NCBI GenBank assembly: GCA_000999025.1 | Contig: LCFM01000005.1 | Span: 7,087-71,086 of the forward strand | DNA length: 64,000 nucleotides | Direction of reading: 5' to 3' | Source of the DNA: Parcubacteria group bacterium GW2011_GWA2_43_13 | GTDB taxonomy: Bacteria > Patescibacteriota > Patescibacteriia > UBA9629 > GWA2-43-13 | In this document: piece by piece, positions 1-64,000 of the stretch | Layout of the letters: each line of letters starts with the position of its first letter | Position numbering within the stretch: position 1 is the first letter of the stretch | Translations under genes and position numbers: made by a program | Notes under the pieces: model-generated | Told to the model about the DNA's origin: nothing | Seen by the model: the letters and a program-made list of their open reading frames with translations, nothing else | Database searches by the model: none

Positions 1-63
1 TTATTTTCAAGAGTAAAACCCCTTGTTAATAATTCTTTAAAAATTAAATCGTTGGTTTTCATA
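1..63 (-). CDS. hypothetical protein, N-terminal fragment (gene runs off window start)
   Basis: ATG at 63..61 opens frame MKTNDLIFKELLTRGFTLEN that continues past position 1. Not in the ORF track because it lacks a stop. Confidence 0.25.
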
Positions 64-66
64 TTT

Positions 67-240
67 TCATTTAATTAATTCCTCAATATCAACACTAAGT
101 GCTTTAGCGATTTTGCTTACTACAAAAACCGAAGGTTTTTTGATAACCCCTGTCTCGACCTTTGTTAGTGTTGTGTAGGGAACATCTGCCTTACGAGCAA
201 AATCATCTTGGGATAAACCAAGTTTTTGTCGTAGTTTCTT
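67..240 (-). CDS. XRE-family helix-turn-helix DNA-binding protein, apparently lacking a start codon (abuts tRNA-Ser)
   Basis: Minus-strand translation KKLRQKLGLSQDDFARKADVPYTTLTKVETGVIKKPSVFVVSKIAKALSVDIEELIK* is a textbook Cro/C1-type HTH. Upstream in frame there is no ATG, GTG or TTG before the frame runs into the tRNA at 248. Confidence 0.45.
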   Translation of the reverse strand, partial: KKLRQKLGLSQDDFARKADVPYTTLTKVETGVIKKPSVFVVSKIAKALSVDIEELIK

Positions 241-247
241 TATTTTT

Positions 248-337
248 TGGCGGAAGGGGAGGGATTCGAACCCTCGAAGGAGTTGCCCCCTTACGACTTT
301 TCGAGAGTCGCGCTTTCAACCGCTCAGCCACCCTTCC
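248..337 (-). tRNA. tRNA-Ser (anticodon CGA), class II with long variable arm, CCA encoded
   Basis: Reverse complement folds into a cloverleaf. Acceptor GGAAGGG/CCCTTCC, anticodon loop CTCGAAA, 18-nt variable arm, T-loop GGTTCGAATCC, terminal CCA. Confidence 0.85.
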
Positions 338-418
338 TCGTCGCGGAAAAAATATCGTGCGAGAATCAATTACGCGATCAGCATACTAAAAAAGGCGGTA
401 AAACGCAATCAAACAACA

Positions 419-446
419 TAGAGACGCCCCGACGGGGCGTCTCTAC
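419..446. repeat. family-A palindromic element copy (TAGAGACGCCCC-GA-CGGGGCGTCTCTA); likely terminator hairpin downstream of the minus-strand gene 455..2641
   Basis: Perfect inverted repeat GAGACGCCCCG/CGGGGCGTCTC. Same GAGACG...CGTCTC core as about 12 other copies in the window. Confidence 0.7.
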
Positions 447-454
447 ATATCACG

Positions 455-2641
455 CTAATCAACTCGGATTTTTCGATCTAAAAAGGGCAGGGTATTGATT
501 GGGATGGTTTGTTTTGCATCTTTTAGTTCAAGTCGGAATCGGATGGTATAAGTGCCTTTAGGCAGTCCTTTGGGCTTGAGGGTAAATTTTAATGTTGCTG
601 TTTTCCCGGGGTCAATGGTTGTGCCTTTATCAAGAGGCAGAGCCGCTACTCTTTTATCAATCCAATCAGAGGAGTCGTAAAATGGGCTGGTTTTTCCTTC
701 AGTATCCTCTACTATCAATATCAATTGTTTTTTTGCCCATTTTTGAGTGCCGGTGTTTTTTATTTTTACTTCAATATTGGTTTTTCGCCATGTATTTTTT
801 GTCGCAGGCGGCATTGAGAGCGTACCTATTTCTGCTGTGTAATCGTTTGGGATGACGTTTATCGGAAGCAACAGCGATCCGCCTGCAATAGGTTCAGGCG
901 ACCCTGTTTGAGGGATGCGTTTCAGTGTGATGAGTAGGCCGTATTCTCCTGGGTTTGCCGGCGCTTTTAATGGGATACTAAATGTCCCTTGGCTGTTTTG
1001 TCCGATCACTGTTTCCATCGGAATGAATCGTCCGTCTGCCACTGACCATGACTCATGCGCAAGTGGAGTGGGTTCTCCTTTTTCATTGGTAACAGAAAGA
1101 AAAGTGGAATTATTCCGCCATTCTCCTGTGCCGGTGTTTGCAAATGTCAGAGTAAGAGAACTTTTTTCATTCGGTTTCAGCCGATTGGGACCTGATGTTG
1201 ATTTCCATACCGCTGTGTATGTATTCTCCTGTTGTTGGGGATTTGACGTGGCGTCAGGCGCGTCTGGGATGTTTTCGGCGATTTCAATGGTTTCGCCGTC
1301 AGGATGAATATCAAGGACTTTTTGTGGCACCGATTGAATCGTATCTTTTTGCGTTAATGGGAAGAGCGTTTGGAATGTGTAATCAGATGCGATGCGAAAT
1401 TTTTTCCTTTCTGAAATCATGTATATTGAATGTGACGCGTCTTTTACTAAGAGTCCATTCTTGAGAGGTACCGGATTCCCGGGATACCCGCTGTTTATTT
1501 CTTCTGCAAACATTTCTTTTGGCGTTCTGTTTGGATAGTTGAGTTTGAGTATAATGTCATCAATAATCGGGTACTTAAATCCGTTTTGCAAAAAGAATAA
1601 TTCCCCAGTTGTTTTATTTTTTGCCACAACGCCTGTCGGGTCTACTGCTGTTTCATCAATAGGAAACCCGTCGCGATAGGGAGCGATATCTTCCGGAAGT
1701 ACGGTTTCTATTTCTTCGGGATTAAATCCGATTTTTCGTAATGCCTCGGGAGAAACGATATGCCGTTTGAAATCATCAACTAAAAGATAAATTTTTCCTG
1801 AACCACTGTCTTTTACAACAGCATAATTTGAAAATTTAATTGGGGTGCTTTCTGGATACGATGCAATAATATCAGCACTCACCTGTATTGCATCTTCAAT
1901 TCGGTTCGTTTGCAGATATGCTGTTTTTGATATGTATTTCCGGCGTTCGCCATTTTGAATTTTCCACAGTGTTCCGTCAGGATCAAGAAGCACTATTCCG
2001 TCAGGATATCTATTCCCTCCAAAGTATCGGTTCCACACTTTCCAAAAAGAATAATTGCCACCAATGCCTGAATCAGAGCCGTGATATGGTGTATAAATAT
2101 ACAGGTTTGCAGTTGCCTGATTTTGAGGAGTTACTTGGTATCCATCAGAGGTGATGGACGGGACGCCGATTTTAAAGCCGAAACGATTGGGCTGGTCTGA
2201 ATAAATACGGAACGTTGTTGCGCCGGCATCTATTTGATTGGCAATACCTCTATATTTTTCATTGCATCGTCCACCAAAACACGAATAGCCCATAGCCCAA
2301 TCAAGCGCATTTTGTGTGGCAGACGCTTTTTCTATGAGCCCTTGCTCATTCTGAAGTTTTGCCAATAAAAATTTTGGTGAAATATTCGTTTCCTGGCTTA
2401 CAAGCCAAATAATTTCTGAGACCTTTTTTATGCCATCGCTGAATGTATCGGTAATGGTTGCTAACATAGATCCTTTTTTTTCAAGAAATGTTTGGATTGC
2501 CATTTGTGAGAGTGCGTGTTTGTCAAATTGATCAAAATCGGAAATGATAAAATTTTTATTAAAAACCGCGGCGTTGACGAACGCAGGGGCAAGAGAGAGT
2601 GCGGTTATAGTAATGGCAAGACAAAAAAAACGCGACTTCAT
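455..2641 (-). CDS. large secreted hypothetical protein with N-terminal signal peptide
   Basis: 728-aa ORF. N-terminus MKSRFFCLAITITALSLAPAFVNA is a Sec signal. Rest is beta-rich and repeat-like; no catalytic motif recognised. Confidence 0.6.
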   Translation of the reverse strand: MKSRFFCLAITITALSLAPAFVNAAVFNKNFIISDFDQFDKHALSQMAIQTFLEKKGSMLATITDTFSDGIKKVSEIIWLVSQETNISPKFLLAKLQNEQGLIEKASATQNALDWAMGYSCFGGRCNEKYRGIANQIDAGATTFRIYSDQPNRFGFKIGVPSITSDGYQVTPQNQATANLYIYTPYHGSDSGIGGNYSFWKVWNRYFGGNRYPDGIVLLDPDGTLWKIQNGERRKYISKTAYLQTNRIEDAIQVSADIIASYPESTPIKFSNYAVVKDSGSGKIYLLVDDFKRHIVSPEALRKIGFNPEEIETVLPEDIAPYRDGFPIDETAVDPTGVVAKNKTTGELFFLQNGFKYPIIDDIILKLNYPNRTPKEMFAEEINSGYPGNPVPLKNGLLVKDASHSIYMISERKKFRIASDYTFQTLFPLTQKDTIQSVPQKVLDIHPDGETIEIAENIPDAPDATSNPQQQENTYTAVWKSTSGPNRLKPNEKSSLTLTFANTGTGEWRNNSTFLSVTNEKGEPTPLAHESWSVADGRFIPMETVIGQNSQGTFSIPLKAPANPGEYGLLITLKRIPQTGSPEPIAGGSLLLPINVIPNDYTAEIGTLSMPPATKNTWRKTNIEVKIKNTGTQKWAKKQLILIVEDTEGKTSPFYDSSDWIDKRVAALPLDKGTTIDPGKTATLKFTLKPKGLPKGTYTIRFRLELKDAKQTIPINTLPFLDRKIRVD

Positions 2642-2729
2642 ATCATGGATATGTATTTAAGTTTAAGTAAAGTGAGTATATCATATTTTTTTTCGTTTTC
2701 TCAACGCGCGTGTCTGCGATGCGTGGCTG

Positions 2730-3803
2730 TTATACAAGAAGATTTTCGTATTTTTGCATAACCGTTTCAATAGAGAAGTGTTCTTGTGCGTGTTTTCGCG
2801 CGAGTCCGCCCATGGTTTCCCTCCAATCAGGATGATTGAAAAGGTTAATCACTGCTTGCGCGATCATTTCGCTGTTATGAGGAGGGATAAGAATCCCATG
2901 CTTTGACGGGGTGATGATATCTCGGAGTGGAGGGATATCTGAAGCGATAACAACCCTTTGCGCGGCCATAGCTTCAATTGCTGGCTCCATTGAGGCGAAT
3001 GAATCGTCAGGGCAAAAAGCGAATACAGTAAAATGTTTCATCCAATTTTCACGATGATCTTCTGACCCGACCAATTTAATGTATTCGCGCAGTCCAAGCT
3101 GGGCAACCAGCCATAATATGCGTTGTTTTTCCGGGCCGCTTCCCACAATAACAAGTTGCATATCAGGAATCATTTCTTGTATCAAAGGGATTGCTTTGAT
3201 GATGTATTCAACCCCGCTTCGCTGGTTTAAAGGGGATGCCGTGCCAAGAATAAATCGTTGTTGCTGGTGTGTTGGGACAGAATCCAATGGCAAGGGTTGT
3301 TGTTTGATATGTATGCAGGGAGGGATTATTGAGATATTTTTTTGTCGTATGCCTGTTAACTGCTGGAGAGAAGGGAAGGGGAAGATGCTGTGGGTATTTT
3401 TTGCGTATAATGCATACAGCCATTTCAAAAGTCGCGGAATCGGTTTAGGGAATAGAATGTATGTTGGTATACCGAGCATACGCGCGCAAGGGGCGAAGAG
3501 GATGACGTCGGAACAGGTGGCGCATATCAGCGCGTGCGGAGCGTATCGGATGCGCAGTCGAATGATGCGTATGATATTGATAATAAAAAGGAGCGGGGAA
3601 AAAATGATCCAAACAAGAGAAAGAGATGATGTGAATCTGGGATTGAAAAACATTTTTTTATAGTTTTCGCCGTGATCCGCAGGAGGCGTTTTTGATAAAT
3701 ATACCAGAGCGTGATCTCGTTTTTGAAATTCACGGACTATATACTCAATGTGTTTTTCGTCCTCTTTCATGAGAGTGTCAGTTGCAAGAATAATGCAGTT
3801 CAT
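2730..3803 (-). CDS. glycosyltransferase family 4 (GT1/GT4 fold)
   Basis: C-terminal half has a GT4 signature (EAMAAQRVVIASDIPPLRDII...). Start moved to the ATG at 3803, which forms an ATGA overlap with the stop of the upstream flippase gene. The ORF-track N-terminal extension overlaps that gene. Confidence 0.7.
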   Translation of the reverse strand: MNCIILATDTLMKEDEKHIEYIVREFQKRDHALVYLSKTPPADHGENYKKMFFNPRFTSSLSLVWIIFSPLLFIINIIRIIRLRIRYAPHALICATCSDVILFAPCARMLGIPTYILFPKPIPRLLKWLYALYAKNTHSIFPFPSLQQLTGIRQKNISIIPPCIHIKQQPLPLDSVPTHQQQRFILGTASPLNQRSGVEYIIKAIPLIQEMIPDMQLVIVGSGPEKQRILWLVAQLGLREYIKLVGSEDHRENWMKHFTVFAFCPDDSFASMEPAIEAMAAQRVVIASDIPPLRDIITPSKHGILIPPHNSEMIAQAVINLFNHPDWRETMGGLARKHAQEHFSIETVMQKYENLLV

Positions 3804-5236
3804 AGATGTCGTGTTATGTTTAAAAGATGGTGCGGGATGCGCATGAGGTATATGAACGCGCAATAGAGGGTAGTATAGAGTGCGATTGTCGGGAATAAGC
3901 CAAGGCCGAGCGGTTTGAGAATAAGCGTAATGCCGATTGCTATGAGAAATATGCGCAGTGGATAGTGAAGATGAATAGCGCAGTTCGTTGTGCGTTGTAT
4001 TGTTTTCCACGAGGCAAAAGCAATGCCCGCTTCAGTGAGAATTGTGATAGTGGCCGCGGCGTAATATGAATACAGAGGAATAAAAATAAGATACGCGACA
4101 AGGGCCGACACCGCGATAATGATATACCATACAAGCATACTTTTTTGTTTATTGATACAGATAATCGTTTGCGTGAATGTGGCGCCGAGGAAAATAATCA
4201 TTGTCGCGCTCATGAGCATAACAAAGAGCGTTGAAAGAATATGAAGGTTTTGCGGTTGTGTTAGAAATTCTTTTCCCGCGACAAATTCCATAAAAGGCGA
4301 TGCGATGAGTATGGCTATGCCGATACATGGCGCGGCGATTAAGGATAATAATTGAAACGCCGCCTCGAGCAGTGCGTGGAACGATGGCGTATTACCTTCT
4401 GCCCAGTACGCGGAAAGGCGGGGGATGAATAGTCCCATAACAACAATCGGGATGGTTGTGAGCGTTTCAAGTATGCGGTATGGCACGCCGTACAAACCGA
4501 CATCGCTCATGGGTTTAAATAACGAGAGTATAATGCTGTCTGCTTTAACGTAAATGAGGGTGAAGAGGATGGACAGCGCTATGGGCCATGAAGTTTGTAT
4601 GGTACGAACGCATGCTTGTTTGCTGAAGCGCGGAATAATTGAGGTATATTTTTTTAGGAAAAAGAGATGCATGATCATGGTTGCGCATGATCCAACAATA
4701 AGAGCGACCAGGGATACAATAAGGGCAGATTGATTGTGCGTTTTGAATGCTGTAAAGACGATAACAAGCAGGAGGGTTCTGCCGATGATTTCAGCGTATG
4801 CGGAAAAATGCGTTTTAAAATGTGTTTGAAAGACAGCGCTTGAAAGTTGGGAAACGCTGTTGAATATATTAATGACTGCTGTTAGAAGAATTGCTATTTT
4901 AATGCCAAGCGCGTAGGGGAAGAATAGAATAATAAGAGGCGAGAGGAGGTACCATGCGGCACTGATTGCAATACGAGTGCCCAGTAATTCAGGAAAGTGG
5001 TTTTGGGTATCCTGATGTGGGGTGGAAAGTTCTTTAAGAGCAACGAGGTAAATACCCATATCAGCGATGATGCCGATTGATGTGACGAAAATTGTAATAA
5101 TGTGAAATTTCCCAAAATTATCAGGCCCTAACAGTCGTGTTAATACAAAAAGTGAGCATAAGCCCAATAAGGCATAGATCGCTTTACCGATAATTTGAAT
5201 TGCGCTGTGTACAGCTACTTTTTTAATAAAAGACAT
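3800..5236 (-). CDS. polysaccharide/O-antigen flippase, Wzx-like (MOP superfamily, multi-TM)
   Basis: 478-aa protein with about 12-14 predicted TM helices. N-terminus typical of Wzx/RfbX family. Adjacent to glycosyltransferase. Confidence 0.6.
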   Translation of the reverse strand: MSFIKKVAVHSAIQIIGKAIYALLGLCSLFVLTRLLGPDNFGKFHIITIFVTSIGIIADMGIYLVALKELSTPHQDTQNHFPELLGTRIAISAAWYLLSPLIILFFPYALGIKIAILLTAVINIFNSVSQLSSAVFQTHFKTHFSAYAEIIGRTLLLVIVFTAFKTHNQSALIVSLVALIVGSCATMIMHLFFLKKYTSIIPRFSKQACVRTIQTSWPIALSILFTLIYVKADSIILSLFKPMSDVGLYGVPYRILETLTTIPIVVMGLFIPRLSAYWAEGNTPSFHALLEAAFQLLSLIAAPCIGIAILIASPFMEFVAGKEFLTQPQNLHILSTLFVMLMSATMIIFLGATFTQTIICINKQKSMLVWYIIIAVSALVAYLIFIPLYSYYAAATITILTEAGIAFASWKTIQRTTNCAIHLHYPLRIFLIAIGITLILKPLGLGLFPTIALYTTLYCAFIYLMRIPHHLLNITRHL

Positions 5237-5286
5237 ATTTACTATCTATCCTAACGCAAAATGACTGTTTCACCAGTCATTGTGTG

Positions 5287-5358
5287 GGAGCGGGTAGGGG
5301 GAATCGAACCCCCATCTTCAGCTTGGAAAGCTGTAATAATAACCATTATACGATACCC
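5287..5358 (-). tRNA. tRNA-Gly (anticodon TCC)
   Basis: Reverse complement GCGGGTA...TACCCGC acceptor, anticodon loop TTTCCAA, T-loop GGTTCGATTCC. CCA not encoded. Confidence 0.8.
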
Positions 5359-5475
5359 GCGTGTCTGTGCCAAAGGCACGGGAAATTCGAAATTCTAAAT
5401 CTGAAACTCAAAACAGATTTTATATTCAAAGTACTGATATAGTAGCAAAAGAGGCCATTTTGTAAAGTCAAAAAA

Positions 5476-5512
5476 ACAACACGTATAATATACAACGTGT
5501 TGTTTTCTGTTG
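5476..5512. terminator. bidirectional rho-independent terminator hairpin
   Basis: AACAACACGT-ATAATATAC-AACGTGTTGTT perfect stem flanked by an A-run and a T-run, immediately downstream of the minus-strand gene ending at 5533. Confidence 0.6.
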
Positions 5513-5532
5513 TATGATTAGAGAAAGGGATT

Positions 5533-5760
5533 TTATGACATTTTAGGAGCAACTGGTTTATCTGAACAGCAATGTTTTATAGTCAGAAGAACATACAGCG
5601 CTGAAATTCCAACAAGAATGTAGACGATTGTAGCTAAAACAGGGATTTTCCCGAAAATAATATTAACAATGTCATTTTTGGTAATGCCGTACAGCCCCCA
5701 GTTGAGGCCGCCTATAATGACGAGTATCCACGCAATCATGTCAATTGGATTTTTTTTCAT
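5533..5760 (-). CDS. DUF378-family small membrane protein
   Basis: MKKNPIDMIAWILVIIGGLNWGLYG... is the characteristic DUF378 motif. Start taken at the internal ATG 5760, preceded by AAGGAGGTGA RBS. Confidence 0.65.
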   Translation of the reverse strand: MKKNPIDMIAWILVIIGGLNWGLYGITKNDIVNIIFGKIPVLATIVYILVGISALYVLLTIKHCCSDKPVAPKMS

Positions 5761-5939
5761 ACTATCACCTCCTTTCAATTAAGGTGTATATTAATGGGGC
5801 GCCTCCCTTTTTATAAGTATACCATAGTTTGATATTAAATTTACATGAGAATTTATTCCTCTTGTCATAAAAGCGATTTTTTGGTAGCATACGAAGCGTG
5901 TTTTGAGATATTTTATGATTGCAGGATATAGGTTACTCT

Positions 5940-6013
5940 GGGCGTATAGCTCAGCTGGTTAGAGCGCGTCACTGATAATGACGAGGTCCATGGTTCGAGT
6001 CCATGTACGCCCA
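5940..6013 (+). tRNA. tRNA-Ile (anticodon GAT)
   Basis: GGGCGTATAGCTCAGCTGGTTAGAGC..., anticodon loop CTGATAA, T-loop GGTTCGAGTCC. Confidence 0.85.
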
Positions 6014-6127
6014 GAGTGATAGTGTATTGTTGCATGTGATCTCTTTCGATGAGCACCCAAGTAGTTCCCAAAAGAGATTCCTTGTAAATGCCGATATAGA
6101 GGTTCAAGTGGTGATCATGAAATAAAT

Positions 6128-6202
6128 GCCGGGATAGCTCAGTGGTAGAGCGAAGGCCTGAAGAGCCTTGCGTCGTCAGTTCGATCCTGACTCCCGGCAC
6201 CA
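6128..6202 (+). tRNA. tRNA-Phe (anticodon GAA), CCA encoded
   Basis: GCCGGGATAGCTCAGTGGTAGAGC..., anticodon loop CTGAAGA, T-loop AGTTCGATCCTGA. Confidence 0.85.
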
Positions 6203-6226
6203 ATCTTGAGAGCTATCACAATCAAT

Positions 6227-6303
6227 CGGGCTGTAGCGCAGTTGGCTAGCGCACCTGATTTGGGATCAGGGGGTCGTGGGTTCGAGTCCCACCAGCCCGA
6301 CCA
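6227..6303 (+). tRNA. tRNA-Pro (anticodon TGG), CCA encoded
   Basis: CGGGCTGTAGCGCAGTTGGCTAGCGC..., anticodon loop TTTGGGA, T-loop GGTTCGAGTCC. Confidence 0.85.
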
Positions 6304-6353
6304 ATTGAAACAAGTCACATTTTCAGAAGAAGGTACGCGCTCGCTGCGCTTGA

Positions 6354-6914
6354 TTGGAGAAGAATATGGCATGTGTCCTTGCAATGTGTGGAGTTCCGTG
6401 TAGTGGGAAGACGTCTTTGGGACGCATTCTTGAGCAACGCATGGGGTGGCTCTTTTTAGATATTGATGAGATTGCTCGGCAAAACGGTCTGCAACTAATT
6501 ATAGATCCGAGTAACTCTGCCGATGCAACCCTTCGGGACAGAATACGGATGGATAACGTGTATGATTTGTTACACATTCGTGTAGCGAGGGAGTTGAATC
6601 GAGGGATATCTGCGATCGTTGTTGCGACGTATTCGCGACGAGAGCGCTTTAATGCGCTTCAAGAGAACGTTGCGATCGCAGGTGGAGAGTTGAAGGTTGT
6701 ACGATGTGTCTTTACTATAACAGATGAAGAGGTTCAACGCCGACTGGAGTTGCGTGATGGTGACGGCGGATGTGTCACCATTGCGCATGTGAGGGATGTA
6801 GTCAACCGTTTCGAAGATATCGTATATCCCCAGCTTACCGTCAACACGGACACCACTGAGTCGGTTGACACGATAGTTGATACGATTCTTGAATATATGA
6901 AGGTACAACGATGA
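6354..6914 (+). CDS. P-loop NTPase / small-molecule kinase-like ATP-binding protein
   Basis: Walker A GVPCSGKTS near the N-terminus, size about 180 aa. Slightly higher GC than surroundings and sits directly after a tRNA cluster. True start may be the ATG at 6366. Confidence 0.5.
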   Translation: MEKNMACVLAMCGVPCSGKTSLGRILEQRMGWLFLDIDEIARQNGLQLIIDPSNSADATLRDRIRMDNVYDLLHIRVARELNRGISAIVVATYSRRERFNALQENVAIAGGELKVVRCVFTITDEEVQRRLELRDGDGGCVTIAHVRDVVNRFEDIVYPQLTVNTDTTESVDTIVDTILEYMKVQR

Positions 6915-7068
6915 GTTGTACTTTTTTTTAAAAAAATAAAGGCGGTGTGTCTTTGACTGCCAGTATGTAAATTGCTACTATTACTCTATTGAATTATATT
7001 TATTATAGATGTGATTTTTTAAGAAATATTTAGAAGGAGAATGTTAAGAAGCCATTCTAATAATACAT

Positions 7069-8718
7069 ATGCGTTTTGATGATACAAAAATAACAGAAAT
7101 GCTGGTGCGTGAAAATTATGTGACAAAGGAAGATATTGTTCGCGCTGAAAAATCTGCGAAAACGGCCAGAAGTTCAATCATAGAACAGTTGCTTATCAGC
7201 GGATTGGTAACAAAGGATTTGATTGGTCAAGCAGTGGCTGAATCATTTGGTGTTTTGTATGCTGATTTAAATTCCAATCAGCCGATCTGCGAACAGATAA
7301 TGAAAATTCCCGAAGAAACTGCAAGAAAATGTAAGGTTGTGCTTTTTGCTGAAAATAAAAAAGGAATAACAGTTGCTACTGATAATCCTTCTCAAAAAGA
7401 ACTTCGCGCGATACTGCAAGTAATCTTCCCGAAGCAAAAGATTACCATTGCGTATTCGTTGTTAGATGATATTGAGGCATGCTTTAGTTATTATCGAAAA
7501 TCGCTTGAGACCAGATTTTCTAAAATCATTGAAACACAAACGCGCGTGGCGCCGGAAATTATTGAACAAATCATAGCAGATGCCCAGTCATTTCACGCTT
7601 CAGATATTCATTTTGAACCACAGGGCAAGGAGGTGCTGGTCAGGTTTCGAGTAGATGGCGTTTTACAGGAAGCCGGTCGTATCCCGCGCGAGCATTATGA
7701 AAATATTTTAAATCGCATCAAGGTGCAAAGTAGAATGCGCATTGATGAGCATTTTACAGCCCAAGATGGCGCGATGCGACATGATAAAGATGGCACTATT
7801 GTGGACATGAGAGTATCAGTCGTTCCTACTGTTGAAGGCGAGAAAATTGCGCTTCGTATCCTTGCTTCGTATATTCAGGGATTGAGCTTGGCTGACTTGG
7901 GCATTTCTCACGCACATCAATCCATACTCGAAGAAGCCGTCAAAAAACCATTTGGCATGATACTTGTTACCGGTCCAACCGGATCGGGAAAAACCACCAC
8001 GCTGTACGCGTTTTTGAAAATTTTGAATCAGCCGGATGTGAATATTATGACTATTGAGGATCCTGTGGAATATAAGATGTTGGGAGTCAATCAAATTCAA
8101 GTCAACCCGGAGACGAATTTAGTATTTGCGCGTGGGTTGCGTTCTATTGTGCGTCAAGATCCTGATGTTATTTTGGTCGGGGAGATTCGTGACGAGGAAA
8201 CCGCGGAAATAGCTGTAAATGCCGCGCTGACCGGTCATCTTTTACTTTCAACATTTCACGCGAACGATGCGGCAACCACTATTCCGCGTCTTTTGGATAT
8301 GAATATTGAACCGTTCCTTCTTGCCTCCACACTTGAGGTTATCGTAGCTCAACGGTTGGTAAGAAAAATTTGCGAACAATGCCGTCATAGTACAACAGTT
8401 GCCCCTTCCAATCTTGTGATGCCGCCGAAGGTGGCGAGTAAGTTTTTTGGGAAAAAAGCAGTTATCTTATATCAGGGAAAGGGGTGCCCGATGTGTGGAG
8501 GAACTGGCTACAAAGGAAGGATAGCTCTTTTTGAATGTATTCAGGTAACTCCTGAAATGCAGGATTTAATTTTAACACGACCGTCTACTCAAGAGATATG
8601 GCGTTTAGCTTGCGAACAGGGGGTTGTCTCTCTTTTTGAAGATGGCATTGAAAAAGTGAAAAATGGCATAACCACACTTGAAGAGCTCAAACGGGTAGCA
8701 GAGGTTCCCAAGCTCTGA
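7069..8718 (+). CDS. pilB: type IV pilus assembly ATPase PilB / GspE family
   Basis: Walker A GPTGSGKTT, Asp/His boxes, C-terminal tetracysteine CEQC...CPMCGGTGYKGR zinc motif, GspE N-domain. Confidence 0.9.
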   Translation: MRFDDTKITEMLVRENYVTKEDIVRAEKSAKTARSSIIEQLLISGLVTKDLIGQAVAESFGVLYADLNSNQPICEQIMKIPEETARKCKVVLFAENKKGITVATDNPSQKELRAILQVIFPKQKITIAYSLLDDIEACFSYYRKSLETRFSKIIETQTRVAPEIIEQIIADAQSFHASDIHFEPQGKEVLVRFRVDGVLQEAGRIPREHYENILNRIKVQSRMRIDEHFTAQDGAMRHDKDGTIVDMRVSVVPTVEGEKIALRILASYIQGLSLADLGISHAHQSILEEAVKKPFGMILVTGPTGSGKTTTLYAFLKILNQPDVNIMTIEDPVEYKMLGVNQIQVNPETNLVFARGLRSIVRQDPDVILVGEIRDEETAEIAVNAALTGHLLLSTFHANDAATTIPRLLDMNIEPFLLASTLEVIVAQRLVRKICEQCRHSTTVAPSNLVMPPKVASKFFGKKAVILYQGKGCPMCGGTGYKGRIALFECIQVTPEMQDLILTRPSTQEIWRLACEQGVVSLFEDGIEKVKNGITTLEELKRVAEVPKL

Positions 8719-8760
8719 TGTATTGTGTGAAATGTTTCTTGTAAAAAAAGACATTGCGCT

Positions 8761-9858
8761 ATGGAACGTCGCAAAGTAAAAAAACACACATCACGGATCG
8801 CTACTTTCGGATTGCGCTCTGATCGTGATTATTGTATTGAAAATTTAAGCATGCTTGTTTCCTCCGGCATGACAATATTGGATGCCTTTGATGCGGTTTC
8901 TGCTGATCTTCGTTCAAGGAGAATGAAGTGGATTGTGAGTGTTATGAAAGAAGGGATCGAGTCCGGCTCTCCATTGTGGAGAGTTTTAGATAGCGCGCGC
9001 CTGTTTCCCGAACATACCATTTCCCTTGTACGCATAGGAGAAGAGTCGGGAAAACTTTCGGAAAATTTGCGTGTCATTAGCTTACAGCAGGCAAAGGAGC
9101 GTGTTTTTCGATCAAAAATTCAATCAGCCATGATGTATCCGATGTTTGTCCTTTTACTCACAGTTGTTATTGGCATTGGTATAGCATGGTTTGTCTTGCC
9201 TAAACTTGCTATCGTGTTTTCTCAATTGCATGTGCAATTGCCATTGATTACTAAAATACTCATACAGGGCGGTAAATTTTTGAATGAGCGTGGAGTGGTT
9301 GTTGTGCCAATAATCATTGCAAGTTTTGTGTTTTTTTTATGTGTCTTTTTTTATTTCCCAAAAACAAAAAGGATTGGTCAATCTTTGCTCTTTTCCGTGC
9401 CGGGTATTAAGCGGCTTATTCAAGAAGTTGAGATAGCTCGGTTTGGTTATCTTTTAGGAACGCTTCTTCAGGCAGGTGTTATTATTACTCAATCCATATC
9501 TTCGCTTTCTCAAGCAACCGCATTCCCGCGCTATAAAAAATTTTATGAATACCTTGAGCGCAGTATTGAAGATGGAAATTCATTCCAAAAGAGCTTTGCG
9601 CAGTATCGCGCAGTGAATCGTCTTATTCCGACTCCGATTCAACAGTTGATTGTTACGGCAGAGCGATCTGGTAATCTATCGGAAACACTTTTGTCTGTGA
9701 GTGAAACGTTTGAAGGAAAAACAGAAACGACTACGAAAAATCTTACTGTTATTCTTGAGCCGATTTTGCTTGTGATCGTTTGGCTTGGGGTTGTTGCGGT
9801 TGCTTTGGCGGTTATTTTGCCAATCTACGGTCTCATTGGCGGATTTAAAACGCAGTGA
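8761..9858 (+). CDS. pilC: type IV pilus inner-membrane platform protein PilC / GspF family
   Basis: 365 aa with two T2SSF-like repeats and 3 TM segments. Immediately downstream of pilB. Confidence 0.85.
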   Translation: MERRKVKKHTSRIATFGLRSDRDYCIENLSMLVSSGMTILDAFDAVSADLRSRRMKWIVSVMKEGIESGSPLWRVLDSARLFPEHTISLVRIGEESGKLSENLRVISLQQAKERVFRSKIQSAMMYPMFVLLLTVVIGIGIAWFVLPKLAIVFSQLHVQLPLITKILIQGGKFLNERGVVVVPIIIASFVFFLCVFFYFPKTKRIGQSLLFSVPGIKRLIQEVEIARFGYLLGTLLQAGVIITQSISSLSQATAFPRYKKFYEYLERSIEDGNSFQKSFAQYRAVNRLIPTPIQQLIVTAERSGNLSETLLSVSETFEGKTETTTKNLTVILEPILLVIVWLGVVAVALAVILPIYGLIGGFKTQ

Positions 9859-9899
9859 TTTAGCTTGTAGCTTCTTCGTTCATCCTTAAAAAGTGCGCT

Positions 9900-10370
9900 A
9901 TGTTTCAATTGTTACACGCTACACACTATAAGCTACAAAACAAGAGAGGTTTTACGTTAATAGAAATCATACTTTCCATAGCTACGATTGGAATTATTGC
10001 CGGTATTTCTATGCCTCTGTATGGCTCATTTCAGGTTCGAAATGATCTTGATATTGCCGTTTCCTCCATCGCCCAATCATCGCGTCGAGCGCAAGCGCTT
10101 TCTCAGGCGGTTGATGGCGATACAAGTTGGGGTGTGAATATCCAAAGCGGGAGTATGACAGTTTTTAAAGGGGCAAGTTACGCCGTCCGCGATAGCAGTT
10201 TTGACGAAATAGTTGATGTGCCAACAAGTATTTCGCCCTCAGGTATGTCGGAAGTGATTTTTACAAAATTGACAGGCCTCCCTCAAACCACCGGCACATT
10301 TACTCTTACTTCAAATGCCAATGAAACGAGAACAATTACAATCAACGCGAAAGGCATGGTCAGCTATTAG
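9900..10370 (+). CDS. prepilin-type minor pilin (pseudopilin)
   Basis: Class III signal ...KRGFTLIEIILSIATIGIIAGI with Gly-1 and Glu+5. Confidence 0.75.
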   Translation: MFQLLHATHYKLQNKRGFTLIEIILSIATIGIIAGISMPLYGSFQVRNDLDIAVSSIAQSSRRAQALSQAVDGDTSWGVNIQSGSMTVFKGASYAVRDSSFDEIVDVPTSISPSGMSEVIFTKLTGLPQTTGTFTLTSNANETRTITINAKGMVSY

Positions 10371-11790
10371 GGTGCATTCATTTACTTCGGGCTTCTATAG
10401 AGGGTTCTCTTTGGTAGAGGTGATCCTCTCCAGTGCGGTTTTTGTATTGTTGATCACCGCGCTTGTTGGTGCGTATTTGTATGGGCAGGAAGCAACAGTA
10501 TTTGCCGGTAATCGCGCTCGATCAGTCATGCTGGCTGAAGAAGGATTAGAAGCTGTGCGCAATATCCGTGATGCCGGCTTTTCAAACCTTACTGGTGGAA
10601 TATTTGGGTTGATTATCTCTGATAATCAATGGGATCTATCCGGATCCTCAGATGTGAGCGATATATTTACGCGGCAATTAGTGATTTCTGCCGTTGATAC
10701 AGGACGTATACATGCCACGTCAAACGTAACGTGGCAACAAAATCCACAGAGGAATGGCGAGGTTTCATTGATAACGAGATTTAGCGATTGGGCAAGAAAT
10801 TTTGGCAACTGGGGCGTGGCAACGCAAGAGGCAACGCTTGATTTATCTACAACTGATAACGGTAATGAGATAGCTCTGTATACAACAGGGTCTGCAACAT
10901 ATGCGATTGTGGTAAGAACGCGCGGATTAGCATCTGAATTGTACGTTATAGATGTTTCTATTCCTGCAAGTCCTGTAGTGGTCAGCAATGTAGAAATAGG
11001 AGCAACGGTAAATGATGTTGCGGTATGTGGGAACTACGCAGTCGTAGCTACTGTGGCCAATTCAGGCGAATTGCAAGTTATTAATTTAACCACACCAAGC
11101 GCTCCTTTGATTGCGAGCGTTTTTAACCTTACCGGTGGGGCTAACGCGCTTTCGGTTGTCTGTACAGGCACAACCGTATTTCTTGGTCGGGCCGCGAGCG
11201 CGCAGTATGAACTTTATGCAATCACTATTGCCGACCCTCTTGCACCGAGTATTCTTTCTTCGCTTGAATTAGGAACTAATGCGGATGCGGCTAAAGTTGT
11301 TCTTGCCCAGAACGGTCAGTATCTTTATATCGCTTCGCCTGTGAATTCGGGTGAATTGTTTATCGTCTCGACCAGTAGCCCGTCGAGTATTTTTCTTACA
11401 AGCACGTTTGATGCTTCAGGCGGGTCTGACGGCACTGCGGTAACGGCATTTTCAACGTACGCAGTACTTGGCAGAGCTGATGGAAATATTCTTGTTATAG
11501 ACGTTTCCATTCCTGCTGGCCCCACTCTTATTAGCAGTGCTTTAGATATTGGGGGTAATATTCAAGACATGGCAATGGGTATTGGCGATTCTTCTGTGTT
11601 CATTGCGAGTAATACCGCCGACACGCCGACATTTATTATTGATGTCATTACGCCGGCATCCCCGGCGATTTTGGGATCAGTCGCTTATGGAGAGGATACA
11701 AAAGGAATCGTGTGGGATTATAATCTGAACCGCGCTTTTATCGCCGGAACCTCTAATACTGCCGAATTTGCGGTTTTAACATCGAATTAA
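10315..11790 (+). CDS. pseudopilin with C-terminal LVIVD-type beta-propeller repeat domain (putative pilus-associated adhesin)
   Basis: N-terminus ...YRGFSLVEVILSSAVFVLLITALVGA is a prepilin signal. A more likely start is the GTG at 10372, directly after the previous stop. The C-terminal approximately 330 aa are about 7 repeats of an approximately 45-aa unit containing (L/V)(Y/V)VIDVSIPASP-like motifs. Confidence 0.7.
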   Translation: MPMKREQLQSTRKAWSAIRVHSFTSGFYRGFSLVEVILSSAVFVLLITALVGAYLYGQEATVFAGNRARSVMLAEEGLEAVRNIRDAGFSNLTGGIFGLIISDNQWDLSGSSDVSDIFTRQLVISAVDTGRIHATSNVTWQQNPQRNGEVSLITRFSDWARNFGNWGVATQEATLDLSTTDNGNEIALYTTGSATYAIVVRTRGLASELYVIDVSIPASPVVVSNVEIGATVNDVAVCGNYAVVATVANSGELQVINLTTPSAPLIASVFNLTGGANALSVVCTGTTVFLGRAASAQYELYAITIADPLAPSILSSLELGTNADAAKVVLAQNGQYLYIASPVNSGELFIVSTSSPSSIFLTSTFDASGGSDGTAVTAFSTYAVLGRADGNILVIDVSIPAGPTLISSALDIGGNIQDMAMGIGDSSVFIASNTADTPTFIIDVITPASPAILGSVAYGEDTKGIVWDYNLNRAFIAGTSNTAEFAVLTSN

Positions 11791-11794
11791 TGCT

Positions 11795-12322
11795 ATGAGG
11801 ACTGTTGCTGAATACCATAAAAAATTATCACAATCAGGTTTTACACTCATAGAACTTCTTCTTTACATCAGTATTACTTCCATCATTCTTCTTGCTGTTT
11901 CGGCTTTTCTTTCCGTACTGTTAGAATCCCGCATCAAAAATCAAACCATTGCCGAGGTTGAACAGCAGGGTTTGCACATCATGAACATCATTACTCAAGT
12001 CGCGCGAAATGCAGAGGCAATCACGGGGCCTTTACCAAGTGCGAGTGCTCCATTTTTGACACTCGATGTTGCTGTGAGTGCGAATGATCCGACTGTTTTT
12101 GACCTTTCTGGCGGGACTATTCGCATTACCGAAGGAGTTGGGAGCGCAGCGTCACTGACTAACGCGCGTGTCATTGCTTCTGCTTTTAATATTCAAAATT
12201 TATCTCGGCCACGTACTCCAGGCACTATTCGTATTCAATTCACGCTCACGCATGTAAACCCTGAAGGCAGGAATGAATACAATGTTTCAAAGACATTTAT
12301 CGGATCGGCAACTCTACGATAA
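11795..12322 (+). CDS. prepilin-type minor pilin (pseudopilin)
   Basis: SQSGFTLIELLLYISITSIILLAV class III signal. Confidence 0.75.
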   Translation: MRTVAEYHKKLSQSGFTLIELLLYISITSIILLAVSAFLSVLLESRIKNQTIAEVEQQGLHIMNIITQVARNAEAITGPLPSASAPFLTLDVAVSANDPTVFDLSGGTIRITEGVGSAASLTNARVIASAFNIQNLSRPRTPGTIRIQFTLTHVNPEGRNEYNVSKTFIGSATLR

Positions 12323-12371
12323 CCACAACGTGCGGAGCGAGTGTAGAACTGCAAATGAAAGGACTACTATT

Positions 12372-12809
12372 ATGAATTGGCAAATTATAAACTGCACACA
12401 GCGCATCCCATTATGGGACACTCGTCATGGTGGGTATATCACCTTGGTGAGTGTTTTAGTTGTCGGCGCTGTCGGGGTCGCTATCTCAACCTCTCTTCTG
12501 TTGCTCGGACTTGGGTCATCGCGAACAAGTTTTGCGGTTGAACAATCAAGCCAAGCAAAGGCACTTGCCAATGCGTGTTCTGAAGAGGCGCTGAAACAAA
12601 TCAGGATGTCTGCGCCATTTACCGGAAGTGGCAATGTTGTGCTTGGCAAAGGTGCATGTAGTTATACGGTTACAATTCAAGGAGGACATAATCGCATCAT
12701 TACCGCAGTAGGCACAGTAGGCACTATCGTAAGAAAAGTAAAAATTATTATAGACCAGATTGTTCCAGCTATTCAGGTTGTATCATGGCAGGAGGTTGCT
12801 GATTTTTAA
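12372..12809 (+). CDS. PilX-like minor pilin / pilus assembly protein
   Basis: Start moved to ATG 12372 (MNWQ...). Hydrophobic N-terminal helix HGGYITLVSVLVVGAVGVAIS resembles PilX-type pseudopilins that lack Glu+5. Confidence 0.5.
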   Translation: MNWQIINCTQRIPLWDTRHGGYITLVSVLVVGAVGVAISTSLLLLGLGSSRTSFAVEQSSQAKALANACSEEALKQIRMSAPFTGSGNVVLGKGACSYTVTIQGGHNRIITAVGTVGTIVRKVKIIIDQIVPAIQVVSWQEVADF

Positions 12810-12863
12810 AAAAATAAAAATGTGATATACTATCAATGGTGGTTAATTAACAAGAGGTATCTT

Positions 12864-13328
12864 ATGAGATATATACATGCTGTACATTACAAGGATCAAC
12901 CCGATAAAGGGTTCACTTTATTAGAAATTCTTTTAGTGGTTGCCGCTATCGCGATATTGGCCGGCATTGTTATTTTAGCGATCAATCCTAACAAGCAACT
13001 TGGTGACACCCGCAATGCCCAACGCCGAGCAGATGTGAATACTATTTTGAACGCTGTATATCAATATACAATTGATAATAATGGAACGCTTCCTACTTCA
13101 ATTACTACTTCGCAGACAGAAGTTTGCAAAACAGGCGGCACATGTACCGGGCTGATTGACTTAGGTGTTGTGACAACAGATGAAAAATATCTTATTTCAA
13201 TTCCAACCGATCCGACCGGATCTTCTACGAATGGCGCTGGGTATGAAATTAAAAAGAGCGCTAATGGGCGCGTGACAGTCGTTGCGCCGGATGCTGAACA
13301 AAGTGCGACAATTACGGTAACGCGGTAG
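12864..13328 (+). CDS. type IV major pilin (PilA-like)
   Basis: Start moved to ATG 12864. [26 protein letters not shown] class III signal. Small (154 aa). Last gene of the cluster and followed by a strong terminator. Confidence 0.75.
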
Positions 13329-13367
13329 GGGACAGAACCGAAAATGATTTTTATAGAATATCAAAAA

Positions 13368-13402
13368 ATCACCATACCATGGTGATTTTTTGATATTGAA
13401 CT
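13368..13402. terminator. bidirectional rho-independent terminator (end of pilin operon and of the convergent 16S rRNA)
   Basis: AAAAAATCACCAT-ACC-ATGGTGATTTTTT hairpin with flanking A/T runs. Confidence 0.6.
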
Positions 13403-13628
13403 CTGAAATGTAATAGCCAACTCTCGTTTCAATCTATCCGTTTCATAAAGAAACGGATTCGACCATATCCATATTGCTATGGCATATCTCCCTAGAAAGG
13501 AGGTGATCCATCCACAGCTTCCGCTACGGATGCCTTGTTACGACTTCGTCCCTGTTACCGGTCTTACCTTGTCCCCTGCAAACGCAGGGTCTTCGGGTAC
13601 TACCGGCTCCCTTGACGTGACGGGCGGT

Positions 13629-14483
13629 GATCGCGATATGTAACCTTCATTCGCACCCCACTGGACATGCGCTTCTCGCGCATCCAGCGAGTCCTTATAC
13701 ATTGATACTCTCCTTAAGGCGTTGGATTTTTTTACATCCATTATCAGTAAGATGTTGTTTATCGGCGATGAGAAAGGCGGCTTTACGAAAAAGAAGATAA
13801 TCTTTCCGTTTTTTTGCCTGTAGGGGATGCTTGTCAAAGAATGGAATAATATGTTCAACGATATCTTTAATATTTGAAACCTTTAGTTTGACGTGAGGTT
13901 TCCATTGAGCATATCGTTGATACTCCAATCTATAGAGATTTCCGCATCCTAATGTTTTTTGTATCGCTTGTAACACAGCACGATCATCTTCTTTGACTTC
14001 TATTTCAAAGAGGAGACGGACTTCTGATTTTCGGCGAAGTGTTTTGTGTTTGGCAATACTGATACAAAAACATCCTTCTCCATCTACGAACCCAACAATA
14101 TAATCAGGAGAAATGTGTAAGGTTTGTTCCTTCGTTTTTGGCATACTTATAAAGTATACCTCAAAACTACTATGAACGCAGCTGACTTCCTTTTAACCCA
14201 TCATTGGTTAACACGTTAAAAGGATCTCCCTGGGTTAGTGTATGAGCTATTTCCGACATTCCAAACGGGTTTTTAATGCTTACTTCCCATAGGTACACGC
14301 TATGATCGTAAACACCCTTATCGTGTTTGGGCTGTCATTTGTGTATAGAACCCTTCAGACATTCCCTTACGGGATATGTCCTGTTCGCAACTATTCCGCA
14401 CTCACTTTGGGGAATACCCCAAAGTGAGTGCGGGACAAGGATTTTCACCTTGTAGTTCATACGCCTGCCAGGCGCATTTAATT
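13629..14483 (-). mobile_element. intron in 16S rRNA (group-I-like) carrying a homing endonuclease gene, inserted between GGGCGGTG and TGTACAAG (E. coli approximately 1391)
   Basis: Conserved 16S sequence stops at 13628 and resumes at 14484. The intervening 855 bp contain the LAGLIDADG ORF. Confidence 0.8.
13695..14144 (-). CDS. LAGLIDADG-family homing endonuclease (single-motif)
   Basis: 149 aa. DYIVGFVDGEGCF motif (LAGLIDADG variant) near the N-terminus. Located wholly inside the 16S intron. Confidence 0.8.
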   Translation of the reverse strand: MPKTKEQTLHISPDYIVGFVDGEGCFCISIAKHKTLRRKSEVRLLFEIEVKEDDRAVLQAIQKTLGCGNLYRLEYQRYAQWKPHVKLKVSNIKDIVEHIIPFFDKHPLQAKKRKDYLLFRKAAFLIADKQHLTDNGCKKIQRLKESINV

Positions 14484-14546
14484 TGTACAAGACCCGAGAA
14501 CGTATTCAACGCGCCGTGGCTGATACGCGTTTACTAGCGATTCCGG

Positions 14547-14585
<39 letters not shown>

Positions 14586-14790
14586 GGTAGTTTTAAGGGA
14601 TTAGCTCCACCTCGCGGTTTGGCAACCCGTTGTACTACCCATTGTAGCGCGTGTGTCGCCCAGGACGTAAGAGCCATGCTGATTTGACGTCATCCCCACC
14701 TTCCTCCCTGTTAACCAGGGCGGTCTATTGTGGAAAGTAACACAATATAGGGGTTGCGCTCGTTTTCCGACTTAACGGTACACTTCACAG

Positions 14791-14821
<31 letters not shown>

Positions 14822-14915
14822 ATAGCACCCTCGAAGGCTTCCCGATTTCTCGGGATATGCAGCTATATGTCAAGCCCTGGTAAGGTTCCTCGCTTATCAT
14901 CGAATTAAACCACAC

Positions 14916-14985
<70 letters not shown>

Positions 14986-15793
14986 GGTACTTAACGCGTT
15001 AGCTTGGTTATAAGCACCTCTGGGAGGGTCGATACTCCCAAAAGCTAGTACCCATCGTTTACAGCGTGGACTACTGGGGTATCTAATCCCATTCGCTCCC
15101 CACGCTTTCGTCCATGAGTGTCAGAACTGTTCTAGCAAGCTGCCTTCGCCTTTGGTGTTCCGGCTGATATTAACGCATTTTACCGCTACACCAGCCGTTC
15201 CGCTTGCCTCTCCCAGTCTCGAGTTTGTCAGTTTTCCCCGCACTCTTATGGTTGAGCCACAAGATTTAACGAGAAACTTGACAAACAACCTGCGGACGCT
15301 TTACGCCCAATAAATCCGGATAACGCTTGAGGTCTCTGTATTACCGCTGCTGCTGGCACAGAGTTAGCAACCTCTTATTCGTAAGATACCTTCAGCCGAA
15401 GCTTATTCTCTTACAAAAGCCGTTTACAACCCGAAGGCCTTCTTCCGGCACGCGGCATTGCTCCTTCACGCTTTCGCGCATTGAGGAAGATTCTCGACTG
15501 CAGCCTCCCGTAGGAGTCTGGGCAGTTCTCAGTCCCAGTGAGGCGGGTCATGCTCTCACACCCGCTATCCGTCAGAGCCTTGGTGAGCTTTTACCTCACC
15601 AACAAGCTGATGGACCATAGGCCCCTCCTTTACCGCCGAAGCTTTCTTTTTCTTTCATATGAAAGAAAAACGTATGCGGTATTAGCCCGCCTTTCGGCAG
15701 GTTATTCCCCAGTAAAGGGTAGGTTACCAGTGTGTTACTCACCCGTTTGCCACTTGGCCTTGCGGCCACGTTCGACTTGCATGCCTAAGACAT

Positions 15794-15830
<37 letters not shown>

Positions 15831-16007
15831 ATAAAAGATTGTGATGCTTTTGTACACTATAGGCGCACCACGAACCTGAAAAATGTTGTATTTGGAATTG
15901 ACGTTGAGTTGGTCTATTACATTTCAGTTTTCAATGAACCGATACTCTTTTAACTAAAAACACAGAGGTCTTCTGTGCGTGATTTTTAGCTATGTTAAGA
16001 GCAGTAC

Positions 16008-16036
16008 CAATGATAGGGGATAGTACTATGGTTGTC
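16008..16036 (-). promoter_or_regulatory. candidate sigma-70 promoter for the 16S rRNA gene
   Basis: Minus strand reads TTGACA-17 nt-TATCAT about 170 nt upstream of the 16S 5-prime end. Overlaps the 3-prime end of trmD. Confidence 0.3.
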
Positions 16037-16841
16037 AAGCCCTTGTTGCGTGCTCATTTCTCCATTTTTTTATTTCCGCATGATTGCCGGAGAGTAATAT
16101 ATCAGGCGTGTGCCATTTTATGTCTTGGATAGGGGAGAACGTCGCGGGCTTGGTGTATTGGGGGTACTCCACAGCACTTCTCCGCCCATTGGAGGATTCG
16201 GCCGTGGCAAGCTTTACGCTGTGGCTTTCTTCTTGGAGTGATTCTTCGTTGCCAAGGACGCCTGGGATGAGGCGGGCAATAGCTTCAGTTATCACTAAAG
16301 CTGGCAGTTCGCCACCGGATAATACATACGGACCAATTGAGTATTCATCATCAACCATATGATCCGCGACGCGCTGATCTACGCCTTCGTAGCGACCGCA
16401 GATAAGGACGATTGACTGTTTTTCAGTTATCAGTTGTCGGTTGTCAGTTTTCAAATTTTTTATGGTATTGGTTCGCGTGAGATTTTGCGCGTCTGTTTGC
16501 GTGAATTGTTTGCCACGAGGTGTCATCAGTAATATAGGGGAATCGTCAACATGAAAAACAGACGATGGATGGTTTTGGGTATTTTTTTCAATATTAAAAT
16601 CAGGGAATTGGTTTTTACGCAGTGCGAGTAGGCAGTTATACATCGGTCCCAGTTTCATGACCATACCTGGTCCGCCACCTGTTGGAGTATCATCTGTTGT
16701 TTTGTGTTTATCAGTCGCGAATGCTCTGATATCATGAGTAATAATGTTAATACTCCCCGCATCTTGCGCGCGTTTTAAAATGGTCTCATGAATGTATGAG
16801 TCAAAAATTTTTGGGAAAATTGTGAGGATGTGGAATTGCAT
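16035..16841 (-). CDS. trmD: tRNA (guanine37-N1)-methyltransferase TrmD
   Basis: MQFHILTIFPKIFDSY... N-terminus and SPOUT knot motifs (ICGRYEGVDQRV, GGELPALVITEAIARLIPGVLG). Start moved to ATG 16841. Carries a family-D repeat insertion. Confidence 0.85.
   Translation of the reverse strand: MQFHILTIFPKIFDSYIHETILKRAQDAGSINIITHDIRAFATDKHKTTDDTPTGGGPGMVMKLGPMYNCLLALRKNQFPDFNIEKNTQNHPSSVFHVDDSPILLMTPRGKQFTQTDAQNLTRTNTIKNLKTDNRQLITEKQSIVLICGRYEGVDQRVADHMVDDEYSIGPYVLSGGELPALVITEAIARLIPGVLGNEESLQEESHSVKLATAESSNGRRSAVEYPQYTKPATFSPIQDIKWHTPDILLSGNHAEIKKWRNEHATRA
16414..16465. repeat. family-D heptamer array inside trmD
   Basis: TTTTTCAGTTATCAGTTGTCGGTTGTCAGTTTTCAAATTTT. In frame, translated as KNLKTDNRQLITEKQ. 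Confidence 0.55.
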
Positions 16842-16850
16842 ACGCAAATA

Positions 16851-16926
16851 TCGGTTTTCAGTCGTCAAATTTTAAATTTTAAAGGCGAAGCAATGTGAAA
16901 TTTGACAACTGATATTTGAGTTACCA
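16851..16926. repeat. family-D inverted pair in the trmD-KH intergenic region
   Basis: TTTTCAGTCGTCAAATTT ... AAATTTGACAACTGATA arms in inverted orientation. Confidence 0.5.
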
Positions 16927-16975
16927 GAAACCCCGCACAATGGCGGGGTCTGGTTTTTTCAAGAACGCTATAAAG

Positions 16976-17296
16976 TTATATTTTCAAGTCATCAACCGCG
17001 CTGGTATCAACGTCCTCGTTATCATTTGTTTCCCGCGGCAGGCGACCGCCTTCCGGTTCAACGATTTTGAGGTTCACGCGCGCATTGTTTTTTGCGCCCA
17101 CTACTCTTAAAAGAGTACGGATGGCGCGTGCAGTTTGACCTTGTCGGCCGATGATTTGGCCCATATCCTGTGGGTCTACTTTGAGAGTCAAGAGAACTCC
17201 CATTTCATCAACAGTGCGAGTGGTTTCAACCTTTTCAGGGTGGTCAACCAACGCTTTGACAACGGTGTCTAAGAATTGCTGATCTTGGTCTGCCAT
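16976..17296 (-). CDS. KH-domain RNA-binding protein (YlqC-like) of the rpsP operon
   Basis: LTLKVDPQDMGQIIGRQGQTARAIRTLL KH motif (GXXG loop). Synteny with rpsP and trmD. Confidence 0.75.
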   Translation of the reverse strand: MADQDQQFLDTVVKALVDHPEKVETTRTVDEMGVLLTLKVDPQDMGQIIGRQGQTARAIRTLLRVVGAKNNARVNLKIVEPEGGRLPRETNDNEDVDTSAVDDLKI

Positions 17297-17627
17297 TCAG
17301 TTCGTGTGATCACGCATGTCACGCATCCTTTAGAGAGATGAGTTTCTTCCTGATAAGGGGAGCAACATGTTTGATCAGTATAAATTGTAAACAGTATCGT
17401 AACAGTTCGGATCGACATTTCCTACTGTGTTACACATAGAGACATCGTACTCCAGAATCGTACTCAATAACTTGTTAAAATCGTGCCTGGCTTGTTTTTC
17501 GCTTCAGGAAATTTTCGCCGTATCATTGGATACGGCTCAAATCCCCCTTGTTCCAAAACTGCGCCAGACACAGTTTTCCCTGCGTTCTCAGTCCGATTAT
17601 AGAGTGCGATGTCTCTATAATAGTATA

Positions 17628-17930
17628 TCATGATTGCGCTGGAGCGTCAATTTGTTTTTTGTACGCTGGGGTCACTTTTCTTTTCTCTCCTTTGATAATG
17701 CCAGCATTTACTAAGATATTATGCACAGAGCCAGTAGGTTGCGCGCCTTGAGAGAGCCAGTACTCAATGCGTTCTTTTTTTAATACAAGGGTGTCTTGTT
17801 TTTTGCGCGGATCGAAGTGCCCAAGTATTTCTTTTGCCACACTTTGCGGGTTGCGTGTTTTGTCTATCGCAATGATGCGGAAGTGAGGGGTTTTGTGCCG
17901 TCCCACGCGTTGGAGCTTGAGTGCTACCAT
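17628..17930 (-). CDS. rpsP: 30S ribosomal protein S16
   Basis: MVALKLQRVGRHKTPHFRIIAIDKTRN is the conserved bS16 N-terminus. Confidence 0.9.
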   Translation of the reverse strand: MVALKLQRVGRHKTPHFRIIAIDKTRNPQSVAKEILGHFDPRKKQDTLVLKKERIEYWLSQGAQPTGSVHNILVNAGIIKGEKRKVTPAYKKQIDAPAQS

Positions 17931-18048
17931 ACATGTATAAGGTATTCTCTTTCATAAGACCGAACGGTCGAAGTTGCATCCGTGTCAATTACAAAAGGGA
18001 ATATTATGTTACTAAATGAACGTACGATACCCATTCTTGGGTGTTTTG

Positions 18049-20667
18049 TCAATGTTTTTCATTAATATCTTCAAGTTTTACTGAAAACAGTCGCGATGAT
18101 GCGTCTTCATTCATGGTAACTCCGTAGAGAAGGTTTGCTTTGTTCATTGTTGAGCGATTATGAGTAATGGCAATAAATTGTGTTATGTGCGAGAGCTCTT
18201 CTAAAATAGTTGCAAAGCGTTCGGAATTCGCTTCATCAAGAGCGGCGTCAACTTCATCGAGTACGATAAACGGAGCGGGATTTGCGGCGATAATCGCGCA
18301 CAAAAGCGCGATAGAAGTCAGTGAGCGTTCTCCGCCTGACAAAGCTCCTATGTTAGTGATTTTTTTATTTGGAGGGCATGCTATAATATCAATTTCAATT
18401 GTGCGTTGGAGGTTATTCGGCGGTGTTTCTTCTGCATCCTCTTGGCGTTCTTCGATTTTTTGGCGCTTGGTTTCTTTCCGATAGGAGAGAGCGGCTTTGC
18501 CACCGGTAAACAATATTTTGAAATAATGATTAAAATGTTCATTTATCTTTTTAAAACTGTGAGTGAATTGTGTTTCTATTTTTTCATCGAGTTCGTGAAT
18601 GATTTTTATAAGATGCGTATGCGACTCTTTTAAGTCAGTGGATTGATGTGATAAAAAGTCGTATCGTTGTTTTGCTTCTTCGTACTCTTCCATGATTCCG
18701 TCTTCAATATCTCCGATTTGGTTCACTCGTTTTTTTGCAGTTATCATGTGCTCTGCGAGCGCTGTCAGGTGTTCGTTCGAAAGCGAATACTCTTGTGTGG
18801 GCGTCATGATTGTTTCCCATATATCGCGCGGAACTTCTTGTTGTATTTCATTTTTAATATCTTCCGAACGTTGTTCAATCCGCGCTTGTTCAATGAGAAT
18901 GGTATGAACATACTGCTCTTTTGAAGATAGTTCAGTGTTAATGTCATGTGATTTTCGTTGAATCGCGAGCATCCTTTCTTTATTGCGGTGTTGTTGAAAG
19001 TGGTAGGTTGACAGTTGTTCTGAAATTTTTGCGTATTCAGCTTGATATTTTTTATACTCGGTCTTGAGTCGTTCTCCCATTGTTGTGAGCGATGTAATTT
19101 TTGTTTCCTTGGTCCCTGTTTTTTGAATGACCAATTTTTGAGACAATGCATGTTCTTCGCGAGTGATGCGATCGAGTTGCTCGCGGAGCAGTGATTTTTT
19201 TTGCTCTGTGATTTTTTGTTCCATTTTATTTTCTTGGATGATTGCCGATAGTTCTTCGGATTCGACGTGCGCGTGTTTTATTTTTTTTTGCAGGTTTTTT
19301 ATTTCTATCGTCGTGTCTTTATGAGGACGCAAAAGTTCGGCAACAGAAGTGAGGGTTGAAATGATTTTTTTTACTCTGCTGATAAGACCTTCTTTTTTTG
19401 AATTATTGACGAGTTCATCCAAAAGAATCGCGCATTCATGAGAAAGCGTTTCAATTGTTTGTCGCGCGCCATGGTGAGAGGTGTTCTGGTTCTGGTGTTG
19501 AAGGTGTTCGAGTGTGTGGGTATCTGCAGTAAGGGCGGATAGTATCGTATCGCGCTCAATCTCTGTATCTTTCATTATGAGAGCTGATTGGGTTGTTTGA
19601 TTTTTAATGTGTATGAGCGATTGTTCAGTTGTCGTTTTTTCTCCTTCTATTTCATGGAGTCGCCGATGTATCCAGGCGATATCTCCTTCGCCTTTGAGTT
19701 CATATTGATGTTCGATATCTTGTTGGATACGGATAATTTCATTGTCCTTTTCCCGCATAGCGGAAAGCGCACTGCGCTGAAGAGCCAAGAGGTGTTCATA
19801 TTCTTCTGTTGTGCCGTTTCCCGTCCCCAATAGCTGAAATTCTTTTTCTTGTTCTTGTTGCGTTTTTTTTAAAGAGATGAGTTCATCCTCTACAGCTGAT
19901 GCTCGTTGTATTTTTTCAGATAACTCTTGATGCAACGCAGACCACATTCCTCCATAGTATTGGGTTTGAATATCGCGGAGCGTGTGGATGTATTCTTCGC
20001 GCTGTTTCCACCGCCTTACTTGTCGTTCTAATAGATGGAGACGAGGAGTTGTCTCGTTTAACAGGAGATCTGTTTCTGCTAAATGCTCTGCCGTGCGTTC
20101 TAATGTACGGGCCGCGCTGTCGCGTTTGATTTGGTAGTGTTTAATCCCGGTTGCTTCGTCAAAAAAATCCTTACGCTCGTGCGGAGACGCAAGAAGGATG
20201 GTATCTATCATGCCCTGACCGATGACAGCGTAGTTTTTTTGTCCCACATTGGCTTGTGCTAATAGGAGTTGAATCGAAGAGAGGGGAGTGGGGATCCCAT
20301 TAAGAAGGTATTCACTTTCTCCATTGCGATACAAGCGACGGGTAATAATGAGTTCTTGGTATTCAATATCAGCAGAGCGGTCTCTGTTATCAATGGTGAT
20401 AGTGACCTCTGCCCGAGAGAGTCGAGATGCTTTTTGAGATCCTGAAAAAATAACATCTTCTGATTTTTTTCCTCGCAAGAGTTTTAAGCTTTGCTCTCCC
20501 AATACCCACCGAATGCCATCTGCGATATTTGATTTTCCCGAACCGTTCGGCCCGATGATTGCGGTAATACCTTTGGATTTTTTTTGTCCTGAAGGTGGCC
20601 GAAACTCAAGCACGGTTTTATTCGCAAACGATTTGAACCCTTGTATGGAAAGTTGCTTTAAATACAT
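18049..20667 (-). CDS. smc: chromosome segregation protein SMC (short form)
   Basis: N-terminal Walker A GPNGSGKSN after MYLKQLSIQGFKSF. Long coiled coils. C-terminal LSGGERSLTSIALLCAI signature and Walker B FIVLDEVDAALD. Start moved to ATG 20667. Confidence 0.85.
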   Translation of the reverse strand: MYLKQLSIQGFKSFANKTVLEFRPPSGQKKSKGITAIIGPNGSGKSNIADGIRWVLGEQSLKLLRGKKSEDVIFSGSQKASRLSRAEVTITIDNRDRSADIEYQELIITRRLYRNGESEYLLNGIPTPLSSIQLLLAQANVGQKNYAVIGQGMIDTILLASPHERKDFFDEATGIKHYQIKRDSAARTLERTAEHLAETDLLLNETTPRLHLLERQVRRWKQREEYIHTLRDIQTQYYGGMWSALHQELSEKIQRASAVEDELISLKKTQQEQEKEFQLLGTGNGTTEEYEHLLALQRSALSAMREKDNEIIRIQQDIEHQYELKGEGDIAWIHRRLHEIEGEKTTTEQSLIHIKNQTTQSALIMKDTEIERDTILSALTADTHTLEHLQHQNQNTSHHGARQTIETLSHECAILLDELVNNSKKEGLISRVKKIISTLTSVAELLRPHKDTTIEIKNLQKKIKHAHVESEELSAIIQENKMEQKITEQKKSLLREQLDRITREEHALSQKLVIQKTGTKETKITSLTTMGERLKTEYKKYQAEYAKISEQLSTYHFQQHRNKERMLAIQRKSHDINTELSSKEQYVHTILIEQARIEQRSEDIKNEIQQEVPRDIWETIMTPTQEYSLSNEHLTALAEHMITAKKRVNQIGDIEDGIMEEYEEAKQRYDFLSHQSTDLKESHTHLIKIIHELDEKIETQFTHSFKKINEHFNHYFKILFTGGKAALSYRKETKRQKIEERQEDAEETPPNNLQRTIEIDIIACPPNKKITNIGALSGGERSLTSIALLCAIIAANPAPFIVLDEVDAALDEANSERFATILEELSHITQFIAITHNRSTMNKANLLYGVTMNEDASSRLFSVKLEDINEKH

Positions 20668-21101
20668 ACTGTCGGAGCAGTGATTATGTAGTGAGTAACA
20701 GGTAAGACACTGAAATAGTAGCACACAATGCGTAAGAAAATCGAGATGAAAAAAAACAGGCTGTGCCCAATAGATATAATGAGTCCTCAAACGGAGAGTT
20801 CATGGTATGAGGAGTTCATTATATAAATTGAGCACAGCTGGACGGGGTGTTATACACACCAACCCGCCACATCGCAACAAGGAATTGGATCACCACTTTC
20901 GGTTGGCCTGATGCGTATCAGGCGCAATGGGATGGAGGTGATGGATCTGGTGATGGATGCGAAAAGAGCTTTTTTGATATCCCCTCCTTGTTACATGATT
21001 CCGATGGAAGTAGTAACAATTATAGTATATCATATTTATGAAAACGCAAAACCCTTGCCTTGTAAGGTGAGGGTTTAATAGAGTGTGTCATACTTTGTCG
21101 T

Positions 21102-21797
21102 TTACCACCCTTTCACTTCAATCCCTTTTTCTGCGGCCGCAACTTGGGCCTCCTGTTTTGAGGATCCTGTGCCTTCGGCAATCATCTCATCTCCCAAAAA
21201 TACTCCAACGCGAAATGTTTTTGAATGATCTGGCCCTTCTTCATGCAGTACTTGATATGAGGGAGTAACGCCGATATGTTCCTGCGCCGCTTCCTGAAAC
21301 CGTGTTTTAGGATCTATGTAGAGCTTTTCTTTTAAAATCCTTGGCAAATGGCTAATGACAGCGCTCTGGATAAATGATTGCGCCGCGTCATATCCTTTAT
21401 CAAGGTAGATTGCACCAATAACTGCTTCAACCGCGTTGGCAAGAATATATTGCCGCGCTTTGGTATTGTTGTCTTTTGATTCTCCTTTGGAAAGGTAGAG
21501 AAAATTATTAAAATTCAGTTCTTGCGCAATATCTCCGAGCATTTTTGCGTTTACTAACGCCGCGCGCCAATTCGTGAGCTCGCCTTCAGGATTGTCGTAC
21601 TGTTGGTATAAGTATTCTGTAACAACAAGTTCAAGAACCGCATCGCCTAAAAATTCAAGCCGTTCATTGTGATCAAGTTCAAATGTTGGGTTTTCATTGA
21701 GATATGACCGGTGAACCATTGCTTGCTGTAAAAGTGCCGGATGAATAAACGTAACGCCGATCGTCTTTTCGAGTTTTGAAATATTTTTTTCTGTCAT
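21102..21797 (-). CDS. rnc: ribonuclease III
   Basis: RNase III signature ERLEFLGDAVLELVVTEYLY plus a C-terminal dsRBD. Confidence 0.9.
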   Translation of the reverse strand: MTEKNISKLEKTIGVTFIHPALLQQAMVHRSYLNENPTFELDHNERLEFLGDAVLELVVTEYLYQQYDNPEGELTNWRAALVNAKMLGDIAQELNFNNFLYLSKGESKDNNTKARQYILANAVEAVIGAIYLDKGYDAAQSFIQSAVISHLPRILKEKLYIDPKTRFQEAAQEHIGVTPSYQVLHEEGPDHSKTFRVGVFLGDEMIAEGTGSSKQEAQVAAAEKGIEVKGW

Positions 21798-21946
21798 GGA
21801 GTAAACATCCGCCCTTATCTATTGATCATCTACCTCGCGAAAGGGGTGGGCAATCAACAAACAAGGATGGGAGAGATAATGCCAAAGGGTTGCCTTGTTA
21901 GCATGGCGCATGCTCGTAAGAATGAGAGTAATGGAAAATAATGCAT

Positions 21947-22447
21947 TTATGTTTCAGATATATCAGAATGTTTTGGTGATGAGCTGTCTTTATTGTCTTG
22001 TGTTGCTTCTTTAGGGTCAGTGATTTTTCCTGAAGAGAGAAAATCGTTATACATGGAACCGAGTACTCCGTTGACAAATTTCCCTGACGATTCTCCTCCA
22101 AAGGCCTTTCCTAATTCAATGGCTTCGTTAATTGCAACGCGAGGAGGGACGTCGGCGCAGTGAAGGAGTTCAAAAATACCGATGCGTAGGATATTTCTAT
22201 CAACGATAGTAATGTGATCAAGCGGCCATTCTGGGGCATACTGTTCAATGAGAGGATCAATAATGGTATGTTCTTTTAAAACACCTTCTATGAGGCGTTT
22301 GGTAAAATCGCCATCATCAAGACCAGGCCCGAATTGTGATTTGTTATATGCCAAAAAATCGTGGATTCGGTCATCTCGTTTTCCATTAAAATCCCATTCG
22401 TAAAGCGTTTGAAGCGCAATGGTACGCGCGAGGTGTCGTGTTGACAT
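21947..22447 (-). CDS. nusB: transcription antitermination factor NusB
   Basis: NusB fold motifs (ARTIALQTLYEW..., DRNILRIGIFELL). Confidence 0.8.
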   Translation of the reverse strand: MSTRHLARTIALQTLYEWDFNGKRDDRIHDFLAYNKSQFGPGLDDGDFTKRLIEGVLKEHTIIDPLIEQYAPEWPLDHITIVDRNILRIGIFELLHCADVPPRVAINEAIELGKAFGGESSGKFVNGVLGSMYNDFLSSGKITDPKEATQDNKDSSSPKHSDISET

Positions 22448-22639
22448 GGCACAAAAGGGGACTTACGCTTTGGAAGCGCGATAGACCCCGCAAAAAGAGC
22501 ATGCGCGATGAGGTAATTTTGACTTTCCGCATGCCACGCATGAATCAAGCGATTTTTTCGCAAGGATATGATGCGTTCTGCGTCGCCGTGTTTGAGACGA
22601 ACTGTGCCGTTTGGGAGGTACAGACATAGAAGTAAAAGC

Positions 22640-22973
22640 AAAGGATACTGTTAAAAGATTGATGTTTTTGATAGTAATAGATTATTGGGGTTTTGGCAAG
22701 AAAGCCGGCGGACAATTCCATGATGTATAATTCGCAGGAAAATGCAAGTGATGCTATCCACACACAAGACACAGATAGTGAACAGGATCAGATGGTTTTA
22801 TTTTTCCCCAGGCCATGATACCATAACATTCACATAGGGATATGCGTGATGTGCCGAGTCGAGTCACTCATAAGGATTTATTACGATGATTATTGTTTTA
22901 TTGCTGTATTGTTTTATTGTTATCGTTTCATCGTAACAATAAAGCAATGGAACAATAGGGTAATGGGAGCGCT
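22640..22973. promoter_or_regulatory. candidate replication origin (oriC) / dnaA promoter region
   Basis: 527-bp intergenic region immediately upstream of dnaA. Contains one clear DnaA-box-like CTATCCACA at about 22753 and an AT-rich block with ATTGTTTTATTG repeats (22880-22950). Confidence 0.4.
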
Positions 22974-24344
22974 ATGACACCGGAACAACTCTGGCAAGCA
23001 ACGCTTGGTGAGCTCGAAGTATCACTCTCTCGCGCAAATTTTACAACGTGGTTTAAAAACACGTTTATTGCTGATATCTCCCAGCAGAAAATTATCGTCG
23101 CGGTTCCGAACGCATTTACAAAGTCATGGCTTGAGAATAAATATCACAAAGCGATTATAAAAGCATTACAACACTTAACCGACAATTCGGTACGAGAGGT
23201 ATTGTATCAAATTGTTACTCACGAAAAACAGGGGGGTATAAAGCATGATGATCCTGTTGCGCAAGAAGCGTTGTCGCCGTATGTTCGAACCGCACATTCG
23301 AATACGGCTCATGCAGAGTCGTCAGGCGGTTCAAAATATACCTTTGATAATTTTATTGTTGGAAAGGGAAACGAACTTGCCCATGCGGCAAGCTTTGCTG
23401 TTGCAGAAGTGCCTGGAAAAAAATACAATCCGTTATTTCTGTATGGCGGAGTGGGGCTTGGGAAGACACATTTAATGAGGGCAATATCTCATCATGTAAA
23501 GCTCCGCAATCCTCAAGCCAATGTACTGTATGTTACGTCTGAAAAATTTACCAATGATTTTATTCAAGCGTTGAAAGAGGGCAAAACAAAGGAGTTTAAG
23601 CTTATTTATAGAAGCCCTGATGTACTGTTGATAGATGATATCCAATTTATTACTGGCAAAGAGCAGACGCAAGAGGAATTTTTTCATACCTTTGAGGCGC
23701 TTCACCAAGCAGATAAACAAATTGTGATGACCTCGGATCGTCCTCCAAAAGCGATAGGCGCGTTACCTGACCGTCTGCTTTCTCGATTTGAATGGGGCAT
23801 GATTGCTGATATTTCATTTCCTGATCTTGAAACGCGGATCGCGATACTGACGTCAAAATGCGCGGAAAAGGGGTGTATTATTTCTCAAGAGGTTTTGGAA
23901 TACGTCGCTTCGAATATCCAGCATAATATTCGGGAACTTGAAGGTGCGTTGAATAAAATTATTGCGCATCACCAGTTATTTAATCACACTCCGACGATTG
24001 ATACGACAAAAGAGATTATTTCGTCATTGGCGCTTAATCCCACGAAAGGAGCGGTAACTCCGCGAAAGCTCATAGAGATCGTGGCGCGGTATTACGATGT
24101 TCCTATTGATGGATTAGTTGGTTCGAGTAGGAAAAAAGAACTTGTTGGTCCGCGTCAGATCGCGATGTATCTTTTAAGGGAAGAAGTGGATGCCTCATAT
24201 CCGGCAATTGGGCAGGATATGGGTGGTAGGGATCATACAACTGCAATGCATGCGTATCAAAAAATTGCTGAAGCATTGCATAAAGATGATCGTTTAAAAC
24301 AAGAAATTGCAAATATTACCCAGTTGCTGTATCAGGGAGCATAG
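22974..24344 (+). CDS. dnaA: chromosomal replication initiator protein DnaA
   Basis: AAA+ Walker A GGVGLGKTHL, Walker B LLIDDIQF, sensor motifs, C-terminal DNA-binding domain. Confidence 0.95.
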   Translation: MTPEQLWQATLGELEVSLSRANFTTWFKNTFIADISQQKIIVAVPNAFTKSWLENKYHKAIIKALQHLTDNSVREVLYQIVTHEKQGGIKHDDPVAQEALSPYVRTAHSNTAHAESSGGSKYTFDNFIVGKGNELAHAASFAVAEVPGKKYNPLFLYGGVGLGKTHLMRAISHHVKLRNPQANVLYVTSEKFTNDFIQALKEGKTKEFKLIYRSPDVLLIDDIQFITGKEQTQEEFFHTFEALHQADKQIVMTSDRPPKAIGALPDRLLSRFEWGMIADISFPDLETRIAILTSKCAEKGCIISQEVLEYVASNIQHNIRELEGALNKIIAHHQLFNHTPTIDTTKEIISSLALNPTKGAVTPRKLIEIVARYYDVPIDGLVGSSRKKELVGPRQIAMYLLREEVDASYPAIGQDMGGRDHTTAMHAYQKIAEALHKDDRLKQEIANITQLLYQGA

Positions 24345-24355
24345 GTATTTTTTAT

Positions 24356-26023
24356 ATGTCTAATCAAGGACACAAACAACAGGGCGCGGAGGAGGTATTA
24401 GATGAAAAAATGAAAGAGATAGAACTGAAACGGCAGGAACAAGAAGCTCAAGTTCATGCGGCGCAAGCAGGGGTTCAGTATATTAACCTTGAACATTTTC
24501 CCATTGATCAGGATGCGTTGTCATTCATTGAAGAGGTCCAAGCGCGCGCGCTTGGCGTCATTTGTATTTATCAAGAAATGCATATTCGTAAAGTTGCCGC
24601 AGTTCATCCCGAGCATCAGGCAGTGCAAGAATTTATTCAACAATTTTCCAATAATGGTGCCATAAAAGTTGATGTCGTACTGACAAGCCAGCATTCATGG
24701 GAAGAGGCGATGAAGTTGTATGCGCGGCTTCCAAAAAAAATAGTATTTTCAGACGACGTTACTATTAGCGCGGATATTCTTGCAGGGTTTCAGGAAAAAA
24801 TTAAAACGCTGGATGATTTAACACACGCGCTTGCCGAGGTCCAAATGACTGATAAAGTAGCCATGATATTGGCAGGTGGATTAAAAAGTGACGCCTCTGA
24901 TATTCATATCGAAGCGGAGGAAAATCGTATTATTATACGGTACCGCATTGATGGGATTTTGCATGAGGTTGCGCAACTTCCGTCAGAAACGTGGCAACAG
25001 GTGATTGCGCGGATTAAATTGATTTCAAAGATGAAAATTAATATTACGAGTAAGTCCCAAGATGGCCGTATTACAATTCGATTGAAAGACGACGCTGTTG
25101 ATGTTCGTGTTTCAACGATTCCGACAGCGTTTGGCGAAAGCGTGGTGATGCGTTTGTTGCGGTCATCTCACGCGGCTCATACATTTGAGGATTTGGGCTT
25201 ACGCGGGAGTGCGTACGCACTCTTGGAAAAAGAAATCGTTCGTCCCAATGGCATGATTATTACAACAGGCCCCACTGGTTCTGGGAAAACAACAACACTG
25301 TACGCAATCGTTAATAAATTAAATGATTCGAAAACAAAAATTATTACATTAGAAGATCCGATAGAATATAAATTACAAGGGATTAATCAAAGTCAGGTGG
25401 ACGCCGAGAAAGGATATACGTTTGCGGCCGGATTACGTTCCATTTTAAGACAAGACCCTGATATTGTGATGGTTGGTGAGTTGCGTGATTTGGAAACAGC
25501 GGATACTGCAATCAATGCGGCATTGACAGGTCATTTGGTTGTTTCAACATTGCATACGAATGATGCCGCAGGAGCTATTCCTCGATTTCTTGCCATGGAT
25601 GTTAAACCGTTTTTACTTGGCCCTGCGTTGAACGCGGTTATCGGCCAGCGGTTAGTCCGAAAGTTGTGTGAAAAATGCAAAAAACAAACACTACTTGCGC
25701 CTGATATGCAGGTGCGCGTAGATGCATTGCTTGCGGAATTACCTGATGCTGAAAAAGCGCAACTGAAGACGGAAAAGATATTTTATTTTGCTGTCGGATG
25801 TGAGGTATGCAATGGTATGGGATATAAAGGCAGGGTGGGAGTGTATGAGATTTTTCAGGTTGGAGATGACATTGAAAAAGCCATTAGCGAACAACGTGTT
25901 TCTGAAGCCGAAATGAGGGACATTGCGCGCGCTCAAGGCATGGTAACCATGGCGCAGGATGGTATTTTAAAAGCATTGGATGGAATTACAAGTGTGGATG
26001 AGGTGTTTCGGGTGACAGAATAA
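24356..26023 (+). CDS. second PilB/GspE-family secretion ATPase
   Basis: Walker A GPTGSGKTT and a tetracysteine CEKC...CEVCNGMGYKGR motif. Sits directly after dnaA where dnaN usually lies. Confidence 0.85.
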   Translation: MSNQGHKQQGAEEVLDEKMKEIELKRQEQEAQVHAAQAGVQYINLEHFPIDQDALSFIEEVQARALGVICIYQEMHIRKVAAVHPEHQAVQEFIQQFSNNGAIKVDVVLTSQHSWEEAMKLYARLPKKIVFSDDVTISADILAGFQEKIKTLDDLTHALAEVQMTDKVAMILAGGLKSDASDIHIEAEENRIIIRYRIDGILHEVAQLPSETWQQVIARIKLISKMKINITSKSQDGRITIRLKDDAVDVRVSTIPTAFGESVVMRLLRSSHAAHTFEDLGLRGSAYALLEKEIVRPNGMIITTGPTGSGKTTTLYAIVNKLNDSKTKIITLEDPIEYKLQGINQSQVDAEKGYTFAAGLRSILRQDPDIVMVGELRDLETADTAINAALTGHLVVSTLHTNDAAGAIPRFLAMDVKPFLLGPALNAVIGQRLVRKLCEKCKKQTLLAPDMQVRVDALLAELPDAEKAQLKTEKIFYFAVGCEVCNGMGYKGRVGVYEIFQVGDDIEKAISEQRVSEAEMRDIARAQGMVTMAQDGILKALDGITSVDEVFRVTE

Positions 26024-26028
26024 TAAGA

Positions 26029-26122
26029 GCAATCCTAACCTACTCATACATCCGAATCTACTAATACGGCGGACGTATTTGTAGATTAGCAGATTAGGAT
26101 GTCATTCGTAGATTAGGATTGC
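26029..26122. repeat. family-C palindromic element (about 94 bp), intergenic copy
   Basis: GCAATCCTAACCTACTCATACATCCGAATCTACTAATACG ... GTAGATTAGCAGATTAGGATGTCATTCGTAGATTAGGATTGC imperfect inverted repeat. A second copy lies inside tsaD at 32192-32316. Confidence 0.7.
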
Positions 26123-26124
26123 TT

Positions 26125-27363
26125 ATGATTATTGGTATTGACTTTTCCCGCGGTGAGATGGAACATCGCACCGGTGTGGAGTGGTATAGTCATAATATTG
26201 TTAAGCATCTACTTGATCTCGGCGCAGAGCACGAGATTGTTTTATATTCACGGAGGGGTGGGGTTTCCTCGTGTTGTAGAGATGGGGTTAACCCTGTCTC
26301 TATGGTGCATCTTCGCTGGCCATTCCGATTCGGCTGGACCCAGTTTCGTTTATCATTAGAAATGGTTCTGCGTCCGCCAGATGTATTGTTTGTACCATCG
26401 TATATTTTACCACCCATAACACCTAAACGCGTGGTAACTATGGTGCATGATGTCGCGTTTAAACGCCATCCAGAATGGTATTCTCAAAAACAAATACGAG
26501 TATTGGAATTAGGGATACGAAGGATTATTAAGAAACGTGTTGTTGTATTAGTGCCAACGGAATTTGTGAAACGAGAATTATTAAAGTTGTATCCGGAAAT
26601 GTGCGATTTGGATATTCGTGTCATTCCACATGGCGTTGATCACACGTTGTTTCGTCGTCGTTCCCCCTCGCCTTTACAAGGAGAGTCCGCTCCGCCAGCT
26701 GGTGGATGGCAGAGGGGTGAGGTGGTGGATACGAAAGTAGTACCCCCATCCCCGTATTTCCTCTTCATCGGTCGCTTGGAAAGTAAAAAAAATATTTCCC
26801 ATATTGTGGATGCATTTGTAGAGTTCGTCGGCGACGTTCCCTCGCCTTTACAAGGAGAGGGAAGGGTGAGGTCTTACGTAAAATCCGGCGACGTAGAGAC
26901 GGGGTTTCCGCCAGAGGCGGATCACCCACAGGGGGAAACTCCGTCTCTACAGACATCTCTCCTCCTCGTCGGTCGTCCTGGCCATGGTTACGAAAGATTT
27001 GCTCATAAATTGAATCATCCCAATATTCATGTTATACCATCGGTATCAGCCGAAGAATTGGTAATACTCTATCAAAATGCAATCGCATTGGTATTTTCAA
27101 CATTATACGAAGGGTTTGGTATGCCCATTCTTGAGGCCATGGCATGCGGATGTCCGGTAATCACCTCAAAAGGCGGTGCGTACGAAGAAGTGGCAGGAAC
27201 TGCCGCGTTATTGGTTGATCCTCATAATATATTAGATATTGCGGATGCAATGATAAAGATTCAATCAGGGGGCTGGAAGGAAAAAGGGTTAAAAAGAGCG
27301 CATCAATTTTCATGGGACGCATCAGCCCAACAAACATTAGCACTCGTATGCAACAAATATTGA
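26125..27363 (+). CDS. glycosyltransferase family 4 carrying in-frame repeat insertions
   Basis: N-terminal GT4 domain and C-terminal EGFGMPILEAMACGCPVITS motif. The middle (26650-26990) is built from family-A and family-B repeats translated in frame (SPSPLQGE..., VPSPLQGEG..., DVETGFPPEADHPQGETPSLQT). Confidence 0.75.
   Translation: MIIGIDFSRGEMEHRTGVEWYSHNIVKHLLDLGAEHEIVLYSRRGGVSSCCRDGVNPVSMVHLRWPFRFGWTQFRLSLEMVLRPPDVLFVPSYILPPITPKRVVTMVHDVAFKRHPEWYSQKQIRVLELGIRRIIKKRVVVLVPTEFVKRELLKLYPEMCDLDIRVIPHGVDHTLFRRRSPSPLQGESAPPAGGWQRGEVVDTKVVPPSPYFLFIGRLESKKNISHIVDAFVEFVGDVPSPLQGEGRVRSYVKSGDVETGFPPEADHPQGETPSLQTSLLLVGRPGHGYERFAHKLNHPNIHVIPSVSAEELVILYQNAIALVFSTLYEGFGMPILEAMACGCPVITSKGGAYEEVAGTAALLVDPHNILDIADAMIKIQSGGWKEKGLKRAHQFSWDASAQQTLALVCNKY
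26276..26303. repeat. family-A element copy inside GT4 gene
   Basis: GTAGAGATGGGGTTAACCCTGTCTCTAT. Confidence 0.7.
26653..26727. repeat. family-B element copy (CGTCGTCG..CCTCGCCTTTACAAGGAGAG..GGTGGATGGCAGAGGGGTGAGGTGG)
   Basis: Shares the CTCCTTTACAAGGAGAG palindrome and GGGGTGAGGT tail with copies at 26826, 28191, 29295 and 50848. Confidence 0.7.
26826..26872. repeat. family-B element copy
   Basis: CGTCGGCGACGTTCCCTCGCCTTTACAAGGAGAGGGAAGGGTGAGGT. Confidence 0.7.
26893..26950. repeat. family-A element copy with 30-nt internal loop insert
   Basis: GTAGAGACGGGGTTTCCGCCAGAGGCGGATCACCCACAGGGGGAAACTCCGTCTCTAC. Confidence 0.7.
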
Positions 27364-28781
27364 TATTTATTGTATTGGTAAGTTTGCCAGCATATTTGAT
27401 TCGGTTTGAGGTTTTTGGTATTCCAACCACGCTTTTGGAAATGGGAATTTATGCGGTGGCGTGTCTCCCGCTTCTTTACAATGAGAATCCGCTCCGTCAT
27501 CTGGCGGATGGCGGAGGGGTGAGGTGGAAGAAGAGATTCGCTGAGATGTTCCATCTGTTCAAACCATACCTCTGGCCATTACTGCTCTGGCTGGGAATGA
27601 CAACAGTGTCTGCTATAGTGAGCGCTACGTACGGGGATTGGATGTTGGGTTTTGGGATTTTGAAGGGATGGTTTTTTGATCCATTGTTGTTGACGTGGGT
27701 GGTTATGGCGTGTAGAGACGTGGCGGTGCCGCGTCTCCGTGGGAACGTGCCAGGTGGAGACGCCCCAGCGAGGCGTCTCTACAATATGCGTCTATTACTC
27801 GCCACAGGCCTTCTTGCTTCTGCGCTTATAATCAGCGCGTATGGATTATTTGATTACATGATGGGTTGGACGCGTGATGGTAGGTTAGATGCATTTTTTA
27901 AAACTTCAAATTATGTGTCCATGTTTATTGTGCCGGTATTGATATTGGGAGTAGGAATGATTGTAGAGACGCCCCCCTGGGGCGTCTCCGTCGCGCGCTG
28001 GAAATCGGCGCTGATGATCATTGTCATGATTATGATAACTACCGCTCTTATCCTCACCAATTCTTTTGGCGGCTGGATAAGCGCGTTGATTGGGGTAGTT
28101 GTTTTTTTCGTTTTTTTCTTACGACACCAAACACCCCCTTCCTGTCCCTCTTCCCATCACAAGGATGGGGCACAGCAAGAGGGGAGCGATCGTCGTCCCC
28201 CTCTCCTTTATAAGGAGAGGGTAGGGGTGAGGTGTTGGCGCATAGTTTTTATACTCATATCTCTCATGGTTCTTGGTGCTTTCGTCTGGTACGGCTTACC
28301 CCGTCACTTTACTCACCGCAACGAATTTTTTAATGTAACATCTTCCCAACTGCGACAAAATTTATGGCGTGTGGCAGGGGATATGGTGCAAACCCATCCG
28401 ATACTTGGTGTGGGGCTGGGAAGATTTCAAAAAGAATTGCCAATTCTTATAAAACAAAAACCGCACCTTTTGACGGTTCAAACGATATTAGTTGATTTTC
28501 ATCTTCCGCATAATTTATATCTGACAATCGCATCAGAATCCGGGCTCATCGCCTTGCTTGGTTTTCTATGGTTTATCGGGTTATGGTTATGGCGTGGAGC
28601 AAAACAATACATATCAACCCGTGATCCTATACTTCTCGGCGCACTCTGCGCCATGCTTACTATTCTCATCCACGGCTTTGTAGACACTCCATATTTTAAA
28701 AATGATTTATCGATATTGTTTTGGATAGTAGTGGTGATTGGAGTTTTGTCATCCTCAGAACGGAAGTATACCGTTTTGTAG
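27312..28781 (+). CDS. O-antigen ligase/polymerase-like (Wzy_C family) polytopic membrane protein carrying five in-frame repeat copies
   Basis: Multi-TM. GVGLGRFQKEL...HLPHNLYLTIASESG resembles the O-antigen ligase domain. True start may be the ATG at 27348. Family-A copies at 27712, 27756 and 27963, and family-B material at 27503 and 28191, are all read in frame. Confidence 0.6.
   Translation: MGRISPTNISTRMQQILIFIVLVSLPAYLIRFEVFGIPTTLLEMGIYAVACLPLLYNENPLRHLADGGGVRWKKRFAEMFHLFKPYLWPLLLWLGMTTVSAIVSATYGDWMLGFGILKGWFFDPLLLTWVVMACRDVAVPRLRGNVPGGDAPARRLYNMRLLLATGLLASALIISAYGLFDYMMGWTRDGRLDAFFKTSNYVSMFIVPVLILGVGMIVETPPWGVSVARWKSALMIIVMIMITTALILTNSFGGWISALIGVVVFFVFFLRHQTPPSCPSSHHKDGAQQEGSDRRPPLLYKERVGVRCWRIVFILISLMVLGAFVWYGLPRHFTHRNEFFNVTSSQLRQNLWRVAGDMVQTHPILGVGLGRFQKELPILIKQKPHLLTVQTILVDFHLPHNLYLTIASESGLIALLGFLWFIGLWLWRGAKQYISTRDPILLGALCAMLTILIHGFVDTPYFKNDLSILFWIVVVIGVLSSSERKYTVL
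27712..27738. repeat. family-A element copy
   Basis: GTAGAGACGTGGCGGTGCCGCGTCTCC. Confidence 0.65.
27756..27782. repeat. family-A element copy
   Basis: GGAGACGCCCCAGCGAGGCGTCTCTAC. Confidence 0.65.
27963..27989. repeat. family-A element copy
   Basis: GTAGAGACGCCCCCCTGGGGCGTCTCC. Confidence 0.65.
28191..28232. repeat. family-B element copy
   Basis: CGTCGTCCCCCTCTCCTTTATAAGGAGAGGGTAGGGGTGAGGT. Confidence 0.7.
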
Positions 28782-28829
28782 AGACGGGGTTCCATAATCA
28801 CAAGGGCGTGGCAAGAACCCTGTCTCTAC
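28778..28829. repeat. family-A element (long-loop variant) at convergent gene junction; probable bidirectional terminator
   Basis: GTAGAGACGGGGTTCC...GAACCCTGTCTCTAC. Its GTAG and CTAC termini are the stop codons of the plus-strand gene (TAG 28779-28781) and of valS on the minus strand (28826-28828). Confidence 0.7.
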
Positions 28830-31660
28830 GCAAGCTTGTTTAATTTTTTTTGCGCTTGGTGGAGTTTAGATTGTTCGGTTTGTATGACTGCTTTGGGCGC
28901 CTTTGCGAGGAAATCTTGATTTGAAAGTTTTTGCTCAAGAGATGTGATGTAATGTTCCAATTCTTTTTTTGCTTTATTGATTTTTTTATCATCGCGCGGG
29001 ATGTGCAGGGTGAGGGAGATACCATGTTCGTGGATAGTGTGGCCTTGGGTGTTTGTTTTGGTTTGATTGATAAATGTTACGCGTGCCAGTTTTTCGATGA
29101 GGAGGATATTGGGGGATATTCGGCGTTGTAGAGACGGGGTTAACCCCGTCTCTACAACGAGCGACGGTTCTATTTTAAACTCCGCCCGCGCGTTGCGGAT
29201 GGCTGTGATGATGGCACGGATAGTGGCGTGGTGTTTGAGGGCAGGTGAGGATTTAATGGTTGGTGATTTGGGGTAGGGGGCGATGAGGATCAATGACGAC
29301 GACACACCCTTCTGCCCCCTCTTAATAGAGGGGGAAACATCGTCGTCGTCCCCCTCTCCTTTACAAGGAGAGGGTAGGGGTGAGGTTAAGGAGGGGGTGG
29401 TATTTAATTCTCCCCACACTTTTTCCGTAATAAACGGGATAAACGGATGCCAGAGGCGTAACAGAGTTTGTAAAATATATAATAATATTTCGTTTTTTCC
29501 CTGTTCAATCTTTACAATCTCCACATACCAATCTGCAAATTTATCCCAGGTGAATTCGCGCAATTTTTCTCCGGCTGGTGAAAATTCAAAATTATCCATG
29601 TGCTTGGTAACATCATGGATCAAGATATCTAATTCTGCCAAAATCCATTCATCACTTAATGTTTGTGCTTTTGGTTTTTTTTCTATCAACTGTGGTGTAT
29701 CAACGGTGGTAAGAATAAACCGCGAGATATTCCAGAATTTATTGATAAAATTCCTAAACCCTTCAATTTTTTCCTCATACATTTTTATGTCATTACCCGG
29801 GGTGGAGCCGATAATTAAGGATAATCGCAACGCATCTGTGCCGTATGTTTGAATCATCTCTACTGGATCAATCCCATTGCCTAATGATTTTGACATTTTT
29901 CTGCCTTCTTTATCCCGCACCATCCCGTGAAGATACACGGTTTTAAAGGGGATTTGTTTAGTGTTATAGGTTGTCATTAAAATCATACGCGCAACCCAAA
30001 AGAATAAAATCTCATACCCTGGCGCCATGACTGAAGTTGGGTGGAATGTTTTAAAATCAGGCGAGCGTTTCAGCCATTCGGCAAGGGATTCATCTTTTTT
30101 TATTTTCGTATCAAGTAGGGTTGAAAATGTCCACAAGGCAGACGAGAACCATGTGTCCAATGTGTCCGGGTCCTGGGTAAACGTGGTGCTTCCACAGCGC
30201 TTGCATTTTTTAGGTTGCTCAATACTGGCGAGCGGGGGGCACGATTTTTTGATTTCGTCCGCCAGCTGGCGGATCGGATTTCGGATTTTTGTTTCGCAAT
30301 ACCAAACCGGCACTCTGTGTCCAAACCAAATTTGGCGGGAAATGCACCAGTCCTGTAAATTATTTATCCAGTGAAAATATGTTTTTTTAAATCTGCTCGG
30401 CAAAATTTCAATATCCTCGGATTTAACCACATCAATGGCAACTTCCTTGAGTGTTTTCTTTTTTCCTTTCCATACAACAGCTGGTTTATCCACGCTCATA
30501 AACCATTGCAAAGAAAGATACGGCTCAACCACTGCATCACAACGATAACAATGCCCAATATTATGTATGTGTTTTTCTGTTTTTTTCAGCAGTCCACGTT
30601 GTTGTAATTCCTCAATAATAAGTTTGCGAGCATCAGCAACAGCCCAGTTTTTGTATTTTCCGCCGTGATCATTGAGTGTGCCGTCAGGGTTGAGGATATT
30701 GATATATGCAAGATTGTGGCGTTTAGCGATTTGATCATCATTAAAATCATGCGCAGGAGTTACCTTTACCGCGCCGGTTCCAAATGAGGGGTCCACATGT
30801 CTGTCCGCAATGATTGGAATTTCGCGATTTGCAAGCGGAAGGGTAACAGTTTTGCCAATAAGATGTTTGTATCGTTCATCTTTTGGGTTGACTGCAACGG
30901 CCGTGTCGCCGAGCATGGTTTCCGGACGGGTTGTTGCGACGGTTATTTTGCCCCCCCCTCCTAAGGTAGGATGGGGTGGGGGGAGGTCTGAATTTTTTAT
31001 CGGATAATCAATATAATACAATATTCCTTCTGTTTCCGCGTATTCCACTTCGTCATCCGCAAGCGTGGATTCACATCTTGGACACCAATTGACCAACCGA
31101 TTGCCGCGAACAATCAATCCGTCGTTGTACATGTTTACAAATACTTTTTGTACGCATTTGGTAAGCACAGGCGACATGGTATATGCTTCGCGCGACCAAT
31201 CGCAACTTGCGCCTAATTTTCGCAGTTGATGTTCTATGGTTGTTTTTGATTCTTCAACATACTGATTCACGCGTTCCAAAAATTTTTCACGCCCTAAATC
31301 GTGCCGGGTTTTTCCTTCTTGCGAGATTAGTTTTTCTACCTTATTCTGAGTGGCAATAGCGGCATGATCCACACCCGGCACCCATAGTGTTTTTTCTCCT
31401 TTCATGCGGTGATACCGTACAATCACATCGTGCAGAGATGTTTCCATGGCATGGCCAAGATGCAACACCCCGGTTGCGTTCGGCGGTGGCATCATTAAAG
31501 AGAATGGCTTTATCTTTTTTCCTGAATAATGATCTGGATTAAAAAATCCTGACTGCTCCCATTGTCGGTATATGCCATCCTCAATTTTTTGAGGATCGTA
31601 TTGTTTGGGTAATTCGGCCTGTTTCCGCGTTTTTGATAGTTTTTTAGTGCCTTTTTTCAT
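28826..31660 (-). CDS. valS: valine--tRNA ligase
   Basis: HIGH (PNATGVLHLGHA) and KMSKS (KMSKSLGNGIDP) motifs, editing domain. 944 aa including approximately 60-80 aa of repeat-derived insert near the C-terminal coiled coil. Confidence 0.95.
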   Translation of the reverse strand: MKKGTKKLSKTRKQAELPKQYDPQKIEDGIYRQWEQSGFFNPDHYSGKKIKPFSLMMPPPNATGVLHLGHAMETSLHDVIVRYHRMKGEKTLWVPGVDHAAIATQNKVEKLISQEGKTRHDLGREKFLERVNQYVEESKTTIEHQLRKLGASCDWSREAYTMSPVLTKCVQKVFVNMYNDGLIVRGNRLVNWCPRCESTLADDEVEYAETEGILYYIDYPIKNSDLPPPHPTLGGGGKITVATTRPETMLGDTAVAVNPKDERYKHLIGKTVTLPLANREIPIIADRHVDPSFGTGAVKVTPAHDFNDDQIAKRHNLAYINILNPDGTLNDHGGKYKNWAVADARKLIIEELQQRGLLKKTEKHIHNIGHCYRCDAVVEPYLSLQWFMSVDKPAVVWKGKKKTLKEVAIDVVKSEDIEILPSRFKKTYFHWINNLQDWCISRQIWFGHRVPVWYCETKIRNPIRQLADEIKKSCPPLASIEQPKKCKRCGSTTFTQDPDTLDTWFSSALWTFSTLLDTKIKKDESLAEWLKRSPDFKTFHPTSVMAPGYEILFFWVARMILMTTYNTKQIPFKTVYLHGMVRDKEGRKMSKSLGNGIDPVEMIQTYGTDALRLSLIIGSTPGNDIKMYEEKIEGFRNFINKFWNISRFILTTVDTPQLIEKKPKAQTLSDEWILAELDILIHDVTKHMDNFEFSPAGEKLREFTWDKFADWYVEIVKIEQGKNEILLYILQTLLRLWHPFIPFITEKVWGELNTTPSLTSPLPSPCKGEGDDDDVSPSIKRGQKGVSSSLILIAPYPKSPTIKSSPALKHHATIRAIITAIRNARAEFKIEPSLVVETGLTPSLQRRISPNILLIEKLARVTFINQTKTNTQGHTIHEHGISLTLHIPRDDKKINKAKKELEHYITSLEQKLSNQDFLAKAPKAVIQTEQSKLHQAQKKLNKLA
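29128..29155. repeat. family-A element copy (canonical) inside valS
   Basis: GTAGAGACGGGGTTAACCCCGTCTCTAC perfect 28-bp palindrome. Translated as VETGLTPSL. Confidence 0.8.
29295..29386. repeat. family-B composite element inside valS
   Basis: GACGACGAC...CCCCCTCTTAATAGAGGGGG...CGTCGTCGTCCCCCTCTCCTTTACAAGGAGAGGGTAGGGGTGAGGT. Translated (minus strand) as SPLPSPCKGEGDDDDVSPSIKRGQKGVSS. Confidence 0.7.
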
Positions 31661-31760
31661 ACTATTATAGAGTAGCGATTTTTAGCGGTTTTATCAACAA
31701 GTATTGGCCCAACGCCCTCTGTATCTCTCTTTCGATGTGCGATGCGAATGAAGGCAGTTT

Positions 31761-32897
31761 TTATTTTAGCCGCAGATTTGGATCTGCGGTTATTTTTCTG
31801 TAATCTGTTTTTTGTTTTGAGTATTTTGTTTTTACCAATGCGGCGATGGCGATCATGGCGGCGTTGTCAGCCGAGGTGCCGGGGAGAGGGAAGCGGAGAT
31901 CAGTTTTCGGTTTTCGGTTTTCAATTTTCAGTTTTTCTGTGAGTTGGTTTCGGAGGTGTTGATTTGCGGCGACACCGCCACCGACAACAAGGGTTTTAAT
32001 ATGGTAGTGTTCAACTGCTCGCAGGGTTTTTATAACTAACACATCAATTGCCGCGTTTTGAAATTCGCATGCGACTTGCGCGCGATTATAATCGGGGTGT
32101 TTTTCTATCAAATATCGCACTGCGGTTTTAAGTCCCGAGTAACTGAAGTTGAAGTCAGGAGAATCAATCATCGGGCGAGGGAATGTTATGGGCAATCCTA
32201 ATCTACTAATAACATCCGAATCTACGAATACGGGGCTGTCGTCTGTAGAGACGGGGTTAACCCCTCTTCTATGGTGTATTATTTGTAGATTAGGATGCAT
32301 TCGTATATTGGGATTGCTCCATTCGGATGCCTCTTGTTCTATCGCTGGACCGCCAGGATAGGGAAATCCTAAGAGTTTTGCTACTTTATCAAATGCTTCG
32401 CCCACCGCATCATCAATCGTTGTCCCGATAATCTCAAAATCATAGTGCTGTTTCATAAGCACCAATTGCGTGTGTCCGCCAGATACCAACAGCGCAAGCA
32501 CGGGAAATTGAAAATCATCAACATTTTTTAGTGTTGAGTAAATATGGCCAGCCATGTGGTTTATAGGAATGAGCGGTTTATTCCATGCCAGTGCCAGCGT
32601 TTTTGCCGTCTCTACGCCGATATGCAATGCCGCTATAAGACCGGGGCCCTGCGTTACGGCAATGCCGTCTATATTTTGATACGAAATATGAGCGGCATCA
32701 AACGCTTGTGTGATAACAGGGATGATATTGAGGATATGGTTACGCGCGGCAATTTCCGGTATGACGCCACCATATTGTGCGTGAATTTTGGCTTGCGATG
32801 CGATGATATTTGACACAATAGCAATAGCACCATTTGTTTCTTGTACAATGGCGGCCGCGGTTTCATCGCATGATGATTCAATTCCAAGGATGATCAT
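31761..32897 (-). CDS. tsaD: tRNA N6-adenosine threonylcarbamoyltransferase TsaD (Kae1/YgjD family) carrying in-frame repeat insertions
   Basis: MIILGIESSCDETAAAIV..., HMAGHI and GGVAAN motifs. Start moved to ATG 32897. Contains a nested family-C/family-A insert (32192-32316) and a family-D heptamer array (31897-31945). Confidence 0.9.
   Translation of the reverse strand: MIILGIESSCDETAAAIVQETNGAIAIVSNIIASQAKIHAQYGGVIPEIAARNHILNIIPVITQAFDAAHISYQNIDGIAVTQGPGLIAALHIGVETAKTLALAWNKPLIPINHMAGHIYSTLKNVDDFQFPVLALLVSGGHTQLVLMKQHYDFEIIGTTIDDAVGEAFDKVAKLLGFPYPGGPAIEQEASEWSNPNIRMHPNLQIIHHRRGVNPVSTDDSPVFVDSDVISRLGLPITFPRPMIDSPDFNFSYSGLKTAVRYLIEKHPDYNRAQVACEFQNAAIDVLVIKTLRAVEHYHIKTLVVGGGVAANQHLRNQLTEKLKIENRKPKTDLRFPLPGTSADNAAMIAIAALVKTKYSKQKTDYRKITADPNLRLK
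31897..31945. repeat. family-D heptamer tandem array (CAGTTTTCG GTTTTCG GTTTTCA ATTTTCA GTTTTTC)
   Basis: Five degenerate 7-mer units, in frame in the tsaD C-terminus. Related arrays at 16414, 16851 and 51996. Confidence 0.6.
32192..32316. repeat. composite nested element: family-C palindrome with a family-A element (32245-32272) inserted at its centre, inside tsaD
   Basis: GCAATCCTAATCTACTAATAACATCCGAATCTACGAATACGG-[GTAGAGACGGGGTTAACCCCTCTTCTAT]-...ATTTGTAGATTAGGATGCATTCGTATATTGGGATTGC. Compare the insert-free copy at 26029-26122. Confidence 0.75.
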
Positions 32898-33018
32898 AAT
32901 ACTTTCCACATTAACGGAATTTTGTTTTGCGGTAAAGTATAGTTGACTTGATATGAGGATTTCGTTATCCTTGCTTATGTTTAGATGAGACGAAAAGGTG
33001 TTATACACATGAAATCAA

Positions 33019-33090
33019 GGCCCCTTCGTCTAATGGTTAGGACGGCAGGTTTTCATCCTGTAAACAGGGGTTCGATTCCCCTAGGGGCTA
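33019..33090 (+). tRNA. tRNA-Glu (anticodon TTC)
   Basis: GGCCCCTTCGTCTAATGGTTAGGACG..., anticodon loop TTTTCAT, T-loop GGTTCGATTCC. CCA not encoded. Confidence 0.8.
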
Positions 33091-33094
33091 CATA

Positions 33095-33130
33095 TAAAAT
33101 AACCGCCGTAAAAGCGGTTATTTTATATTA
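33095..33130. terminator. rho-independent terminator after tRNA-Glu
   Basis: AACCGCCGTAAAAGCGGTT hairpin followed by ATTTTATATT. Confidence 0.6.
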
Positions 33131-33194
33131 GTGTTTTAATATGAGATATGGCTTTAGTTGCGTTTTATTCAGCTGTTTTCTATACTATCACTAT

Positions 33195-33674
33195 ATGAAT
33201 AGTGTATTGCATCGCATAAAAAATTTATTTACAAAAAAAGACACAATACATGACGAGCAAAATGATAGTTTAGAACGTGCGTTTACTCAACCACGCGCGT
33301 CTTCTGATGAGTGGGTGATGGTTAATGAGGGCGAGGAGGGATATTTATCTGTTGATGTATTCCATACGCCAACAGAAATTGTGATTCGCGCGCCGATCGC
33401 CGGAGTACGGCCGGAACACATTGACATTACAGTGAACAATGATATGGTAATTATTCGAGGTGGCAGGGAACGAGCAGATGATTTTGGAGTTACTGAATAT
33501 GTGGTTCGCGAGTGTCACTGGGGAGGTTTTTCACGCACCATTATTTTACCTGTTATTGTGTCATCCCATCGCGCAATCGCTGTGTTTAAAAATGGAGTGC
33601 TCATCGTTCGCCTACCAAAAGCACATGAACAAAAAAAATCTTTAGACATTACAGTTGAGGAGGGGTATTCTTAA
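33195..33674 (+). CDS. Hsp20/alpha-crystallin family small heat-shock protein
   Basis: Alpha-crystallin domain (VDVFHTPTEIVIRAPIAGVRPEHIDITV...GVLIVRLPK). Start moved to ATG 33195. Confidence 0.75.
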   Translation: MNSVLHRIKNLFTKKDTIHDEQNDSLERAFTQPRASSDEWVMVNEGEEGYLSVDVFHTPTEIVIRAPIAGVRPEHIDITVNNDMVIIRGGRERADDFGVTEYVVRECHWGGFSRTIILPVIVSSHRAIAVFKNGVLIVRLPKAHEQKKSLDITVEEGYS

Positions 33675-33676
33675 TA

Positions 33677-33898
33677 ATGATTCCTATGATTGCGGGGGTG
33701 ATTGAACGATTTGATGATTATTATGTTGTGATTCGCACTCGTGAGGGGGAGATTCTGTATTGGCCAAAACGAGATATACCCAAAGATAGCGTTCCTGGTG
33801 CTATAGTATATGCAATGCTTTCTTCTCAACCGTATACTCATCCTTTGCAAGTGGATCCAAAGCATATTCTCAATACGTTATTGCTTGGATCAGAATGA
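33677..33898 (+). CDS. small DUF3006-like protein
   Basis: 73 aa. IERFDDYYVVIRTREGEILYWPKRDIPKDSVPG resembles the DUF3006 pattern. Confidence 0.4.
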   Translation: MIPMIAGVIERFDDYYVVIRTREGEILYWPKRDIPKDSVPGAIVYAMLSSQPYTHPLQVDPKHILNTLLLGSE

Positions 33899-35832
33899 TT
33901 ATGGAGACGAAAGAACATGAAAAGGCGCGTGCGCGAAATTGGAAAATGATAGTCATGCTCCTTGCAGGAGCTCTTCTTATAGTTGCGGTGGTCATTGTTC
34001 TTGGCGCGTATGGGTATGTTTCACGCTATCAGAACAAAATGTTTCCTGGTATATCAGTGGGGAGCTACTCCTTAGGAAGTAAAACAAAAGAAGAAGCGCG
34101 TCAGGTACTTGTAGACGCGTTGCGTCCTTATAATGAACAGGGGATCGTTGTTGCATATAATGATCGAGCCCTTGCTTTTCCTCCGGTTAATGTTGCGCCT
34201 TTTGATCCTGATATTTCACAGGAAGTGTTTCGTTTTAATACAGATGAGAGTATTGAATACGCATGGAGTATTGGTCGTCGAGGTGGCACATTTGTTCGTT
34301 TTTTTGAAAAAGCGCAGGCATTATTTTTGGGGAAAAAGGTTCCATTGCAGTATAGTGTCAACGAAGACGTTCTTGTTACTGTTTTAAAGGAGAATTTTGG
34401 AGACAAAGAGCATCCGGCGCGCGATGCCTCTCTCGTATTTAATAATGACCGCACGTCAGTTGATATTGTGCCTGAAGAAAGTGGGTGGATTTTTGACAGA
34501 GGAATTTTTTTAAAAGATTTTAAAGATGCCATCGCATCAACATCATTTGGCCCCGTTCAATTAAAACAACAAAACGATACTCCCTCTATTGGAGTGGAAG
34601 ACATACGAGTTCTCCTGCCATCGATTGAGCGTATGATCACAATACCGTCTGTAACGCTTACGTTTGAAAAGAGGTCATGGGTCGTCTCGCAGAAGGTATT
34701 TCGAACATGGCTTGATTTTGGGGTAGGAGATCAGACGGAAGAAACATCACTTGTTATCAACAAGAAAATATTTGGCGAGTACGCAATGCAAAACTTGGAA
34801 AAAGCAATTAGAATTTCCCCAGAGGAACCAAAATTTGAAATTGATCCTTTAACAAAAATGCTTAAAAGAATGAATCAGGGAGTATCTGGTCGTGATATTG
34901 ACATTGAAGCGACTGTGGCAGAGATAGAACAACGGGTATTTAATGATCAGCTTACTCGCGTGACCATTCAAACAAAAGAGGTATTTCCGCGCACTTCTGA
35001 CGTTTCTTTGGATGATTTGGGTATTCAGGAAATTTTAGGCACAGGGCATTCGAATATGAAAGGAAGTCCGAAAAATCGGCGTCATAATATTGCGGTGGGA
35101 GCTCGATCGCTTCATGGTATTATGATTGCGCCATCAGAGGAATTTTCATTACTTCATGCATTAGGTGAGATTAACGCGAAATCGGGGTATCTTCCCGAAT
35201 TGGTGATTAAGGGGAATAAAACAATACCTGAATATGGAGGTGGGCTGTGCCAGATTGGGACTACGACATTTCGAGCAACGCTCAAAAGCGGATTGCCAGT
35301 TCTTGAAAGGCAAAATCATTCTTACCAGGTTCCTTATTATATAGACGAAAAAGGCAGGCCCGGCACTGATGCGACTATTTATGATCCTTCGCCTGATTAT
35401 CGGTTTTTGAATGACACAGGCAATTTTGTGCTTATTCAGACGCGTATTGTTGGAGATGATATTTATTTTGATTTTTGGGGAGCGAAAGACGGGAGATCGG
35501 TATATCAATCAGAAACAAAAGTGTGGGGCATTGTGAAGCCGCCGCCGGCCAAGCTTATTGAAACGACAGATATTCCTCCTGGAGAAAAAAAATGCACAGA
35601 ACGGCCGCATAACGGCGCAAATGCCGAGTTTACGTATGAGATTATATATGCTTCTGGTAAAAAAGAAGCACAAGTATTTACATCACATTACAGGCCATGG
35701 CAAGAAGTATGCTTGGTCGGGGTTGAAAAAATAGAAGATAGCCCGGTAGATATTTCCGATACTCTTTTAATACCTTCTGAACAAGCAGGATCATCTGAAG
35801 ATTCTGCTGAAGGGGCTCAAACTCCAGAATAA
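33895..35832 (+). CDS. VanW-family protein with N-terminal membrane anchor
   Basis: N-terminal TM helix. VanW-domain motif EYGGGLCQIGTTTFRATLKSGLPVLERQNHSY in the C-terminal half. Confidence 0.65.
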   Translation: MIMETKEHEKARARNWKMIVMLLAGALLIVAVVIVLGAYGYVSRYQNKMFPGISVGSYSLGSKTKEEARQVLVDALRPYNEQGIVVAYNDRALAFPPVNVAPFDPDISQEVFRFNTDESIEYAWSIGRRGGTFVRFFEKAQALFLGKKVPLQYSVNEDVLVTVLKENFGDKEHPARDASLVFNNDRTSVDIVPEESGWIFDRGIFLKDFKDAIASTSFGPVQLKQQNDTPSIGVEDIRVLLPSIERMITIPSVTLTFEKRSWVVSQKVFRTWLDFGVGDQTEETSLVINKKIFGEYAMQNLEKAIRISPEEPKFEIDPLTKMLKRMNQGVSGRDIDIEATVAEIEQRVFNDQLTRVTIQTKEVFPRTSDVSLDDLGIQEILGTGHSNMKGSPKNRRHNIAVGARSLHGIMIAPSEEFSLLHALGEINAKSGYLPELVIKGNKTIPEYGGGLCQIGTTTFRATLKSGLPVLERQNHSYQVPYYIDEKGRPGTDATIYDPSPDYRFLNDTGNFVLIQTRIVGDDIYFDFWGAKDGRSVYQSETKVWGIVKPPPAKLIETTDIPPGEKKCTERPHNGANAEFTYEIIYASGKKEAQVFTSHYRPWQEVCLVGVEKIEDSPVDISDTLLIPSEQAGSSEDSAEGAQTPE

Positions 35833-35840
35833 AAACAAAA

Positions 35841-35957
35841 AAGCCCAGAACAATCTCTAGACAAGAGAATTACGTAGAGGCATTTCTGAGCCGGAGCCCA
35901 GAGAACCCTCACACGCAACCCCCATGCTTGTCGTGTCTAGAGATTGTTTTGGGATCT
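35841..35957. repeat. family-E element: 117-bp unit bounded by about 24-bp terminal inverted repeats (CCCAGAACAATCTCTAGACAAGAG / CTTGTCGTGTCTAGAGATTGTTTTGGG)
   Basis: Arms match at 20 of 22 positions in reverse complement. About 60-nt loop. Lies just after the VanW stop, so it may also act as a terminator. Confidence 0.55.
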
Positions 35958-36066
35958 TTCTATTTTTGTCGTAGAATGCAAAGATGTATAAAGACCGAAC
36001 ATGATACCATGAGTTTGCTTATATGTCAAGGATTATTTTATTTGTCCTTGTTTTAGCTAAAAATCT

Positions 36067-37068
36067 ATGGAACGAGTGATCGTACCCGATGAATTGGAAG
36101 AGGACACTGGTGTGGAGCAGACGCTTCGGCCAGCATGGCTTGCTGATTATATTGGGCAATCAAAAATTAAAGAGAATATCCGTATTTTTATTTCTGCCGC
36201 AAAAATGAGGCAAGAACCATTGGAGCATGTGTTACTCTATGGTCCGCCCGGCCTTGGCAAAACAACTCTTGCGCATGTTATAGCTCATGAAATGGGAACG
36301 CATATACGGGTTACAAGTGGACCAGCTATTGAACGCGCAGGAGATTTGGCTTCTATTTTAACCAATCTTTCTGATGGAGATATTTTATTTATTGATGAAG
36401 TTCATCGTTTAAACCGGCTTATTGAAGAGGTTTTGTATCCTGCTATGGAGGACTATCATTTGGATATTATTATCGGGAAAGGGCCTTCAGCTCGGACGGT
36501 TACAATAGATCTTCCTCATTTTACGTTAATAGGAGCGACAACGCGCGCCAGTTTAATTTCGTCTCCGCTTAGGGATCGTTTTGGCAGTGTGTTTCATCTG
36601 GATTTTTATTCTCACGAGGAAATGAATGATATTATTCAACGTTCTGCTCGGATTTTGTCATTAGCTATTGAGGATGCGGCCACACAGGAAATTGCTCAAA
36701 GATCTCGTAAAACGCCTCGAATAGCGAATCGTCTTTTGCGTCGCGTGCGTGATTACTGTCAAGTAAAAGGGGATGGGAGTATTGGGCATTCAATGACAAA
36801 AGAGTCGCTTGCTCATTTAGATATAGATCATCTTGGTCTTGATTCGGTTGATCGAAAAATACTTCAATTTATTATTGAAAAATATCAAGGCGGTCCTGTC
36901 GGATTGGGAACCATTGCGGCGGCAACGAGTGAAGAAGAGGCGACGATAGAAGATGTGTATGAGCCATTTTTAATACAAATCGGATTTTTGCATCGCACCC
37001 CGCGTGGCAGAATGGCGACTCCTGCGGCATATGACCATTTGGGAGGAGAAGAAAGGAAGTTGCTATGA
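36067..37068 (+). CDS. ruvB: Holliday junction branch-migration ATPase RuvB
   Basis: Walker [12 protein letters not shown], Walker [11 protein letters not shown], sensor and winged-helix regions. Confidence 0.95.
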
Positions 37069-37150
37069 TTCCAAATGCCAGTTTTCAGTGATCACATGTC
37101 TCCGTCAGTTGGCGGATTAAATGTGACATTTGAAAACAGGTATTTGATCT

Positions 37151-38185
37151 ATGAATACTTCATTGTTTGATTATCATCTTCCAAAAGAGCTCATAGCTCA
37201 TGAGCCAATAACACCCCGCGATTCAGCGCGGGTGTTTGTTGTGGAGGGGGAGGTGCGTCATCATGATTTTTTTTATAATATTGGGAAATATGTTAAAAAA
37301 GGCGATATTCTTGTGCGTAATGTTACAAAGGTGTTTCCAGCGCGTCTTTATGCTACAAAAATGACTGGAGGTAAGGTAGAGATTTTATTAGTCCGTCCAT
37401 TAGACGGTTCTCGATGGGAGTGTTTAGTAGGGGGACGCGCAAAAGACGGGATGGAGGTGCGATTCGATTGTAGAGACGTGCCCTTGGCACGTCTCTCGGA
37501 AACGCCCCAGGGGGGCGTCTCTATGATATGGATTATAGATTTCGGGCAAAATATAGATAACCTTGGAACACTCATTGAAACCGCAGGTCAAACGCCCGTG
37601 CCACCATATATTCACACCGATATGGCGGAGCAGGAATTGCGCGACCGATATCAAACAATATATGCGCATAAAAGTGGTTCAGTGGCGGCGCCAACCGCTG
37701 GCCTGCATTTTACTGATGAATTGATAGATCAGTTGAAACGCCAAGGTATTGAATTTTTAGACATTATTTTGCATGTGGGGATTGGCACTTTTTTGCCTGT
37801 AAAAACGAAAAACGTAGAAGATCACTCTATGCATGCCGAGTATGTAGATATCTCAAATGAGGTTGCACAAAAAATATGTTCAGCAAAATATGAAGGCCGA
37901 CGTCTCATCGCTATTGGAACAACTACGACCCGTGCGCTTGAGGCGTGCGCAGATACACTGTTATTAGGTAAAGGATATACAGGCGAGGTGAATATATTTA
38001 TAACGCCTGGATACGAGTTTCGTATGATTGATGGATTGGTGACTAATTTTCATCTTCCAAAATCAACATTACTCATGCTGGTTTCTGCGTTTGCAGGCCG
38101 TGAAAATATCCTTTCTTGTTACCAAGAGGCCATTGCATTGGGCTACACATTTTACTCTTTTGGTGATGCAATGCTGATAAGTTAA
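37151..38185 (+). CDS. queA: S-adenosylmethionine:tRNA ribosyltransferase-isomerase QueA carrying two tandem family-A insertions
   Basis: MNTSLFDYHLPKELIAHEPITPRDSARV... and conserved QueA blocks. 37469-37523 translates as DCRDVPLARLSETPQGGVSM. Confidence 0.9.
   Translation: MNTSLFDYHLPKELIAHEPITPRDSARVFVVEGEVRHHDFFYNIGKYVKKGDILVRNVTKVFPARLYATKMTGGKVEILLVRPLDGSRWECLVGGRAKDGMEVRFDCRDVPLARLSETPQGGVSMIWIIDFGQNIDNLGTLIETAGQTPVPPYIHTDMAEQELRDRYQTIYAHKSGSVAAPTAGLHFTDELIDQLKRQGIEFLDIILHVGIGTFLPVKTKNVEDHSMHAEYVDISNEVAQKICSAKYEGRRLIAIGTTTTRALEACADTLLLGKGYTGEVNIFITPGYEFRMIDGLVTNFHLPKSTLLMLVSAFAGRENILSCYQEAIALGYTFYSFGDAMLIS
37469..37495. repeat. family-A element copy
   Basis: GTAGAGACGTGCCCTTGGCACGTCTCT. 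Confidence 0.65.
37498..37523. repeat. family-A element copy (partial left arm)
   Basis: GAAACGCCCCAGGGGGGCGTCTCTAT. Confidence 0.6.
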
Positions 38186-38412
38186 AAATACGCTGAAATA
38201 AGCCAAAACATGTCTTTTATGGTTGACTTTTTTATGCCAGTGCGCTATACTGTATACAGGTAATTTGAGATTGGATAAGCCCGTAATCGGTACTATGGTA
38301 ACGGGTTTTTTATTTCCACCTTGATGGGTGGCCATCCCTCTTTTGAGGGGGTGCAATAGAACGAGAGGAATGCCACGGATTATGTGTAAGATAGTGCTAT
38401 TCCTTTTGTTCT

Positions 38413-38988
38413 ATGCGGCTCATGTCATATAAAAAATATCTCATAACAATCCATCGGTTTCGCCTCGGATTTGGCATTGCCGCGCTGGTGTTTTTGATGC
38501 ACGTGCTGTTTCCTCAATATGTGCTTGCAAATACTTCCCAGCAGTTTGGAGTGGCGGTACTTGAATTTCCATTAAATGGTGAATGGTTACCTTCAAAAGA
38601 TTTGGTACCTACGGTGGCATCGGTGTATACAGATACAACAGATCAAAAAATTGTTCAAAGTCCTGATTATCAAGTTGTATGGGATCGGTACATGACCATT
38701 ACAGCATATTCCAGTACCCCTGATCAAACAGACGGATCGCCGTATCTTGCGGCTCGGGGTCATGTGGTGCATTGGGGTATGGTTGCGGCCAATGATTTGA
38801 AAATTGGAACACAGGTTCGTATGCCGGATTTATTCGGTGATCAAGTTTTTACTGTACTTGATCGCATGAATGCGCGATACAGTGGCGGATGGCGATTGGA
38901 CGTATGGATGCCGGTGCGTGATGATGCAAAGCGATTTGGCAAACGATATACGCGAGTGGAGATTGTACAGGAAGAAGTATCCCAGTAA
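38413..38988 (+). CDS. 3D-domain (MltA/YabE-like) cell-wall-binding protein with N-terminal membrane anchor
   Basis: C-terminal approximately 100 aa has the 3D-domain pattern (ITAYSSTPDQTDGSPYLAARG...WGMVAANDLKIGTQVRMPDLF...VLDRMNARYSGG). Confidence 0.6.
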   Translation: MRLMSYKKYLITIHRFRLGFGIAALVFLMHVLFPQYVLANTSQQFGVAVLEFPLNGEWLPSKDLVPTVASVYTDTTDQKIVQSPDYQVVWDRYMTITAYSSTPDQTDGSPYLAARGHVVHWGMVAANDLKIGTQVRMPDLFGDQVFTVLDRMNARYSGGWRLDVWMPVRDDAKRFGKRYTRVEIVQEEVSQ

Positions 38989-39000
38989 AATAAATATTAA

Positions 39001-39031
39001 AAAACGGCCATTTCTATCGGCCGTTTTTTAG
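39001..39031. terminator. bidirectional terminator between convergent genes
   Basis: AAAAACGGCCATTTCTATCGGCCGTTTTTT. Confidence 0.6.
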
Positions 39032-39495
39032 TTATGCATGATTTTTAGCGCTGTCAGCGCATAATGGCGGATATGATCGCGGATATCGAGGGTTGGATCA
39101 GTGAGTTCTTTTTTGGTAAACCAGTGGATGTCTTCGCTTTGTTCTTTGCCTTCGTTTTTGACAGTATTGGTGTGCGTTATTGCAAAGTAGGTGAATGTGA
39201 TGTGCTCGTGGGAGTCGCTGATTCTGTGGCGGTTCATAAACATCGGTGGAATCAATTCTGTATAATCATGTGTCTGAATATCAAAGGGTCGTAACGCATC
39301 ATAGAGAGTTATATTAAGGGCTACCTCTTCTTTTACTTCCCTGATTGCGGCTTGATTGGGATCTTCATCTAATCCAATATGTCCGCCAATACTTAACCAT
39401 ATGTTATATTTATCATGTTTCCGTAATAACACGGTGTTTTGATAAACAATAAACACCTCTGTCGTAAAATCTGTTTTTTCATGGATGTGTGGCAT
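39028..39495 (-). CDS. NUDIX hydrolase
   Basis: Nudix box GGHIGLDEDPNQAAIREVKEEVAL. Confidence 0.8.
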   Translation of the reverse strand: MPHIHEKTDFTTEVFIVYQNTVLLRKHDKYNIWLSIGGHIGLDEDPNQAAIREVKEEVALNITLYDALRPFDIQTHDYTELIPPMFMNRHRISDSHEHITFTYFAITHTNTVKNEGKEQSEDIHWFTKKELTDPTLDIRDHIRHYALTALKIMHN

Positions 39496-39559
39496 ATTAC
39501 CAGAGGATACATTTTATATCTCTACACAGAGTCAATGGCAGGTGGTGGCGAGAATCGAG

Positions 39560-39636
39560 TGGGAGGCAACGGCGGGAATCGAACCCGCGTATAAGGGTTT
39601 TGCAGACCCATGCCTTACCACTTGGCTACGTTGCCT
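39560..39636 (-). tRNA. tRNA-Cys (anticodon GCA), CCA encoded
   Basis: Reverse complement AGGCAAC...GTTGCCT acceptor. Anticodon loop CTGCAAA at standard positions 32-38. T-loop GGTTCGATTCC. 3-bp D-stem. Confidence 0.7.
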
Positions 39637-39811
39637 CTCACTCGATTGAATCGCTCCGCACCTTTCCGTTCAATGGGTTTTGGTATTCAACGGAAGAGAG
39701 CGAAGCGGCTCCGCCTCACATCTATGATTTTAAAGAAGATCATTCGCGAGAAAGGTGTGGGGTTGCAGACCCCATGCCTGACCATTGTTGGTTTGTCATT
39801 TGTGTCGGCTT

Positions 39812-39839
39812 GCAGAGACGGGGTTAACCCCGTCTCTGC
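39812..39839. repeat. family-A element copy (GCAGAGACGGGGTTAACCCCGTCTCTGC) in the polA upstream region
   Basis: Canonical centre GGGGTTAACCCC. Located between tRNA-Cys and the polA start. Confidence 0.7.
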
Positions 39840-39957
39840 AACTAAAAACACATCAACTGTACCAAGATTAGTGCCAAAATGCAACTATTCAAAAAGGATG
39901 GAGGAAGGTATACTGGTTGGAGTAATACCACCTCATCTCTCTTGGGGAGGCCGAACT

Positions 39958-42678
39958 ATGAAACGAGAAAAACTCATGATAATTGACGGTAATGCGTTAG
40001 TGCATCGAGCATGGCACGCGATTCCGCCAACCATGAAAACATCAAAGGGTGAGGTAGTGAATGCGGTGTACGGCGTTACCCTTGCTTTGTTGCGGGCGTT
40101 AAAAGATCTTCAGCCGACATATGCGATTATGACATTTGATGAAAAAGGTCCGACATTTCGAGACGAGTTGTTTGATGCATACAAAGCCAATCGCGAAAAA
40201 AAACCAGACGAACTCTATGCCCAAATCCCCCGTATTCGTGAGGTTGCAGAATCGTTAGGTTTGTTTTGCGTGAGCAAACAGGGGGTTGAGGCAGACGATG
40301 TTATTGGCACACTTGCTGAATTATTTAAAAAAGGCACTGATGTTGAAATTTTGACAGGTGATTTAGATACGCTTCAACTTATTGAGGATAACGTAACAGT
40401 GTTTACCTTTAAGCAGGGGGTAAAGGATATGGTAGTGTATGATACTGCCGCAGTTGTTGCGCGATATGGACTGGTGCCGGATCAGATGATTGATTTTAAA
40501 GCGCTACGCGGCGATCCATCGGATAACATTCCCGGGGTAAGGGGGATTGGGGAAAAGGGGGCGATTGAGTTGTTGAAAGAGTTTAAGACGTTGGAGAAGT
40601 TATATGGGTTTTTGGAGAACAGCACCATCCCGTCTCACTTACGGGGATCCACGATAAAGAAATTGAAAGAAGGGAAGAAAGATGCATTCATGAGCAAGGA
40701 ACTTGCTACTATTAAGAGGGATGTGAGTGTTGCGATTGTCAAAGAAGATGCCGAATGGCAAAAAGGAGATACTATTAAAGCACAACATCTTTTTACAGAA
40801 CTTGAGTTTAAATCGTTGTTACCGATTCTCCAGAACTTGAAAAAAGATAATAAAGAAACCGTACTACCATTGGCAATCGAACAGTCCTCTGATGGGCACG
40901 TCTATCGTCTTGTAGAGTTAGATGAGGATATTGTTGCATTGTGTAAAAGAATAGAAAAACAAGAGATTTTTTCTATTGATACAGAAACCACCAGTTTAAA
41001 TCGGTTGGAAGCGCGGGTGATTGGCATCAGTATCTGCTGGAAAGCAGGGGATGCGTATTATATTCCGTTCCTTGGGGATCGACGGCCGGAACAGTACAAA
41101 GAATTAGTGAAATTATTAGAATCAACTGCGTGCAAAAAAGTTGCTCATAACGCAAAATATGATATTGAGGTTTTGGCAAATCACGGAATTACAGTGCACG
41201 GTATGGCTTTTGATACGATGATTGCGGCATATTTATTGCGACCGGATGCCGCAAGTTATAGCTTGGATAATTTGGCATTTTCGGAATTTGGACATCAGAT
41301 GATTCCCATTACATCGTTAATAGGGTCGCGCGGTAAAAATCAAATTACCATGGATATGGCGCCATTGGATAAAGTTGTGGAATACGGGGCAGAAGACGCG
41401 GATTATACATGGCAATTGTATGAACGTCTTGCTCAAGACATTACAGATGAGCAGTTAAAAAAAGTGTTGCTTGATATAGAAATGCCGCTGGTTGAGGTGC
41501 TGGCACGGATGGAGCGTAATGGAGTTGAATTGGATGTTCCATTTCTTAAGAAGATGGGCAAGGAGCTGGGAGACAAACTTTCTAAACTTGAACAAAAAAT
41601 TTATTCATATGCGGGGCGGGAATTTAATATTAATTCTCCCAGCCAGTTAAGCGAAATATTGTTTGATGATTTACAGCTTTCAACTCGCCACGCAAAAAAA
41701 CGAATAAAAGGATTTTCAACTGCGAGCGATGTGTTGGAGCGGCTGGAGCACGAACATCTTATTATCCCATGTATCATGGAATATAGAGAATATTCAAAAC
41801 TTAAATCAACCTATATTGATGCCTTGCCCAAGATGGTAAGCACGCAGACAGGTCGTCTACATACTGACTATAACCAAGCCGTTGCGGCCACCGGTCGTTT
41901 GTCATCCAGTAATCCTAATTTACAGAATATTCCGATTCGAACCGAGGTAGGCAGAAAAATACGTCATGCATTTGTGGCGCCAAAGGGGAAAGTGCTTGTT
42001 GCGGCGGATTATTCTCAAATAGAATTGCGATTGGCCGCGCATTTAGCCAATGACGAAAAGATGATTCAAATTTTTAAAGATAAGAGAGATATTCATACCG
42101 AGACAGCGGCTGTTATCAATAATGTTGATATTAAAGATGTGACGTCTGATATGCGACGGGCCGCTAAAGAAGTAAATTTTGGCGTGCTATATGGAATGGG
42201 CTGGCTGGGGCTTTCGCAACGCACTGGTATTTCGCGCGACGAGGCACAGCGTTTTATAGAACAATATTTTGCGCTTTTCCCTAAAGTCGCGGAATATGTA
42301 GAAGAGACAAAGGCGCTTGCGCGAAAATTGGGATATGTTGAAACCGCATTTGGTCGCAGGCGATATTTGCCAGATATGAATGCCACTGCTCCTCAATTGC
42401 GCGCTCTGGCAGAGCGCATGGCAGTGAATACTCCATTACAGGGGACTGCGGCCGATTTAATGAAACTTGCCATGATTGCGATTGATAAAAAATTACAAGA
42501 CAGGGAATTGATAATTTTGCAAGTACATGATGAGCTTGTATTTGAAGTTTCTGAACATCGGGCAGAGGATGTTGCGAACATGGTGGTTGAAGAAATGGAA
42601 ACAGTAGAAAAATTTCGTGTACCGATAGTTGTGGAAGTGCATGTTGGCCATAATTGGGGAAGTATGAAACCATTATGA
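39958..42678 (+). CDS. polA: DNA polymerase I
   Basis: Start at ATG 39958 with GGGGAGG RBS. 5-prime-nuclease domain, 3-5-prime exo-like domain and polymerase motifs A-C (DYSQIELR, RRAAKEVNFGVLYG, QVHDELVFE). The ORF-track extension back to 39610 overlaps tRNA-Cys. Confidence 0.95.
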   Translation: MKREKLMIIDGNALVHRAWHAIPPTMKTSKGEVVNAVYGVTLALLRALKDLQPTYAIMTFDEKGPTFRDELFDAYKANREKKPDELYAQIPRIREVAESLGLFCVSKQGVEADDVIGTLAELFKKGTDVEILTGDLDTLQLIEDNVTVFTFKQGVKDMVVYDTAAVVARYGLVPDQMIDFKALRGDPSDNIPGVRGIGEKGAIELLKEFKTLEKLYGFLENSTIPSHLRGSTIKKLKEGKKDAFMSKELATIKRDVSVAIVKEDAEWQKGDTIKAQHLFTELEFKSLLPILQNLKKDNKETVLPLAIEQSSDGHVYRLVELDEDIVALCKRIEKQEIFSIDTETTSLNRLEARVIGISICWKAGDAYYIPFLGDRRPEQYKELVKLLESTACKKVAHNAKYDIEVLANHGITVHGMAFDTMIAAYLLRPDAASYSLDNLAFSEFGHQMIPITSLIGSRGKNQITMDMAPLDKVVEYGAEDADYTWQLYERLAQDITDEQLKKVLLDIEMPLVEVLARMERNGVELDVPFLKKMGKELGDKLSKLEQKIYSYAGREFNINSPSQLSEILFDDLQLSTRHAKKRIKGFSTASDVLERLEHEHLIIPCIMEYREYSKLKSTYIDALPKMVSTQTGRLHTDYNQAVAATGRLSSSNPNLQNIPIRTEVGRKIRHAFVAPKGKVLVAADYSQIELRLAAHLANDEKMIQIFKDKRDIHTETAAVINNVDIKDVTSDMRRAAKEVNFGVLYGMGWLGLSQRTGISRDEAQRFIEQYFALFPKVAEYVEETKALARKLGYVETAFGRRRYLPDMNATAPQLRALAERMAVNTPLQGTAADLMKLAMIAIDKKLQDRELIILQVHDELVFEVSEHRAEDVANMVVEEMETVEKFRVPIVVEVHVGHNWGSMKPL

Positions 42679-43655
42679 TCATTTTTTTTTACGGCGAAGA
42701 TACATTTCGCGCTCATGAAAAAGTTGAGGAGATAAAGGCGAAATTCATGCGTGAGATTGATGCGACTGGCAATGGCACCACAAGCGTTGATAGTCAAGAT
42801 ATTGTTATTGACGATCTTGCTCGGCTTATGGCAAGCGGGGGCGGGTTTTTTAGTGCAAAGCGGTTGATTATATTGAAAAATCCTTTTTTTGCAAAAAAAG
42901 CATGGAAAGATGCGTTGTGCGAATTGATTCCTTCTTTTATCACAGAAACAGGGAGTGATGCGAATATGTTGTTGATTTGGCAGGCCGGCAGTATTGATAA
43001 GCGGGAGGCATTGTGGAACAGTTTAAAAGATGCGCCATTTAAACAGGAGTGGGTACTTTTGCAAGGCGGATTATTGAGTCAGTGGGTCAAGAAGCGATTC
43101 GAGCAGTATGGTATGGAGTGCGATTTTGATGCGCAGATGTTGTTAGAAGCGTGCGTTGGTCCTGATCTGTGCCATATGAATCATGAAATAGAAAAAGTGA
43201 GTGCGTATGCCATGGCGCAGGGAAGGTCGGGCGTTATTTTGAGCGATGTGCAACAGTTGGTAGAAGCGCGGTTTAATGACGATATTTTTGGACTCATGGA
43301 TGCTGTAAGCGGTAAACAGAATCAAAAAGCAGTGTTTTTACTGAATGATCAATGGCGTGCTGGAGCCGATCCTTTGTATGTCTTGGGTATGCTTATTCGT
43401 CAGTTTCGGATTTTAGCATTAGTCAAACACAAGAGTGATATTACACCGGTTTCAGCTCGCAGTATTGCTCAAGAATTATCACTCCATCCTTTTGTTGTAG
43501 AAAAAGCAATCAAGCAGAGTAAAAATTTTTCATGGCATCGTTTGATTGAGGCGTATCATGCGCTGGTGCGCGTGGATTCAGCGGTAAAAACCAGCGCGTG
43601 TAAAGGAGAAGAGATGGTGGCATATTGTATTGCAAGAGTATTGCTTTCTTCGTGA
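42675..43655 (+). CDS. holA: DNA polymerase III delta subunit
   Basis: MIIFFYGEDTFRAHEKVEEIK... N-terminus typical of HolA. ATGA overlap with the polA stop. Confidence 0.7.
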   Translation: MIIFFYGEDTFRAHEKVEEIKAKFMREIDATGNGTTSVDSQDIVIDDLARLMASGGGFFSAKRLIILKNPFFAKKAWKDALCELIPSFITETGSDANMLLIWQAGSIDKREALWNSLKDAPFKQEWVLLQGGLLSQWVKKRFEQYGMECDFDAQMLLEACVGPDLCHMNHEIEKVSAYAMAQGRSGVILSDVQQLVEARFNDDIFGLMDAVSGKQNQKAVFLLNDQWRAGADPLYVLGMLIRQFRILALVKHKSDITPVSARSIAQELSLHPFVVEKAIKQSKNFSWHRLIEAYHALVRVDSAVKTSACKGEEMVAYCIARVLLSS

Positions 43656-43665
43656 TATAAAAATA

Positions 43666-43693
43666 ATGAGACGCCCCAACGGGGCGTCTCTAC
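43666..43693. repeat. family-A element copy at convergent junction holA/rpsT; probable bidirectional terminator
   Basis: ATGAGACGCCCCAACGGGGCGTCTCTAC, 10 bp after the holA stop and 12 bp after the rpsT stop. Confidence 0.7.
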
Positions 43694-43704
43694 AATTTCT
43701 ACAA

Positions 43705-43977
43705 TTATGCGGTTTTGAGGGTATTAAGTCGTTTCATGAGCCGCGATTTTTTACGAGCTGCGGTATTTTTTTTGATAACTTTTTTTTGCGCGGCTTTATC
43801 TATTTCCTTGATTGCTGTATACACCTTGCCCCACGCGTCAATGCGATTCGGTTGCGTGCTGATGATTTTTGTTGCATCTTTTACGGCATCTTTCACTTTG
43901 CGTTTGATGGTGCGATTTTGGGAAGTTCTTTTTTCCGTTTGCCGCACATGTTTAAATGCTGATTTCTTGACTGGCAT
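43705..43977 (-). CDS. rpsT: 30S ribosomal protein S20
   Basis: MPVKKSAFKHVRQTEKRTSQNRTIKRKVK... basic helical bS20. Confidence 0.85.
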   Translation of the reverse strand: MPVKKSAFKHVRQTEKRTSQNRTIKRKVKDAVKDATKIISTQPNRIDAWGKVYTAIKEIDKAAQKKVIKKNTAARKKSRLMKRLNTLKTA

Positions 43978-44044
43978 AAGATAAATGTATTACATATATA
44001 CAAGACGTACAAAACCATATCATACTTTATTTGTCAGCGCAAGA

Positions 44045-44968
44045 TCATGGCAGTTTTTGCAGTTTTTCCTGTGGAGTAAGCCATTGTTGTTCAATGCGGG
44101 ATGCCGGGACTGTATAAGTGAATTCTTTATTGGTCCCTTGAACATAATACTCTTCTTTATCCGATACTTTTGCGCTAATCGTAATAATTATTGGGGTTGT
44201 ATCTTTTTTATTCAGTATCATCTGCGCGAATGGCGAATCAAACGCAGGCGTTATGGATGGGTTGTTTGACGGTATTATATCTGTCGCATCTGTTTCAATA
44301 ATAGAAACCAGAATATCCCTGATTTTTTCAGCATCAAGATCTGTGTCATTTTCTTTCCATTCAAGTTTGTCTTCTTGTTTTGAGAGCTCGCGTGATCTGG
44401 TATTTTGTGTGATGGTTATTTTTTCTATATCAGAAGCTTCAATATCCGGCGCGATGCGCAGGTCGCGCCAATCAATTTGATCAAACGTGAATCTGCAATT
44501 TGGGGAAACAAGGTACACGCTATTTTTGTTTTTAAGACGGAGGTAGCAACTGGCATAATCCAGTCCGCTTTTTCCGATAATAAATTCGGATAACGTATTG
44601 TTTTGAGAGTCGGCTATGCGTACGTTTATCCCGAGTGCGTCTGATATCTCAAGTTCTGTGTGTTTTTGAGCGGTTTCTGCTATTCGTTGTTTGATGCGCA
44701 GATCAGTGAAAAATGATTCAATCTGGTCAATACTATTGTGGCGCACAGGATACCATGTGGCATCTTTTTCTACACGCCATGAATCATCTTTTTTTTGAAG
44801 AGATGCTGTGCCGATAGTGATAGCGCTTGCCGTATCCCATGAAAAAGAATTCCAAAGCGACGATGGGACTGAAGATTGCGAGCGTTGTTGTTGGGTGGAT
44901 TGTTGTATAAAAAACCATCCTGCAATGAGAACACCAAGAATTATCAGCGCGATACAAATTTTTTTCAT
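44045..44968 (-). CDS. membrane-anchored hypothetical protein, possibly DUF4340 family (GldG-associated)
   Basis: N-terminal TM helix. Position directly downstream of the gldG-like gene, as in Gld-type ABC loci. Confidence 0.45.
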   Translation of the reverse strand: MKKICIALIILGVLIAGWFFIQQSTQQQRSQSSVPSSLWNSFSWDTASAITIGTASLQKKDDSWRVEKDATWYPVRHNSIDQIESFFTDLRIKQRIAETAQKHTELEISDALGINVRIADSQNNTLSEFIIGKSGLDYASCYLRLKNKNSVYLVSPNCRFTFDQIDWRDLRIAPDIEASDIEKITITQNTRSRELSKQEDKLEWKENDTDLDAEKIRDILVSIIETDATDIIPSNNPSITPAFDSPFAQMILNKKDTTPIIITISAKVSDKEEYYVQGTNKEFTYTVPASRIEQQWLTPQEKLQKLP

Positions 44969-44977
44969 AGATGTTTG

Positions 44978-46534
44978 CTATGTGCGTTTTTTGCGTAAGA
45001 GAAATCTGGTAATGCCAAATATTCCAAGAAGAAGGGGGATAATCACAATATTACCCCATTTGATGAACATTTTTTGCGTTTGATCAAGTTCTTTAATCGG
45101 TCGCATATCAATGATACGGGCGCGGATTGACAGTAATGCTTCATCTTGCGCCGCCGCGTCAATGATGTTTAACGCAAGGACCACGTTGGGCGTGAATTGC
45201 GCAGTGAAATTATCTTTAAGAAAATCGCTGTCTGCAATCGCAAAGATACGTGCGTTTGTTGTATTATTCTTTTTTTCTGATAATGGAGATTGTGATGATT
45301 CCAGTATTGGCGGAGCGTCTTTCTCTTTAAAATAACTTGAGGCAGCACCTATTATTTGCGCGGCAATAACGCGTTTTCCCTGTTGAGACCCTGCTTGTTG
45401 ATTCGTGGGGTCAAGCGATTCGGTAATTGGTTTTTCCCATGCGCGATCAGTGGTTTCAATAAGCGGTTGTGCGGCGTCATTTGAAATGGTGTAGTCAGCA
45501 GACCATGGGAATACCACTCCTTCCAACCGATTCACCAGAGCGCTTTCTTTATTCATACCGGTTTGAGGTACTTTAACCCATAATGGGTATTGGGTGATAA
45601 ATTGTCCGAATTGCGTTCTGAACGATGCCAATGAGTTTGAAAGATCGCCGATGATCACATTATTTTGTTTGATGCCGTATGATTCAAGAAGAGAATTGAG
45701 TCCAGTGTCTAATGGTTCTGCTTTCAGATTATCGCCAATCGTGTGCGACTCGGAAAATATCACTAATGATTTATCCTGCATCACAAATTGATCAATCAGA
45801 TAGAGCTGTGATTGTGAAAACGGTTGTGTGGGGCCTGCGATTATCAGGACGGATAGATCTTCGGGAAGAGTCGTTGTTGTTTCAAGATCAATATCCTGCC
45901 ATTCGTATCGTTGGCGTACATCTTTGACAATGCTTTGAATCTGTTCTTCAGAAGAAAGCGTGCCGTTGCTTGTAACGTATCCGATAACAGGCGTTGACGA
46001 TCGGGTAATTTTTTTAATACCTGCGGTAAGATCATACTCAAGCGTTTCTATTGAATTGATCACCGGAATGCCTTCTTTTTTATCACCATAGAAAATGCCT
46101 ATTCCCATATATCCTTGCGCAAGTTCATATTTGTCGTTTTCAATGATTTCAAATTGGATAGAAGGAACGCCGACAGTCGCGAGTTCGGTTTCAATACCTG
46201 GCGTTTCTTTAGGATCAATAAATGTAATCAACAGTTTGCCGTGCGATTGGGCCGCGTATTCTTCCAATAAATCTCGAACATTATCCCGAATTGGACGCAG
46301 GCGCGCATTTAAGTCCTTTGAAAAATACGCTTTGATATTAACGATATCATCAAGCGTGTTGAGGGTTTGTTTGGTTACGGGGGATAAGCTGAATTCTTTA
46401 TTTTTCGTGAAATCAAAACGGACCTGTGTAACAGAAACAATAAGGTTGAGTACGAGTAAAGAGGCGGCGATAATTGCTATGAGCGTTTGTGCCTGCACTC
46501 GTTGTGATTGCTTTTTAGAAAGGGAGAATTTCAT
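44978..46534 (-). CDS. GldG-like ABC-transporter auxiliary component
   Basis: N-terminal TM, large periplasmic domain, C-terminal TM (RFLLRKKRT). Start moved to ATG 46534. Operon with ABC-2 permease and ATPase. Confidence 0.6.
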   Translation of the reverse strand: MKFSLSKKQSQRVQAQTLIAIIAASLLVLNLIVSVTQVRFDFTKNKEFSLSPVTKQTLNTLDDIVNIKAYFSKDLNARLRPIRDNVRDLLEEYAAQSHGKLLITFIDPKETPGIETELATVGVPSIQFEIIENDKYELAQGYMGIGIFYGDKKEGIPVINSIETLEYDLTAGIKKITRSSTPVIGYVTSNGTLSSEEQIQSIVKDVRQRYEWQDIDLETTTTLPEDLSVLIIAGPTQPFSQSQLYLIDQFVMQDKSLVIFSESHTIGDNLKAEPLDTGLNSLLESYGIKQNNVIIGDLSNSLASFRTQFGQFITQYPLWVKVPQTGMNKESALVNRLEGVVFPWSADYTISNDAAQPLIETTDRAWEKPITESLDPTNQQAGSQQGKRVIAAQIIGAASSYFKEKDAPPILESSQSPLSEKKNNTTNARIFAIADSDFLKDNFTAQFTPNVVLALNIIDAAAQDEALLSIRARIIDMRPIKELDQTQKMFIKWGNIVIIPLLLGIFGITRFLLRKKRT

Positions 46535-46613
46535 ATTATTATCAAGCGAGCAAGCGAAGAGCAAAATCATTTGCTCTTCCGAGCGAGCGCAGATAACACA
46601 GGGGTAATACCCT

Positions 46614-47330
46614 TTATTTCCAGTGTCTGCTTTTGAGTGTGTAGATGTTGAGGGATAAAAATAGAATAATGAGAGAGCCAAAGTAGACGATATCACGGAT
46701 ATCAAGCACGCCGCGCGCCAAACTTTCAAAGTGAGTTGATGTTGAGGCAAGGCGGAAGATATCAGCCATCACTCCTTTAAGGGTACTTAAGACATAGGCC
46801 TGTCCAATCATCATGAGCGTAAAGAGAATCAAAAGAGACAAAAGAAACGCAATAATTTGATTTTTTGTGAGAGATGACAGCCATTGTCCAAGCGCAAGCA
46901 TTGCTCCTGCAAGCAGGATGACTGCGATATACATGCCAATCACCGCGCCTGTGTCAATATTGCCGAGTACTGCGACTGTCAAAGGCACCGGAAGTGTGCA
47001 TAACAGGATAAATAAAATAAGGCAGAGAGCGCTGATAAATTTTGCAATCACCGCCTCCCAGTCCTTAAGTGCGGTTGTCAATAAAAATTCAATGGTTCCG
47101 TTTCTTTTTTCTTCCGCCCATATTCGCATGGTGATGGCTGGAATGACAAACAAAAACACCCAAGGGAAAAAAGCAAAATATGATCGCAGGTTAGCTTGAG
47201 CATCAATGAAGAATCTTTCAAAATACAGCCAACTGTTTACCATCACAAATACAAACGCGACAATATAGGCGATAGGGGAATTGAGCATGAGCAGGATTTC
47301 TTTTTTTATCAAAGCAATGATGCGAGACAT
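46614..47330 (-). CDS. ABC-2 family transporter permease (GldF-like)
   Basis: Six TM helices. AEEKRNGTIEFLLT motif typical of ABC-2 permeases. Confidence 0.7.
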   Translation of the reverse strand: MSRIIALIKKEILLMLNSPIAYIVAFVFVMVNSWLYFERFFIDAQANLRSYFAFFPWVFLFVIPAITMRIWAEEKRNGTIEFLLTTALKDWEAVIAKFISALCLILFILLCTLPVPLTVAVLGNIDTGAVIGMYIAVILLAGAMLALGQWLSSLTKNQIIAFLLSLLILFTLMMIGQAYVLSTLKGVMADIFRLASTSTHFESLARGVLDIRDIVYFGSLIILFLSLNIYTLKSRHWK

Positions 47331-47413
47331 ACAGAATGTAAAAAGTAAAATGGCAAAGTAAAATTTAAAGAGAAAGATTTTTATATTTTACATTGTCATT
47401 TTACTATTTTATT

Positions 47414-48201
47414 TTATGTGGTGAGTTTTCTAAAGATATCTTCAAGAGAAACGCGTTCGCGGTAGAGTTCCATAATCGGCCAGTGGTTGCGTGCGGCAAG
47501 GGTAAAGATATCTTCACGCATGTCATGATGCGCGATAATCCGAAAGCGGCAACAATCTTGCTCTGTCGCGGAATGGGGTTCAACTTTTTGAATATCTGGA
47601 AGTTGTTCGATTTCTGATTGTATGGAGTCCGATGGTCCCTTGAGCGTGAGGATAATGTTTTCTTTTGCAGAGCCCGCTTGTAGCAGTTCTTCGGTGGTCC
47701 CTTGTGCAACGATGTTTCCTTCATGGATAATAATCATTCAATAAGGTCAGGGTTGTGGACTAATGATTGGGCAATGCCGACGCGTTGGCGGAATCCTTTG
47801 GAAAGGTCGCCGATTGGTTTATGGAGCATTTTTTCTAATCCGCATGATTGGACCATTTCACTGATGCGGGATGCGCGTATTGCGCGTGGCACACCCCGCA
47901 GTTCCGCGACAAACGCAAGATATTCTGATACCTGAAATTCATCATACAAGGGGTTTCGTTCCGGTAGGTAGCCGATTTTTGCGCGCGTTTCATCTGGATG
48001 ATCTTGGATATCCATGCCATCAATGCTCACACTGCCGCTGGTTGGAGCAGTATAGCCGGTAATGATTTTCATGGTCGTTGTTTTGCCGGCTCCGTTCGGG
48101 CCTAAAAAACCAACCACTTCGCCGCTTTGAACGGAAAAAGAGACATTATTGACTGCAGTAACGTCTCCGAATTTTTTTGTGAGGTGGTTAATTTCTATCA
48201 T
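47414..48201 (-). pseudogene. ABC transporter ATP-binding protein (GldA-like) disrupted by an internal deletion plus frameshift
   Basis: N-terminal piece (48201-47734) has Walker A GPNGAGKTT, Q-loop and LSKGFRQRV signature, then stops at ...NPDLIE*. C-terminal piece (47737-47414, other frame) begins at the post-H-loop IIIHEGNIVAQG. Walker B, D-loop and H-loop (about 45 aa) are absent. Confidence 0.55.
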
Positions 48202-48338
48202 AGGTGCACCGAATGGTTAGCAAATCGTATTGTAAAAGAAAGGTCTTTTTAGTGCAAGCTATGTGTTGGGGATAGAGTGTGATTTGGTATTTGGGTATAA
48301 AAAAGAATTCCCGACTTCTGCGACCAGAAAATCGGGGG

Positions 48339-48722
48339 TTATGGGAGTTTATGGGATCCTGGCGCGCCAACAACCACCGTTTTCTGCGATGATGTCGCAG
48401 GGTGAGGCCGTCGGGCGCTACGTTGTTGTCCGTGGGAGCCGACGACAGGCACCTTACTGGACTTTGCCTCACGAACAGCTGCTTTTTTTATTGCGTCTGT
48501 CGTGGCATGATCCACCATCTGAAGGGATTGGGTGGCGGATGCCAGGGATAGTTGCTTTTTCTCTCCGTCAGGGAGAGTTTTGAGTATATCAACTATGCTC
48601 ATATACTCGGAGTTCGCGGCGAATAACGCCCTTTGAGCTCCTTGTAATTGTAATTTCGACAGTCCCTTGAGGTGCGCTATGCGCGCCTCAACTAACTGCC
48701 AGAGTGCCTCTATGGTTGCCAT
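48339..48722 (-). CDS. hypothetical protein
   Basis: 127-aa ORF, helical N-terminus and basic low-complexity C-terminus. No recognised motif. Confidence 0.35.
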   Translation of the reverse strand: MATIEALWQLVEARIAHLKGLSKLQLQGAQRALFAANSEYMSIVDILKTLPDGEKKQLSLASATQSLQMVDHATTDAIKKAAVREAKSSKVPVVGSHGQQRSARRPHPATSSQKTVVVGAPGSHKLP

Positions 48723-48936
48723 TGGTACTCCTTCCTTGGTGAGAGATTACATGATTTAACCATAGTTTCACGATAAAAGTCAATAGAAGCTATTGTTGCC
48801 ATAGGTATGTTGTGCTATAATACTAATATTGAAGTTTATTCACTCATTATTTAATTGTTATTGCAACATTAATCAGGCGAGGTTTTTCGTTATTTAACTC
48901 AATGTTTAATAATGAAAAATTTTAGTCATGTAATCT

Positions 48937-49500
48937 ATGTTTAATGGTCGCGAATCGGGAAATATTATTCCCCCCCCCGACAGAGCAGAGGAAGGCAGTC
49001 CTGAAATACCAGGACCTATTTTAACTCCTCCACCAGATCGGGGACCAAAGGTTCTGCCGGATAAAGAGTTGATTCAACTTCGGAGGGATACTAATCAAAG
49101 ACAGCAAGAAGCGTTCCATGATCAGAGGAAAGAGAATCAAGGGAAGGAAGATAAGGGTAGTGCAGAGAGTGAAGGATATATACCGGGGGTTGATTTATTA
49201 GTGACAGATTTTGAGAATCAAGGAGCGGGGTTGGAGTCGCGTAATGGGGAAGAAATAGCTAGAAGAATTATAGAGAGGGATTTTAAGAAACTTATTACTG
49301 AGTTTAGTAGTGGTGATGTATCGCGGCTTCGTGAAGTCATTAGCGCGTTTAGGAAACGTGACGAGAAGAGTAGCATTGCAGGGGTTTTGGAGAAGATTAT
49401 CAATTCGTCAGATATTACAAATTCCCCCGAGATGGTTGCTGGGAGGTTTTTATCGAAAAATGAAGCAGAAACGGATCAGGGGACAGAAGCGGCTGGCTAA
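48937..49500 (+). CDS. acidic, low-complexity hypothetical protein
   Basis: 187 aa, Pro/Glu/Asp/Gly-rich, purine-rich coding strand. No signal peptide or known motif. Confidence 0.4.
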   Translation: MFNGRESGNIIPPPDRAEEGSPEIPGPILTPPPDRGPKVLPDKELIQLRRDTNQRQQEAFHDQRKENQGKEDKGSAESEGYIPGVDLLVTDFENQGAGLESRNGEEIARRIIERDFKKLITEFSSGDVSRLREVISAFRKRDEKSSIAGVLEKIINSSDITNSPEMVAGRFLSKNEAETDQGTEAAG

Positions 49501-49561
49501 TGAGGGAGATATTTTGTTGGTTGGATACGCGGTAGTCATCTTAAAATTATATCTTATTACT

Positions 49562-50068
49562 ATGGGTAGAGAAACAGGGGGTTATACCCCAGAAGATACA
49601 TCAAAAGAAGCACAGGTGCCCGTGCCAGAACAAGATGAGTCCGATGATGCGCCTAAAAATTTGTTAGAGTTTTTTAGGTCAACCGAGGAGATGGAGGTGA
49701 ATGGGCCACCAGCAGCTCCACTAACAGAAGAAGAACAGGCGGCAATGGATGCGACAATCTTTGTCCCAGAAAAACAGACGGCAGCTGAGGCAGCTGCAAT
49801 ACAGGCGGAAATTGATGCTTATAATGATGGGCATAGACTTTCTACTATAGAAGAGGATGAGGCACAAGATGAGGCACAAGATGAGGCGAGAGTGACAAAA
49901 GGAGATCGAATACTTGCTTACGTAAATTCTCAGGAAAGAGCAAGGGCAGAGGAAAAAAAGGCGGAAAACGAAGCGTGGGCAAAGGCAGCGGCAGAGAGGA
50001 AAGAGGGCAAAATGATACGGGATATCAAGAAAACTATAGATGAGTTGAATGAACAACCAAAGGAGTGA
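49562..50068 (+). CDS. acidic Glu/Ala-rich hypothetical protein
   Basis: Start at ATG 49562 (MGRETGGY...). Contains EAQDEAQDEA repeats. The ORF-track version (49310) overlaps the previous gene in another frame. Confidence 0.4.
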   Translation: MGRETGGYTPEDTSKEAQVPVPEQDESDDAPKNLLEFFRSTEEMEVNGPPAAPLTEEEQAAMDATIFVPEKQTAAEAAAIQAEIDAYNDGHRLSTIEEDEAQDEAQDEARVTKGDRILAYVNSQERARAEEKKAENEAWAKAAAERKEGKMIRDIKKTIDELNEQPKE

Positions 50069-51155
50069 TTATCATAATTTGTTTGATGATACTTGATTTA
50101 TACAGTTCCGGTTTATAGGCGTCTAATCGGAGAACGTGGGTTTTAAACCCGCGTTCTTTTAGTTCTTTGCGCAGTTGAGTTTCGCTATATGCTTGGTCAT
50201 ATCCTAAACAGATTAGATTTGGAGAATATTTTTTAATCAATGCAAAGTAATCAGTTTCATCGCCGATATATGCATCATCTACATACTTCAACGCTTTAAT
50301 GTGTTGAAGTCGTTCTTGTTGCGTATAGATTGGTGGTTTCTTTTTTTGTTTCATAACATTGTTGTCTGTTGTAATAACAACAATCAGCTGGGAGCTGAAT
50401 TTTTTTGCCTGCTGAAAAAAATATTCATGGCCTTTGTGGAGTAGGTCGAATACGCCAAAGACCATGACTGTAGAGTTTGTATGGGGTGGTGGGAGAGTGG
50501 GTAGTGTGATTGCGTCGTCCAATGTGAAATCACCAATCGCGGTGCGGCTGAGGGATGTAAGATACGCGCCGTATCCGAGTGATTTGCCGATGTCATGACC
50601 AAGCGTGCGGATATAGGTTCCGCTTGAACAATGCACGTCTATTGTGAGATGTGGCCATTTATATGAGATGAGATCAATAGAATAGATTTCTATCTCATGC
50701 GGTTTGCGTTCTATCTCTTTGCCTTGGCGGGCAAGCTCATAGAGTTTTTTTCCATTCACTTTTTTTGCTGAGTACATGGGAGGGGTTTGGAGTTGGCGAC
50801 CGAGAAAGGAGGATAATGTGGTTTCGAGTTCGACTGTTTTTTCTAATACCTCACCCCAACCCTCTCCTTGTAAAGGAGAGGGGGTTACGACGCCCGTTTT
50901 ATCCTGCGTGTCGCTGGTTGCGCCTAAAAAGAGGATTGCGCGGTATTTTTTATCTAACCCAACAAAGTATTTTAATAATTTAGTAGAGGACCCAATAGCC
51001 ATAATCAACAACCCGTCTGCAAACGGGTCAAGTGTTCCTGCATGGCCAATCTGTCTGATGCCAGTGATACGGCGGAGCTGGTTGACTATGTCATGCGATG
51101 TCGGGCCAGCAGGTTTATTGATGAGTAAAAATCCATTCATACTGCCAGTTTTCAA
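50034..51155 (-). CDS. truB: fusion protein: tRNA pseudouridine(55) synthase TruB catalytic domain + C-terminal cytidylyltransferase-like nucleotidyltransferase domain (RibF FMN-adenylyltransferase-like)
   Basis: N-terminal 225 aa are TruB (LLINKPAGPTSHDIV, GHAGTLDP catalytic Asp motif) with a family-B insert. C-terminal approximately 140 aa (from MVFGVFDLLHKGHEYFF, ...YKSSIIKQI) have HxGH and ISSTxIR-like nucleotidyltransferase motifs. No PUA domain and no riboflavin-kinase domain. Confidence 0.7.
   Translation of the reverse strand: MKTGSMNGFLLINKPAGPTSHDIVNQLRRITGIRQIGHAGTLDPFADGLLIMAIGSSTKLLKYFVGLDKKYRAILFLGATSDTQDKTGVVTPSPLQGEGWGEVLEKTVELETTLSSFLGRQLQTPPMYSAKKVNGKKLYELARQGKEIERKPHEIEIYSIDLISYKWPHLTIDVHCSSGTYIRTLGHDIGKSLGYGAYLTSLSRTAIGDFTLDDAITLPTLPPPHTNSTVMVFGVFDLLHKGHEYFFQQAKKFSSQLIVVITTDNNVMKQKKKPPIYTQQERLQHIKALKYVDDAYIGDETDYFALIKKYSPNLICLGYDQAYSETQLRKELKERGFKTHVLRLDAYKPELYKSSIIKQIMIITPLVVHSTHL
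50848..50891. repeat. family-B element copy (reverse orientation) inside truB
   Basis: ACCTCACCCCAACCCTCTCCTTGTAAAGGAGAGGGGGTTACGACG. Translated as TPSPLQGEGWGEV. Confidence 0.7.
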
Positions 51156-51215
51156 ATGTCAGTTGTCACATATGATCTCCTTGCTATCGGATATATATAA
51201 CACCTGATAACTGAA

Positions 51216-53321
51216 TTAGGATTGCTTTGTATCTTTGAGTTCAGTGATACTATCCCTTAACTTGGTGGCTTTTTCAAATTCAAGGTTTTGGGCCGCAAGT
51301 TCCATTTGTGCCTCAAGTTCTTTAAGAAGATGCGGGATTTCATCTTTGGGAATATCTTGAAATCTGTTTTTTGTCCGCCGGCTGGCGGATTGTTTTTTAT
51401 CTTGTGTTCGACTAAACTGATCTTCTTTGATTGCTTTTTGGATTGATAGTGGCGTAATTCCATGTTTTTTGTTATATGTTTTTTGTATCGTGCGCCTGCG
51501 ATTCGTTTCGTTAATCGCACGTTTCATAGAGCCAGTCACAATGTCGGCGTACATAATCACACGGCCGTCAATATGGCGAGCGGCGCGGCCCATAGTTTGG
51601 ATCAGAGATGTCTCACTCCGTAAAAATCCTTCTTTGTCAGCGTCTAAAATAATCACTAAAGATACTTCTGGTAAATCCAACCCTTCGCGCAAAAGATTTA
51701 TTCCAACCAAAACGTCGTATGTGCCTTTACGAAGATCGCGCAGAATTTCTATGCGTTCAAGTGTGGCAACTTCTGAATGAAGGTATTGCGATTGGATACC
51801 ACATTCTTGTAGATAATCATTGAGTTCCTCTGCTAATCGTTTGGTAAGGGTTGTGATAAGAACGCGCTGTTGTTTTTTTACTCGTTTTTGAACTTCGGCG
51901 AGTATGTCGTCTATTTGATTTTTTGTTGGTCGCATCTCAATCGTTGGATCTAAAAGGTAGGTCGGTCGGATGAGTTGTTGGGCGATATGCCAATGTTCAG
52001 TTTTCGGCTTGGCTGGCAAATTTGACAACTGATAACTGACACCTGGCAACTGGCTATTTTTCATAATTTTTGATAATCCAATCGTTTTTACTTCATCTAC
52101 GTTCATATCGGTTGATTTCCCAATCTCGTATGGACCCGGGGTTGCCGAAACGTATAGAGTTTGATGTATTTTTGACTCAAATTCTTTAAATGTCAGTGGC
52201 CGGTTGTCTCGTGCCGCAGGCAGGCGAAAGCCGTAGTTGATGAGCATATCTTTACGGCTTTTGTCTCCGTGGTACATACCGCCGATTTGCGGAATAGTCA
52301 TATGGGATTCATCTATCATTAATAGAAAATTTTTAGGGAAATAATCCAACAGTGTATATGGCGGTGTACCCTGTTCTCTTCCGTCAAAGTATCGGGAATA
52401 ATTTTCTATACCATTGCAGTAGCCGATATTTTTGATCATTTCAAGGTCATATCGGGTGCGTTGTTCAATGCGCTGTGCTTCTAAAAGTTTATTCTGCCCG
52501 GTAAACATACTTACTTGCTCCAACATATCACGTTCAATGGTTGCCAGTATATTTTTTCTGTTTTCTTCGGGAGCGACATAATGCGTTGCCGGGTATATAT
52601 CAATAGTATGGATATTTTTAATTTTTTGTTTACCTGTTAAAGAGTCCAGAATATGAATCTGTTCTATGGTATCTCCAAATAGTTCAATGCGGATGATTTC
52701 ATCCAAAGAAAATACTGGATATATTTCTATACTATCTCCACGCACGCGAAATGTTCCGCGATGAAAATCAGTATCATTGCGCGTGAATTGTAATTGTGTT
52801 AAATGTCGCAATATGTCGTTTCTTGGAATACATTGGCCTTGTGTAACGGTTATGGCTTGTTTTTTATATTCTTGCGGAGATCCAAGTCCGTAAATGCAGG
52901 ACACCGAGGCAACAATAATCACGTCATTTCTGGAAAGGAGCGATTGAGTTGAAGCGTGGCGTAGGCGATCTATTTCTTCGTTCACTTGGGTTTCTTTTTC
53001 TATGTATGTGTCTGACTGGGGGATATATGCCTCTGGCTGGTAATAATCGTAATATGAGACAAAATAGTGCACTGCGTTATTGGGGAAAAACGACTGAAAT
53101 TCGGTCGCGAGTTGAGCGGCCAGAGTTTTGTTGTGAGATATGATAAGCGCGGGGCGTTGAAGATTATTGATAATATTCGCCATGCTAAACGTTTTTCCGC
53201 TTCCGGTAACACCTAATAGCGTTTGGCTGTGATTGCCTTGTGTGATCCATTGTGAAATCTGCTCGATTGCGCCGGGCTGATCTCCTGTGGGTTTGTATGG
53301 TTTATGAAGGTTAAAACGCAT
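51216..53321 (-). CDS. uvrB: excinuclease ABC subunit B
   Basis: Walker A GVTGSGKTF, helicase motifs, beta-hairpin, C-terminal UvrB/UvrC interaction helix. Contains a family-D repeat insert around 51996-52065. Confidence 0.95.
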   Translation of the reverse strand: MRFNLHKPYKPTGDQPGAIEQISQWITQGNHSQTLLGVTGSGKTFSMANIINNLQRPALIISHNKTLAAQLATEFQSFFPNNAVHYFVSYYDYYQPEAYIPQSDTYIEKETQVNEEIDRLRHASTQSLLSRNDVIIVASVSCIYGLGSPQEYKKQAITVTQGQCIPRNDILRHLTQLQFTRNDTDFHRGTFRVRGDSIEIYPVFSLDEIIRIELFGDTIEQIHILDSLTGKQKIKNIHTIDIYPATHYVAPEENRKNILATIERDMLEQVSMFTGQNKLLEAQRIEQRTRYDLEMIKNIGYCNGIENYSRYFDGREQGTPPYTLLDYFPKNFLLMIDESHMTIPQIGGMYHGDKSRKDMLINYGFRLPAARDNRPLTFKEFESKIHQTLYVSATPGPYEIGKSTDMNVDEVKTIGLSKIMKNSQLPGVSYQLSNLPAKPKTEHWHIAQQLIRPTYLLDPTIEMRPTKNQIDDILAEVQKRVKKQQRVLITTLTKRLAEELNDYLQECGIQSQYLHSEVATLERIEILRDLRKGTYDVLVGINLLREGLDLPEVSLVIILDADKEGFLRSETSLIQTMGRAARHIDGRVIMYADIVTGSMKRAINETNRRRTIQKTYNKKHGITPLSIQKAIKEDQFSRTQDKKQSASRRTKNRFQDIPKDEIPHLLKELEAQMELAAQNLEFEKATKLRDSITELKDTKQS
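51996..52065. repeat. family-D repeat block inside uvrB
   Basis: CAGTTTTCGG...AAATTTGACAACTGATAACTGACACCTGGCAACTGG. Confidence 0.55.
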
Positions 53322-53400
53322 AATGTATGAATACTATGGCGTGAGTTAATAAGCGTCAATACATTGAAAAATACTCGCGGGTAAGATACGATATATGTAT

Positions 53401-53967
53401 ATGATTGCATATATCAGCGGCAGAGTCATGTTCAAACGCGAAGAAACGGTTGTTTTAGATGTAGGGGGAGTCGGGTATGAGGCGTGGTGTCCGCCACAGA
53501 TATTGGAGGATCTCCAGCAGGGAACTGAACAAAAATTGTATACAGTGCATATTGTGCGTGAGGATTCGCAAACCTTGTATGGGTTTTTAACTCAAGGACA
53601 AAAAGAGCTTTTTCAGCTATTGTTAGGTGTTTCCGGTATTGGCCCAAAGAATGCGCTTAAAATTATGGGGAAAGTATCAGGAGGAGATATTATTCAAGCG
53701 ATTATCCAGCAAGACAGTTCTGTGTTAGAAGCGCTTGGTATTGGGAAAAAGATTGCAGATCGCATGATAGTGGAGTTGAAAGGAAAGTCAATAAGTGGAG
53801 ATGGGGTAAGCGGTGGCGAGAATAAAACCAACGGATTTACTGATGAGGCGCAAGCGCTGATTGCTCTTGGATACACTGCTCGCGATGTTATAGATGCGTT
53901 AAAGCGTACTCAATCGAGCGATATGAACGAACGCATCAAAGAAGCGCTTAAGTTGTTAGGAAAATGA
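53401..53967 (+). CDS. ruvA: Holliday junction DNA helicase RuvA
   Basis: MIAYISGRV... OB domain, double HhH LLGVSGIGPKNALKI, C-terminal domain III. Confidence 0.85.
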   Translation: MIAYISGRVMFKREETVVLDVGGVGYEAWCPPQILEDLQQGTEQKLYTVHIVREDSQTLYGFLTQGQKELFQLLLGVSGIGPKNALKIMGKVSGGDIIQAIIQQDSSVLEALGIGKKIADRMIVELKGKSISGDGVSGGENKTNGFTDEAQALIALGYTARDVIDALKRTQSSDMNERIKEALKLLGK

Positions 53968-54063
53968 AACGATGGTAGTTTGAGATGTGGCATTTCCCTC
54001 TATAGGCGGGTCCCCAGTCAGAGGCGGGTACAGCGCTTTTGGCGGAGTTATTCATTATATATT

Positions 54064-55155
54064 ATGTCTTCTATTGATAGCGAGAAATTGAATCTATTTT
54101 TAGCGCGTGTTCCTCATACTCCATTTACTCAATCATACGAATGGGGGCAGTTTCAGCTTCATACAGGAAAAGAGGTTTTTACGTTAGGTATTCAGTTTCA
54201 GGACGAACTTATTGGAAGCGTGATGTTGCTCATGGATCGAATAGGGCGATGGTATAAAAGATTGTATTCTCCTTTAGGGCCTGTCATCGGCGTAGAAACA
54301 CTGGGGAGTGAGCATTTTGCAATCCTTTGGAAAAAGACCATTGAAGAAATGATTTTGGCGGCGCGGCACTTGCATGTTGCAAGTATACGTTTTGAGCCGC
54401 ATTTTCTTTCTTTAGAGCCAAGGGAGTTAGAGTTTCCTATTGAATTAAAACAACTGATTCGCATCCCTGGGATCCAACCGCAGGTAACCAGAATTCTTGA
54501 TCTTTTTCGGTCAGAAGAAGAATTACTTTCGTTGATGCATCCCAAAACGCGGTATAATATTCGCATTGCGGAAAAAAAGGGAGTAAGTATCAATTGTGAA
54601 ATTAAAATAGATAATCAGGAGTTTCATGATTTTTATACAGTGATCAGTGAAACGGCGCGCAGGCATGGTATTCGTATACATTCGCGAAAATATTATTCAG
54701 CATTGTGTCAGATGCTTTCGGTGCGAGACGTTCAAACAATGGGTGATCCCGCGCGATGTTTTACCCGTTTGATTACCGCGCGGTATCAGGGTACTGTGAT
54801 TGCAGCAAATTTGTTGGTGTTTTTTGGTGATACTGTTACCTATGTGCATGGCGGGTCATCCGATGAGTTTAAAAGTGTGATGTCGCCGTATTTGTTGCAA
54901 TGGGAGGCACTGCGTGAGGCAAAGCGGCTCGGGTATCGGTACTATGATTTATGGGGATGCATGCCTGAACCTGCGCATAGTGTAGATGAAACTATTTTAA
55001 AGCAGGTAGAAAAGTGGAAAGGGATTGATCGGTTTAAAAAAGGATTTGGTGGAGAGGTGTACTATTACCCGGGGGCGTTCGAGTTGATTTTGGATATAAA
55101 AAAATATACAGTGTATCGGTTGTTAAAAAGAGTAAAAGCATTGTTACGGGTATGA
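54064..55155 (+). CDS. FemAB/MurM-family aminoacyl-tRNA-dependent peptidoglycan bridge transferase (GNAT fold)
   Basis: Start at ATG 54064. FemAB-like blocks (PHTPFTQSYEWGQF, TRYNIRIAEKKG, TVTYVHGGSSDE). The ORF-track N-terminal extension is unlikely. Confidence 0.65.
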   Translation: MSSIDSEKLNLFLARVPHTPFTQSYEWGQFQLHTGKEVFTLGIQFQDELIGSVMLLMDRIGRWYKRLYSPLGPVIGVETLGSEHFAILWKKTIEEMILAARHLHVASIRFEPHFLSLEPRELEFPIELKQLIRIPGIQPQVTRILDLFRSEEELLSLMHPKTRYNIRIAEKKGVSINCEIKIDNQEFHDFYTVISETARRHGIRIHSRKYYSALCQMLSVRDVQTMGDPARCFTRLITARYQGTVIAANLLVFFGDTVTYVHGGSSDEFKSVMSPYLLQWEALREAKRLGYRYYDLWGCMPEPAHSVDETILKQVEKWKGIDRFKKGFGGEVYYYPGAFELILDIKKYTVYRLLKRVKALLRV

Positions 55156-55862
55156 AAACAGTGATAGCCGCGGCAGGAAAGGGGACAAGGATGCTCCATC
55201 TGTCGCAGGATAAACCAAAGCATCTTATTCCAATCAATGGCCGTCCGTGGATGGCGCATGTTTTTGATCATGTTGTTTCTGCTGGATTGAAGGATATTGT
55301 GCTTGTAGTTGGGTATCAGGCCCATGCGTGGGACGAATTTTTACAGCATGATACTCATGATGTCAAGGTAACCGTTGTGAATCAATGTATCGTTTGCGGT
55401 ACAGAGCGACATGGCACCGCGATTTCACTTGAGGCGGCGAAAGAGGTTGTTAGCGATGAACAGTTTATTTTTTTTTACGGCGATAATATATATGCGTCTG
55501 ATGATATAAAACAGTTTTGTGTTCAGGATGAGTATTCGTATATCGGCGGAATGCGTCATGACGAACCGCAGAGGTTTGGCGTGTTGTTTGAAGAGAATGG
55601 CGTGCTAAAAAAGATTGTTGAAAAACCGCAAGAATTTATCGGCGATATGATTAATGTTGGGTTATACAAATTTACGCCAAAGATATTCGAAGCAGTTCGA
55701 AAGATTGATGTTTCCTCTCGCGGAGAATACGAACTCACTGATGCGGTATCATTACTCGCGCAGGAGGGGAAAGTGAAAGTTATTCAAGTGTCTGATTATT
55801 GGATGGATTTTGGCCGACCCGAAGATGTGGAAAAGGGAAGTGTGTTGTTGTCTAAAGATTAA
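55152..55862 (+). CDS. sugar-phosphate nucleotidyltransferase (NTP_transferase family)
   Basis: MKTVIAAAGKGTRM signature. 236 aa. Confidence 0.75.
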   Translation: MKTVIAAAGKGTRMLHLSQDKPKHLIPINGRPWMAHVFDHVVSAGLKDIVLVVGYQAHAWDEFLQHDTHDVKVTVVNQCIVCGTERHGTAISLEAAKEVVSDEQFIFFYGDNIYASDDIKQFCVQDEYSYIGGMRHDEPQRFGVLFEENGVLKKIVEKPQEFIGDMINVGLYKFTPKIFEAVRKIDVSSRGEYELTDAVSLLAQEGKVKVIQVSDYWMDFGRPEDVEKGSVLLSKD

Positions 55863-55900
55863 ATTTGGTACTTGTTATTTGGGCTTTGTCATTTTTATGC

Positions 55901-55972
55901 GCCCTCGTCGTTCAATGGATAGGACGCGAGCTTCCGGAGCTTGTAATAGGGGTTCGAATCCTCTCGAGGGCA
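55901..55972 (+). tRNA. tRNA-Arg (anticodon CCG)
   Basis: GCCCTCG...CGAGGGC acceptor, anticodon loop TTCCGGA, T-loop GGTTCGAATCC. CCA not encoded. Confidence 0.75.
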
Positions 55973-56036
55973 TTCGGCGACAGTCCCATTGAACAAACAT
56001 GAAATACCAATGATTCCGCGGTTGTAATATATACAT

Positions 56037-56594
56037 ATGGCATCTTCTGCCGATATAAGTGATGAACAATTGGTTATTGCCGTACGAGAACGGGATAAGG
56101 AATTATACAGCGAGATCATTCAGCGTTACCAAACAAAACTGTCTCACTATTTGCGTAAATTTATTCGGGATCACGATGAACTTGAAGATGTCCTTCAAGA
56201 AGTTTTTATTAAAGCGTATCGTAATTTGTATGGATTTGACGTGCATAGAAAATTTTCTTCATGGATCTATCGCATTGCGCATAATGAGGCGCTCAATCAT
56301 ATCAAAAAATATAAAAAAGAATCTATTTCGTTAGATGAGCAGGAGTGGGAAGTGATTGACGAATCAATGGATATTCACGCTAAAGTGGAAGAGGATGAGC
56401 TTAAAAAAGATATTGCCAAGGCATTGGCGTTTTTGAAGGATACATATCGCCAACCTTTGATCCTTTATTTTTTTGAACAGAGAACGTATGAGGAGATCAG
56501 CGATATTTTGCATATACCGCGCAATACGGTTGGAACACTCATTTTGCGCGGCAAAAAGATGTTGAAAAAAATACTAGAACATAAGGGGATATGA
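56037..56594 (+). CDS. ECF-type RNA polymerase sigma factor (sigma-70 regions 2 and 4)
   Basis: VFIKAYRNLYGFD...FSSWIYRIAHNEALNHIKK (region 2) and a C-terminal HTH (TYEEISDILHIPRNTVGTLILRGKKML). Confidence 0.85.
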   Translation: MASSADISDEQLVIAVRERDKELYSEIIQRYQTKLSHYLRKFIRDHDELEDVLQEVFIKAYRNLYGFDVHRKFSSWIYRIAHNEALNHIKKYKKESISLDEQEWEVIDESMDIHAKVEEDELKKDIAKALAFLKDTYRQPLILYFFEQRTYEEISDILHIPRNTVGTLILRGKKMLKKILEHKGI

Positions 56595-57439
56595 ATAATC
56601 ATCATACAATAGAGGAAAAGGTCATGAAAGAAATAAAAAAAGGGAGCGTAAAATTGCGCTCGCGGTATCTTTTTCTTGTTGAAAAATGTGGCATGGGAAG
56701 CGCGCTGACGTTATCGGTATTATTGGCTATTTTATTTTGTTCTCTTGTGTTGTTATATCTTACATCGTCTGATAATCTCGGCTATTTAACATTTGGCAAC
56801 AGCGGGGTATCTGCATTTTTGGAGTCATTCCCATTTTTGTTAATGGCCATGCTTGTTTTATTGATGTTTATAGCTGGAATTTTGATAAAAAAGAGTGATA
56901 TTTCATATAAAAGACCATTTGGGTATTATGCGCTCGGGCTGGTTGGGATTGTTGTGGTTGCCGGCGTGCTGGTGTCAGCGACAAGTATTGATGAGCGAAT
57001 TGAAGATGAAGCATATGGCACGCATGTTCCGGGAATATTGTTTCGGCCCTTTTTGATGCAAGGGGTTGATGACCGGCAGAGAGGGGTTGTGGGAAGAGTC
57101 ATTGAAGTGGGGGATGGATATATTCGCATCCAAACGCCACAAACTGTTAAAGAAGTTGATGTGCGCACGCTTCAAACACGCATGTCAGAACCGCTTATAG
57201 AAGGGTTGTTTGTGATGGCCATTGGAGAGGGGAATGCGGATGCGTTTACAGCGAAAGACATTCGTACTATCGGGTCCATGGATATGCCAATGATTCGAAG
57301 GGGAGTGCATCGCCATTTTGGGTTTTTTATGGGATTCCCCATCAAACCGGAAGATGAGGTGTGTTTACGCGATTGTATTCAAGAACAAACAGATCGCCAA
57401 AAATGTCGAGAACTGTGTCTTAATAGCATACTGAAATAA
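56591..57439 (+). CDS. membrane protein downstream of ECF sigma (candidate anti-sigma factor)
   Basis: Translationally coupled (ATGA) to the sigma gene. Three TM helices. No known anti-sigma motif recognised. Confidence 0.4.
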   Translation: MNNHHTIEEKVMKEIKKGSVKLRSRYLFLVEKCGMGSALTLSVLLAILFCSLVLLYLTSSDNLGYLTFGNSGVSAFLESFPFLLMAMLVLLMFIAGILIKKSDISYKRPFGYYALGLVGIVVVAGVLVSATSIDERIEDEAYGTHVPGILFRPFLMQGVDDRQRGVVGRVIEVGDGYIRIQTPQTVKEVDVRTLQTRMSEPLIEGLFVMAIGEGNADAFTAKDIRTIGSMDMPMIRRGVHRHFGFFMGFPIKPEDEVCLRDCIQEQTDRQKCRELCLNSILK

Positions 57440-57565
57440 CGAATGAATTGTAATTGTAGTATAGAGTGAAGGATCCTGAACATTTTAACGCTACAAAAAG
57501 ACCTGTCTCTGAAAATGTTGCGTAGGACATCCTCTTTAGGGACAGGTCTTTGAACCTATGAATCT

Positions 57566-58000
57566 ATGCAGAAGAAGTATTTTTTCATTATTCCGTTATT
57601 GGGAATGTTAACATTAGGCGGAGTCAGTACAGTATTTGCTCGTGGTGGCTGGGGAATGATGGGTGTTGGTGATCCTGACACTGTGGCGCAACATTGGTCA
57701 GAGCAGATCGCTCAACACGCATCGGTGTTAGGTATTTCATCTGATGAGATGAAAACCTACTGGGCGCAAGGGAAAACCTTGTGGGATATTGCCAAAGAGA
57801 AAGGAATTGTTGATGCTGATTTGCAAACGCGTTTGAAAGCGCAAAAAGAAGAACAATTGAAAGAATCATTACAGACGCTTGTTGACAAAGGAGTGATTAC
57901 TCAAGCGCAGGCAGATGCGCGGCTACAGTTTATGAAAGAGAATACTGGGAAGTTTCCTGCCGGCAGAATAGGGCGGCATGGGATGAGAATGATGTGGTAA
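57566..58000 (+). CDS. small secreted helical protein
   Basis: Signal peptide MQKKYFFIIPLLGMLTLGGVSTVFA. 144 aa. Confidence 0.45.
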   Translation: MQKKYFFIIPLLGMLTLGGVSTVFARGGWGMMGVGDPDTVAQHWSEQIAQHASVLGISSDEMKTYWAQGKTLWDIAKEKGIVDADLQTRLKAQKEEQLKESLQTLVDKGVITQAQADARLQFMKENTGKFPAGRIGRHGMRMMW

Positions 58001-58020
58001 TGAATAAAGTTGTAAAGATA

Positions 58021-58050
58021 AAAAGCAGGTGGTTTTCCCCTGCTTTTTAT
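58021..58050. terminator. bidirectional rho-independent terminator
   Basis: AAAAAGCAGG-TGGTTTTCC-CCTGCTTTTTATT. Confidence 0.6.
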
Positions 58051-58090
58051 TATGAGAAAAAAACGAACTCTCACGGTTGCGCGAGAGAGG

Positions 58091-58738
58091 TTAGTTGCCG
58101 TTGATGAGTTTCCATCCCCAGCGTATCGGATAGATGAGCAGATATATCTTGACAATAGAGCCAAGGCACACCGCTCCGATGGCGCATGGCTTTGGGTACA
58201 GCACGCATCGGGCTATGCCGATTTTTTTGGTGAGAGGAAGAAATCCGTACACCGCCAAGATGGTGTGATATTTTATTTCATAACACAACCATCTCAAACC
58301 TTGGTGGTTGGATACCCCTCTATGCTTTAAGAGGCGCACAAGCTCTTTGCCTATCTTAAAGCGTTCGAGGAAAGCCCTTCCTCCAGCATGATTGAGGAGA
58401 GTTACGAGTGAAAAAACCATGCCCACTGCATAAATGATCTGCACAAGAGATATCATAAGAAAGGCAGGCAGAGCTTTGGTTAAGAAGCCCGCGGCCGTGG
58501 CAATAACCTCTATCGGAGGAATTCCTATGATAAAGCAGGTGAGAAAGACGAACATTGCAATCACAACCCTTGTGTCTTCGCGCAACATGTCAGGCCTCTT
58601 TCTGCGCGTTGGAGAAAGGGAAAGGCATTGTTTGTGTACAGTGTTTTGGAAAGTGTGCCAATGATGACATTGCAAAAATAGGGCGCTCATATATGATATA
58701 TATATAGAGATTATTAAGGTGTTTTTAATAAGCCGCAC
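58091..58738 (-). CDS. DedA/TVP38-like integral membrane protein
   Basis: Multi-TM with an internal re-entrant-like GxxxV/P motif region. Family assignment tentative. Start uncertain. Confidence 0.4.
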   Translation of the reverse strand: MRLIKNTLIISIYISYMSALFLQCHHWHTFQNTVHKQCLSLSPTRRKRPDMLREDTRVVIAMFVFLTCFIIGIPPIEVIATAAGFLTKALPAFLMISLVQIIYAVGMVFSLVTLLNHAGGRAFLERFKIGKELVRLLKHRGVSNHQGLRWLCYEIKYHTILAVYGFLPLTKKIGIARCVLYPKPCAIGAVCLGSIVKIYLLIYPIRWGWKLINGN

Positions 58739-59133
58739 AGTGGCTTATTAAATGTATGTCAACGCTATGGAAATAGAATCTTTTTCTCATCATGAAAGCG
58801 AACAGAGCTTATGGGAAACATTTGAGGGGTTTTGCGAACATATCCGCGCGTTGGTGAAACAATAACAGGAACAACATAATATTTCTGAAGATCTCATGCG
58901 CGTGAATGCTGATAAACTCACAGATGCGGATTGGAAGATTTTTTCGGCAATTAAAAATGGAACGCTTACAATTGAGCAGTTTGATGAATATGAGGAGTCC
59001 CTTGTCAGTAATCATGGGAATGGAGATGCCGGATTGGCGCTTTTATTCGAAATATGGCAAATCCTCTTATAGCACGTTTATACGAACAGAGGGCTCAAGA
59101 ATTCGGGCTTGATTTTTAATTGAAAAATACTCT

Positions 59134-59940
59134 ATGACACCGGAATCACATATACATAACCCAGAACAAGAGCAGGAACCACTATCAGCTGAAAATGTGG
59201 TGAGTCGGATGGAGCAAAGATTGGAGGTCCTTCACACATGGGTTGATAAGAATTCTGCTCAAAGCGTTGATTTTTCAGGATTTGATTTTAGAGGGCGAAC
59301 ATTACAAAAGATATATTTTCCCGGAGCGCGATTGTGCGATGCGAATTTTTCAGGCATGTCTTTACATTCTCCGGAATTTCAAGACGCTGATTTGAAAAGG
59401 GCATTATTCGTTGGAGCAATAATTGAAGGGCATGATTGGTCTCGATCAGATCTTCGTGGTGCCAATTTTACTCATGCAATATTCCTTCATATTCCTAAAA
59501 TGGAAAATGCGTTGTTTGATGATGATACAACATTTCCAGAAGGGTTTGATGATTCGTTACTTTTGAGAGTGAAAGATGGTTGTCTTTTTTCATATGATCC
59601 AAAGAACAGAGTTTGGCAAAAAAACATATTTGAAAACAGAAAATTATCCTGTATGGATTTTGCGGGGTTAGATTTACAAGGGGCGGTTTTTCGTAAGAGC
59701 AACTTTGGGGAGAGTGTTGTCAGTGACGCTGATTTTAGAAAAGTGCACAGCATTCAAGGTGCAAAGTTTTTCGAAACGCGCATGTTTGGTGCTCATTTTG
59801 AAGGAGTTGATGTTTCTGGGTGTGATTTTTCTTCTTCAAAATATTTAGAAGGTGCCCACTTTGATGGAGCGCGGTATGATGATTCTACGCTATTCCCTCA
59901 AGGATTTGTGCCGGAAGAGCATGGGATGGTACGCAAGTGA
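59134..59940 (+). CDS. pentapeptide-repeat protein
   Basis: Tandem A(D/N)LXX-type pentapeptide repeats throughout (ANFSGMSLHSPEFQDADLKRALF...). Confidence 0.8.
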   Translation: MTPESHIHNPEQEQEPLSAENVVSRMEQRLEVLHTWVDKNSAQSVDFSGFDFRGRTLQKIYFPGARLCDANFSGMSLHSPEFQDADLKRALFVGAIIEGHDWSRSDLRGANFTHAIFLHIPKMENALFDDDTTFPEGFDDSLLLRVKDGCLFSYDPKNRVWQKNIFENRKLSCMDFAGLDLQGAVFRKSNFGESVVSDADFRKVHSIQGAKFFETRMFGAHFEGVDVSGCDFSSSKYLEGAHFDGARYDDSTLFPQGFVPEEHGMVRK

Positions 59941-59943
59941 AGA

Positions 59944-61353
59944 ATGTATAAACCAATACATCGAAGAACACGTGTCCATACGTTCATCGGTTCGTGGGTT
60001 TATAGGTTTATTAGTCATCAGCGTATGTTTTATAGTATTCGAAAAATTATTCCTCACGCGTGTATTAGGTGGTATCACCTGTTTTTGGCAGTGTGCGCGA
60101 ATGTGTGGTATCGGTTCCCATCGCAGGAGTTGGTTGTGATCGGCGTAACCGGCACAAACGGGAAAACAACCACATGCCATATGATTGCAGATATGATTGA
60201 ACACGCAGGCGTGAAAGTTGGATTGACAAGTACGATTGAGTTTAGGATTGCGGATACACGATGGGTGAATGATACCAAGCAGGGGATGCAGGGACGATTC
60301 CGTTTGCAAAAATTATTGCGTCGCATGGTGAAAGCGGGGTGTCGCGTCGCTGTGATAGAAACAACATCAGAAGGGATTTCCCAGTATCGGCATTGGGGGA
60401 TTGAGTACAGTATTGGAGTATTGACAAATTTAACCCCTGAACATATTGAATCGCATGGATCTTTTGAGCAATATAAAAAAGCAAAAGGGATGCTTTTTTT
60501 TACTCTGAAACGAAAAAAGAAAAAACAATTTGAAGATGTTATTCCGACATCCATTATCAATACCGACAGTCCTCATGCTGATTACTTTTTAAGTATTCCT
60601 GTTGAGCGCAGGTGGTGTTACGGTTTGAAAGGAGGGCACTGTTTTGCGACTGAAGATCAGTGCGAGAAAAAATGTACAGCCGAGATTACAGAAATGCATT
60701 TTCATGGGATTGAATGCGTGCTGAACGGAATGCCTGTGAACCTTGCTCTTTCTGGTCGTATGAATGTGTATAACGCGCTTGCCGCATGGTGCGTAGGCGA
60801 AGCGCTTGATATTTCAGTTGAAGATAGAAAAAAAGCATTAGAAAAAATGACGCGGGTTGCGGGAAGAATGGAAAAGATAGAGCATAATGGCATAACAGTG
60901 GTTGTTGATTATGCCCACGACCCGGCGGCATTAGAACAGGTGTATGAAACATTGTCCGCAATCAAAGTGCCAAGCGCGCGGCTGATTGGGGTTTTTGGAG
61001 CGACAGGCGGGGGACGGGATCATTCAAAACGACCGGTTATGGGAAAGCTTGCCGCGGCGTATTGTGACGCAATTGTAATTTGTAACGATGATCCGTATGA
61101 TGAGGATCCGCAGTCCATTATGAGTGCCATTGAAAGTGGAGTGAAAGAAAAAGGGCGGCATGTGAAAGATGAAACATACTGGATAATAGAAGACAGAAGG
61201 AAAGCGATCAAAAAAGCAATTGAATTCGCCCGATCCGGCGATATTATCGCTTTGACTGGCAAGGGGGCTGAAGAGTGTATTGTTTTAGCCGACGGTAAGC
61301 AGAAATGGAATGACAAGAACGTGGTAGAGGAGTTATTTTTGTTGTGTGGATAA
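59944..61353 (+). CDS. Mur ligase family protein (MurE-like) with a short N-terminal domain
   Basis: GVTGTNGKTTT P-loop, Mur-ligase central and C-terminal (DYAHDPAAL) motifs. Only about 60 aa precede the P-loop. Confidence 0.75.
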   Translation: MYKPIHRRTRVHTFIGSWVYRFISHQRMFYSIRKIIPHACIRWYHLFLAVCANVWYRFPSQELVVIGVTGTNGKTTTCHMIADMIEHAGVKVGLTSTIEFRIADTRWVNDTKQGMQGRFRLQKLLRRMVKAGCRVAVIETTSEGISQYRHWGIEYSIGVLTNLTPEHIESHGSFEQYKKAKGMLFFTLKRKKKKQFEDVIPTSIINTDSPHADYFLSIPVERRWCYGLKGGHCFATEDQCEKKCTAEITEMHFHGIECVLNGMPVNLALSGRMNVYNALAAWCVGEALDISVEDRKKALEKMTRVAGRMEKIEHNGITVVVDYAHDPAALEQVYETLSAIKVPSARLIGVFGATGGGRDHSKRPVMGKLAAAYCDAIVICNDDPYDEDPQSIMSAIESGVKEKGRHVKDETYWIIEDRRKAIKKAIEFARSGDIIALTGKGAEECIVLADGKQKWNDKNVVEELFLLCG

Positions 61354-61730
61354 ATCGCTTGACTGGTTTTTTGAACCATATTTATTTGTCCACAGAATGG
61401 GGTGTTTATGTTGAATTTTGCTCTATAAAGCCATTTTATTGCTATTGACAAATAGACAACGGTTGTTTCTTGACAGGCGTCTGTGATGATGGTAGGATAA
61501 AAGGTGAGTTTAAATGGTTTCTATGTATACGGAGAGAGATGTTGTGACCCTTCTCCGTCATTTTTTTCCGAGCAACATTGATTCTTCTCTGGCCGCATGC
61601 CTGCGCCGGAGTGGAATACCGTGGTACCATGCCCTTCAACAAAGCAGGAAAGAAAGACAATTAAAATGATAACTCTTTTGCGTTGAAAGGGTATTTTTGT
61701 GTTTTTTGACTTTTGTTTAATGTATATTCT

Positions 61731-64000
61731 ATGCCCCATTTGATGCGCGCTGACCGGAAATATTTTACAACAGTGCATGAAGCGACTCCGCTTCCTGACT
61801 TGATTGAAATCCAAAAATCATCATATGCATGGTTTTTTAAAGAAGGGTTAAAAGAATTGATTGAAGAATTTAACCCTATTACTGATTTTATCGGTCGCGA
61901 TCTTGAGTTGCAGTTTGGGGAGTATGTATTAGATGAACCAAAGTTTGACGAGGTGACTGCGAAAGAAAAAAATGTTACCTATGAGTCAGCATTGCGCGTA
62001 AAGACAACATTGCATAATAAACGGAGCGGTGAAATGAAGGAGCAGGAGATTTATCTTGGCGATTTTCCTGTTATGACTCCGCGCGGCACATTTATTATCA
62101 ATGGTATTGAACGCGTTGTTGTATCCCAGCTTATTCGTTCTGCTGGCGTTTTTTTTACATCAGAATATGTGCGCGGGAAAAAAGTATACGGAGCAAAAAT
62201 TATTCCGAATCGAGGCGCATGGCTTGAAATTGAAACAGATGCCAATGGTGTTATTTGGGTGAAAATTGATAGAAAAAGAAAAGTCGCGATTACATCGCTT
62301 TTACGGGCGTTTGGATATGGGAGCAATGAAGAGTTAAAGGAATTATTTAAGCAGACCGATACCCAGGTAGATGCAAGTTACATTGATGCGACTATTGCGA
62401 AAGATAGTTCTCATGATATTAATACTGCTTTGCAAGAAGTGTATAAGCGTATCCGGCCTGGTGATTTAGCAACGCCTGAAAATGCGAAGTCACTGATTTA
62501 CGCAATGTTTTTTAATTTTGATCGGTATGATTTTGGCAAAGTCGGGCGGTATAAATTGAATCAAAAATTTGGTCTGACGGTTGAAAATACAAAAGAGAAC
62601 AGGATTTTGCGCAAAGATGATTTGGTGGCGATTATCAGCGAAGTGATTCGGTTGAACAATTCTCAAGAAGAACCTGATGATGTTGATCATTTGGGTAATC
62701 GACGTGTTCGCACGATAGGTGAATTGTTGCAGAATAAACTTCGGGTTGGATTTTCACGCATGGAACGCATTGTGAAAGATAGAATGAGCACATTGGATAT
62801 TACCACCATTACGCCGAATCAATTGGTGAATGCGCGACCGGTTATGGGAGTTGTGAAAGAATTTTTTATGTCTTCGCAATTATCCCAGTTTATGGATCAA
62901 ACAAATCCATTAGCTGAATTGGAGCATAAACGAAGATTATCCGCGATGGGGCCTGGCGGGCTTTCGCGTGAACGTGCAGGGTTTGATGTCCGCGATGTGC
63001 ATCGCACTCATTATGGAAGAATCTGTCCGATTGCAACGCCAGAAGGTCCGAATATTGGATTAGTAGGGCATTTGGCAAGTTACGCCCGAGTGAATGAGTA
63101 TGGATTTATAGAGACCTCTTTTGTGAAAGTAAAAAATAAAGCAAAGAACGATGGGAAAGACGCAACGGGTGAGCGGGTTCGTGAGGATATGAAAGATGCT
63201 CAGGGAAAGGTTTTAGTGAAAGCGGGAGAATCCATTTCAGAAGAGCAAGCTCGTATGCTGGTGTCGGCGTATCCGGCAGATACGATCCCGTTGAAAGCAC
63301 GGGTAACTGGCGAGGTTATTTATATTGACGCGTTTACCGAAGAAAAAGGCGTTACCGCTCCTGCCACGACTCCGATTGGCGAGGATGGGTATTTTATTAA
63401 TGAAAAAGCTGAAATGCGTGTTCATTCACAACCGACATACGATTATACATGGAGAATTGATTACCTTGATGTCGCGCCGAATCAAATTGTAAGTATCGCA
63501 ACGTCTTTGATCCCGTTTTTGGAACATGACGATGCTGTTCGTGCGCTGATGGGAACAAACATGCAACGTCAGGCAGTTGCGTGCGTTAACCCGCAGGCGC
63601 CGGTTGTTGGTACTGGCGTGGAACGGCGCGCGGCTATTGATTCCGGACATGTGATTGTTGCGGAAAGCGATGGGGATATTGCTGAAGTTGATGGGAGTCA
63701 CATCACCCTTGTTACAAAAAAAGGCCAGCAGATTCGGTATTCTTTAGGAAAGTTTGTTCGTTCTAATGCTTCAACATGCATGAATCAGCGGCCGATTGTT
63801 GATGTCGGGCAAAAAGTAAAAAAGGGTGATCCTTTGTGCGATGGCGCGGCTATTGATCACGGCGAATTGGCCCTTGGTCAAAATGTATTGGTTGCGTATA
63901 TGCCGTGGGAAGGTGGCAATTACGAAGATGCTGTGCTGATTTCAGAACGCATTGTTGAGCATGATCGCTATACATCAATTCATATTAAAGATTATCAAAT
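61731..64000 (+). CDS. rpoB: DNA-directed RNA polymerase beta subunit, 5-prime part (continues beyond window end)
   Basis: ATG 61731 MPHLMRADRKYF... then conserved RpoB blocks (GTFIINGIERVVVSQLIRS, RLSAMGPGGLSRERAGFDVRDVH, GRICPIATPEGPNIGL). Absent from the ORF track only because no stop occurs within the window. Confidence 0.9.
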   Translation, partial: MPHLMRADRKYFTTVHEATPLPDLIEIQKSSYAWFFKEGLKELIEEFNPITDFIGRDLELQFGEYVLDEPKFDEVTAKEKNVTYESALRVKTTLHNKRSGEMKEQEIYLGDFPVMTPRGTFIINGIERVVVSQLIRSAGVFFTSEYVRGKKVYGAKIIPNRGAWLEIETDANGVIWVKIDRKRKVAITSLLRAFGYGSNEELKELFKQTDTQVDASYIDATIAKDSSHDINTALQEVYKRIRPGDLATPENAKSLIYAMFFNFDRYDFGKVGRYKLNQKFGLTVENTKENRILRKDDLVAIISEVIRLNNSQEEPDDVDHLGNRRVRTIGELLQNKLRVGFSRMERIVKDRMSTLDITTITPNQLVNARPVMGVVKEFFMSSQLSQFMDQTNPLAELEHKRRLSAMGPGGLSRERAGFDVRDVHRTHYGRICPIATPEGPNIGLVGHLASYARVNEYGFIETSFVKVKNKAKNDGKDATGERVREDMKDAQGKVLVKAGESISEEQARMLVSAYPADTIPLKARVTGEVIYIDAFTEEKGVTAPATTPIGEDGYFINEKAEMRVHSQPTYDYTWRIDYLDVAPNQIVSIATSLIPFLEHDDAVRALMGTNMQRQAVACVNPQAPVVGTGVERRAAIDSGHVIVAESDGDIAEVDGSHITLVTKKGQQIRYSLGKFVRSNASTCMNQRPIVDVGQKVKKGDPLCDGAAIDHGELALGQNVLVAYMPWEGGNYEDAVLISERIVEHDRYTSIHIKDYQ

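What the first reader, a model, noticed from the sequence alone, without database searches (positions are those of the whole stretch)
26653..50891. Second in-frame repeat family (family B): CGTCGTC-CCCTCTCCTTTACAAGGAGAGGG-TAGGGGTGAGGT
Copies start at 26653, 26826, 28191, 29295 (composite with an extra CCCCCTCTTAATAGAGGGGG palindrome) and 50848 (opposite orientation), with a partial tail at 27503. They sit inside the GT4 gene, the O-antigen-ligase-like gene, valS and truB. Translations differ by orientation and frame: SPLQGEG, PLLYKERVGVRC, SPLPSPCKGEGDDDD and TPSPLQGEGWGEV. This again indicates nucleotide-level mobility with in-frame survival. The element pairs a 17-bp palindrome (CTCCTTTACAAGGAGAG) with a non-palindromic G-rich tail, so it is directional, unlike family A.
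Basis: seen in the sequence. Interest (0 to 1): 0.7.

Follow-up and report, generated by a model that had tools for sequence, protein, structure and literature searches.

The report
Triplex-forming mini-repeat inside CPR genes
A 37-base selfish DNA repeat, built to fold into a hairpin plus a third strand, sits in-frame inside essential genes of a tiny-genome (CPR) bacterium, occurs almost unchanged in several bacterial phyla, and consistently brackets the genes of a small nuclease (DUF559) that may be what spreads it.

Summary
Six family-B copies lie at the stated places, all inside intact genes (GT4, Wzy-like, valS, truB), with none expected by chance. The universal unit is 37 nt: CYCCCTCTCCTTTAYAAGGAGAGGG-NN-GGGGTGAGGT. 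The CGTCGTC prefix is lineage-specific, and the "partial tail" at 27503 belongs to a full copy with a 28-nt hairpin in its linker. Orthologue comparisons show the segments are insertions: absent, present, inverted or read in another frame in relatives. The exact core occurs in more than 116 genome stretches, mostly Patescibacteria but also Nostocales and Gastranaerophilales. The G-rich tail is a mirror repeat of the purine arm (G to G, A to A/T, 3-nt linker). So the unit belongs to the known intrastrand purine-motif triplex repeats (PIT/TM/BoxC-like; Holder 2015), not REP, MITE or RPE. I found no earlier report of two points. In CPR genomes the units lie in genes about as often as random positions do. 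Small DUF559 (Vsr-like) nuclease genes are bracketed by cognate units, in 51-62 of 80 independently sampled loci and at E. coli ycjD. Mobilisation by DUF559 is inferred, not shown. No DUF559 gene lies in the ~74 kb examined here.

The parts
26663..26723 (+). Family-B unit, long form, in the GT4 gene (same orientation as the gene; reads SPSPLQGE..GGWQRGEV). It has Y-arm CCCTCGCCTT, loop TAC and R-arm AAGGAGAG. A 28-nt linker hairpin follows, then tail GGGGTGAGGT. It is preceded by CGTCGTCGTT (26653-26662).
   Evidence: (D7)
26686..26713 (+). Hairpin TCCGCTCCGCCAGCTGGTGGATGGCAGA. It occupies the linker between the purine arm and the mirror tail of the unit above ('family C' type).
   Evidence: The same position holds mini-hairpins in other lineages.
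26837..26872 (+). Family-B unit, short form with one stem mismatch, in GT4 (reads VPSPLQGEGRVRS). Decayed counterparts sit at the same site in L120 and L121. The site is empty in L122.
27465..27525 (+). Family-B unit, long form and degenerate, in the Wzy/O-antigen-ligase-like gene (reads LPLLYNENPLRHLADGGGVRW). The linker hairpin is at 27488-27515.
   Evidence: (D7, 84% identical to copy 1)
28197..28233 (+). Family-B unit with a perfect hairpin (loop TAT) in the Wzy-like gene (reads PPLLYKERVGVRC). It is absent from the L120 and L121 orthologues. CGTCGTC prefix at 28190-28196.
   Evidence: mirror register 9/10, linker 3
29350..29386 (+). Family-B unit, perfect, antisense to valS (reads TSPLPSPCKGEG). 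It is part of a composite with the 29315-29334 palindrome. The composite is inverted relative to the orthologous composite in L120 and L121, and absent in more distant ValRS.
   Evidence: mirror register 10/10
29315..29334 (-). Second unit of the same type, CCCCCTCT-ATTA-AGAGGGGG. On the minus strand it carries its own degenerate co-varying tail (..GGGTGTG). With the unit at 29350-29386 it forms an inverted pair, flanked by inverted (CGT)n runs at 29295-29304 and 29341-29350.
50848..50884 (-). Family-B unit, perfect, in truB (same orientation as the gene; reads TPSPLQGEGWGEV). It is an 8-residue gap against E. coli TruB. It is absent in 59-60% identical orthologues and multiplied in closer ones.
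   Evidence: 10/10
30254..30278 (-). Solo copy of the linker-hairpin family (TCCGATCCGCCAGCTGGCGGACGAA) inside valS. It coincides with a lineage-specific insertion (..IRQLADEI..).

Best explanation
Family B is a sublineage of the bacterial intrastrand-triplex repeats (PIT/TM/BoxC-like).

The unit is 37 nt. It consists of a 10-nt pyrimidine arm, a 3-nt loop, the complementary purine arm, a 3-nt linker, and a G/T-rich tail. In two window copies a hairpin replaces the 3-nt linker. The tail is the mirror image of the purine arm. As a single strand the unit can therefore fold into a hairpin with a reverse-Hoogsteen third strand (G.G-C, A.A-T, T.A-T).

It behaves as a small non-autonomous selfish element that is gained, lost, inverted and nested. 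In gene-dense CPR genomes it lands in coding sequence about as often as random positions do. It persists only where the local frame is stop-free and the peptide sits in a tolerant loop. That is why every window copy is 'in frame'.

Its most likely trans-acting partner is a small DUF559 (Vsr-like PD-(D/E)XK) nuclease, whose genes are bracketed by cognate units in many lineages. This is analogous to RAYT genes flanked by REP/REPINs.

Shown: unit anatomy, mirror covariation, insertion status, frame constraint, cross-phylum spread, and DUF559 adjacency.

Inferred: triplex folding of this variant, active transposition, and DUF559 as the mobilising enzyme.
For: Anatomy:
- Boundaries are sharp across 87-90 dereplicated sites.
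- The three perfect window copies match the mirror code at 9-10 of 10 arm positions with a 3-nt linker.

Mirror covariation, in 153 asymmetric-arm hairpins next to DUF559 genes:
- The G-rich flank matches the mirror of its own arm at 0.827 of positions. Tails permuted among units give 0.72 (sd 0.007).
- Mirror beats direct in 94 cases against 18. 67 units are perfect.
- Linker length is 3 nt in 67 of 107 units.
- In a fixed register, chi-square is 193 for mirror against 25 for direct.

Same architecture as a characterised motif: TMECO has a 9-nt C stem, N3-6, G stem, N3, G stem, 37 nt in all. It was shown by CD and NMR to form a class II triplex in vitro (PMC4666352).

Insertion status.

Frame constraint: the loop base against frame table, and the same DNA read in two frames.

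Coding fraction in CPR: 84% of units lie in open frames of at least 100 codons, against 89% of random 37-mers. In non-CPR genomes the figures are 46% against 84%.

DUF559 link:
- All 7 DUF559 ORFs found in the B-selected loci are bracketed by B-type units.
- In 80 metagenomic DUF559 loci chosen only by the protein, 62/77 have a C-rich Y/R hairpin within 200 nt upstream and 55/78 downstream.
- Hairpin density is 5.3 per kb near the gene against 0.18 per kb far from it.
- 51 of 80 loci have mirror-tailed units. The commonest layout is forward upstream plus reverse downstream.
- The two sides share an arm 7-mer in 36 of 46 loci, against 31% for cross-locus pairs.
- Annotated DUF559 proteins of isolates carry unit-derived ends such as ..SPPAPLLIKERGV.
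- E. coli K-12 ycjD (DUF559) has a canonical TMECO 166 nt downstream.
- The DUF559/Vsr clade includes a homing endonuclease.
Against: - No DUF559 ORF lies in the window, in about 10 kb beyond it, or in the syntenic loci of three relatives. A partner nuclease in this genome is therefore unverified.
- PD-(D/E)XK nucleases cut but do not join DNA, so a full transposition chemistry is missing.
- No target-site duplication or strong target motif was found.
- No strain-level insertion polymorphism: three samples are 99.94-100% identical across the region.
- Holder et al. saw no in vivo triplex footprint for TMECO, and duplex formed when the complementary strand was present.
- Triplex folding of the B sequence itself was not measured.
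- The exact-pattern scan biases the sample towards conserved copies.
- Taxon labels of MAGs may include mis-binned contigs.
Confidence: 0.6

Rival explanations
1. Not a mobile element. The units are structure-prone sequences that spread and change only through local replication slippage, template switching, gene conversion and recombination. DUF559 is a host repair or structure-processing nuclease whose gene happens to be regulated by, or trapped among, such units. This is the 'instability hotspot' view of Holder et al.
For: - TM loci are hypervariable in E. coli, and no mobility genes were reported near them.
- Copies accumulate repeatedly at the same permissive sites: truB, valS and GT4.
- No target-site duplication.
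- 5 of the 6 window copies cluster within 3 kb.
- The ycjD downstream region is incomplete in about 2,000 of 5,426 E. coli genomes.
Against: - Near-identical 37-mers sit at about 90 unrelated sites, in unrelated genes and phyla. Local processes cannot seed these.
- Boundaries are sharp.
- Cognate units flank both ends of DUF559 genes.
Confidence: 0.2
2. A REP/REPIN-type element mobilised by a RAYT or IS200/IS605-like HUH (Y1) transposase acting on the hairpin in single-stranded DNA.
For: - Hairpin plus asymmetric flank, and no target-site duplication.
- Inverted doublets occur in Scytonema and next to DUF559 genes.
- GTAG-type palindromes (family A) coexist in the window.
- The window copies carry a CGTC-like prefix, as in CGTC-tagged REPs.
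Against: - The universal unit has no GTAG or CGTC tag.
- The stem composition and mirror tail differ from the described GTAG and CGTC families.
- No Y1_Tnp or other transposase was found among 30 window ORFs or among 20 ORFs next to intergenic copies.
- The recurrent neighbour is DUF559 instead.
Confidence: 0.08
3. A functional module rather than selfish DNA. Candidates are a peptide motif, a translation-control or RBS element, or a DNA uptake or recognition sequence maintained by selection.
For: - The tail (GAGGT) serves as the Shine-Dalgarno sequence of the downstream gene in a few cases, often DUF559 itself.
- The sequence is strongly conserved across phyla.
Against: - The unit is read in four frames and both orientations, giving unrelated peptides.
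- It is absent from orthologues.
- Only 2-3 of about 31 non-coding copies are placed as an RBS.
- Density is low and clustered, unlike uptake sequences.
- PIT motifs showed no promoter or terminator activity.
Confidence: 0.05

Closest known systems
Intrastrand triplex motifs (PIT motifs of Hoyne/Maher 2000; TM/TMECO, BoxC-related, of Holder et al. 2015, PMC4666352)
   Same: Same three-block layout on one strand: C/T arm, short loop, purine arm, 3-nt loop, then a mirror G-rich block. Same total length of 37 nt. Highly conserved multicopy repeat, single or in inverted pairs, abundant in cyanobacteria, and associated with local variability (77, 78, 86).
   Different: - The stem sequence differs: CCCTCTCCTT/AAGGAGAGGG with A/T at the loop end, against CCCTCNCCC.
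- The host is a CPR bacterium.
- Copies lie inside protein-coding genes and are translated in frame. TMECO is reported as always intergenic in E. coli.
- Long variants carry a hairpin in the linker.
- The link to DUF559 nuclease genes found here was not reported. That paper states that no mobility functions were found nearby.
REP/REPIN elements with RAYT transposases; GTAG- and CGTC-tagged REPs (Di Nocera 2013, PMC3733652; Bertels and Rainey 2011, PMC3116915)
   Same: Units of 20-40 nt based on a hairpin. They occur as singlets and inverted doublets. A small nuclease-type gene is flanked by its cognate repeats. Some REPs lie inside genes.
   Different: There is no GTAG or CGTC tag in the universal unit, and no HUH/RAYT gene. 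The third (mirror) block has no REP counterpart. The associated gene is a PD-(D/E)XK DUF559, not a tyrosine HUH enzyme.
Rickettsia palindromic elements (RPEs)
   Same: Selfish palindromic DNA inserted in frame into essential protein-coding genes of a reduced genome, and tolerated as extra peptide segments. (The Rickettsia RPE description is from my own knowledge. RPE-4 and RPE-6 are mentioned.)
   Different: RPEs are about 100-150 bp, restricted to Rickettsia, and have unrelated sequences with no triplex-type mirror block.
Small dispersed repeats (SDR1-8) of Nostocaceae (Elhai et al. 2008, Genome Res 18:1484)
   Same: Very small (21-27 nt) hairpin-forming repeats that nest inside one another and can lie in genes. 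Same host group as some B copies. (From memory and from citations.)
   Different: The paper was not available, so sequence identity with any SDR family could not be checked. SDRs were reported only in Nostocaceae and without a nuclease partner or a triplex model.

Membership tests
Intrastrand triplex motif (class II purine motif; ITxF criteria of Holder 2015) | Three consecutive blocks on one strand: Y stem, R stem complementary to it, then a second R/G-T block | tested here: met
   CCCTCTCCTT / AAGGAGAGGG / GGGTGAGGT(T) in the copies at 28197, 29350 and 50848
Intrastrand triplex motif (class II purine motif; ITxF criteria of Holder 2015) | Stems of 6-15 nt with at most one mismatch; loops of 1-6 nt | tested here: met
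   Stem 10 nt, loop 3 nt, linker 3 nt, with 9-10 of 10 triads allowed in three copies. The copies at 26663 and 27465 exceed the loop limit because a 28-nt hairpin sits in the linker. The copy at 26837 has one stem mismatch.
Intrastrand triplex motif (class II purine motif; ITxF criteria of Holder 2015) | The third block co-varies with the purine arm as a mirror repeat (G.G-C, A.A-T / T.A-T) | tested here: met
   153 units with varied stems score 0.827 against 0.72 for permuted tails. Mirror beats direct 94 to 18. Chi-square is 193 against 25.
Intrastrand triplex motif (class II purine motif; ITxF criteria of Holder 2015) | Triplex formation demonstrated physically (CD, NMR) | not testable with these tools
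   Shown only for TMECO by Holder et al.. ViennaRNA models the hairpin only.
TMECO / BoxC subfamily | Consensus CCCTCNCCC-N3-6-GGGNGAGGG-N3-GGGNGAGGG | tested here: not met
   Family B has CCCTCTCCTT-TAY-AAGGAGAGGG-NNG-GGGTGAGGT. The layout is the same but the stem is different.
REP / REPIN-RAYT | Conserved unpaired GTAG or CGTC tag at one end of the palindrome | tested here: not met
   The flank profile of 87 sites shows no tag. CGTCGTC occurs only in the Jacksonbacteria lineage and a few others.
REP / REPIN-RAYT | Cognate RAYT (HUH Y1) gene flanked by the repeats | tested here: not met
   No Y1_Tnp among 50 ORFs scanned by Pfam. The flanked gene is DUF559. Whole genomes were not scanned.
MITE | Terminal inverted repeats plus target-site duplication, derived from an IS | tested here: not met
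   No TSD at any offset for k = 2-5 beyond permutation. At 37 nt the unit is far below MITE size.
Rickettsia palindromic elements | In-frame insertion of a palindromic repeat into protein-coding genes | tested here: met
   All 6 window copies lie within intact genes, and 71 of 85 CPR copies lie inside open frames of at least 100 codons. This is a behavioural match only. Sequence, size and host do not match.
SDR elements (Elhai 2008) | Sequence match to SDR1-8 consensus | not tested
   Paper not held. The nesting behaviour resembles SDRs.

The most novel reading that the evidence does not exclude
Intrastrand-triplex units and DUF559 nuclease genes form a previously unrecognised replicator system that spans phyla, analogous to REPIN/RAYT. 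In it, a Vsr-like PD-(D/E)XK nuclease recognises a folded hairpin-plus-third-strand DNA structure and drives the copying of 37-nt units. This would explain BoxC/TM repeats in E. coli and cyanobacteria. It would also explain peptide insertions in essential proteins of CPR bacteria.
Probability: 0.35. Interest if true: 0.85.

Novelty: new variant of a known kind. Interest (0 to 1): 0.75.

Why it matters
Triplex-forming repeats (PIT, TM, BoxC) have been known since the 1990s. No origin, spreading mechanism or partner gene has been assigned to them. The tight bracketing of DUF559 nuclease genes by cognate units gives a concrete candidate that can be tested. It also gives DUF559, a large family of unknown function, a candidate substrate.

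For CPR biology, it shows that streamlined genomes of about 1 Mb tolerate tiny selfish repeats inside valS, truB and cell-surface genes. This accounts for some of the unexplained insertions in CPR proteins. It also warns annotators that such segments are not conserved domains.

The frame-dependent loop base is a clean natural example of protein-level selection acting on a DNA-level parasite.

Tried and rejected
- **Target-site duplication or target motif.** Only a weak T at -2 and +4 was seen. No TSD exceeded permutation.
- **Replication-strand rule.** Other genomes place the G-tail mostly on the C-rich strand (78 to 34). The window does the opposite (5 of 6). The signal is confounded with gene orientation, so it is inconclusive.
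- **Tail as a general ribosome-binding site.** Only 2-3 cases.
- **Phage vector.** No hits in viral contigs.
- **Known RNA family.** None in Rfam at gathering or E<=1 thresholds.
- **Transposase in the window or beside intergenic copies.** None found.
- **Watson-Crick pairing of the tail with the 5' arm, or tail as a direct repeat of the 3' arm.** Rejected, because asymmetric stems favour mirror over direct 94 to 18.
- **G-quadruplex.** Not excluded, but it does not predict the correspondence of A in the arm to A/T in the tail.
- **Strain-level indel at the Wzy gene (477 against 489 aa).** This is only a start-codon call difference. The DNA is identical.
- **Sequence-string literature search.** It returned only unrelated human papers.
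- **Elhai 2008.** The paper could not be obtained.
- **Relaxed triplex scan of the window.** It added only noise beyond the known copies.
- **DUF559 near the window.** None in the window plus about 10 kb, nor in L120-L122.
Full report
**Observation**

The sequence at the stated coordinates is as described. A search for CCCTCTCCTTTACAAGGAGAGGG with up to 3 mismatches finds copies at 26665, 26839, 28199, 29352 and 50860. None is expected in dinucleotide shuffles. The repeat finder recovers the family independently (D2, D7, D8, I3, I4).

All six copies lie inside long ORFs:
- a GT4 glycosyltransferase (26119-27363)
- a Wzy_C/O-antigen-ligase-like protein (27312-28781)
- valS (28826-31660, minus strand)
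- a truB-cytidylyltransferase fusion (50034-51155, minus strand)

The quoted peptides are correct.

The window is part of a 92.7-kb metagenomic contig. It is 99.94-100% identical in three samples. Its TruB is identical to a protein named for Candidatus Jacksonbacteria, a Patescibacteria/CPR lineage.

**What the unit is**

The exact core CCTTTAYAAGGAGAGGGNNGGGGTGAGGT occurs in more than 116 stretches of a one-genome-per-species collection. Most hits are Patescibacteria: Nomura-, Moran-, Komeili-, Sacchari-, Magasanik- and Falkowbacteria. Others are Nostocales isolates (Scytonema, Brasilonema, Nostoc, Rivularia), Gastranaerophilales, and MAGs labelled Gammaproteobacteria, Bdellovibrionales, Kapaibacterium and Bathyarchaeia. 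MAG labels are as deposited, and I did not verify them.

Aligning 87-90 dereplicated sites gives sharp boundaries and a 37-nt unit, CYCCCTCTCCTTTAYAAGGAGAGGG-NN-GGGGTGAGGT. There is only a weak T preference at -2 and +4, and no target-site duplication. Viral contigs hold no copy, and Rfam has no matching family.

**The segments are insertions**

- *TruB.* The segment is an 8-residue gap against the solved E. coli enzyme. It is absent in 59-60% identical orthologues. It is present or multiplied in closer ones, which also carry an extra unit at a second site that is empty in the window.
- *ValRS.* Orthologues at 55% identity or less lack the segment. The two 80% relatives have a composite (second palindrome plus B) at the same site, but in the opposite orientation. 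In one of them a different hairpin is nested at the arm-tail junction.
- *GT4 site 1.* The window and L120 share the unit at the same DNA position but read it in different frames. The window reads RRRSPSPLQGE and L120 reads AVVVPPLLYKERVGERW. L121 is empty there.
- *GT4 site 2.* All three relatives hold decayed versions with different loops. L122 is empty.
- *Wzy.* The copy at 28197 is absent from L120 and L121.

So the units are gained, lost, inverted and decaying. Permissive loops collect several of them.

**In-frame survival is selection, not design**

The unit is 37 nt. Two of the six frames always contain stops. Across 120 copies, 89 lie in stop-free spans of at least 100 codons.

The variable loop base tracks the frame:

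| Loop base | Frame counts (same or opposite strand to the gene, and frame offset) |
|---|---|
| T | same-0: 1, opp-0: 46, opp-1: 14 |
| C | same-2: 8, opp-0: 4, opp-1: 16 |

T would create TAA in frame same-2. C would encode Cys in frame opp-0. Orthologous redundancy inflates these counts.

In CPR loci, 84% of units are inside long open frames, against 89% of random 37-mers. In non-CPR loci the figures are 46% against 84%. So CPR units lie in coding sequence about as often as random positions do, whereas elsewhere they are mainly intergenic.

**The tail is a mirror repeat**

The hairpin arms are strictly pyrimidine (5') and purine (3'). After a 3-nt linker, the tail repeats the purine arm backwards, with G kept as G and A as A or T. 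The three perfect window copies match at 9-10 of 10 positions.

Stems differ among lineages, so covariation can be tested. I used 153 asymmetric-arm hairpins next to DUF559 genes.
- The G-rich flank matches the mirror of its own arm at 0.827 of positions. Tails permuted among units give 0.72 +/- 0.007.
- Mirror beats direct repeat 94 to 18.
- Linkers are 3 nt in 67 of 107 units.
- In a fixed register with no optimisation, chi-square is 193 for mirror against 25 for direct.

This is the pairing code of an antiparallel purine-motif triplex (established knowledge). Variants with a small hairpin in the linker (GCCCGAAGGGC and similar) occur widely. The window's two long copies, with a 28-nt hairpin at that point, therefore fit the same fold. 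They can equally be read as nested insertions.

**Comparison with what is known**

This architecture has been published. Holder et al. 2015 (PMC4666352) describe TMECO as CCCTCNCCC-N3-6-GGGNGAGGG-N3-GGGNGAGGG, 37 nt, earlier called PIT motifs and linked by them to BoxC. They report that:
- it forms a stable class II triplex in vitro;
- it is abundant in Enterobacteria and cyanobacteria;
- it is always intergenic in E. coli;
- it is associated with local variability;
- no flanking gene function or mobility gene was found.

Family B has the same layout and length but a different stem, a different host, and an intragenic location. It fails the defining tags of GTAG and CGTC REPs. It lacks MITE hallmarks. 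It shares only behaviour with Rickettsia RPEs. I could not compare it with Elhai's SDR families.

**A recurrent partner gene**

Pfam scans of ORFs beside intergenic copies showed DUF559 (PF04480, Vsr-like PD-(D/E)XK) immediately adjacent in Nostoc, Gastranaerophilales and Kapaibacterium. An HMM built from these three found 7 DUF559 ORFs in the B-selected loci. All 7 are bracketed by B-type units, which often overlap the RBS or the stop codon.

As an independent test I fetched 80 metagenomic loci selected only by a DUF559 peptide pattern.
- 62 of 77 have a C-rich Y/R perfect hairpin within 200 nt upstream, and 55 of 78 downstream.
- Density is 5.3 per kb near the gene against 0.18 per kb more than 300 nt away.
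- 51 of 80 have mirror-tailed units.
- The commonest layout is a forward unit upstream and a reverse unit downstream (24 loci), often as doublet-gene-doublet.
- The two sides share an arm 7-mer in 36 of 46 loci, against 31% between loci.
- Proteins that share arms are slightly more alike: 47.5% against 45.0% identity, exceeded in 0 of 500 permutations.

Annotated DUF559 proteins of isolates such as Nodularia and Kamptonema end in unit-derived peptides.

In E. coli K-12 the DUF559 gene ycjD has a canonical TMECO (CCCTCGCCCC-TCT-GGGGAGAGGG-TTA-GGGTGAGGGG) 166 nt downstream. A duplicated ycjD 3' fragment lies in between. With 23 TMECO copies in 4.6 Mb, my arithmetic gives well under 1% for this by chance.

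The DUF559/Vsr clade includes the homing endonuclease I-Bth0305I. None of the 25 held papers that mention DUF559 links it to repeats, judging by their titles and abstracts.

**Mechanism and limits**

My preferred reading is that the units are non-autonomous partners of DUF559 cassettes, as REPINs are of RAYTs. The nuclease would recognise the folded structure, and host repair would complete the copying. This is inference.

The limits are these:
- The nuclease chemistry does not explain strand joining.
- No DUF559 gene lies in the window, in 10 kb beyond it, or in three syntenic relatives.
- No transposase is present among 30 window ORFs.
- No current polymorphism was seen.
- Holder et al. found no in vivo triplex footprint for TMECO.

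The main rival is that units spread and change only through structure-induced repair and recombination. It explains the site hotspots and the local clustering. It does not explain about 90 unrelated sites with precise boundaries across phyla.

**Verdict**

The element is a new variant of a known kind, the intrastrand-triplex repeats. Two points go beyond the papers I found: routine in-frame residence in CPR genes, and a strong, general association with DUF559 nuclease genes.

Noticed in passing
window 414-447, 26274-26306, 26893-26950, 27708-27783, 27959-27992, 28778-28829, 29126-29158, 32243-32275, 37466-37530, 39810-39842, 43661-43694: Family A consists of GTAG-type palindromes, (T)GTAGAGACG-loop-CGTCTCTAC(A), with interchangeable loop modules (GGGTTAACCC, CCCCnnnnGGGG). 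Many lie inside genes. The copy at 26893-26950 carries a TCCGCCAGAGGCGGA hairpin nested in its loop. They resemble the GTAG-tagged REPs of Di Nocera 2013.
   Followed up: partly
window 26686-26713, 27488-27515, 30254-30278 (-), 26906-26920: A third small hairpin family (TCCGCC..GGCGGA core) occurs solo in valS. It is also nested in family A loops and in the linker of family B units. This suggests a hierarchy of tiny elements inserting into one another.
   Followed up: partly
window 26008-26048, 26085-26122 and 32171-32229: Repeats of 38-41 nt (GCAATCCTAATCTAC..), direct and inverted, flank the ~6-kb GT4-Wzy-valS-tsaD block that holds 5 of the 6 B copies and many A copies (D17 and I6).
   Followed up: no
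window 13695-14144 (-), next to 16S rRNA at 14449-15836 (-): A LAGLIDADG homing-endonuclease ORF (Pfam E = 3e-25) lies just 3' of the 16S rRNA gene. No 23S rRNA was detected in the window.
   Followed up: no
window 47414-47737 and 47734-48201 (-): An ABC-transporter ATPase appears split into two overlapping ORFs (ABC_tran N-terminal part and DrrA C-terminal domain). This may be a frameshift or a programmed overlap.
   Followed up: no
L203 (E. coli K-12 NC_000913.3) 5205-5476, minus strand: Downstream of ycjD there is a duplicated ~50-nt copy of the ycjD 3' end, followed by a TMECO unit. Only 3,371 of 5,426 complete E. coli genomes cover at least 80% of this 311-nt stretch.
   Followed up: partly
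L034 5845-5996 and L148 402-624: In two unrelated metagenomic or MAG loci the DUF559 cassette sits about 0.5 kb from a pair of tRNA genes. This could hint at an insertion preference.
   Followed up: no
L071 527-1369: In a Rivularia contig the ORF nearest to the B unit carries a GIY-YIG nuclease domain. This is a second nuclease family next to a unit.
   Followed up: no
window 22974-24344: dnaA lies in the window, but GC skew stays positive across all 64 kb with no sign change.
   Followed up: no

Follow-up and report, generated by a model that had tools for sequence, protein, structure and literature searches.

How a glycosyltransferase gene in a Candidate Phyla Radiation (CPR) bacterium came to encode extra Pro/Gly/Glu-rich segments, and whether these are native sequence or inserted repeat DNA, is the question raised by this locus. 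The gene lies in Parcubacteria group bacterium GW2011_GWA2_43_13 (assembly GCA_000999025.1, contig LCFM01000005.1, positions 7,087-71,086 of the forward strand), and this whole stretch of 64,000 nt is called the window here. CPR bacteria are thought to have small, streamlined genomes, and the genome of this host is presumably small as well. The original prediction was that about 340 bp of the gene (26650-26990) consist almost entirely of stacked copies of two repeat families, A and B, which form a Pro/Gly/Glu-rich linker between its N- and C-terminal domains. The prediction is partly supported by our sequence comparisons: its core idea, that dispersed repeats have been inserted in frame and would be read through as extra Pro/Gly/Glu-rich peptide, holds, and several of its details had to be revised.

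Judged from its sequence and structure model, the gene is predicted to be a working glycosyltransferase gene. Its product matches the Pfam families Glyco_transf_4 and Glycos_transf_1, the latter match beginning only at profile position 61, and the E-x7-E region (EGFGMPILEAMA) is unbroken in the homolog alignment. The AlphaFold model (mean pLDDT 88.4) has an intact GT-B fold and was matched by Foldseek to MshA, BshA, PimA and WaaG. All of the features that define GT4 membership (both Pfam domains, the GT-B fold and the E-x7-E motif) were found and are shared with these four enzymes, whereas the window protein is longer by about 40 residues, which lie in two disordered loops. This excess, measured as 412 aa against a homolog median of 372 (10th-90th percentile 360-399), is smaller than the 50-70 aa first proposed.

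Four repeat copies, all in frame, lie within the gene (Table 1); they belong to two palindromic families that are dispersed in the window, with the architectures GTAGAGACG-hairpin-CGTCTCTAC (family A) and CGTCGT-CCCTCTCC-loop-GGAGAGGG-GGGGTGAGG (family B). Both predicted family B copies were located (B-long, 26653-26725; B-short, 26833-26873), as were the long-loop family A copy (A-long, 26893-26950) and the additional A copy at 26276-26303. B-long is built of a CGTCGTCGTT prefix, a CCCTCGCC/GGAGAG hairpin and a GGGGTGAGGTGG tail, and contains a 28-nt inner hairpin module at 26686-26713. RNA hairpins of -19.6 kcal/mol (z = -5.1) and -38.5 kcal/mol (z = -6.7) were computed for the 26276 copy and A-long, respectively, and a relative 87% identical to A-long was found in the mutS gene of locus L101.

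Table 1. Repeat copies and native segments in and around the GT4 gene (window positions)
Feature	Position	Strand	Remarks
Family C, AT-rich palindromic element of ~96 nt	26028..26123	.	Inverted repeat I7, 16-nt arms, 94% complementary
GT4 (GT-B fold) glycosyltransferase gene	26125..27363	+	Intact ORF, 412 aa, hosts four in-frame repeat copies
Family A copy, short form (GTAGAGATGGGGTTAACCCTGTCTCTAT)	26276..26303	.	Encodes CRDGVNPVSM, loop before N-domain strand 3
Family B copy, long form	26653..26725	+	Encodes RRRSPSPLQGESAPPAGGWQRGEVV, interdomain linker
Native conserved GT4 sequence (…PYFLFIGRLESKKNISHIVDAFVEFVG)	26726..26832	+	Strand 1 and helix 1 of C-terminal domain; not repeat DNA
Family B copy, short form (GACGTT-CCCTCGCC-TTTACAA-GGAGAGGG-AA-GGGTGAGGT)	26833..26873	+	Encodes VPSPLQGEGRVRS
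Family A copy, long-loop form (GTAGAGACGGGG-TTTCCGCCAGAGGCGGATCACCCACAGGGGGAAA-CTCCGTCTCTAC)	26893..26950	.	Inverted repeat I3; encodes VETGFPPEADHPQGETPSLQ
Native codons TSLLLVGRPGHGY, C-domain strand 2	26953..26990	+	Not a repeat
Family B long copy in Wzy_C (O-antigen-ligase-like) gene	27464..27527	+	Repeat D1; 84% identical to GT4 B-long; same hot spot
Family A inverted dimer, GTAG ends outside	27711..27783	.	In frame in Wzy gene; inverted repeat I1; RNA fold -45.2 kcal/mol
Intergenic family A copy between convergent Wzy and ValRS genes	28777..28830	.	GTAG/CTAC ends are the TAG stop of each gene
Perfect family A copy (TTGTAGAGACGGGGTTAACCCCGTCTCTACAA)	29126..29158	.	In frame in ValRS
Family B copy	29343..29386	+	In frame in ValRS, antisense to gene

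The inserted peptides (insert-spanning sequences SPSPLQGESAPPAGGWQR and SGDVETGFPPEADHPQGETPSLQTSLLLVGR) are indeed Pro/Gly/Glu-rich and in frame, but they fall at two separate sites instead of forming one stacked linker. From the conservation of frame only, they are presumed to be translated. They map to two disordered loops in an otherwise confidently predicted GT-B fold: pLDDT values under 50-60 are confined to residues 181-205 and 238-275, and fall below 50 at residues 190-200, in B-long. Of the copies placed between the two domains by the original prediction, B-long alone is interdomain in the model; B-short and A-long follow the first helix of the C-terminal domain and lie within it. The two sites are separated by 36 conserved native codons, where 26726-26832 encodes the start of the C-terminal domain (PYFLFIGRLESKKN...), present in every homolog and modeled at a pLDDT of ~97; R217, K222 and N223 are invariant or nearly so in 86 homologs. 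What had been taken for a partial B-like tail at 26953-26990 is the native strand LLLVGRPG: CTCGTCGG and the codons after it (LVGxPGHGY) are kept in three relatives that are all without the A insert (L081, L082 and L110), and L279, L281 and G283 are conserved across the 86 homologs. Repeat DNA makes up about half of 26650-26990 (~173 of 341 nt) rather than almost all of it, with conserved native codons in between.

A native low-complexity linker was considered as the source of the extra residues and rejected. The repeats are dispersed in unrelated genes, and distant homologs (35-42% identity) have gaps exactly at three GT4 inserts; homologs in 16- and 86-sequence alignments were likewise gapped there. 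The ortholog alignment proposed as a check revealed no similar native linker sequence in any repeat-free relative and therefore left the idea of inserted repeats standing.

Across the window, the B core (three mismatches or fewer) was found at 5 sites against 0.00 expected, and TGTAGAGACG (at most one mismatch) in 17 arms against 1.6 expected. Family A consists of units of 26-30 nt at 11 loci in the 64 kb, approximately 7 of them intragenic. It also forms inverted dimers, at 27711-27783 (a copy that is extra relative to L081) and 37469-37523 in the window and in L081, L087, L089 and L099, in which the inner hairpins vary and the arms are constant. The AT-rich family C element fills the PilB-GT4 spacer, its right arm containing AGGA and ending 2 nt before the GT4 ATG; its arm motif was counted 12 times where 1.9 were expected, and a second copy lies inside tsaD (32190-32317). 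The predicted hot spot was borne out: 11 of the 17 copies are packed into 5% of the window, at 26.2-29.4 kb (binomial 4.6e-11), and the GT4 gene alone holds 4 of the 17 (p = 2.7e-4). On average, a small palindromic element is met about every 3.5 kb of window, in the majority of cases inside conserved housekeeping genes.

The genes with in-frame copies in the window are GT4, Wzy, ValRS, TsaD, QueA and TruB, and a further family A copy lies just upstream of polA. All intragenic copies are in frame and stop-free, and no window gene is split by a copy. TAG is present in the third frame of A and in one frame of B, and the frames that contain a stop are never used within genes. The element hairpins range from -19.6 to -45.2 kcal/mol (z down to -7.9) and are GC-rich compared with the 43% GC genome.

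At the DNA level, the window was compared with three syntenic relatives (L081, L082 and L110). The alignments contain absent, shared and half-deleted copies, with length differences in multiples of 3 (27 and 54 nt). At the 26276 site, L110 keeps the right half only (AACCCCGCCTCTAC), the window having 27 additional nt (26263-26289); at the A-long site it retains only the left arm (GTAGAGACGGGG), the window having 54 additional nt (26905-26958). The single-arm A remnants in L110, set against the intact window copies, fit a family that would be active in one lineage and decaying in the other. GT4 B-long is without counterpart in L081 and L082 and is common to L110, where it has the same 5' junction (33/35 identical) but no inner module and a different reading frame. 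Orthologous copies of B-short were found in L081 (31/40 identical) and L110 (27/41), with the hairpin still present in each, and the copy is missing from the homologs at 35-42% identity; on this distribution B-short is an old insertion, common to L081 and L110. A recent pile-up does not agree with the finding that relatives at 61-71% protein identity share decayed copies, namely B-short and the 26276 copy. At 26276 (GT4), 27464 and 27961 (Wzy) and 29126 (ValRS), repeat-free homologs have unrelated sequence of similar length, which looks like replacement rather than simple insertion; for Wzy, the DNA alignment with L081 was too divergent (35% aa identity) to place the insert borders.

The elements are also found well beyond these relatives. 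The exact 26-nt A palindrome is present on 25 metagenome contigs, where its hosts include MutS, TopA, a DinB-like polymerase, MiaA, Mur ligases and UDP-glucose dehydrogenase, and identical copies of 26-30 nt occur on contigs without other DNA similarity (38-53% GC). A search of viral contigs for the exact A copy found none.

Our results indicate that the GT4 gene has probably been colonized by small non-autonomous palindromes, selfish DNA that resembles REPs or RPEs and is tolerated where loops are permissive. Copies would arise via a copy-and-paste or conversion process acting on hairpin DNA, and selection would purge those that break the frame, introduce the TAG frame or enter structured parts of the protein; survivors would therefore pile up at the ends of genes and in a small number of loops that tolerate them. 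The cluster at 26-29 kb would mirror the tolerance of fast-evolving cell-envelope genes (GT4, Wzy), and new or converted copies would also tend to settle within or beside those already present. The extra GT4 peptide would be a passenger and not a designed linker.

As mobilizer, our leading guess, and a tentative one, is an HUH tyrosine transposase similar to RAYT (REP-associated tyrosine transposase), with its gene in another part of the genome. When E. coli RayT was compared by phmmer with the ORFs (70 aa or longer) of the window, 107 loci and L110, no homolog was obtained at E <= 10, these genome fragments being uninformative for a single-copy gene, and a regex scan for HUH/Y1 motifs found no transposase at a genome coverage too small to mean much. 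In the window, no transposase gene is adjacent to the B copies. No consistent target-site duplication was seen in the flanks of the B copies or at filled/empty junctions between relatives; TCGTCG, which flanks the linker copy of L110, was rejected as a candidate when it was not reproduced at other copies.

Several loops are re-occupied in the three diverged syntenic genomes: the GT4 N-domain loop, the GT4 linker, the ValRS C-terminal sites, the TsaD loop and the PilB-GT4 spacer. They carry different members, orientations or interiors, with identical arms at one site at least. At the ValRS 29343 site, for example, L081 and P0124 have a B copy in the opposite orientation. Between the window and L110, element parts are conserved at 45 of 47 nt, compared with 77% for flanking codons overall and 61% at their third positions, which counts against passive junk, since this would not predict it. 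Taken together, the re-use of sites, the identical arms, the conserved element parts and the length-neutral replacement would mean a hairpin-targeted copy/conversion. It is conceivable, and we suggest it with reserve, that such a process re-uses sites within essential genes, possibly without a dedicated transposase, and continually rewrites the surface loops of housekeeping proteins.

An alternative that overlaps with selfish palindromes in permissive loops, and differs from it in mechanism only, is that the spread and uniformity of the copies are due mainly to hairpin-mediated gene conversion or template switching between copies and not to transposition. At the ValRS 29126 A site, the window and L081 have identical arms and different interiors, and both GT4 B copies carry a private variant, CCCTCGCC, whereas the corresponding sites in L081 and L110 read CCCTCTCC. 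Such exchange would also suit the conservation of orthologous copies above their flanks, the several copies that replace native sequence of similar length, and the fact that neither target duplication nor transposase was seen. Arms of 9-12 nt are short for homologous recombination, however, and the identical 26- to 30-nt copies on otherwise dissimilar contigs need transfer or transposition at some stage, just as new sites still need seeding. We therefore regard conversion as the main route as somewhat improbable.

The hairpins could instead have been co-opted in cis and kept by selection, through ribosome pausing at the domain boundary that aids co-translational folding, mRNA stabilization or operon attenuation, or the peptides could serve as functional flexible linkers. 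Extremely stable hairpins do lie inside coding sequence, one of them exactly at the N/C domain boundary, and B-short has been retained, hairpin included, since the split from L081 and L110. Element parts are conserved above synonymous sites (45/47 versus 61%). The intergenic A copy at the convergent genes, which supplies both stop codons, resembles a bidirectional terminator. Nevertheless, the same elements are scattered over unrelated genes and positions, B-short is decaying (66-78% identity), and half of two copies has been lost in L110 and two copies are missing from L081/L082, yet the ORFs are unbroken. Hairpin stability and G-U pairing were unbiased between sense and antisense (24 vs 16, p = 0.30, among 50 intragenic A-like matches, some of them by chance). 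The elements have no Rfam match, the sole hits of that search being hairpins of a plant miRNA family that scored below threshold, and in a terminator/promoter scan of 25.9-29.5 kb the sites were no commoner than in shuffled sequences, with no T runs after A or B copies. Co-option consequently appears unlikely.

Ribosomal bypassing of the inserts, or their excision from the mRNA, would leave them untranslated, and has precedents in the GC-rich 'byp' elements of yeast mitochondria and in phage T4 gene 60. The GC-rich hairpins, inserted into a genome of 43% GC, recall such elements, but bypassing or excision would require neither frame nor the absence of stops, and every intragenic copy is in frame and stop-free, with length differences in multiples of three; the inserts that would mark a bypass element, breaking the frame or carrying a stop in a functional gene, were not found, and we consider this explanation highly improbable. 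An assembly artifact or a decaying pseudogene is hardly credible, even though repeats can mislead metagenome assemblers, given that the identical 412-aa protein is found on 16 contigs from independent NCBI, JGI, ENA and Logan assemblies (their annotation being Candidatus Jacksonbacteria or Parcubacteria) with two single-residue variants only, that orthologous copies exist in three other genomes, that the ORF is unbroken with its catalytic motifs and fold conserved, and that the same elements occupy ValRS and TsaD, which are presumably essential genes.

If the GT4 inserts are selfish palindromes, as we consider likely, the kind of selfish DNA is already known, and the REP/RPE phenomenon would extend to a new major lineage, the CPR. 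In catalogs of CPR proteins, inserts of this type would add to protein length, disrupt matches to domain models, as seen here for Glycos_transf_1, and appear as spurious low-complexity 'linkers'. The three-genome comparison offers a rare view of the life cycle of an element inside genes, with intact, half-deleted, decayed and swapped-interior copies. Should the re-use of sites reflect a targeting or conversion mechanism, this locus would be a tractable case of selfish hairpin DNA remodeling protein loops.

In the literature searched, we found no description of such repeats in Jacksonbacteria, Patescibacteria or CPR, and neither A nor B sequences appear in the available part of the supplements of Di Nocera et al. 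(PMC3733652). A MITE (miniature inverted-repeat transposable element) is defined by terminal inverted repeats, a target-site duplication and kinship with an autonomous IS; in the window elements, inverted termini are present, and no duplication flanks the B copies or the filled/empty junctions consistently. Family B comes near to the CGTC REPs (including RPE-4 and RPE-6; PMC3733652) in that most copies open with CGTC(GT), carry a stem of 8-9 bp and lie within genes, and its tail GGGGTGAG fits the GGGGWSAS consensus of the inverted repeats bordering TIRYT tyrosine transposase genes (PMC3733652). It differs from the CGTC REP definition in stem start, loop and tail: the stems begin with CC and not with near-invariable A/T pairs in the first two positions, the loop is 7 nt (TTTACAA; 5 if one more pair is counted) instead of 4-5 nt, and the tail is TAGGGGTGAGGT instead of CCA-like.

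Rickettsia palindromic elements (RPEs) are selfish palindromic DNA inserted in frame into genes, according to PMC10969869. The window elements are likewise in-frame palindromes in unrelated housekeeping genes of a presumably small genome, and as described for RPEs (Ogata et al. 2000, via PMC10969869 and PMC3733652), the added peptide lies at fold-compatible positions and is absent from orthologs. In those descriptions RPE-1-type elements are ~100-150 bp, whereas A and B units are 26-73 nt and only family C (96-127 nt) is of that size. The host is also of a different phylum (Candidatus Jacksonbacteria versus Rickettsia), and the window has several families stacked and nested at the same loops; the likeness drawn here is one of description.

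There is a further close resemblance between family A and the GTAG REPs of Di Nocera, De Gregorio and Rocco (2013, PMC3733652), although the Candidatus Jacksonbacteria (CPR) host is outside that survey. The GTAG of a single A unit is mirrored by CTAC and paired in the stem, whereas the REP tag is unpaired and at one end, and about 7 of the 11 window copies are intragenic, whereas REPs are mostly extragenic. GTAG stands at the 5' end of nearly all A copies, and in dimers each half has it at one end only (27711-27783; L081 5150-5224). In other respects the two agree: family A, with units of 26-30 nt against 20-40 bp in the REP definition, is also a small GC-rich palindrome beginning with GTAG in many dispersed copies, occurs both as singles and as frequent REPIN-like inverted dimers with GTAG outside, and has sub-families with alternative complementary stems and variable-length loops. 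Among the GTAG and CGTC REPs, copies have been reported from within the polA, tRNA synthetase and truB genes, and TAG stops can be provided by a GTAG end (PMC3733652); family A similarly provides TAG stops at the 3' ends of convergent genes and lies in frame in the same gene classes (tRNA synthetase, truB).

The sequence analyses give good support to the view that palindromic DNA of the REP/RPE kind (two known classes of small palindromic repeats) is translated inside a functional GT4 glycosyltransferase gene. Families A and B are real repeat families. Family A has arms, (TT)GTAGAGACG / CGTCTCTAC(AA), that enclose a variable GC-rich inner hairpin, and family B reads (T)CGTCGT-CCCCTCTCC-TTTACAA-GGAGAGGG-TA-GGGGTGAGGT. 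The A arm was found 17 times against 1.6 expected (at most one mismatch) and the B core at 5 sites against 0 expected (at most three mismatches), and the hairpins are very stable (-19.6 to -45.2 kcal/mol). As originally predicted, elements of both families lie in the GT4 gene, all four copies in frame, and the repeat hot spot is genuine: 11 of the 17 A and B copies of the window fall within 26.2-29.4 kb (p = 4.6e-11).

Repeat copies and their host genes in the window; L110 positions are those of that locus
Feature	Position	Description
GT4 gene	26125-27363	ATG start; 412 aa; both GT4 Pfam domains
Family A copy in GT4	26276-26303	in frame
B-long in GT4	26653-26725	in frame; 28-nt inner hairpin module at 26686-26713
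B-short in GT4	26833-26873	in frame
A-long in GT4	26893-26950	in frame
Family C copy	26028-26123	fills PilB-GT4 spacer to 2 nt before start codon
Wzy		four in-frame A/B copies
Intergenic family A copy	28777-28830	between convergent Wzy and ValRS genes
ValRS		in frame: one A copy, one B copy, one further C-rich hairpin
TsaD	32190-32317	in-frame 127-nt family C element, A copy nested in centre
QueA		in-frame A dimer; decayed form also in L110
TruB		one in-frame B copy
L110 family A single-arm remnants	467, 4131, 12446, 15675	whole locus, 22.7 kb

The gene is flanked by genes for a PilB-like T2SSE ATPase and for Wzy_C (Wzy, O-antigen-ligase-like), the latter convergent with the valyl-tRNA synthetase (ValRS) gene. 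The identical GT4 protein is encoded on 16 contigs that were assembled independently and bear the name Candidatus Jacksonbacteria or Parcubacteria group, which rules out an assembly accident; its only two known variants are each single-residue. The window has a GC content of 43% and contains a bacterial 16S rRNA gene and tRNAs. The 16S rRNA gene (14449-15836, minus strand) spans just 1388 nt against a 1533-position model, with no 23S rRNA gene adjoining it in the window. Two genes upstream of the GT4 gene is dnaA (22974-24341); cumulative GC skew rises steadily over the entire window, with no switch near dnaA.

The original prediction of a solid 340-bp stack, 'almost entirely' repeat DNA at 26650-26990, was overstated. 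Repeats make up about 173 of the 341 nt, and 26726-26832, between B-long and B-short, is native sequence coding for PYFLFIGRLESKKN... and for the first helix in the C-terminal domain, conserved in every homologue. The stretch taken for a partial B-like tail, at 26953-26990, encodes the conserved strand LLLVGRPG, also present in relatives without the A insert, and the excess over homologues is about 40 residues (homologue median 372), not 50-70. Alignment to homologues at 35-42% identity agreed with insertion: their gaps coincide exactly with B-short plus A-long, and their linker, at the B-long region, is a different, shorter sequence.

An AlphaFold model of the protein (86 sequences; mean pLDDT 88.4) is of low confidence only over residues 181-205, where B-long lies, and 238-275, which cover B-short and A-long. 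The remainder is predicted to adopt a GT-B fold matching MshA, BshA, PimA and WaaG; the E-x7-E region is intact, and the Glycos_transf_1 match starts only at profile position 61 (Pfam). The proposed interdomain linker holds for B-long; B-short and A-long are instead placed inside the C-terminal Rossmann domain, in the loop from first helix to second strand, which from general Rossmann topology presumably faces away from the substrate cleft.

Three syntenic relatives, L081 (GT4 61%, ValRS 80% identity), L082 (GT4 57%) and L110/L111 (GT4 71%, ValRS 80%), gave a graded picture of copy presence. B-short has diverged counterparts in L081 and L110 and is therefore old. L081 and L082 lack the linker B copy; in L110 this copy shares the 5' junction of the window (33/35 nt), lacks the inner module and is in another reading frame. 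Of A-long, L110 has only the left arm GTAGAGACGGGG, with 54 further nt in the window, and at the 26276 site only the right half (AACCCCGCCTCTAC), with 27 further nt in the window; L081 has a remnant there resembling the left half. In GT4, every length difference from the relatives is divisible by three, an argument for continued selection on the gene's frame. Since family A survives in L110 only as single-arm remnants, against intact palindromes in the window, and family B copies are still intact there, the two families seem to have had different fates in that lineage.

Other genes of the window also carry in-frame elements of these families. At the intergenic A copy, the GTAG and CTAC ends provide the TAG stops of both genes (28779-28781, plus; 28826-28828, minus). 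Family C elements are AT-rich palindromes whose arms read AGCAATCCyAAyCTAC / GTAGATTAGGATTGC; the family's spacer copy puts AGGA 9-12 nt ahead of the GT4 start, and its tsaD copy accounts for about 35-40 residues extra relative to L081. At 30950-30983 a C-rich hairpin (CCCCCCCCTCCTAAGGTAGGATGGGGTGGGGGG) encodes a window-specific 11-residue ValRS insert, DLPPPHPTLGGGG, which both 80%-identical relatives lack. Hairpins similar to this one, encoding 'PPPTLGGG', fill the loop of TsaD in L081 and L110. Immediately upstream of the Wzy B copy, an extra C-rich palindromic stretch (28135-28190) encodes PPSCPSSHHKDGAQQEGS and is missing from L081. At 39610-39940 the polA ORF reaches about 110 codons upstream of the point that corresponds to the start of L110 PolA (912 aa), and it overlaps the minus-strand tRNA gene at 39564-39635; the A copy at 39810-39842 therefore probably belongs to the 5' leader and not to the protein.

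Selection at the RNA level receives no support, since the hairpins have no sense-strand bias. Inside genes only TAG-free frames of the elements are used, and no gene of the window is split; this is the pattern expected if selection had acted on random or hairpin-targeted insertions. Several observations suggest more than simple insertion. The same loops (TsaD, GT4 N-domain, PilB-GT4 spacer) hold different elements in different lineages, and the ValRS B site is occupied in opposite orientation in other lineages. At the ValRS A site the arms are identical and the interior differs, some copies stand in place of native sequence of equal length, and parts of elements agree better between the window and L110 (45/47) than do flanking codons (77% overall, 61% at third positions). 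These observations suggest that copies undergo gene conversion, that targeting is nested or adjacent, or that the hairpins are under some constraint. A search of the genome fragments found no mobilising enzyme.

The exact 26-nt A palindrome is present in 25 metagenome contigs (38-53% GC), most with no other similarity to the window, where A-type copies are in frame in genes for MutS, topoisomerase I, a DinB-like polymerase, MiaA, Mur ligases and UDP-glucose dehydrogenase. In contig L101 the mutS gene holds a relative of A-long at 87% identity, so the long-loop form is a heritable sub-family and not a local accident. An Anaerolineae contig (L017:1216-1320) carries a B-like hairpin with a GGGGTGAGG tail, and a Prevotellaceae contig (L075:9968-10046) an A-like GTAG inverted dimer; related hairpin motifs may thus be spread across phyla.

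The literature searched contained no report of in-frame palindromic elements of this kind in CPR bacteria. GTAG- and CGTC-tagged REPs have been described from eight phyla (Di Nocera et al., PMC3733652). Some of those copies lie in frame within polA, tRNA synthetase and truB genes, and the paper also describes TAG stops provided by GTAG ends, inverted dimers, and complementary loops that vary (PMC3733652). Family A fits the description of the GTAG-tagged class, but has single units with GTAG at both ends, within the stem. In family B the prefix is CGTC-like and the tail agrees with the GGGGWSAS motif described in repeats flanking some tyrosine transposase genes (PMC3733652), but stem and tail do not conform to the way the CGTC families are defined. 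The classic example of selfish DNA inserted in frame is provided by the Rickettsia palindromic elements (PMC10969869). The REP/RPE-like kind is already known; the lineage is new.

Follow-up and report, generated by a model that had tools for sequence, protein, structure and literature searches.

In-frame and intergenic palindromes of a Candidatus Jacksonbacteria genome are probably double-foot REP elements, with stop codons as a by-product

In a genome of Candidatus Jacksonbacteria (CPR), the region between a gene resembling O-antigen ligases and the convergent valS gene consists of one palindrome, and the stop codons of both genes are part of its ends. The locus raises the question of whether this palindrome is kept as a bidirectional terminator carrying its own stop codons, as the original prediction held, or belongs to a dispersed family for which stop codons are incidental. 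The palindromes are listed here as REPs in anticipation of the class to which they probably belong. The window, which is the whole 64-kb stretch of DNA that was analysed, has a GC content of 0.43 and contains at this junction:

27312 to 28781, plus strand: O-antigen ligase-like gene (Pfam Wzy_C, here Wzy), whose stop codon is the TAG of the REP; two further REPs inside
28778 to 28829, no strand assigned: long-loop double-foot REP of 52 nt, the entire Wzy–valS intergenic region
28826 to 31660, minus strand: valS, whose stop codon is the minus-strand TAG of the REP; one REP and a family-B palindrome inside

The sequence and the list of open reading frames (ORFs) agree that the Wzy stop, TAG at 28779–28781, is part of GTAG at 28778–28781 and that the valS stop, CTA at 28826–28828, is part of CTAC at 28826–28829. 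The two stops are separated by 44 nt that are palindromic throughout. The original prediction is thereby confirmed in what it said of the junction itself, namely that the palindrome sits exactly at the two gene ends, that its terminal GTAG and CTAC give each strand one frame that reads TAG, and that here both TAGs are real stops. The layout is GTAGAGACGGGGTTC-[22 nt]-GAACCCTGTCTCTAC, the arms pairing around the 22-nt loop with one G-T pair. As RNA it folds with −32.3 and −30 kcal/mol (z about −5), and a T-tract (U-tract) after the hairpin is absent on both strands. TAG is an ordinary stop codon here, ending 8 of 41 large ORFs. Five proteins encoded in the window are identical to ones of Parcubacteria group bacterium GW2011_GWA2_43_13 / Candidatus Jacksonbacteria.

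The junction copy belongs to a family, termed family A, with the unit TGTAGAGACG-[variable stem and loop]-CGTCTCTACA. Counting degenerate ones, 11 copies occur in the window, 7 of them in frame within genes and 4 intergenic (418, 28778, 39812, and 43665). The pattern GAGACG-N8-38-CGTCTC occurs 8 times in the window against 0.03 expected, and AGAGACG 18 times against 3.9. Two degenerate in-gene copies, 26276–26303 and 32245–32272, were overlooked by the simple scan. Within the 9.7 kb past the left end of the window lie two more doublets, both intergenic. The remaining copies in the window are:

418 to 446, minus strand: single REP, 8 nt after the gene at 455–2641 (minus strand) and upstream of a tRNA at 251–337 (minus strand); terminator-like on the minus strand
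26276 to 26303, plus strand: degenerate REP GTAGAGATGGGGTTAACCCTGTCTCTAT in a GT4 glycosyltransferase gene; reads CRDGVNPVS
26893 to 26950, plus strand: long-loop REP VETGFPPEADHPQGETPSLQ in the glycosyltransferase gene; none in relatives L041 and L164, left arm only in L038
27712 to 27782, plus strand: REP doublet in Wzy with GTAG feet outward (REPIN/BIME-like); reads CRDVAVPRLRGNVPGGDAPARRLY
27963 to 27991, plus strand: single REP in Wzy with a degenerate right foot; reads VETPPWGVS
29128 to 29155, minus strand: perfect REP in valS; reads VETGLTPSL; arms of 18 bp with the flanks (29124–29159)
Peptide encoded by the REP in ValRS: IEPSLVVETGLTPSLQR
32245 to 32272, minus strand: degenerate REP in tsaD (31761–32897, minus strand); reads RRGVNPVST; segment missing in outgroup L164
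37470 to 37524, plus strand: REP doublet CRDVPLARLSETPQGGVSM in queA; decayed orthologous copies in L038 and L041, none in L164
39812 to 39839, no strand assigned: REP variant with GCAG/CTGC feet, intergenic between a tRNA at 39564–39635 (minus strand) and the polA start at 39958
43665 to 43693, minus strand: single REP in the gap between the converging genes holA (ends at 43655) and rpsT (ends at 43705); only the minus strand (rpsT) has the GTAG foot and a T-rich tail

The foot of the hairpin is GTAGAGACG paired with CGTCTCTAC, and the upper stem and loop vary. Three stem types occur in the window: GCCCC-N3-GGGGC, GGGGTTAACCCC, and GTGCC-N3-GGCAC. The core measures 28–29 nt and most copies 28–31 nt; long-loop copies measure 52–58 nt, and long-loop copies and doublets together span 52–71 nt. 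All copies fold into strong hairpins (−19 to −45 kcal/mol, z −4 to −6). The plus-strand foot is GTAG in 9 of 11 copies, GTAG stands on the minus strand only in the copies at 418 and 43665, and one copy has GCAG at both feet. At 418 and 43665 the left foot is degenerate (AATG and ATAG), so that an intact GTAG is left on the minus strand only. The full GTAG...CTAC double foot is found in the copies at 26893, 27712–27782, 28778, and 29128. Inverted dimers occur at 27712–27782 and 37470–37524, and also at L041 11584–11656 and at L166 18872–18943 and 21803–21880. Inspection of the flanks found direct repeats of the kind left by target-site duplication at no copy; the flanks instead prolong the palindrome (T...A, GTT...AAC). 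No Rfam family matches the palindromes.

Size and stable folding fit the definition of a REP as an imperfect palindrome of 20–65 nt, and dispersal with stem subfamilies, a further REP trait, is seen in the window as 11 copies per 64 kb with three stem types. REPs as a class are mostly extragenic and downstream of ORFs; in the window 4 of 11 copies are extragenic, 3 of them at gene 3′ ends, and intragenic REPs are on record for other species (PMC3733652). The palindromes resemble the GTAG-tagged REPs of Di Nocera, De Gregorio and Rocco (2013, PMC3733652), which are short GC-rich hairpins with a terminal GTAG, form subfamilies with compensating stem changes and G-T pairs, and occur as singles and head-to-head dimers. 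Those elements likewise sit beside ORF 3′ ends, in both unidirectional and convergent arrangements, supply TAG stops, and include in-frame copies. In most of those families, however, GTAG is unpaired and present at one end, whereas in the window it pairs with the CTAC of the opposite end; the intragenic fraction (7 of 11) is also unusually high by comparison. The 2013 survey reported tagged REPs in 8 phyla, with CPR unmentioned (PMC3733652).

Pairing of both ends is found in a group described by Quentin et al. (2018, PMC6006769). GTAG is the guide tetranucleotide of REPs recognised by RAYT transposases, and TnpA_REP subclass 2.4 (RAYT group 4) is associated with “double foot” REPs, GT[AG]G at the 5′ side and C[TC]AC at the 3′ side, which is the arrangement seen here (PMC6006769). 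In this subclass REPs also lie in frame inside the tnpA_REP gene, between HuH and Y, the transposases being about 194 aa long with the motifs NH[IFV]H, WQ, and YIxNNP (PMC6006769). The series of doublet, long-loop, and compact copies fits the suggestion from the same study that a double-foot REP derives from an inverted dimer by central deletion. A further likeness is to REPINs/BIMEs (Bertels and Rainey 2011, PMC3116915), in which an inverted REP pair with a short spacer forms a long hairpin, as at 27712–27782, 37470–37524, and L166 18872–18943. REPINs are described as the replicating unit and as occupying intergenic Pseudomonas DNA (PMC3116915), whereas here several doublets are in ORFs and most copies are singlets.

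A link to a transposase emerged from metagenomes. Contigs were scanned for GTAGAGACG-N8-14-CGTCTCTAC, and the matches listed comprise at least 120 contigs with 135 copies, all of which have GTAG...CTAC by construction of the search pattern. GC content ranges from 0.29 to 0.66 among these palindrome-bearing contigs. The inner 8–14 nt are almost always self-complementary, yet specific to the contig. When the ORFs of the contigs were clustered, one family proved to be tied directly to the palindrome: 10 of the 120 listed contigs have homologous ORFs of about 200 aa that enclose it. All 9 of the ORFs tested match only NCBIfam NF047646 (REP-associated tyrosine transposase), with E values of 1e-10 to 1e-17 and scores of 40–62 bits, all of which are below the curated cutoff of 80 bits; Pfam Y1_Tnp was matched weakly. 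A profile of the ORFs retrieved at least 7991 homologs. JGI entries are often labelled “REP element-mobilizing transposase RayT”, and those named by NCBI are from Bacteroidota. In 95 of the best 120 homologs the palindrome peptide lies between PNHxHG (HuH) and FxWQxRF (WQ/Y), and it reads VET....SL in 89 of these and RD....VST in 6. The conserved object is the DNA rather than the peptide, because the palindrome is read in two frames. A palindrome inside the transposase ORF and the HuH/WQ/Y motifs, as in subclass 2.4, thus characterise the palindrome family at large, elsewhere than in this genome.

Searches by tblastn detected no RAYT gene, whether in the window, in the 9.7 kb past its left end, or across about 0.5 Mb of Patescibacteria loci. 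Subclass 2.4 is described mainly from Cyanobacteria and Bacteroidetes (PMC6006769), and none was found in the Jacksonbacteria loci examined. The upper stems of the window (GCCCC.., GGGGTTAACCCC, and GTGCC..) differ from those in the RAYT-bearing contigs. A RAYT-like tblastn match beside a REP doublet of L166 was discarded as noise (E 0.44), and the adjacent ORF lacks RAYT motifs. A longer element delimited by two GTAGAGACG sites at 32245 and 32615, 360 nt apart, was likewise rejected, the second site being the conserved tsaD motif IGVETAK. Literature matches to the 9-mers GTAGAGACG and CGTCTCTAC are to primers and Alu-related sequence only, and GTAGAGACGGGGTTTC is in Alu by coincidence.

Taken together, family A probably consists of double-foot GTAG REPs, thought to be spread by a RAYT, that multiplied in Jacksonbacteria and whose copies survive where they are harmless. 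A REP-associated tyrosine (HUH/Y1) transposase would spread the elements, and we infer that one has acted in this lineage. By the mechanism in the literature, the enzyme would recognise the folded single-stranded hairpin with its GTAG guide and leave no target duplication. The REPs would then have multiplied within the Jacksonbacteria clade, with survivors placed downstream of genes or, in a stop-free frame, in tolerant loops and linkers. In-gene copies would be carried as 10–25 extra residues and subsequently decay, and a copy landing in the TAG frame at a gene end would replace the native stop. Termination or protection of mRNA 3′ ends would be a secondary role.

The in-gene copies read VET... 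in three cases and CRD... in four, and none is in the TAG frame. The predicted avoidance of the TAG frame by in-gene copies agrees with this tally of 3 to 4 to 0, but it is circular and informs nothing; avoidance is no test because any intact ORF must obey it. A TAG-frame copy can persist only where it takes over from the native stop, at the very 3′ end of a gene. The stop codon is a by-product, since GTAG is conserved as the guide sequence of the transposase. Among the metagenome matches listed, an ORF of 100 codons or more terminates on the TAG of the REP at 12 strand-ends; no enrichment is claimed from them because most come from contigs of high GC, in which spurious long ORFs are to be expected. 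The idea of a supplied stop codon is not new and was published in substance in 2013. GTAG REP ends often supply the TAG stop for adjacent ORFs, REPs at convergent junctions lie within 20 bp of both ORFs, and in-frame intragenic copies of 10–30 residues occur in genes that include tRNA synthetases and Pol I (PMC3733652). The original prediction was therefore right about the supply of stops, although its substance was already in print, its “bidirectional terminators” are weak, and the guide role of GTAG was overlooked.

The strongest competing explanation is that the palindromes are kept as bidirectional terminators with their own stop codons, which would account for both conservation and placement. 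Four of the 11 copies are extragenic and three of these four are at gene 3′ ends, 0–11 nt past a total of five gene ends. All form hairpins, at −19 to −32 kcal/mol. The copy at 418–446, predicted at 419–446 to follow the gene ending at 455, does so at a distance of 8 nt. The copy at 43665–43693 is 10 nt after the end of holA, as anticipated for 43666–43693; its distance to the rpsT stop (43705) is 11 nt by the ORF coordinates rather than 12. The family shares with Rho-independent terminators a GC-rich hairpin at gene 3′ ends and, in two copies, a T-rich tail on one strand, and strong hairpin folds are present in all copies. A simple terminator scan passes the minus-strand readings of 418 and 43665. 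In metagenome contigs of GC no higher than 0.52, intergenic copies among the matches listed are at convergent (10) and tandem (12) rather than divergent (2) positions. According to work cited in PMC6006769, REPs attenuate transcription and stabilise mRNA.

This explanation is nevertheless unlikely. Seven of the 11 copies lie within genes, in which a terminator would do harm; of about 99 copies among the matches listed from metagenome contigs of GC no higher than 0.52, 27 are inside ORFs. The claim of bidirectionality fails on the tails: only 418 and 43665 have a T-rich tail, in both cases on the minus strand, which is the only strand that keeps GTAG; the junction copy at 28778 has a U-tract in neither direction, and no copy has tails in both. 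Unlike Rho-independent terminators, the family has no conserved U-tract, is mostly intragenic, and has a foot conserved across phyla. Convergent junctions elsewhere in the window have classical A-tract/hairpin/T-tract structures (38998–39030, 13357–13397, and about 58.0 kb), the 39812 copy is in a divergent promoter region, and orthologous in-gene copies decay. That the 9-bp foot is identical in many phyla, and recurs within transposase genes, suggests that a protein recognises it. Termination in one direction is plausible from the sequence for 418 and for the rpsT side of 43665. Given these two minus-strand calls and the 3′-end bias in metagenomes, a 3′-end role is plausible for some copies, as a feature that does not define the family.

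Relatives place the expansion of the REPs within the Jacksonbacteria clade. Loci syntenic with the window were identified by their valS homologs, at about 84% identity in P0002 (L038/L039) and P0003 (L041) and about 60% in P0004 (L164), and identities give the tree (window,(L038,L041)). Across 22.6 kb, the syntenic outgroup L164 lacks any family-A copy, from which it follows that the family expanded within the clade. A valS-based scan of GTDB genomes found best relatives of no more than 53% identity, none of which has the element. Individual copies are common to, missing from, or fragmentary in L038 and L041. The queA copies are orthologous and decaying in both, whereas at glycosyltransferase site B the window has a full copy, L038 only GTAGAGACGGGGTT, and L041 and L164 none. 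At the valS linker, which joins the anticodon-binding domain to the C-terminal arm and is the site of the 29128 copy, the window has a single, L041 a 73-nt doublet, and L038 a decayed single; the sister genomes differ here in stem subfamily. Copies are identical between assemblies L162 and L163, themselves 99.9% identical, so that recent movement is without evidence in this pair.

Three sites, namely queA, the valS linker, and Wzy site 2, show REP-bearing segments that are as long as or shorter than the REP-free segments of relatives. This argues against simple insertion, from which a gain would be expected. The absence of gain at these three sites may reflect later compensation in the loop, decay of an older shared REP, or a mechanism of overwriting. 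The last of these leads to an alternative in which REPs persist without a resident transposase, copies overwriting other sequence in a manner similar to gene conversion instead of inserting, and deletion from REP to REP shapes minimal intergenic regions. It draws on the three segment lengths and the differing stem subfamilies at the valS site, and we consider it improbable. If it were true, such deletion would yield regions where one hairpin gives two genes both their stop codons and a shared 3′-end structure.

At the Wzy–valS junction of the window, valS ends ...KLA-TAG; in L041 it ends ...KLM-TAG inside the degenerate copy GTAGAGACAAGGCTGTGCCGCGTCTTA, and in L038 it ends ...KL-TAA, one codon earlier and without a palindrome. 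The C-terminus of Wzy is of equal length in the window and L041. One or two small ORFs stand between valS and Wzy in L038 and L041, and the window is without them. Over an alignment of about 37 nt, the valS-side arm and “loop” of the 28778 copy match the decayed REP of L041 and its downstream flank, and the Wzy-side arm is extra. As the valS-side arm is old and common to L041, while a further arm stands on the Wzy side and the small ORFs are gone, the 28778 copy may be a hybrid from a deletion that ended in or at REP sequence, leaving one hairpin with both stops, as judged from this one short alignment.

Two further alternatives fare worse than overwriting. The palindromes could be MITEs, non-autonomous derivatives of DDE-type insertion sequences with the terminal inverted repeat TGTAGAGACG, which they resemble in being short and dispersed with inverted termini and in including long-loop versions of 52–58 nt. 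This is very improbable: the MITE explanation fails because no copy shows a target-site duplication, most copies at 28–31 nt are under MITE size, and the gene that recurs with the palindrome encodes a Y1/HUH transposase and not a DDE enzyme. Least credible of all is origin in place under selection for the encoded peptide or for restriction-modification sites, despite peptides VET..SL and CRD..VST that recur in several proteins and two CGTCTC sites in each copy (GAGACG/CGTCTC being the Esp3I/BsmBI site), because one and the same DNA occurs in two reading frames, on either strand, and also outside genes; the host proteins are moreover unrelated to one another, and AGAGACG is not enriched outside the copies, as 17 of its 18 sites are within family A and the other (32607–32613) is a conserved tsaD codon run.

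CPR/Patescibacteria genomes are about 1 Mb in size. With double-foot REPs as the preferred assignment, the elements themselves are already known, and what is new is the Candidatus Jacksonbacteria host, the mostly intragenic placement, and the clade-specific expansion. The literature searched held no paper linking CPR/Patescibacteria to REPs, REPINs, or RAYTs, and none on in-frame palindromes in CPR. REP biology thus gains a host lineage in which most copies are in core genes, namely valS, queA, tsaD, glycosyltransferase, and Wzy, and the palindromes account for part of the lineage-specific insertions in the proteins examined. A parallel exists in the Rickettsia RPEs (Ogata et al. 2000, as cited in PMC3733652), which, as described in that citing paper, are palindromes in frame within functional genes of a reduced genome. 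The likeness is one of behaviour only, that is, in-frame insertion; by the same description the sequences are unrelated and RPE-1 is much longer. The CGTC super-family, not that of GTAG, includes RPE-4 and RPE-6 (PMC3733652). The occurrence of such elements in two lineages with reduced genomes suggests that tolerant loops of proteins become their refuge where intergenic DNA is in short supply.

As repeats, REPs might also have a part in breaks in metagenome assemblies, and the palindromes can mislead gene callers. The 39812 copy at first appeared to lie inside polA, a placement rejected because the true start is at 39958 (the 906-aa PolI of NCBI) and the tRNA occupies 39564–39635. In an older annotation polA measures 1022 aa, its N-terminal extension covering both the tRNA and the REP.

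At three sites in the window, the REP-bearing segment is no longer than the unrelated segments that occupy the same place in REP-free relatives. It is equal or shorter in queA (aa 106-126), in the O-antigen ligase-like gene Wzy (aa 217-226), and in valS (aa 834-855). In queA, for instance, both the segment of L038, a locus from a close relative (CREVPMARFTKQRCVSTTW), and that of L164, a REP-free outgroup locus (SQTIPDATLFCANKTTQEW), are 19 aa long. Equal or shorter lengths are not predicted by plain insertion. The L038 lineage holds hardly any intact REP copies. Left-arm-only remnants (GTAGAGACGGGGTT, GTAGAGAG) are found there at glycosyltransferase site B and Wzy site 1, at the exact positions of full REPs in the window, which suggests, from the sequences, that REPs were lost from this lineage through internal deletion.

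REPs also reside within transposase genes. The palindrome was sought in the top 120 of at least 7991 transposase homologs (P0121-P0240) and a REP is present in 95 of them, usually surrounded by short tandem repeats (DGRN.., TNTN.., PPPP, VDTVNA..). Metagenome loci with palindrome-bearing transposase genes are L043, L045, L060, L061, L075, L088, L090, L095, L112, and L139. The pattern is already published for TnpA_REP subclass 2.4; the scale seen here is striking.

A second palindrome family, with the unit CCCTCTCCTTTAYAAGGAGAGGG followed by TAGGGGTG, is likewise intragenic, and the 5' GTAG foot is absent from it in canonical orientation.

28197-28229, 29350-29382, 50852-50884: main copies
26668-26685, 26839-26862: weaker copies

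The family reads PPLLYKERVGV in Wzy and, on the opposite strand, SPLPSPCKGEGD in valS. Relatives carry it at different sites, such as the L038 glycosyltransferase and the close relatives' valS homologs P0002 and P0003. The zinc-knuckle region of valS (alignment columns 471-500) is entirely different among the three close relatives, and one further palindromic insert has no counterpart in any aligned valS homolog.

30950-30985, minus strand: GC-rich palindromic insert CTCCCCCCACCCCATCCTACCTTAGGAGGGGGGGGC in valS, encoding LPPPHPTLGGGG

Upstream of polA, the REP at 39812 holds the reading frame open and thereby contributes to a false extension of the gene. The older public annotation (KKS93910.1, 1022 aa) has an upstream extension spanning a tRNA gene and the REP (39610-39957), while the later NCBI version, OGY68778.1, is 906 aa long and has its start codon placed at 39958. 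Immediately upstream of this REP, ~32 nt within 39752-39790 (GGGGTTGCAGACCCCATGCCTGACCATTGTTGG) resemble part of the neighboring tRNA gene at 39564-39635 (GGGTTTTGCAGACCCATGCCTTACCACTTGG). Judged by this similarity, the stretch could be a tRNA-fragment duplication of the type left by integration events.

The classical bidirectional terminator form in this genome is exemplified by structures composed of an A-tract, a perfect 13-19 bp stem, and a T-tract, most of them at convergent junctions.

13357-13397, 33092-33128, 38998-39030, 47340-47409, ~57990-58030: bidirectional terminator-like structures

Of a pair of groundwater assemblies that share 99.9% identity, L162 alone has an extra imperfect ~54-nt duplication at 4315-4367 (compare window ~28292-28318), which splits Wzy into two ORFs. 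The duplication reflects either variation between strains or an error of assembly. The 16S rRNA match at 14449-15836 spans model positions 1-1533 in just 1388 nt, and a palindrome lies 15 nt from its 3' end.

14396-14433: perfect 17-bp palindrome (CCGCACTCACTTTGGGG/CCCCAAAGTGAGTGCGG)

Follow-up and report, generated by a model that had tools for sequence, protein, structure and literature searches.

A 126-bp composite palindrome lies in frame within tsaD in the genome of a CPR bacterium, Candidatus Jacksonbacteria. It is probably selfish repeat DNA that a permissive loop on the TsaD surface tolerates, and not a functional addition to the enzyme. This composite (C2, 32192..32317) was analyzed within a stretch of 64,000 nucleotides of the genome (hereafter, the window), and combines the inverted arms of one palindrome family (family C) with a central hairpin of a second family, which has a GAGACG...CGTCTC outer stem. 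In the mechanism that we propose, the C2 arms would be a miniature form of the inverted repeats found around GxxExxY (PF13366, PD-(D/E)XK) nuclease genes, and the decayed GAGACG...CGTCTC hairpin would occupy the position that the nuclease gene holds in the full-length cassette. The composite would have entered tsaD at the loop that connects the PGGP helix to the PRPM motif and would be translated as ~39 extra, probably disordered, residues; its survival there would be due to the tolerance of the loop, to a length divisible by three and to the one stop-free frame in which each arm is read.

The host coding sequence (31761..32897, minus strand) encodes 378 aa from MIILGIESS, its true start, the mechanical ORF running further, up to a GTG at 33008. 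Its product belongs to the TsaD/Kae1 family, as shown by a PF00814 match (E 9.4e-88; 294.8 bits versus a Pfam gathering cutoff of 24.8) and by retention of the metal-binding residues H114/H118 (His-x3-His) and D344 in invariant alignment columns; PDB TsaD chains match it with an E of 1e-78. The AF2 model (mean pLDDT 89.9) has an intact core fold (>95) despite the insert, and the enzyme is probably functional; the low pLDDT of the insert (41-48; residues ~199-225) points to a probably disordered excursion of the chain that links the PGGP helix to the PRPM motif. The alignment with the E. coli/Salmonella TsaD structures breaks at this position, query residues 229-274 corresponding to chain residues 189-195. 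The expanded loop spans the codons of E192-P236 (32190..32324, minus strand) and has 45 residues versus ~6 in a typical TsaD, so that the net gain is ~39 residues and not the 43 counted in the sequence-only reading of this DNA. That reading had also stated that the frame is kept across the insert, and the ORF is indeed open and stop-free throughout C2. An intein was considered and rejected, since an intein would have Cys, Ser or Thr at each splice junction, end in His-Asn and measure at least ~130 aa, and the TsaD segment has 45 aa, starting with E-W-S and ending with G-L-P.

The nearest TsaD that we found (P0002, 72% identity) is encoded on a fully syntenic contig (L001), which is 76% identical to this genome at the nucleotide level and in which the gene order ruvB-vanW-hsp20-tsaD-valS-wzy-GT4 matches that of the window. 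Its PGGP-PRPM loop has neither C nor hairpin sequence and holds instead a different small palindrome, CCCCCTCTCCTACCTTAGGAGGGGG. Furthermore, the alignment of orthologs revealed no segment homologous to the 43 residues originally delimited, with P0002 lacking it and the other long CPR loops being unrelated in sequence, and this establishes the segment as an insertion in tsaD.

C2 is composed of a window-left arm (32192..32233) with two 19-20-nt units carrying CTAAT/CGAAT motifs, a 43-nt centre segment (32234..32276), and a window-right arm (32277..32317) that is the inverted complement of the left one. Its sister copy in the window, C1 (26029..26122; 94 bp), is ORF-less and lies between genes; 3 nt separate its end from the ATG (26126) of a GT4 glycosyltransferase gene. 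The sequence-only reading had identified the tsaD element as a second family-C copy with the same arms as C1; the identification stands, with the span now set at 126 bp instead of 125 bp ending at 32316, and the arms do align as one family (38 nt at 87% identity in a repeat-pair search), but they are not identical, because the right arm of C1 contains a 9-nt GTAGATTRG duplication that C2 does not have. Both C copies fold far more stably than shuffled sequences, at -49.1 kcal/mol (z -7.3) and -40.7 kcal/mol (z -7.2), and an arm 15-mer is over-represented (12 matches versus 1.9 expected). The C-arm signature occurs within the window at C1 and C2 only, and not in shuffled sequences (0 matches). 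Each family-C arm has a single stop-free frame, reading NPNLR.../...FVDSDVIRRLGL, both in tsaD and in the small ORFs that overlap other copies.

The centre of C2 carries TGTAGAGACGGGGTTAACCCCTCTTCTATGG (32244-32274), a hairpin of the GAGACG family with one half decayed. This sequence has an exact 21-mer in common with a perfect 36-bp GAGACG/GTTAAC hairpin located in frame in valS (29124..29159), and the same holds for a near-perfect second copy of the valS hairpin (39810..39841), which lies upstream of polA or in an N-terminal extension of it, the PolA domains beginning at ORF residue 121. The proposal that a hairpin from another family sits at the centre of C2 is thus borne out, and the element is a composite of two repeat families. 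Within the hairpin family the GAGACG...CGTCTC outer stem is invariant, and four inner pairs switch among CG, GC and UA yet remain complementary; these compensatory changes fill 24 double-sided cells, a number reached by none of 500 shuffles and far above slid controls. The tsaD copy, in which 3 of the 12 stem pairs are broken, is the most decayed member of the family.

Hairpin inserts of this kind are widespread in the window. We aligned eight window proteins with their L001 orthologs and assessed indels of at least 4 aa; in GT4, Wzy, ValRS, TsaD and QueA, almost all of these indels are GC-rich hairpin repeats, always in frame. The window contains 20 perfect hairpins with a stem of at least 10 bp, compared to 0.5 in shuffled sequences. 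The AT-rich ones are intergenic and terminator-like, and the GC-rich ones are members of repeat families, with at least six lying inside clear genes. Among the inserts are a 21-aa in-frame segment in GT4 (26887..26949, plus strand), formed by a GAGACG hairpin with an inner palindrome, CCGCCAGAGGCGG..., that is absent in L001, and an 11-aa in-frame palindrome in valS, CCTACCTTAGGAGGGGG (30953..30985, minus strand), of the same family as the small palindrome in the L001 tsaD loop. Neither target-site duplications nor clean empty-site junctions could be defined for the hairpin inserts with empty L001 sites, and at gathering scores the Rfam models matched only 16S rRNA and tRNAs in the window, leaving the repeats unmatched.

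Outside the window, a metagenome scan recovered 22 contigs with C arms, none of them from the window organism. The copies are mostly located between genes, and a start codon often follows within a few nucleotides, so that intergenic C copies may have a cis-regulatory role; the tsaD copy is the only one within a gene body among the copies sampled. Many elements measure 93-107 bp with few loop bases, and their centres are variable: contigs L016, L018 and L020 have C elements that hold other hairpins, and the C element of L024 has a half copy of the GAGACG hairpin at its centre, with the flank seen in tsaD. The flanks of 17 C copies showed no direct target-site duplication and, if anything, prolong the palindrome (A...T), and for family C, too, no clean junction with an empty site could be defined. 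An exact-pattern scan for C arms in species-representative genomes returned no matches, and the window genome therefore lies outside that collection; there were likewise no matches in viral contigs, and thus no sign of a phage origin.

Two of the contigs (L012 and L023) contain a 487-bp element in which canonical C arms surround a frameshifted GxxExxY gene (TIGR04256, E 2e-16; PF13366, E 5e-16), and in other Jacksonbacteria (L029) the same locus has an intact ortholog whose start and stop codons are abutted by C-like arms. The family product is a 125-aa PD-(D/E)XK protein. GxxExxY cassettes occur in unrelated contexts, for instance between atpD and atpC, and in a species-representative scan 65 of the 76 testable GxxExxY genes, drawn from many CPR phyla, were bracketed by inverted repeats scoring z ≥ 5 (median 9.1), versus 0 of 73 shifted controls. 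All these arms have a common design, opening with (A)GCAAT or GCGAT and continuing with some four YNAAT motifs, mostly CGAAT, every 8-11 nt, inverted on the other side, and both C1 and C2 conform to this arm signature, which we propose here. L012 also has a 93-bp miniature element 500 bp from the cassette, with near-identical arms. The 93/94-bp miniature elements of different organisms (L012 and C1 of the window) share the derived 9-nt duplication, which is lacking in cassette arms and in C2; the shared duplication implies that they were copied from a master element. By arm sequence, C2 is nearer to cassette-type arms than to C1 and does not derive from a C1-type 93/94-bp element.

Family C is hence best read, on the evidence of arm sequence, as a miniature, ORF-less version of the inverted-repeat arms bracketing GxxExxY genes, and the centre of a C element would then be a cargo position, held by the GxxExxY gene in the full-length element. 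The periodic design common to these arms leads us to infer that their CGAAT motifs are bound by the GxxExxY protein, which would mobilize both cassettes and miniature elements; alternatively, the arms could be RNA-level processing or regulatory stems. The frameshift in the canonical-arm cassette of L012 is a point against the GxxExxY partner reading. The GxxExxY family is listed as one of unknown function (PMC3424549), is not a defence family in PADLOC, has one PHROG, of unknown function, and has no solved relative in the PDB. In the 64-kb window, tblastn with 40 GxxExxY proteins found no GxxExxY gene, no transposase was identified among the ORFs examined, and tblastn with rpsO, xerC and NYN of L012 found no empty-cassette site. 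We advance only tentatively the broader view that GxxExxY (PF13366) genes and their periodic-CGAAT arms constitute an unrecognized class of CPR selfish elements, in which the protein would bind the motifs and mobilize cassettes and miniature elements, and that these elements, together with the GC-rich hairpins, may be a main source of lineage-specific CPR insertions, including those in TsaD and ValRS. In L040, a PF05635 (23S_rRNA_IVP) gene located outside rRNA and equipped with its own inverted-repeat arms adjoins a GxxExxY cassette.

The chances that the hairpin entered the C element before or after the latter entered tsaD are about even; both orders are frame-compatible, removal of 42 nt leaving an open frame, and the searches for TsaD homologs recovered no allele with a C element only. 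A history of two successive insertions, in which C would have landed in the loop and the unpaired tip that it forms as a hairpin or cruciform would later have been the specific target of a GAGACG hairpin insertion, is conceivable but doubtful. It accords with the lack of a tsaD-type GAGACG hairpin at the centre of all other sampled C copies, with an in-frame, stop-free C-only intermediate if the nested piece is 42 nt, and with the precedent of IS elements that target REP sequences (PMC1525189). Extra hairpins also occupy palindrome centres in the window at 26893-26950 and 28778-28829, and in the C elements of L016, L018 and L024, and the CGGCG preceding several hairpin copies resembles the C1 centre, ACGGCGGACG. 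Against these points, besides the lack of a C-only allele, the C element with a half-hairpin in another organism (L024) indicates that composites exist outside tsaD, the C2 junctions are not clean relative to C1, the nested GC palindrome of L020 lies in an arm and not at the centre, and tolerance at a central cargo position suffices to explain the pattern without targeting.

An account that dispenses with dedicated mobility, and attributes the hairpins to breakage at the hairpin tip repaired by template switching or gene conversion, which would change interiors and keep outer stems, is in our view unlikely to be sufficient. The orthologous valS and queA sites of the window and L001, the former being that of the perfect 36-bp hairpin, fit this account: they have a common outer stem, GTTGTAGAGACG...CGTCTCTACAA, and different interiors. 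So do the inner stems that flip while remaining complementary and the lack of target-site duplications. However, remodelling does not explain the first arrival of repeats at empty sites (GT4, valS 30953, the tsaD loop), the almost identical copies found across unlinked loci and across organisms, or the derived duplication shared by the miniature elements.

The presence of hairpins at palindrome centres is compatible with in-place remodelling, and fits tip-targeted insertion and survivorship equally well. Several claims attached to the nested arrangement in the sequence-only reading go further than the evidence. Mobility had been called recent, yet the hairpin has decayed, the C2 and C1 arms are only ~87% alike, and L001 has a C-type hairpin at the site orthologous to C1, so that C elements can be old. 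It had also been called repeated, but the composite may have landed in tsaD as one unit, given that C with a half-hairpin is known from an unrelated contig (L024). As to the idea that the hairpin family targets palindrome centres, finally, extra sequence does occur at the centres of C elements and of GAGACG hairpins, but the C centre is also the cargo position, and either tolerance or survivorship accounts for the pattern as well as targeting.

The TsaD loop itself is, judging from homolog sequences, a recurrent and permissive landing site. Across 117 CPR TsaD homologs, PGGP and PRPM usually lie 16-25 residues apart, and in 25 of them the distance reaches 28-73 residues, with extra sequences that are mutually unrelated and repeat-like. 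The three long-loop tsaD genes that were examined as DNA all have hairpins or low-complexity repeats, and in one of them (L027) the same element is found in the PGGP-PRPM loop and again in a second loop. The expansion of this loop in about one fifth of CPR TsaDs, together with the identity of the insert in two samples, might suggest that the segment is an adaptive, lineage-specific module of TsaD, such as a partner-binding loop, merely derived from repeat DNA. We consider this improbable, given that the loop inserts of different lineages are unrelated in sequence, that the insert is absent from the nearest relative and predicted to be disordered, and that the same repeat families occur in many unrelated proteins.

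An assembly chimera, with a repeat wrongly joined into tsaD, can be practically dismissed: the identical insert is present in two independently deposited sequences, L002 (NCBI MAG GCA_001818135.1, 100% identical, with a partial TsaD protein 100% identical to that of the window) and L003 (JGI metagenome 3300025311, 99.9% identical), and, even though both contigs terminate within tsaD at window position 31956, beside a 7-mer tandem repeat that evidently makes the gene difficult to assemble, both span the whole insert identically and run ~230 bp past it, the window assembly is concordant with them, and the frame is kept exactly.

Taken as selfish repeat DNA tolerated in a loop, the tsaD segment has its closest known analog, by comparison with described systems, in the Rickettsia palindromic elements (RPEs), which are ~100-150 bp long and fall into ten families, with a conserved peptide encoded by each (Ogata et al. 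2000, summarized in PMC10969869). As characterized in that summary, RPEs resemble the window elements in being multi-copy palindromes in frame in unrelated, often essential genes of a small reduced genome, where they add fold-compatible extra peptides, and the window elements show the same in-frame, fold-compatible insertion. They differ in that the units described here measure ~24-126 bp, include simple GC-rich covarying hairpins, can be nested, reside in a CPR host and, for one family, have a candidate partner gene (GxxExxY), and membership in RPE-1 to RPE-10 is unlikely given the difference in phylum and in unit size. Family C likewise has the arm organization of MITEs, being short, non-coding and multi-copy with inverted arm ends. 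As in MITEs, a longer, gene-carrying form exists whose terminal inverted repeats recur on the ORF-less copies, and the miniature elements share derived features; in contrast, the GxxExxY partner is not a known transposase, there is no target-site duplication, and the miniature element is almost wholly arm.

REP/REPIN-RAYT systems (PMC1525189, PMC3333891) are similar in their conserved stem, in a single-copy gene flanked by repeats that it is thought to mobilize, and in having mobile DNA within palindromes. However, REPs are extragenic and many of the present copies are intragenic, the nested piece is a 31-43-nt hairpin and not an IS, and no Y1/HUH gene was seen among the ORFs examined in the window, a limited sample of 64 kb. 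The Coxiella IVS/S23p elements (PMC4990558) also have a long inverted-repeat stem whose loop carries a small ORF, with variants that lack the ORF, but 23S rRNA IVSs occupy helices of the rRNA, from which RNase III removes them, whereas the elements described here are located between or inside protein-coding genes. In the literature searched, whose coverage is incomplete, we found no report of in-frame hairpins or MITEs in CPR, or of GxxExxY cassettes or their mobility.

CPR/Patescibacteria have tiny, streamlined genomes, yet many of their conserved proteins have unexplained lineage-specific insertions. Compared with its syntenic relative, this locus points to hairpin repeats that land in frame in tolerant loops as a concrete source for such insertions, with fast turnover between related genomes, and the link between C arms and GxxExxY genes offers a testable role, with defined DNA substrates, for a widespread family without assigned function. 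Such repeats also disrupt short-read assemblies within genes and inflate the apparent divergence of proteins used as phylogenomic markers.

Every intragenic copy examined is in frame and stop-free, which argues that the insert is translated, and on the same grounds we rejected ribosomal bypass of the insert. Yeast mitochondrial GC clusters, including the byp elements, are GC-rich palindromic mobile clusters in the coding sequences of an AT-richer genome, and ribosomes bypass the byp elements, for which keeping the frame is not required. The elements of the window are similarly GC-rich palindromes within coding sequences, but their intragenic copies keep the frame and are stop-free. At the protein level, the TsaD insert sequence would yield the tryptic peptides MHPNLQIIHHR and GVNPVSTDDSPVFVDSDVISR.

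Inverted repeats carrying periodic CGAAT motifs flank GxxExxY (PF13366) genes in 65 of 76 cases from many CPR phyla, as seen across GTDB genomes (L042-L121), with L029, L035, L038 and L040 as further loci of this kind; one such gene with CGAAT-periodic arms lies between atpD and atpC. The combination of GxxExxY gene and CGAAT inverted repeats has the look of a cassette or mobile unit not described before. In L040 (544-963) and L041 (586-963), a PF05635 (23S_rRNA_IVP, four-helix-bundle) gene located outside any rRNA gene adjoins a GxxExxY cassette within a prgI/traC-like cluster. This gene has inverted-repeat arms of its own, which are unlike those of the neighbouring cassette and contain GGAAGATGTAAGATGG units (z 6.6).

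Family-C elements, the palindromes read as an ORF-less form of these arms, frequently stop just short of a start codon, at a distance of 3-6 nt (window 26108-26128; also in L004, L008 and L009). At the intergenic copy C1, the terminal TAGGATTGC places an AGGA six nt upstream of the ATG of GT4, and the hairpin may thus either mask a ribosome-binding site or contribute one. In L001, the closest syntenic relative, the orthologous position is occupied by a 68-nt hairpin (15166-15233) with CGAAT-periodic arms, whose arm sequence differs from that of C1 and whose 15-nt termini are perfect; either the arms are co-evolving or the site was hit twice.

Numerous further GC-rich palindromes, belonging to at least two families (GAGACG hairpins and CCCTCTCCTTTACAAGGAGAGGG), are inserted in frame in window genes: in GT4 (26671-26736 and 26887-26949), several in Wzy (27462-28244), in valS (30953-30985, 29124-29159 and 29343-29386), in queA (37466-37524) and at 50845-50887. 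The majority are missing or differ at the orthologous L001 site. Within 39560-39841, a minus-strand tRNA-Cys gene overlaps the mechanical polA ORF at its start. Since PolA domains are found from ORF residue 121 onward, the hairpin at 39810-39841 may be part of a leader instead of the coding sequence.

In another CPR genome (L027, 2930-4177), two separate loops of a single tsaD gene contain one and the same hairpin element, CCCGCCAAGGCGGGACCCCGCCAAGGCGG bordered by AATTTCCAATTTC repeats. The 3' part of the window tsaD contains the 7-mers TTTTCGG/TTTTCAA/TTTTCAG in tandem (31900-31942), coding for KLKIENRKPKT in a variable loop of TsaD. The public contigs L002 and L003 both end at 31956, adjoining this run, which is therefore probably a breakpoint for short-read assemblies.

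The 16S rRNA gene (14449-15836) spans only 1388 nt, although the match covers all 1533 positions of the model; nowhere in the window was a 23S match obtained. A perfect AT-rich palindrome is present in the 5' variable region of the 16S rRNA gene (15647-15670).
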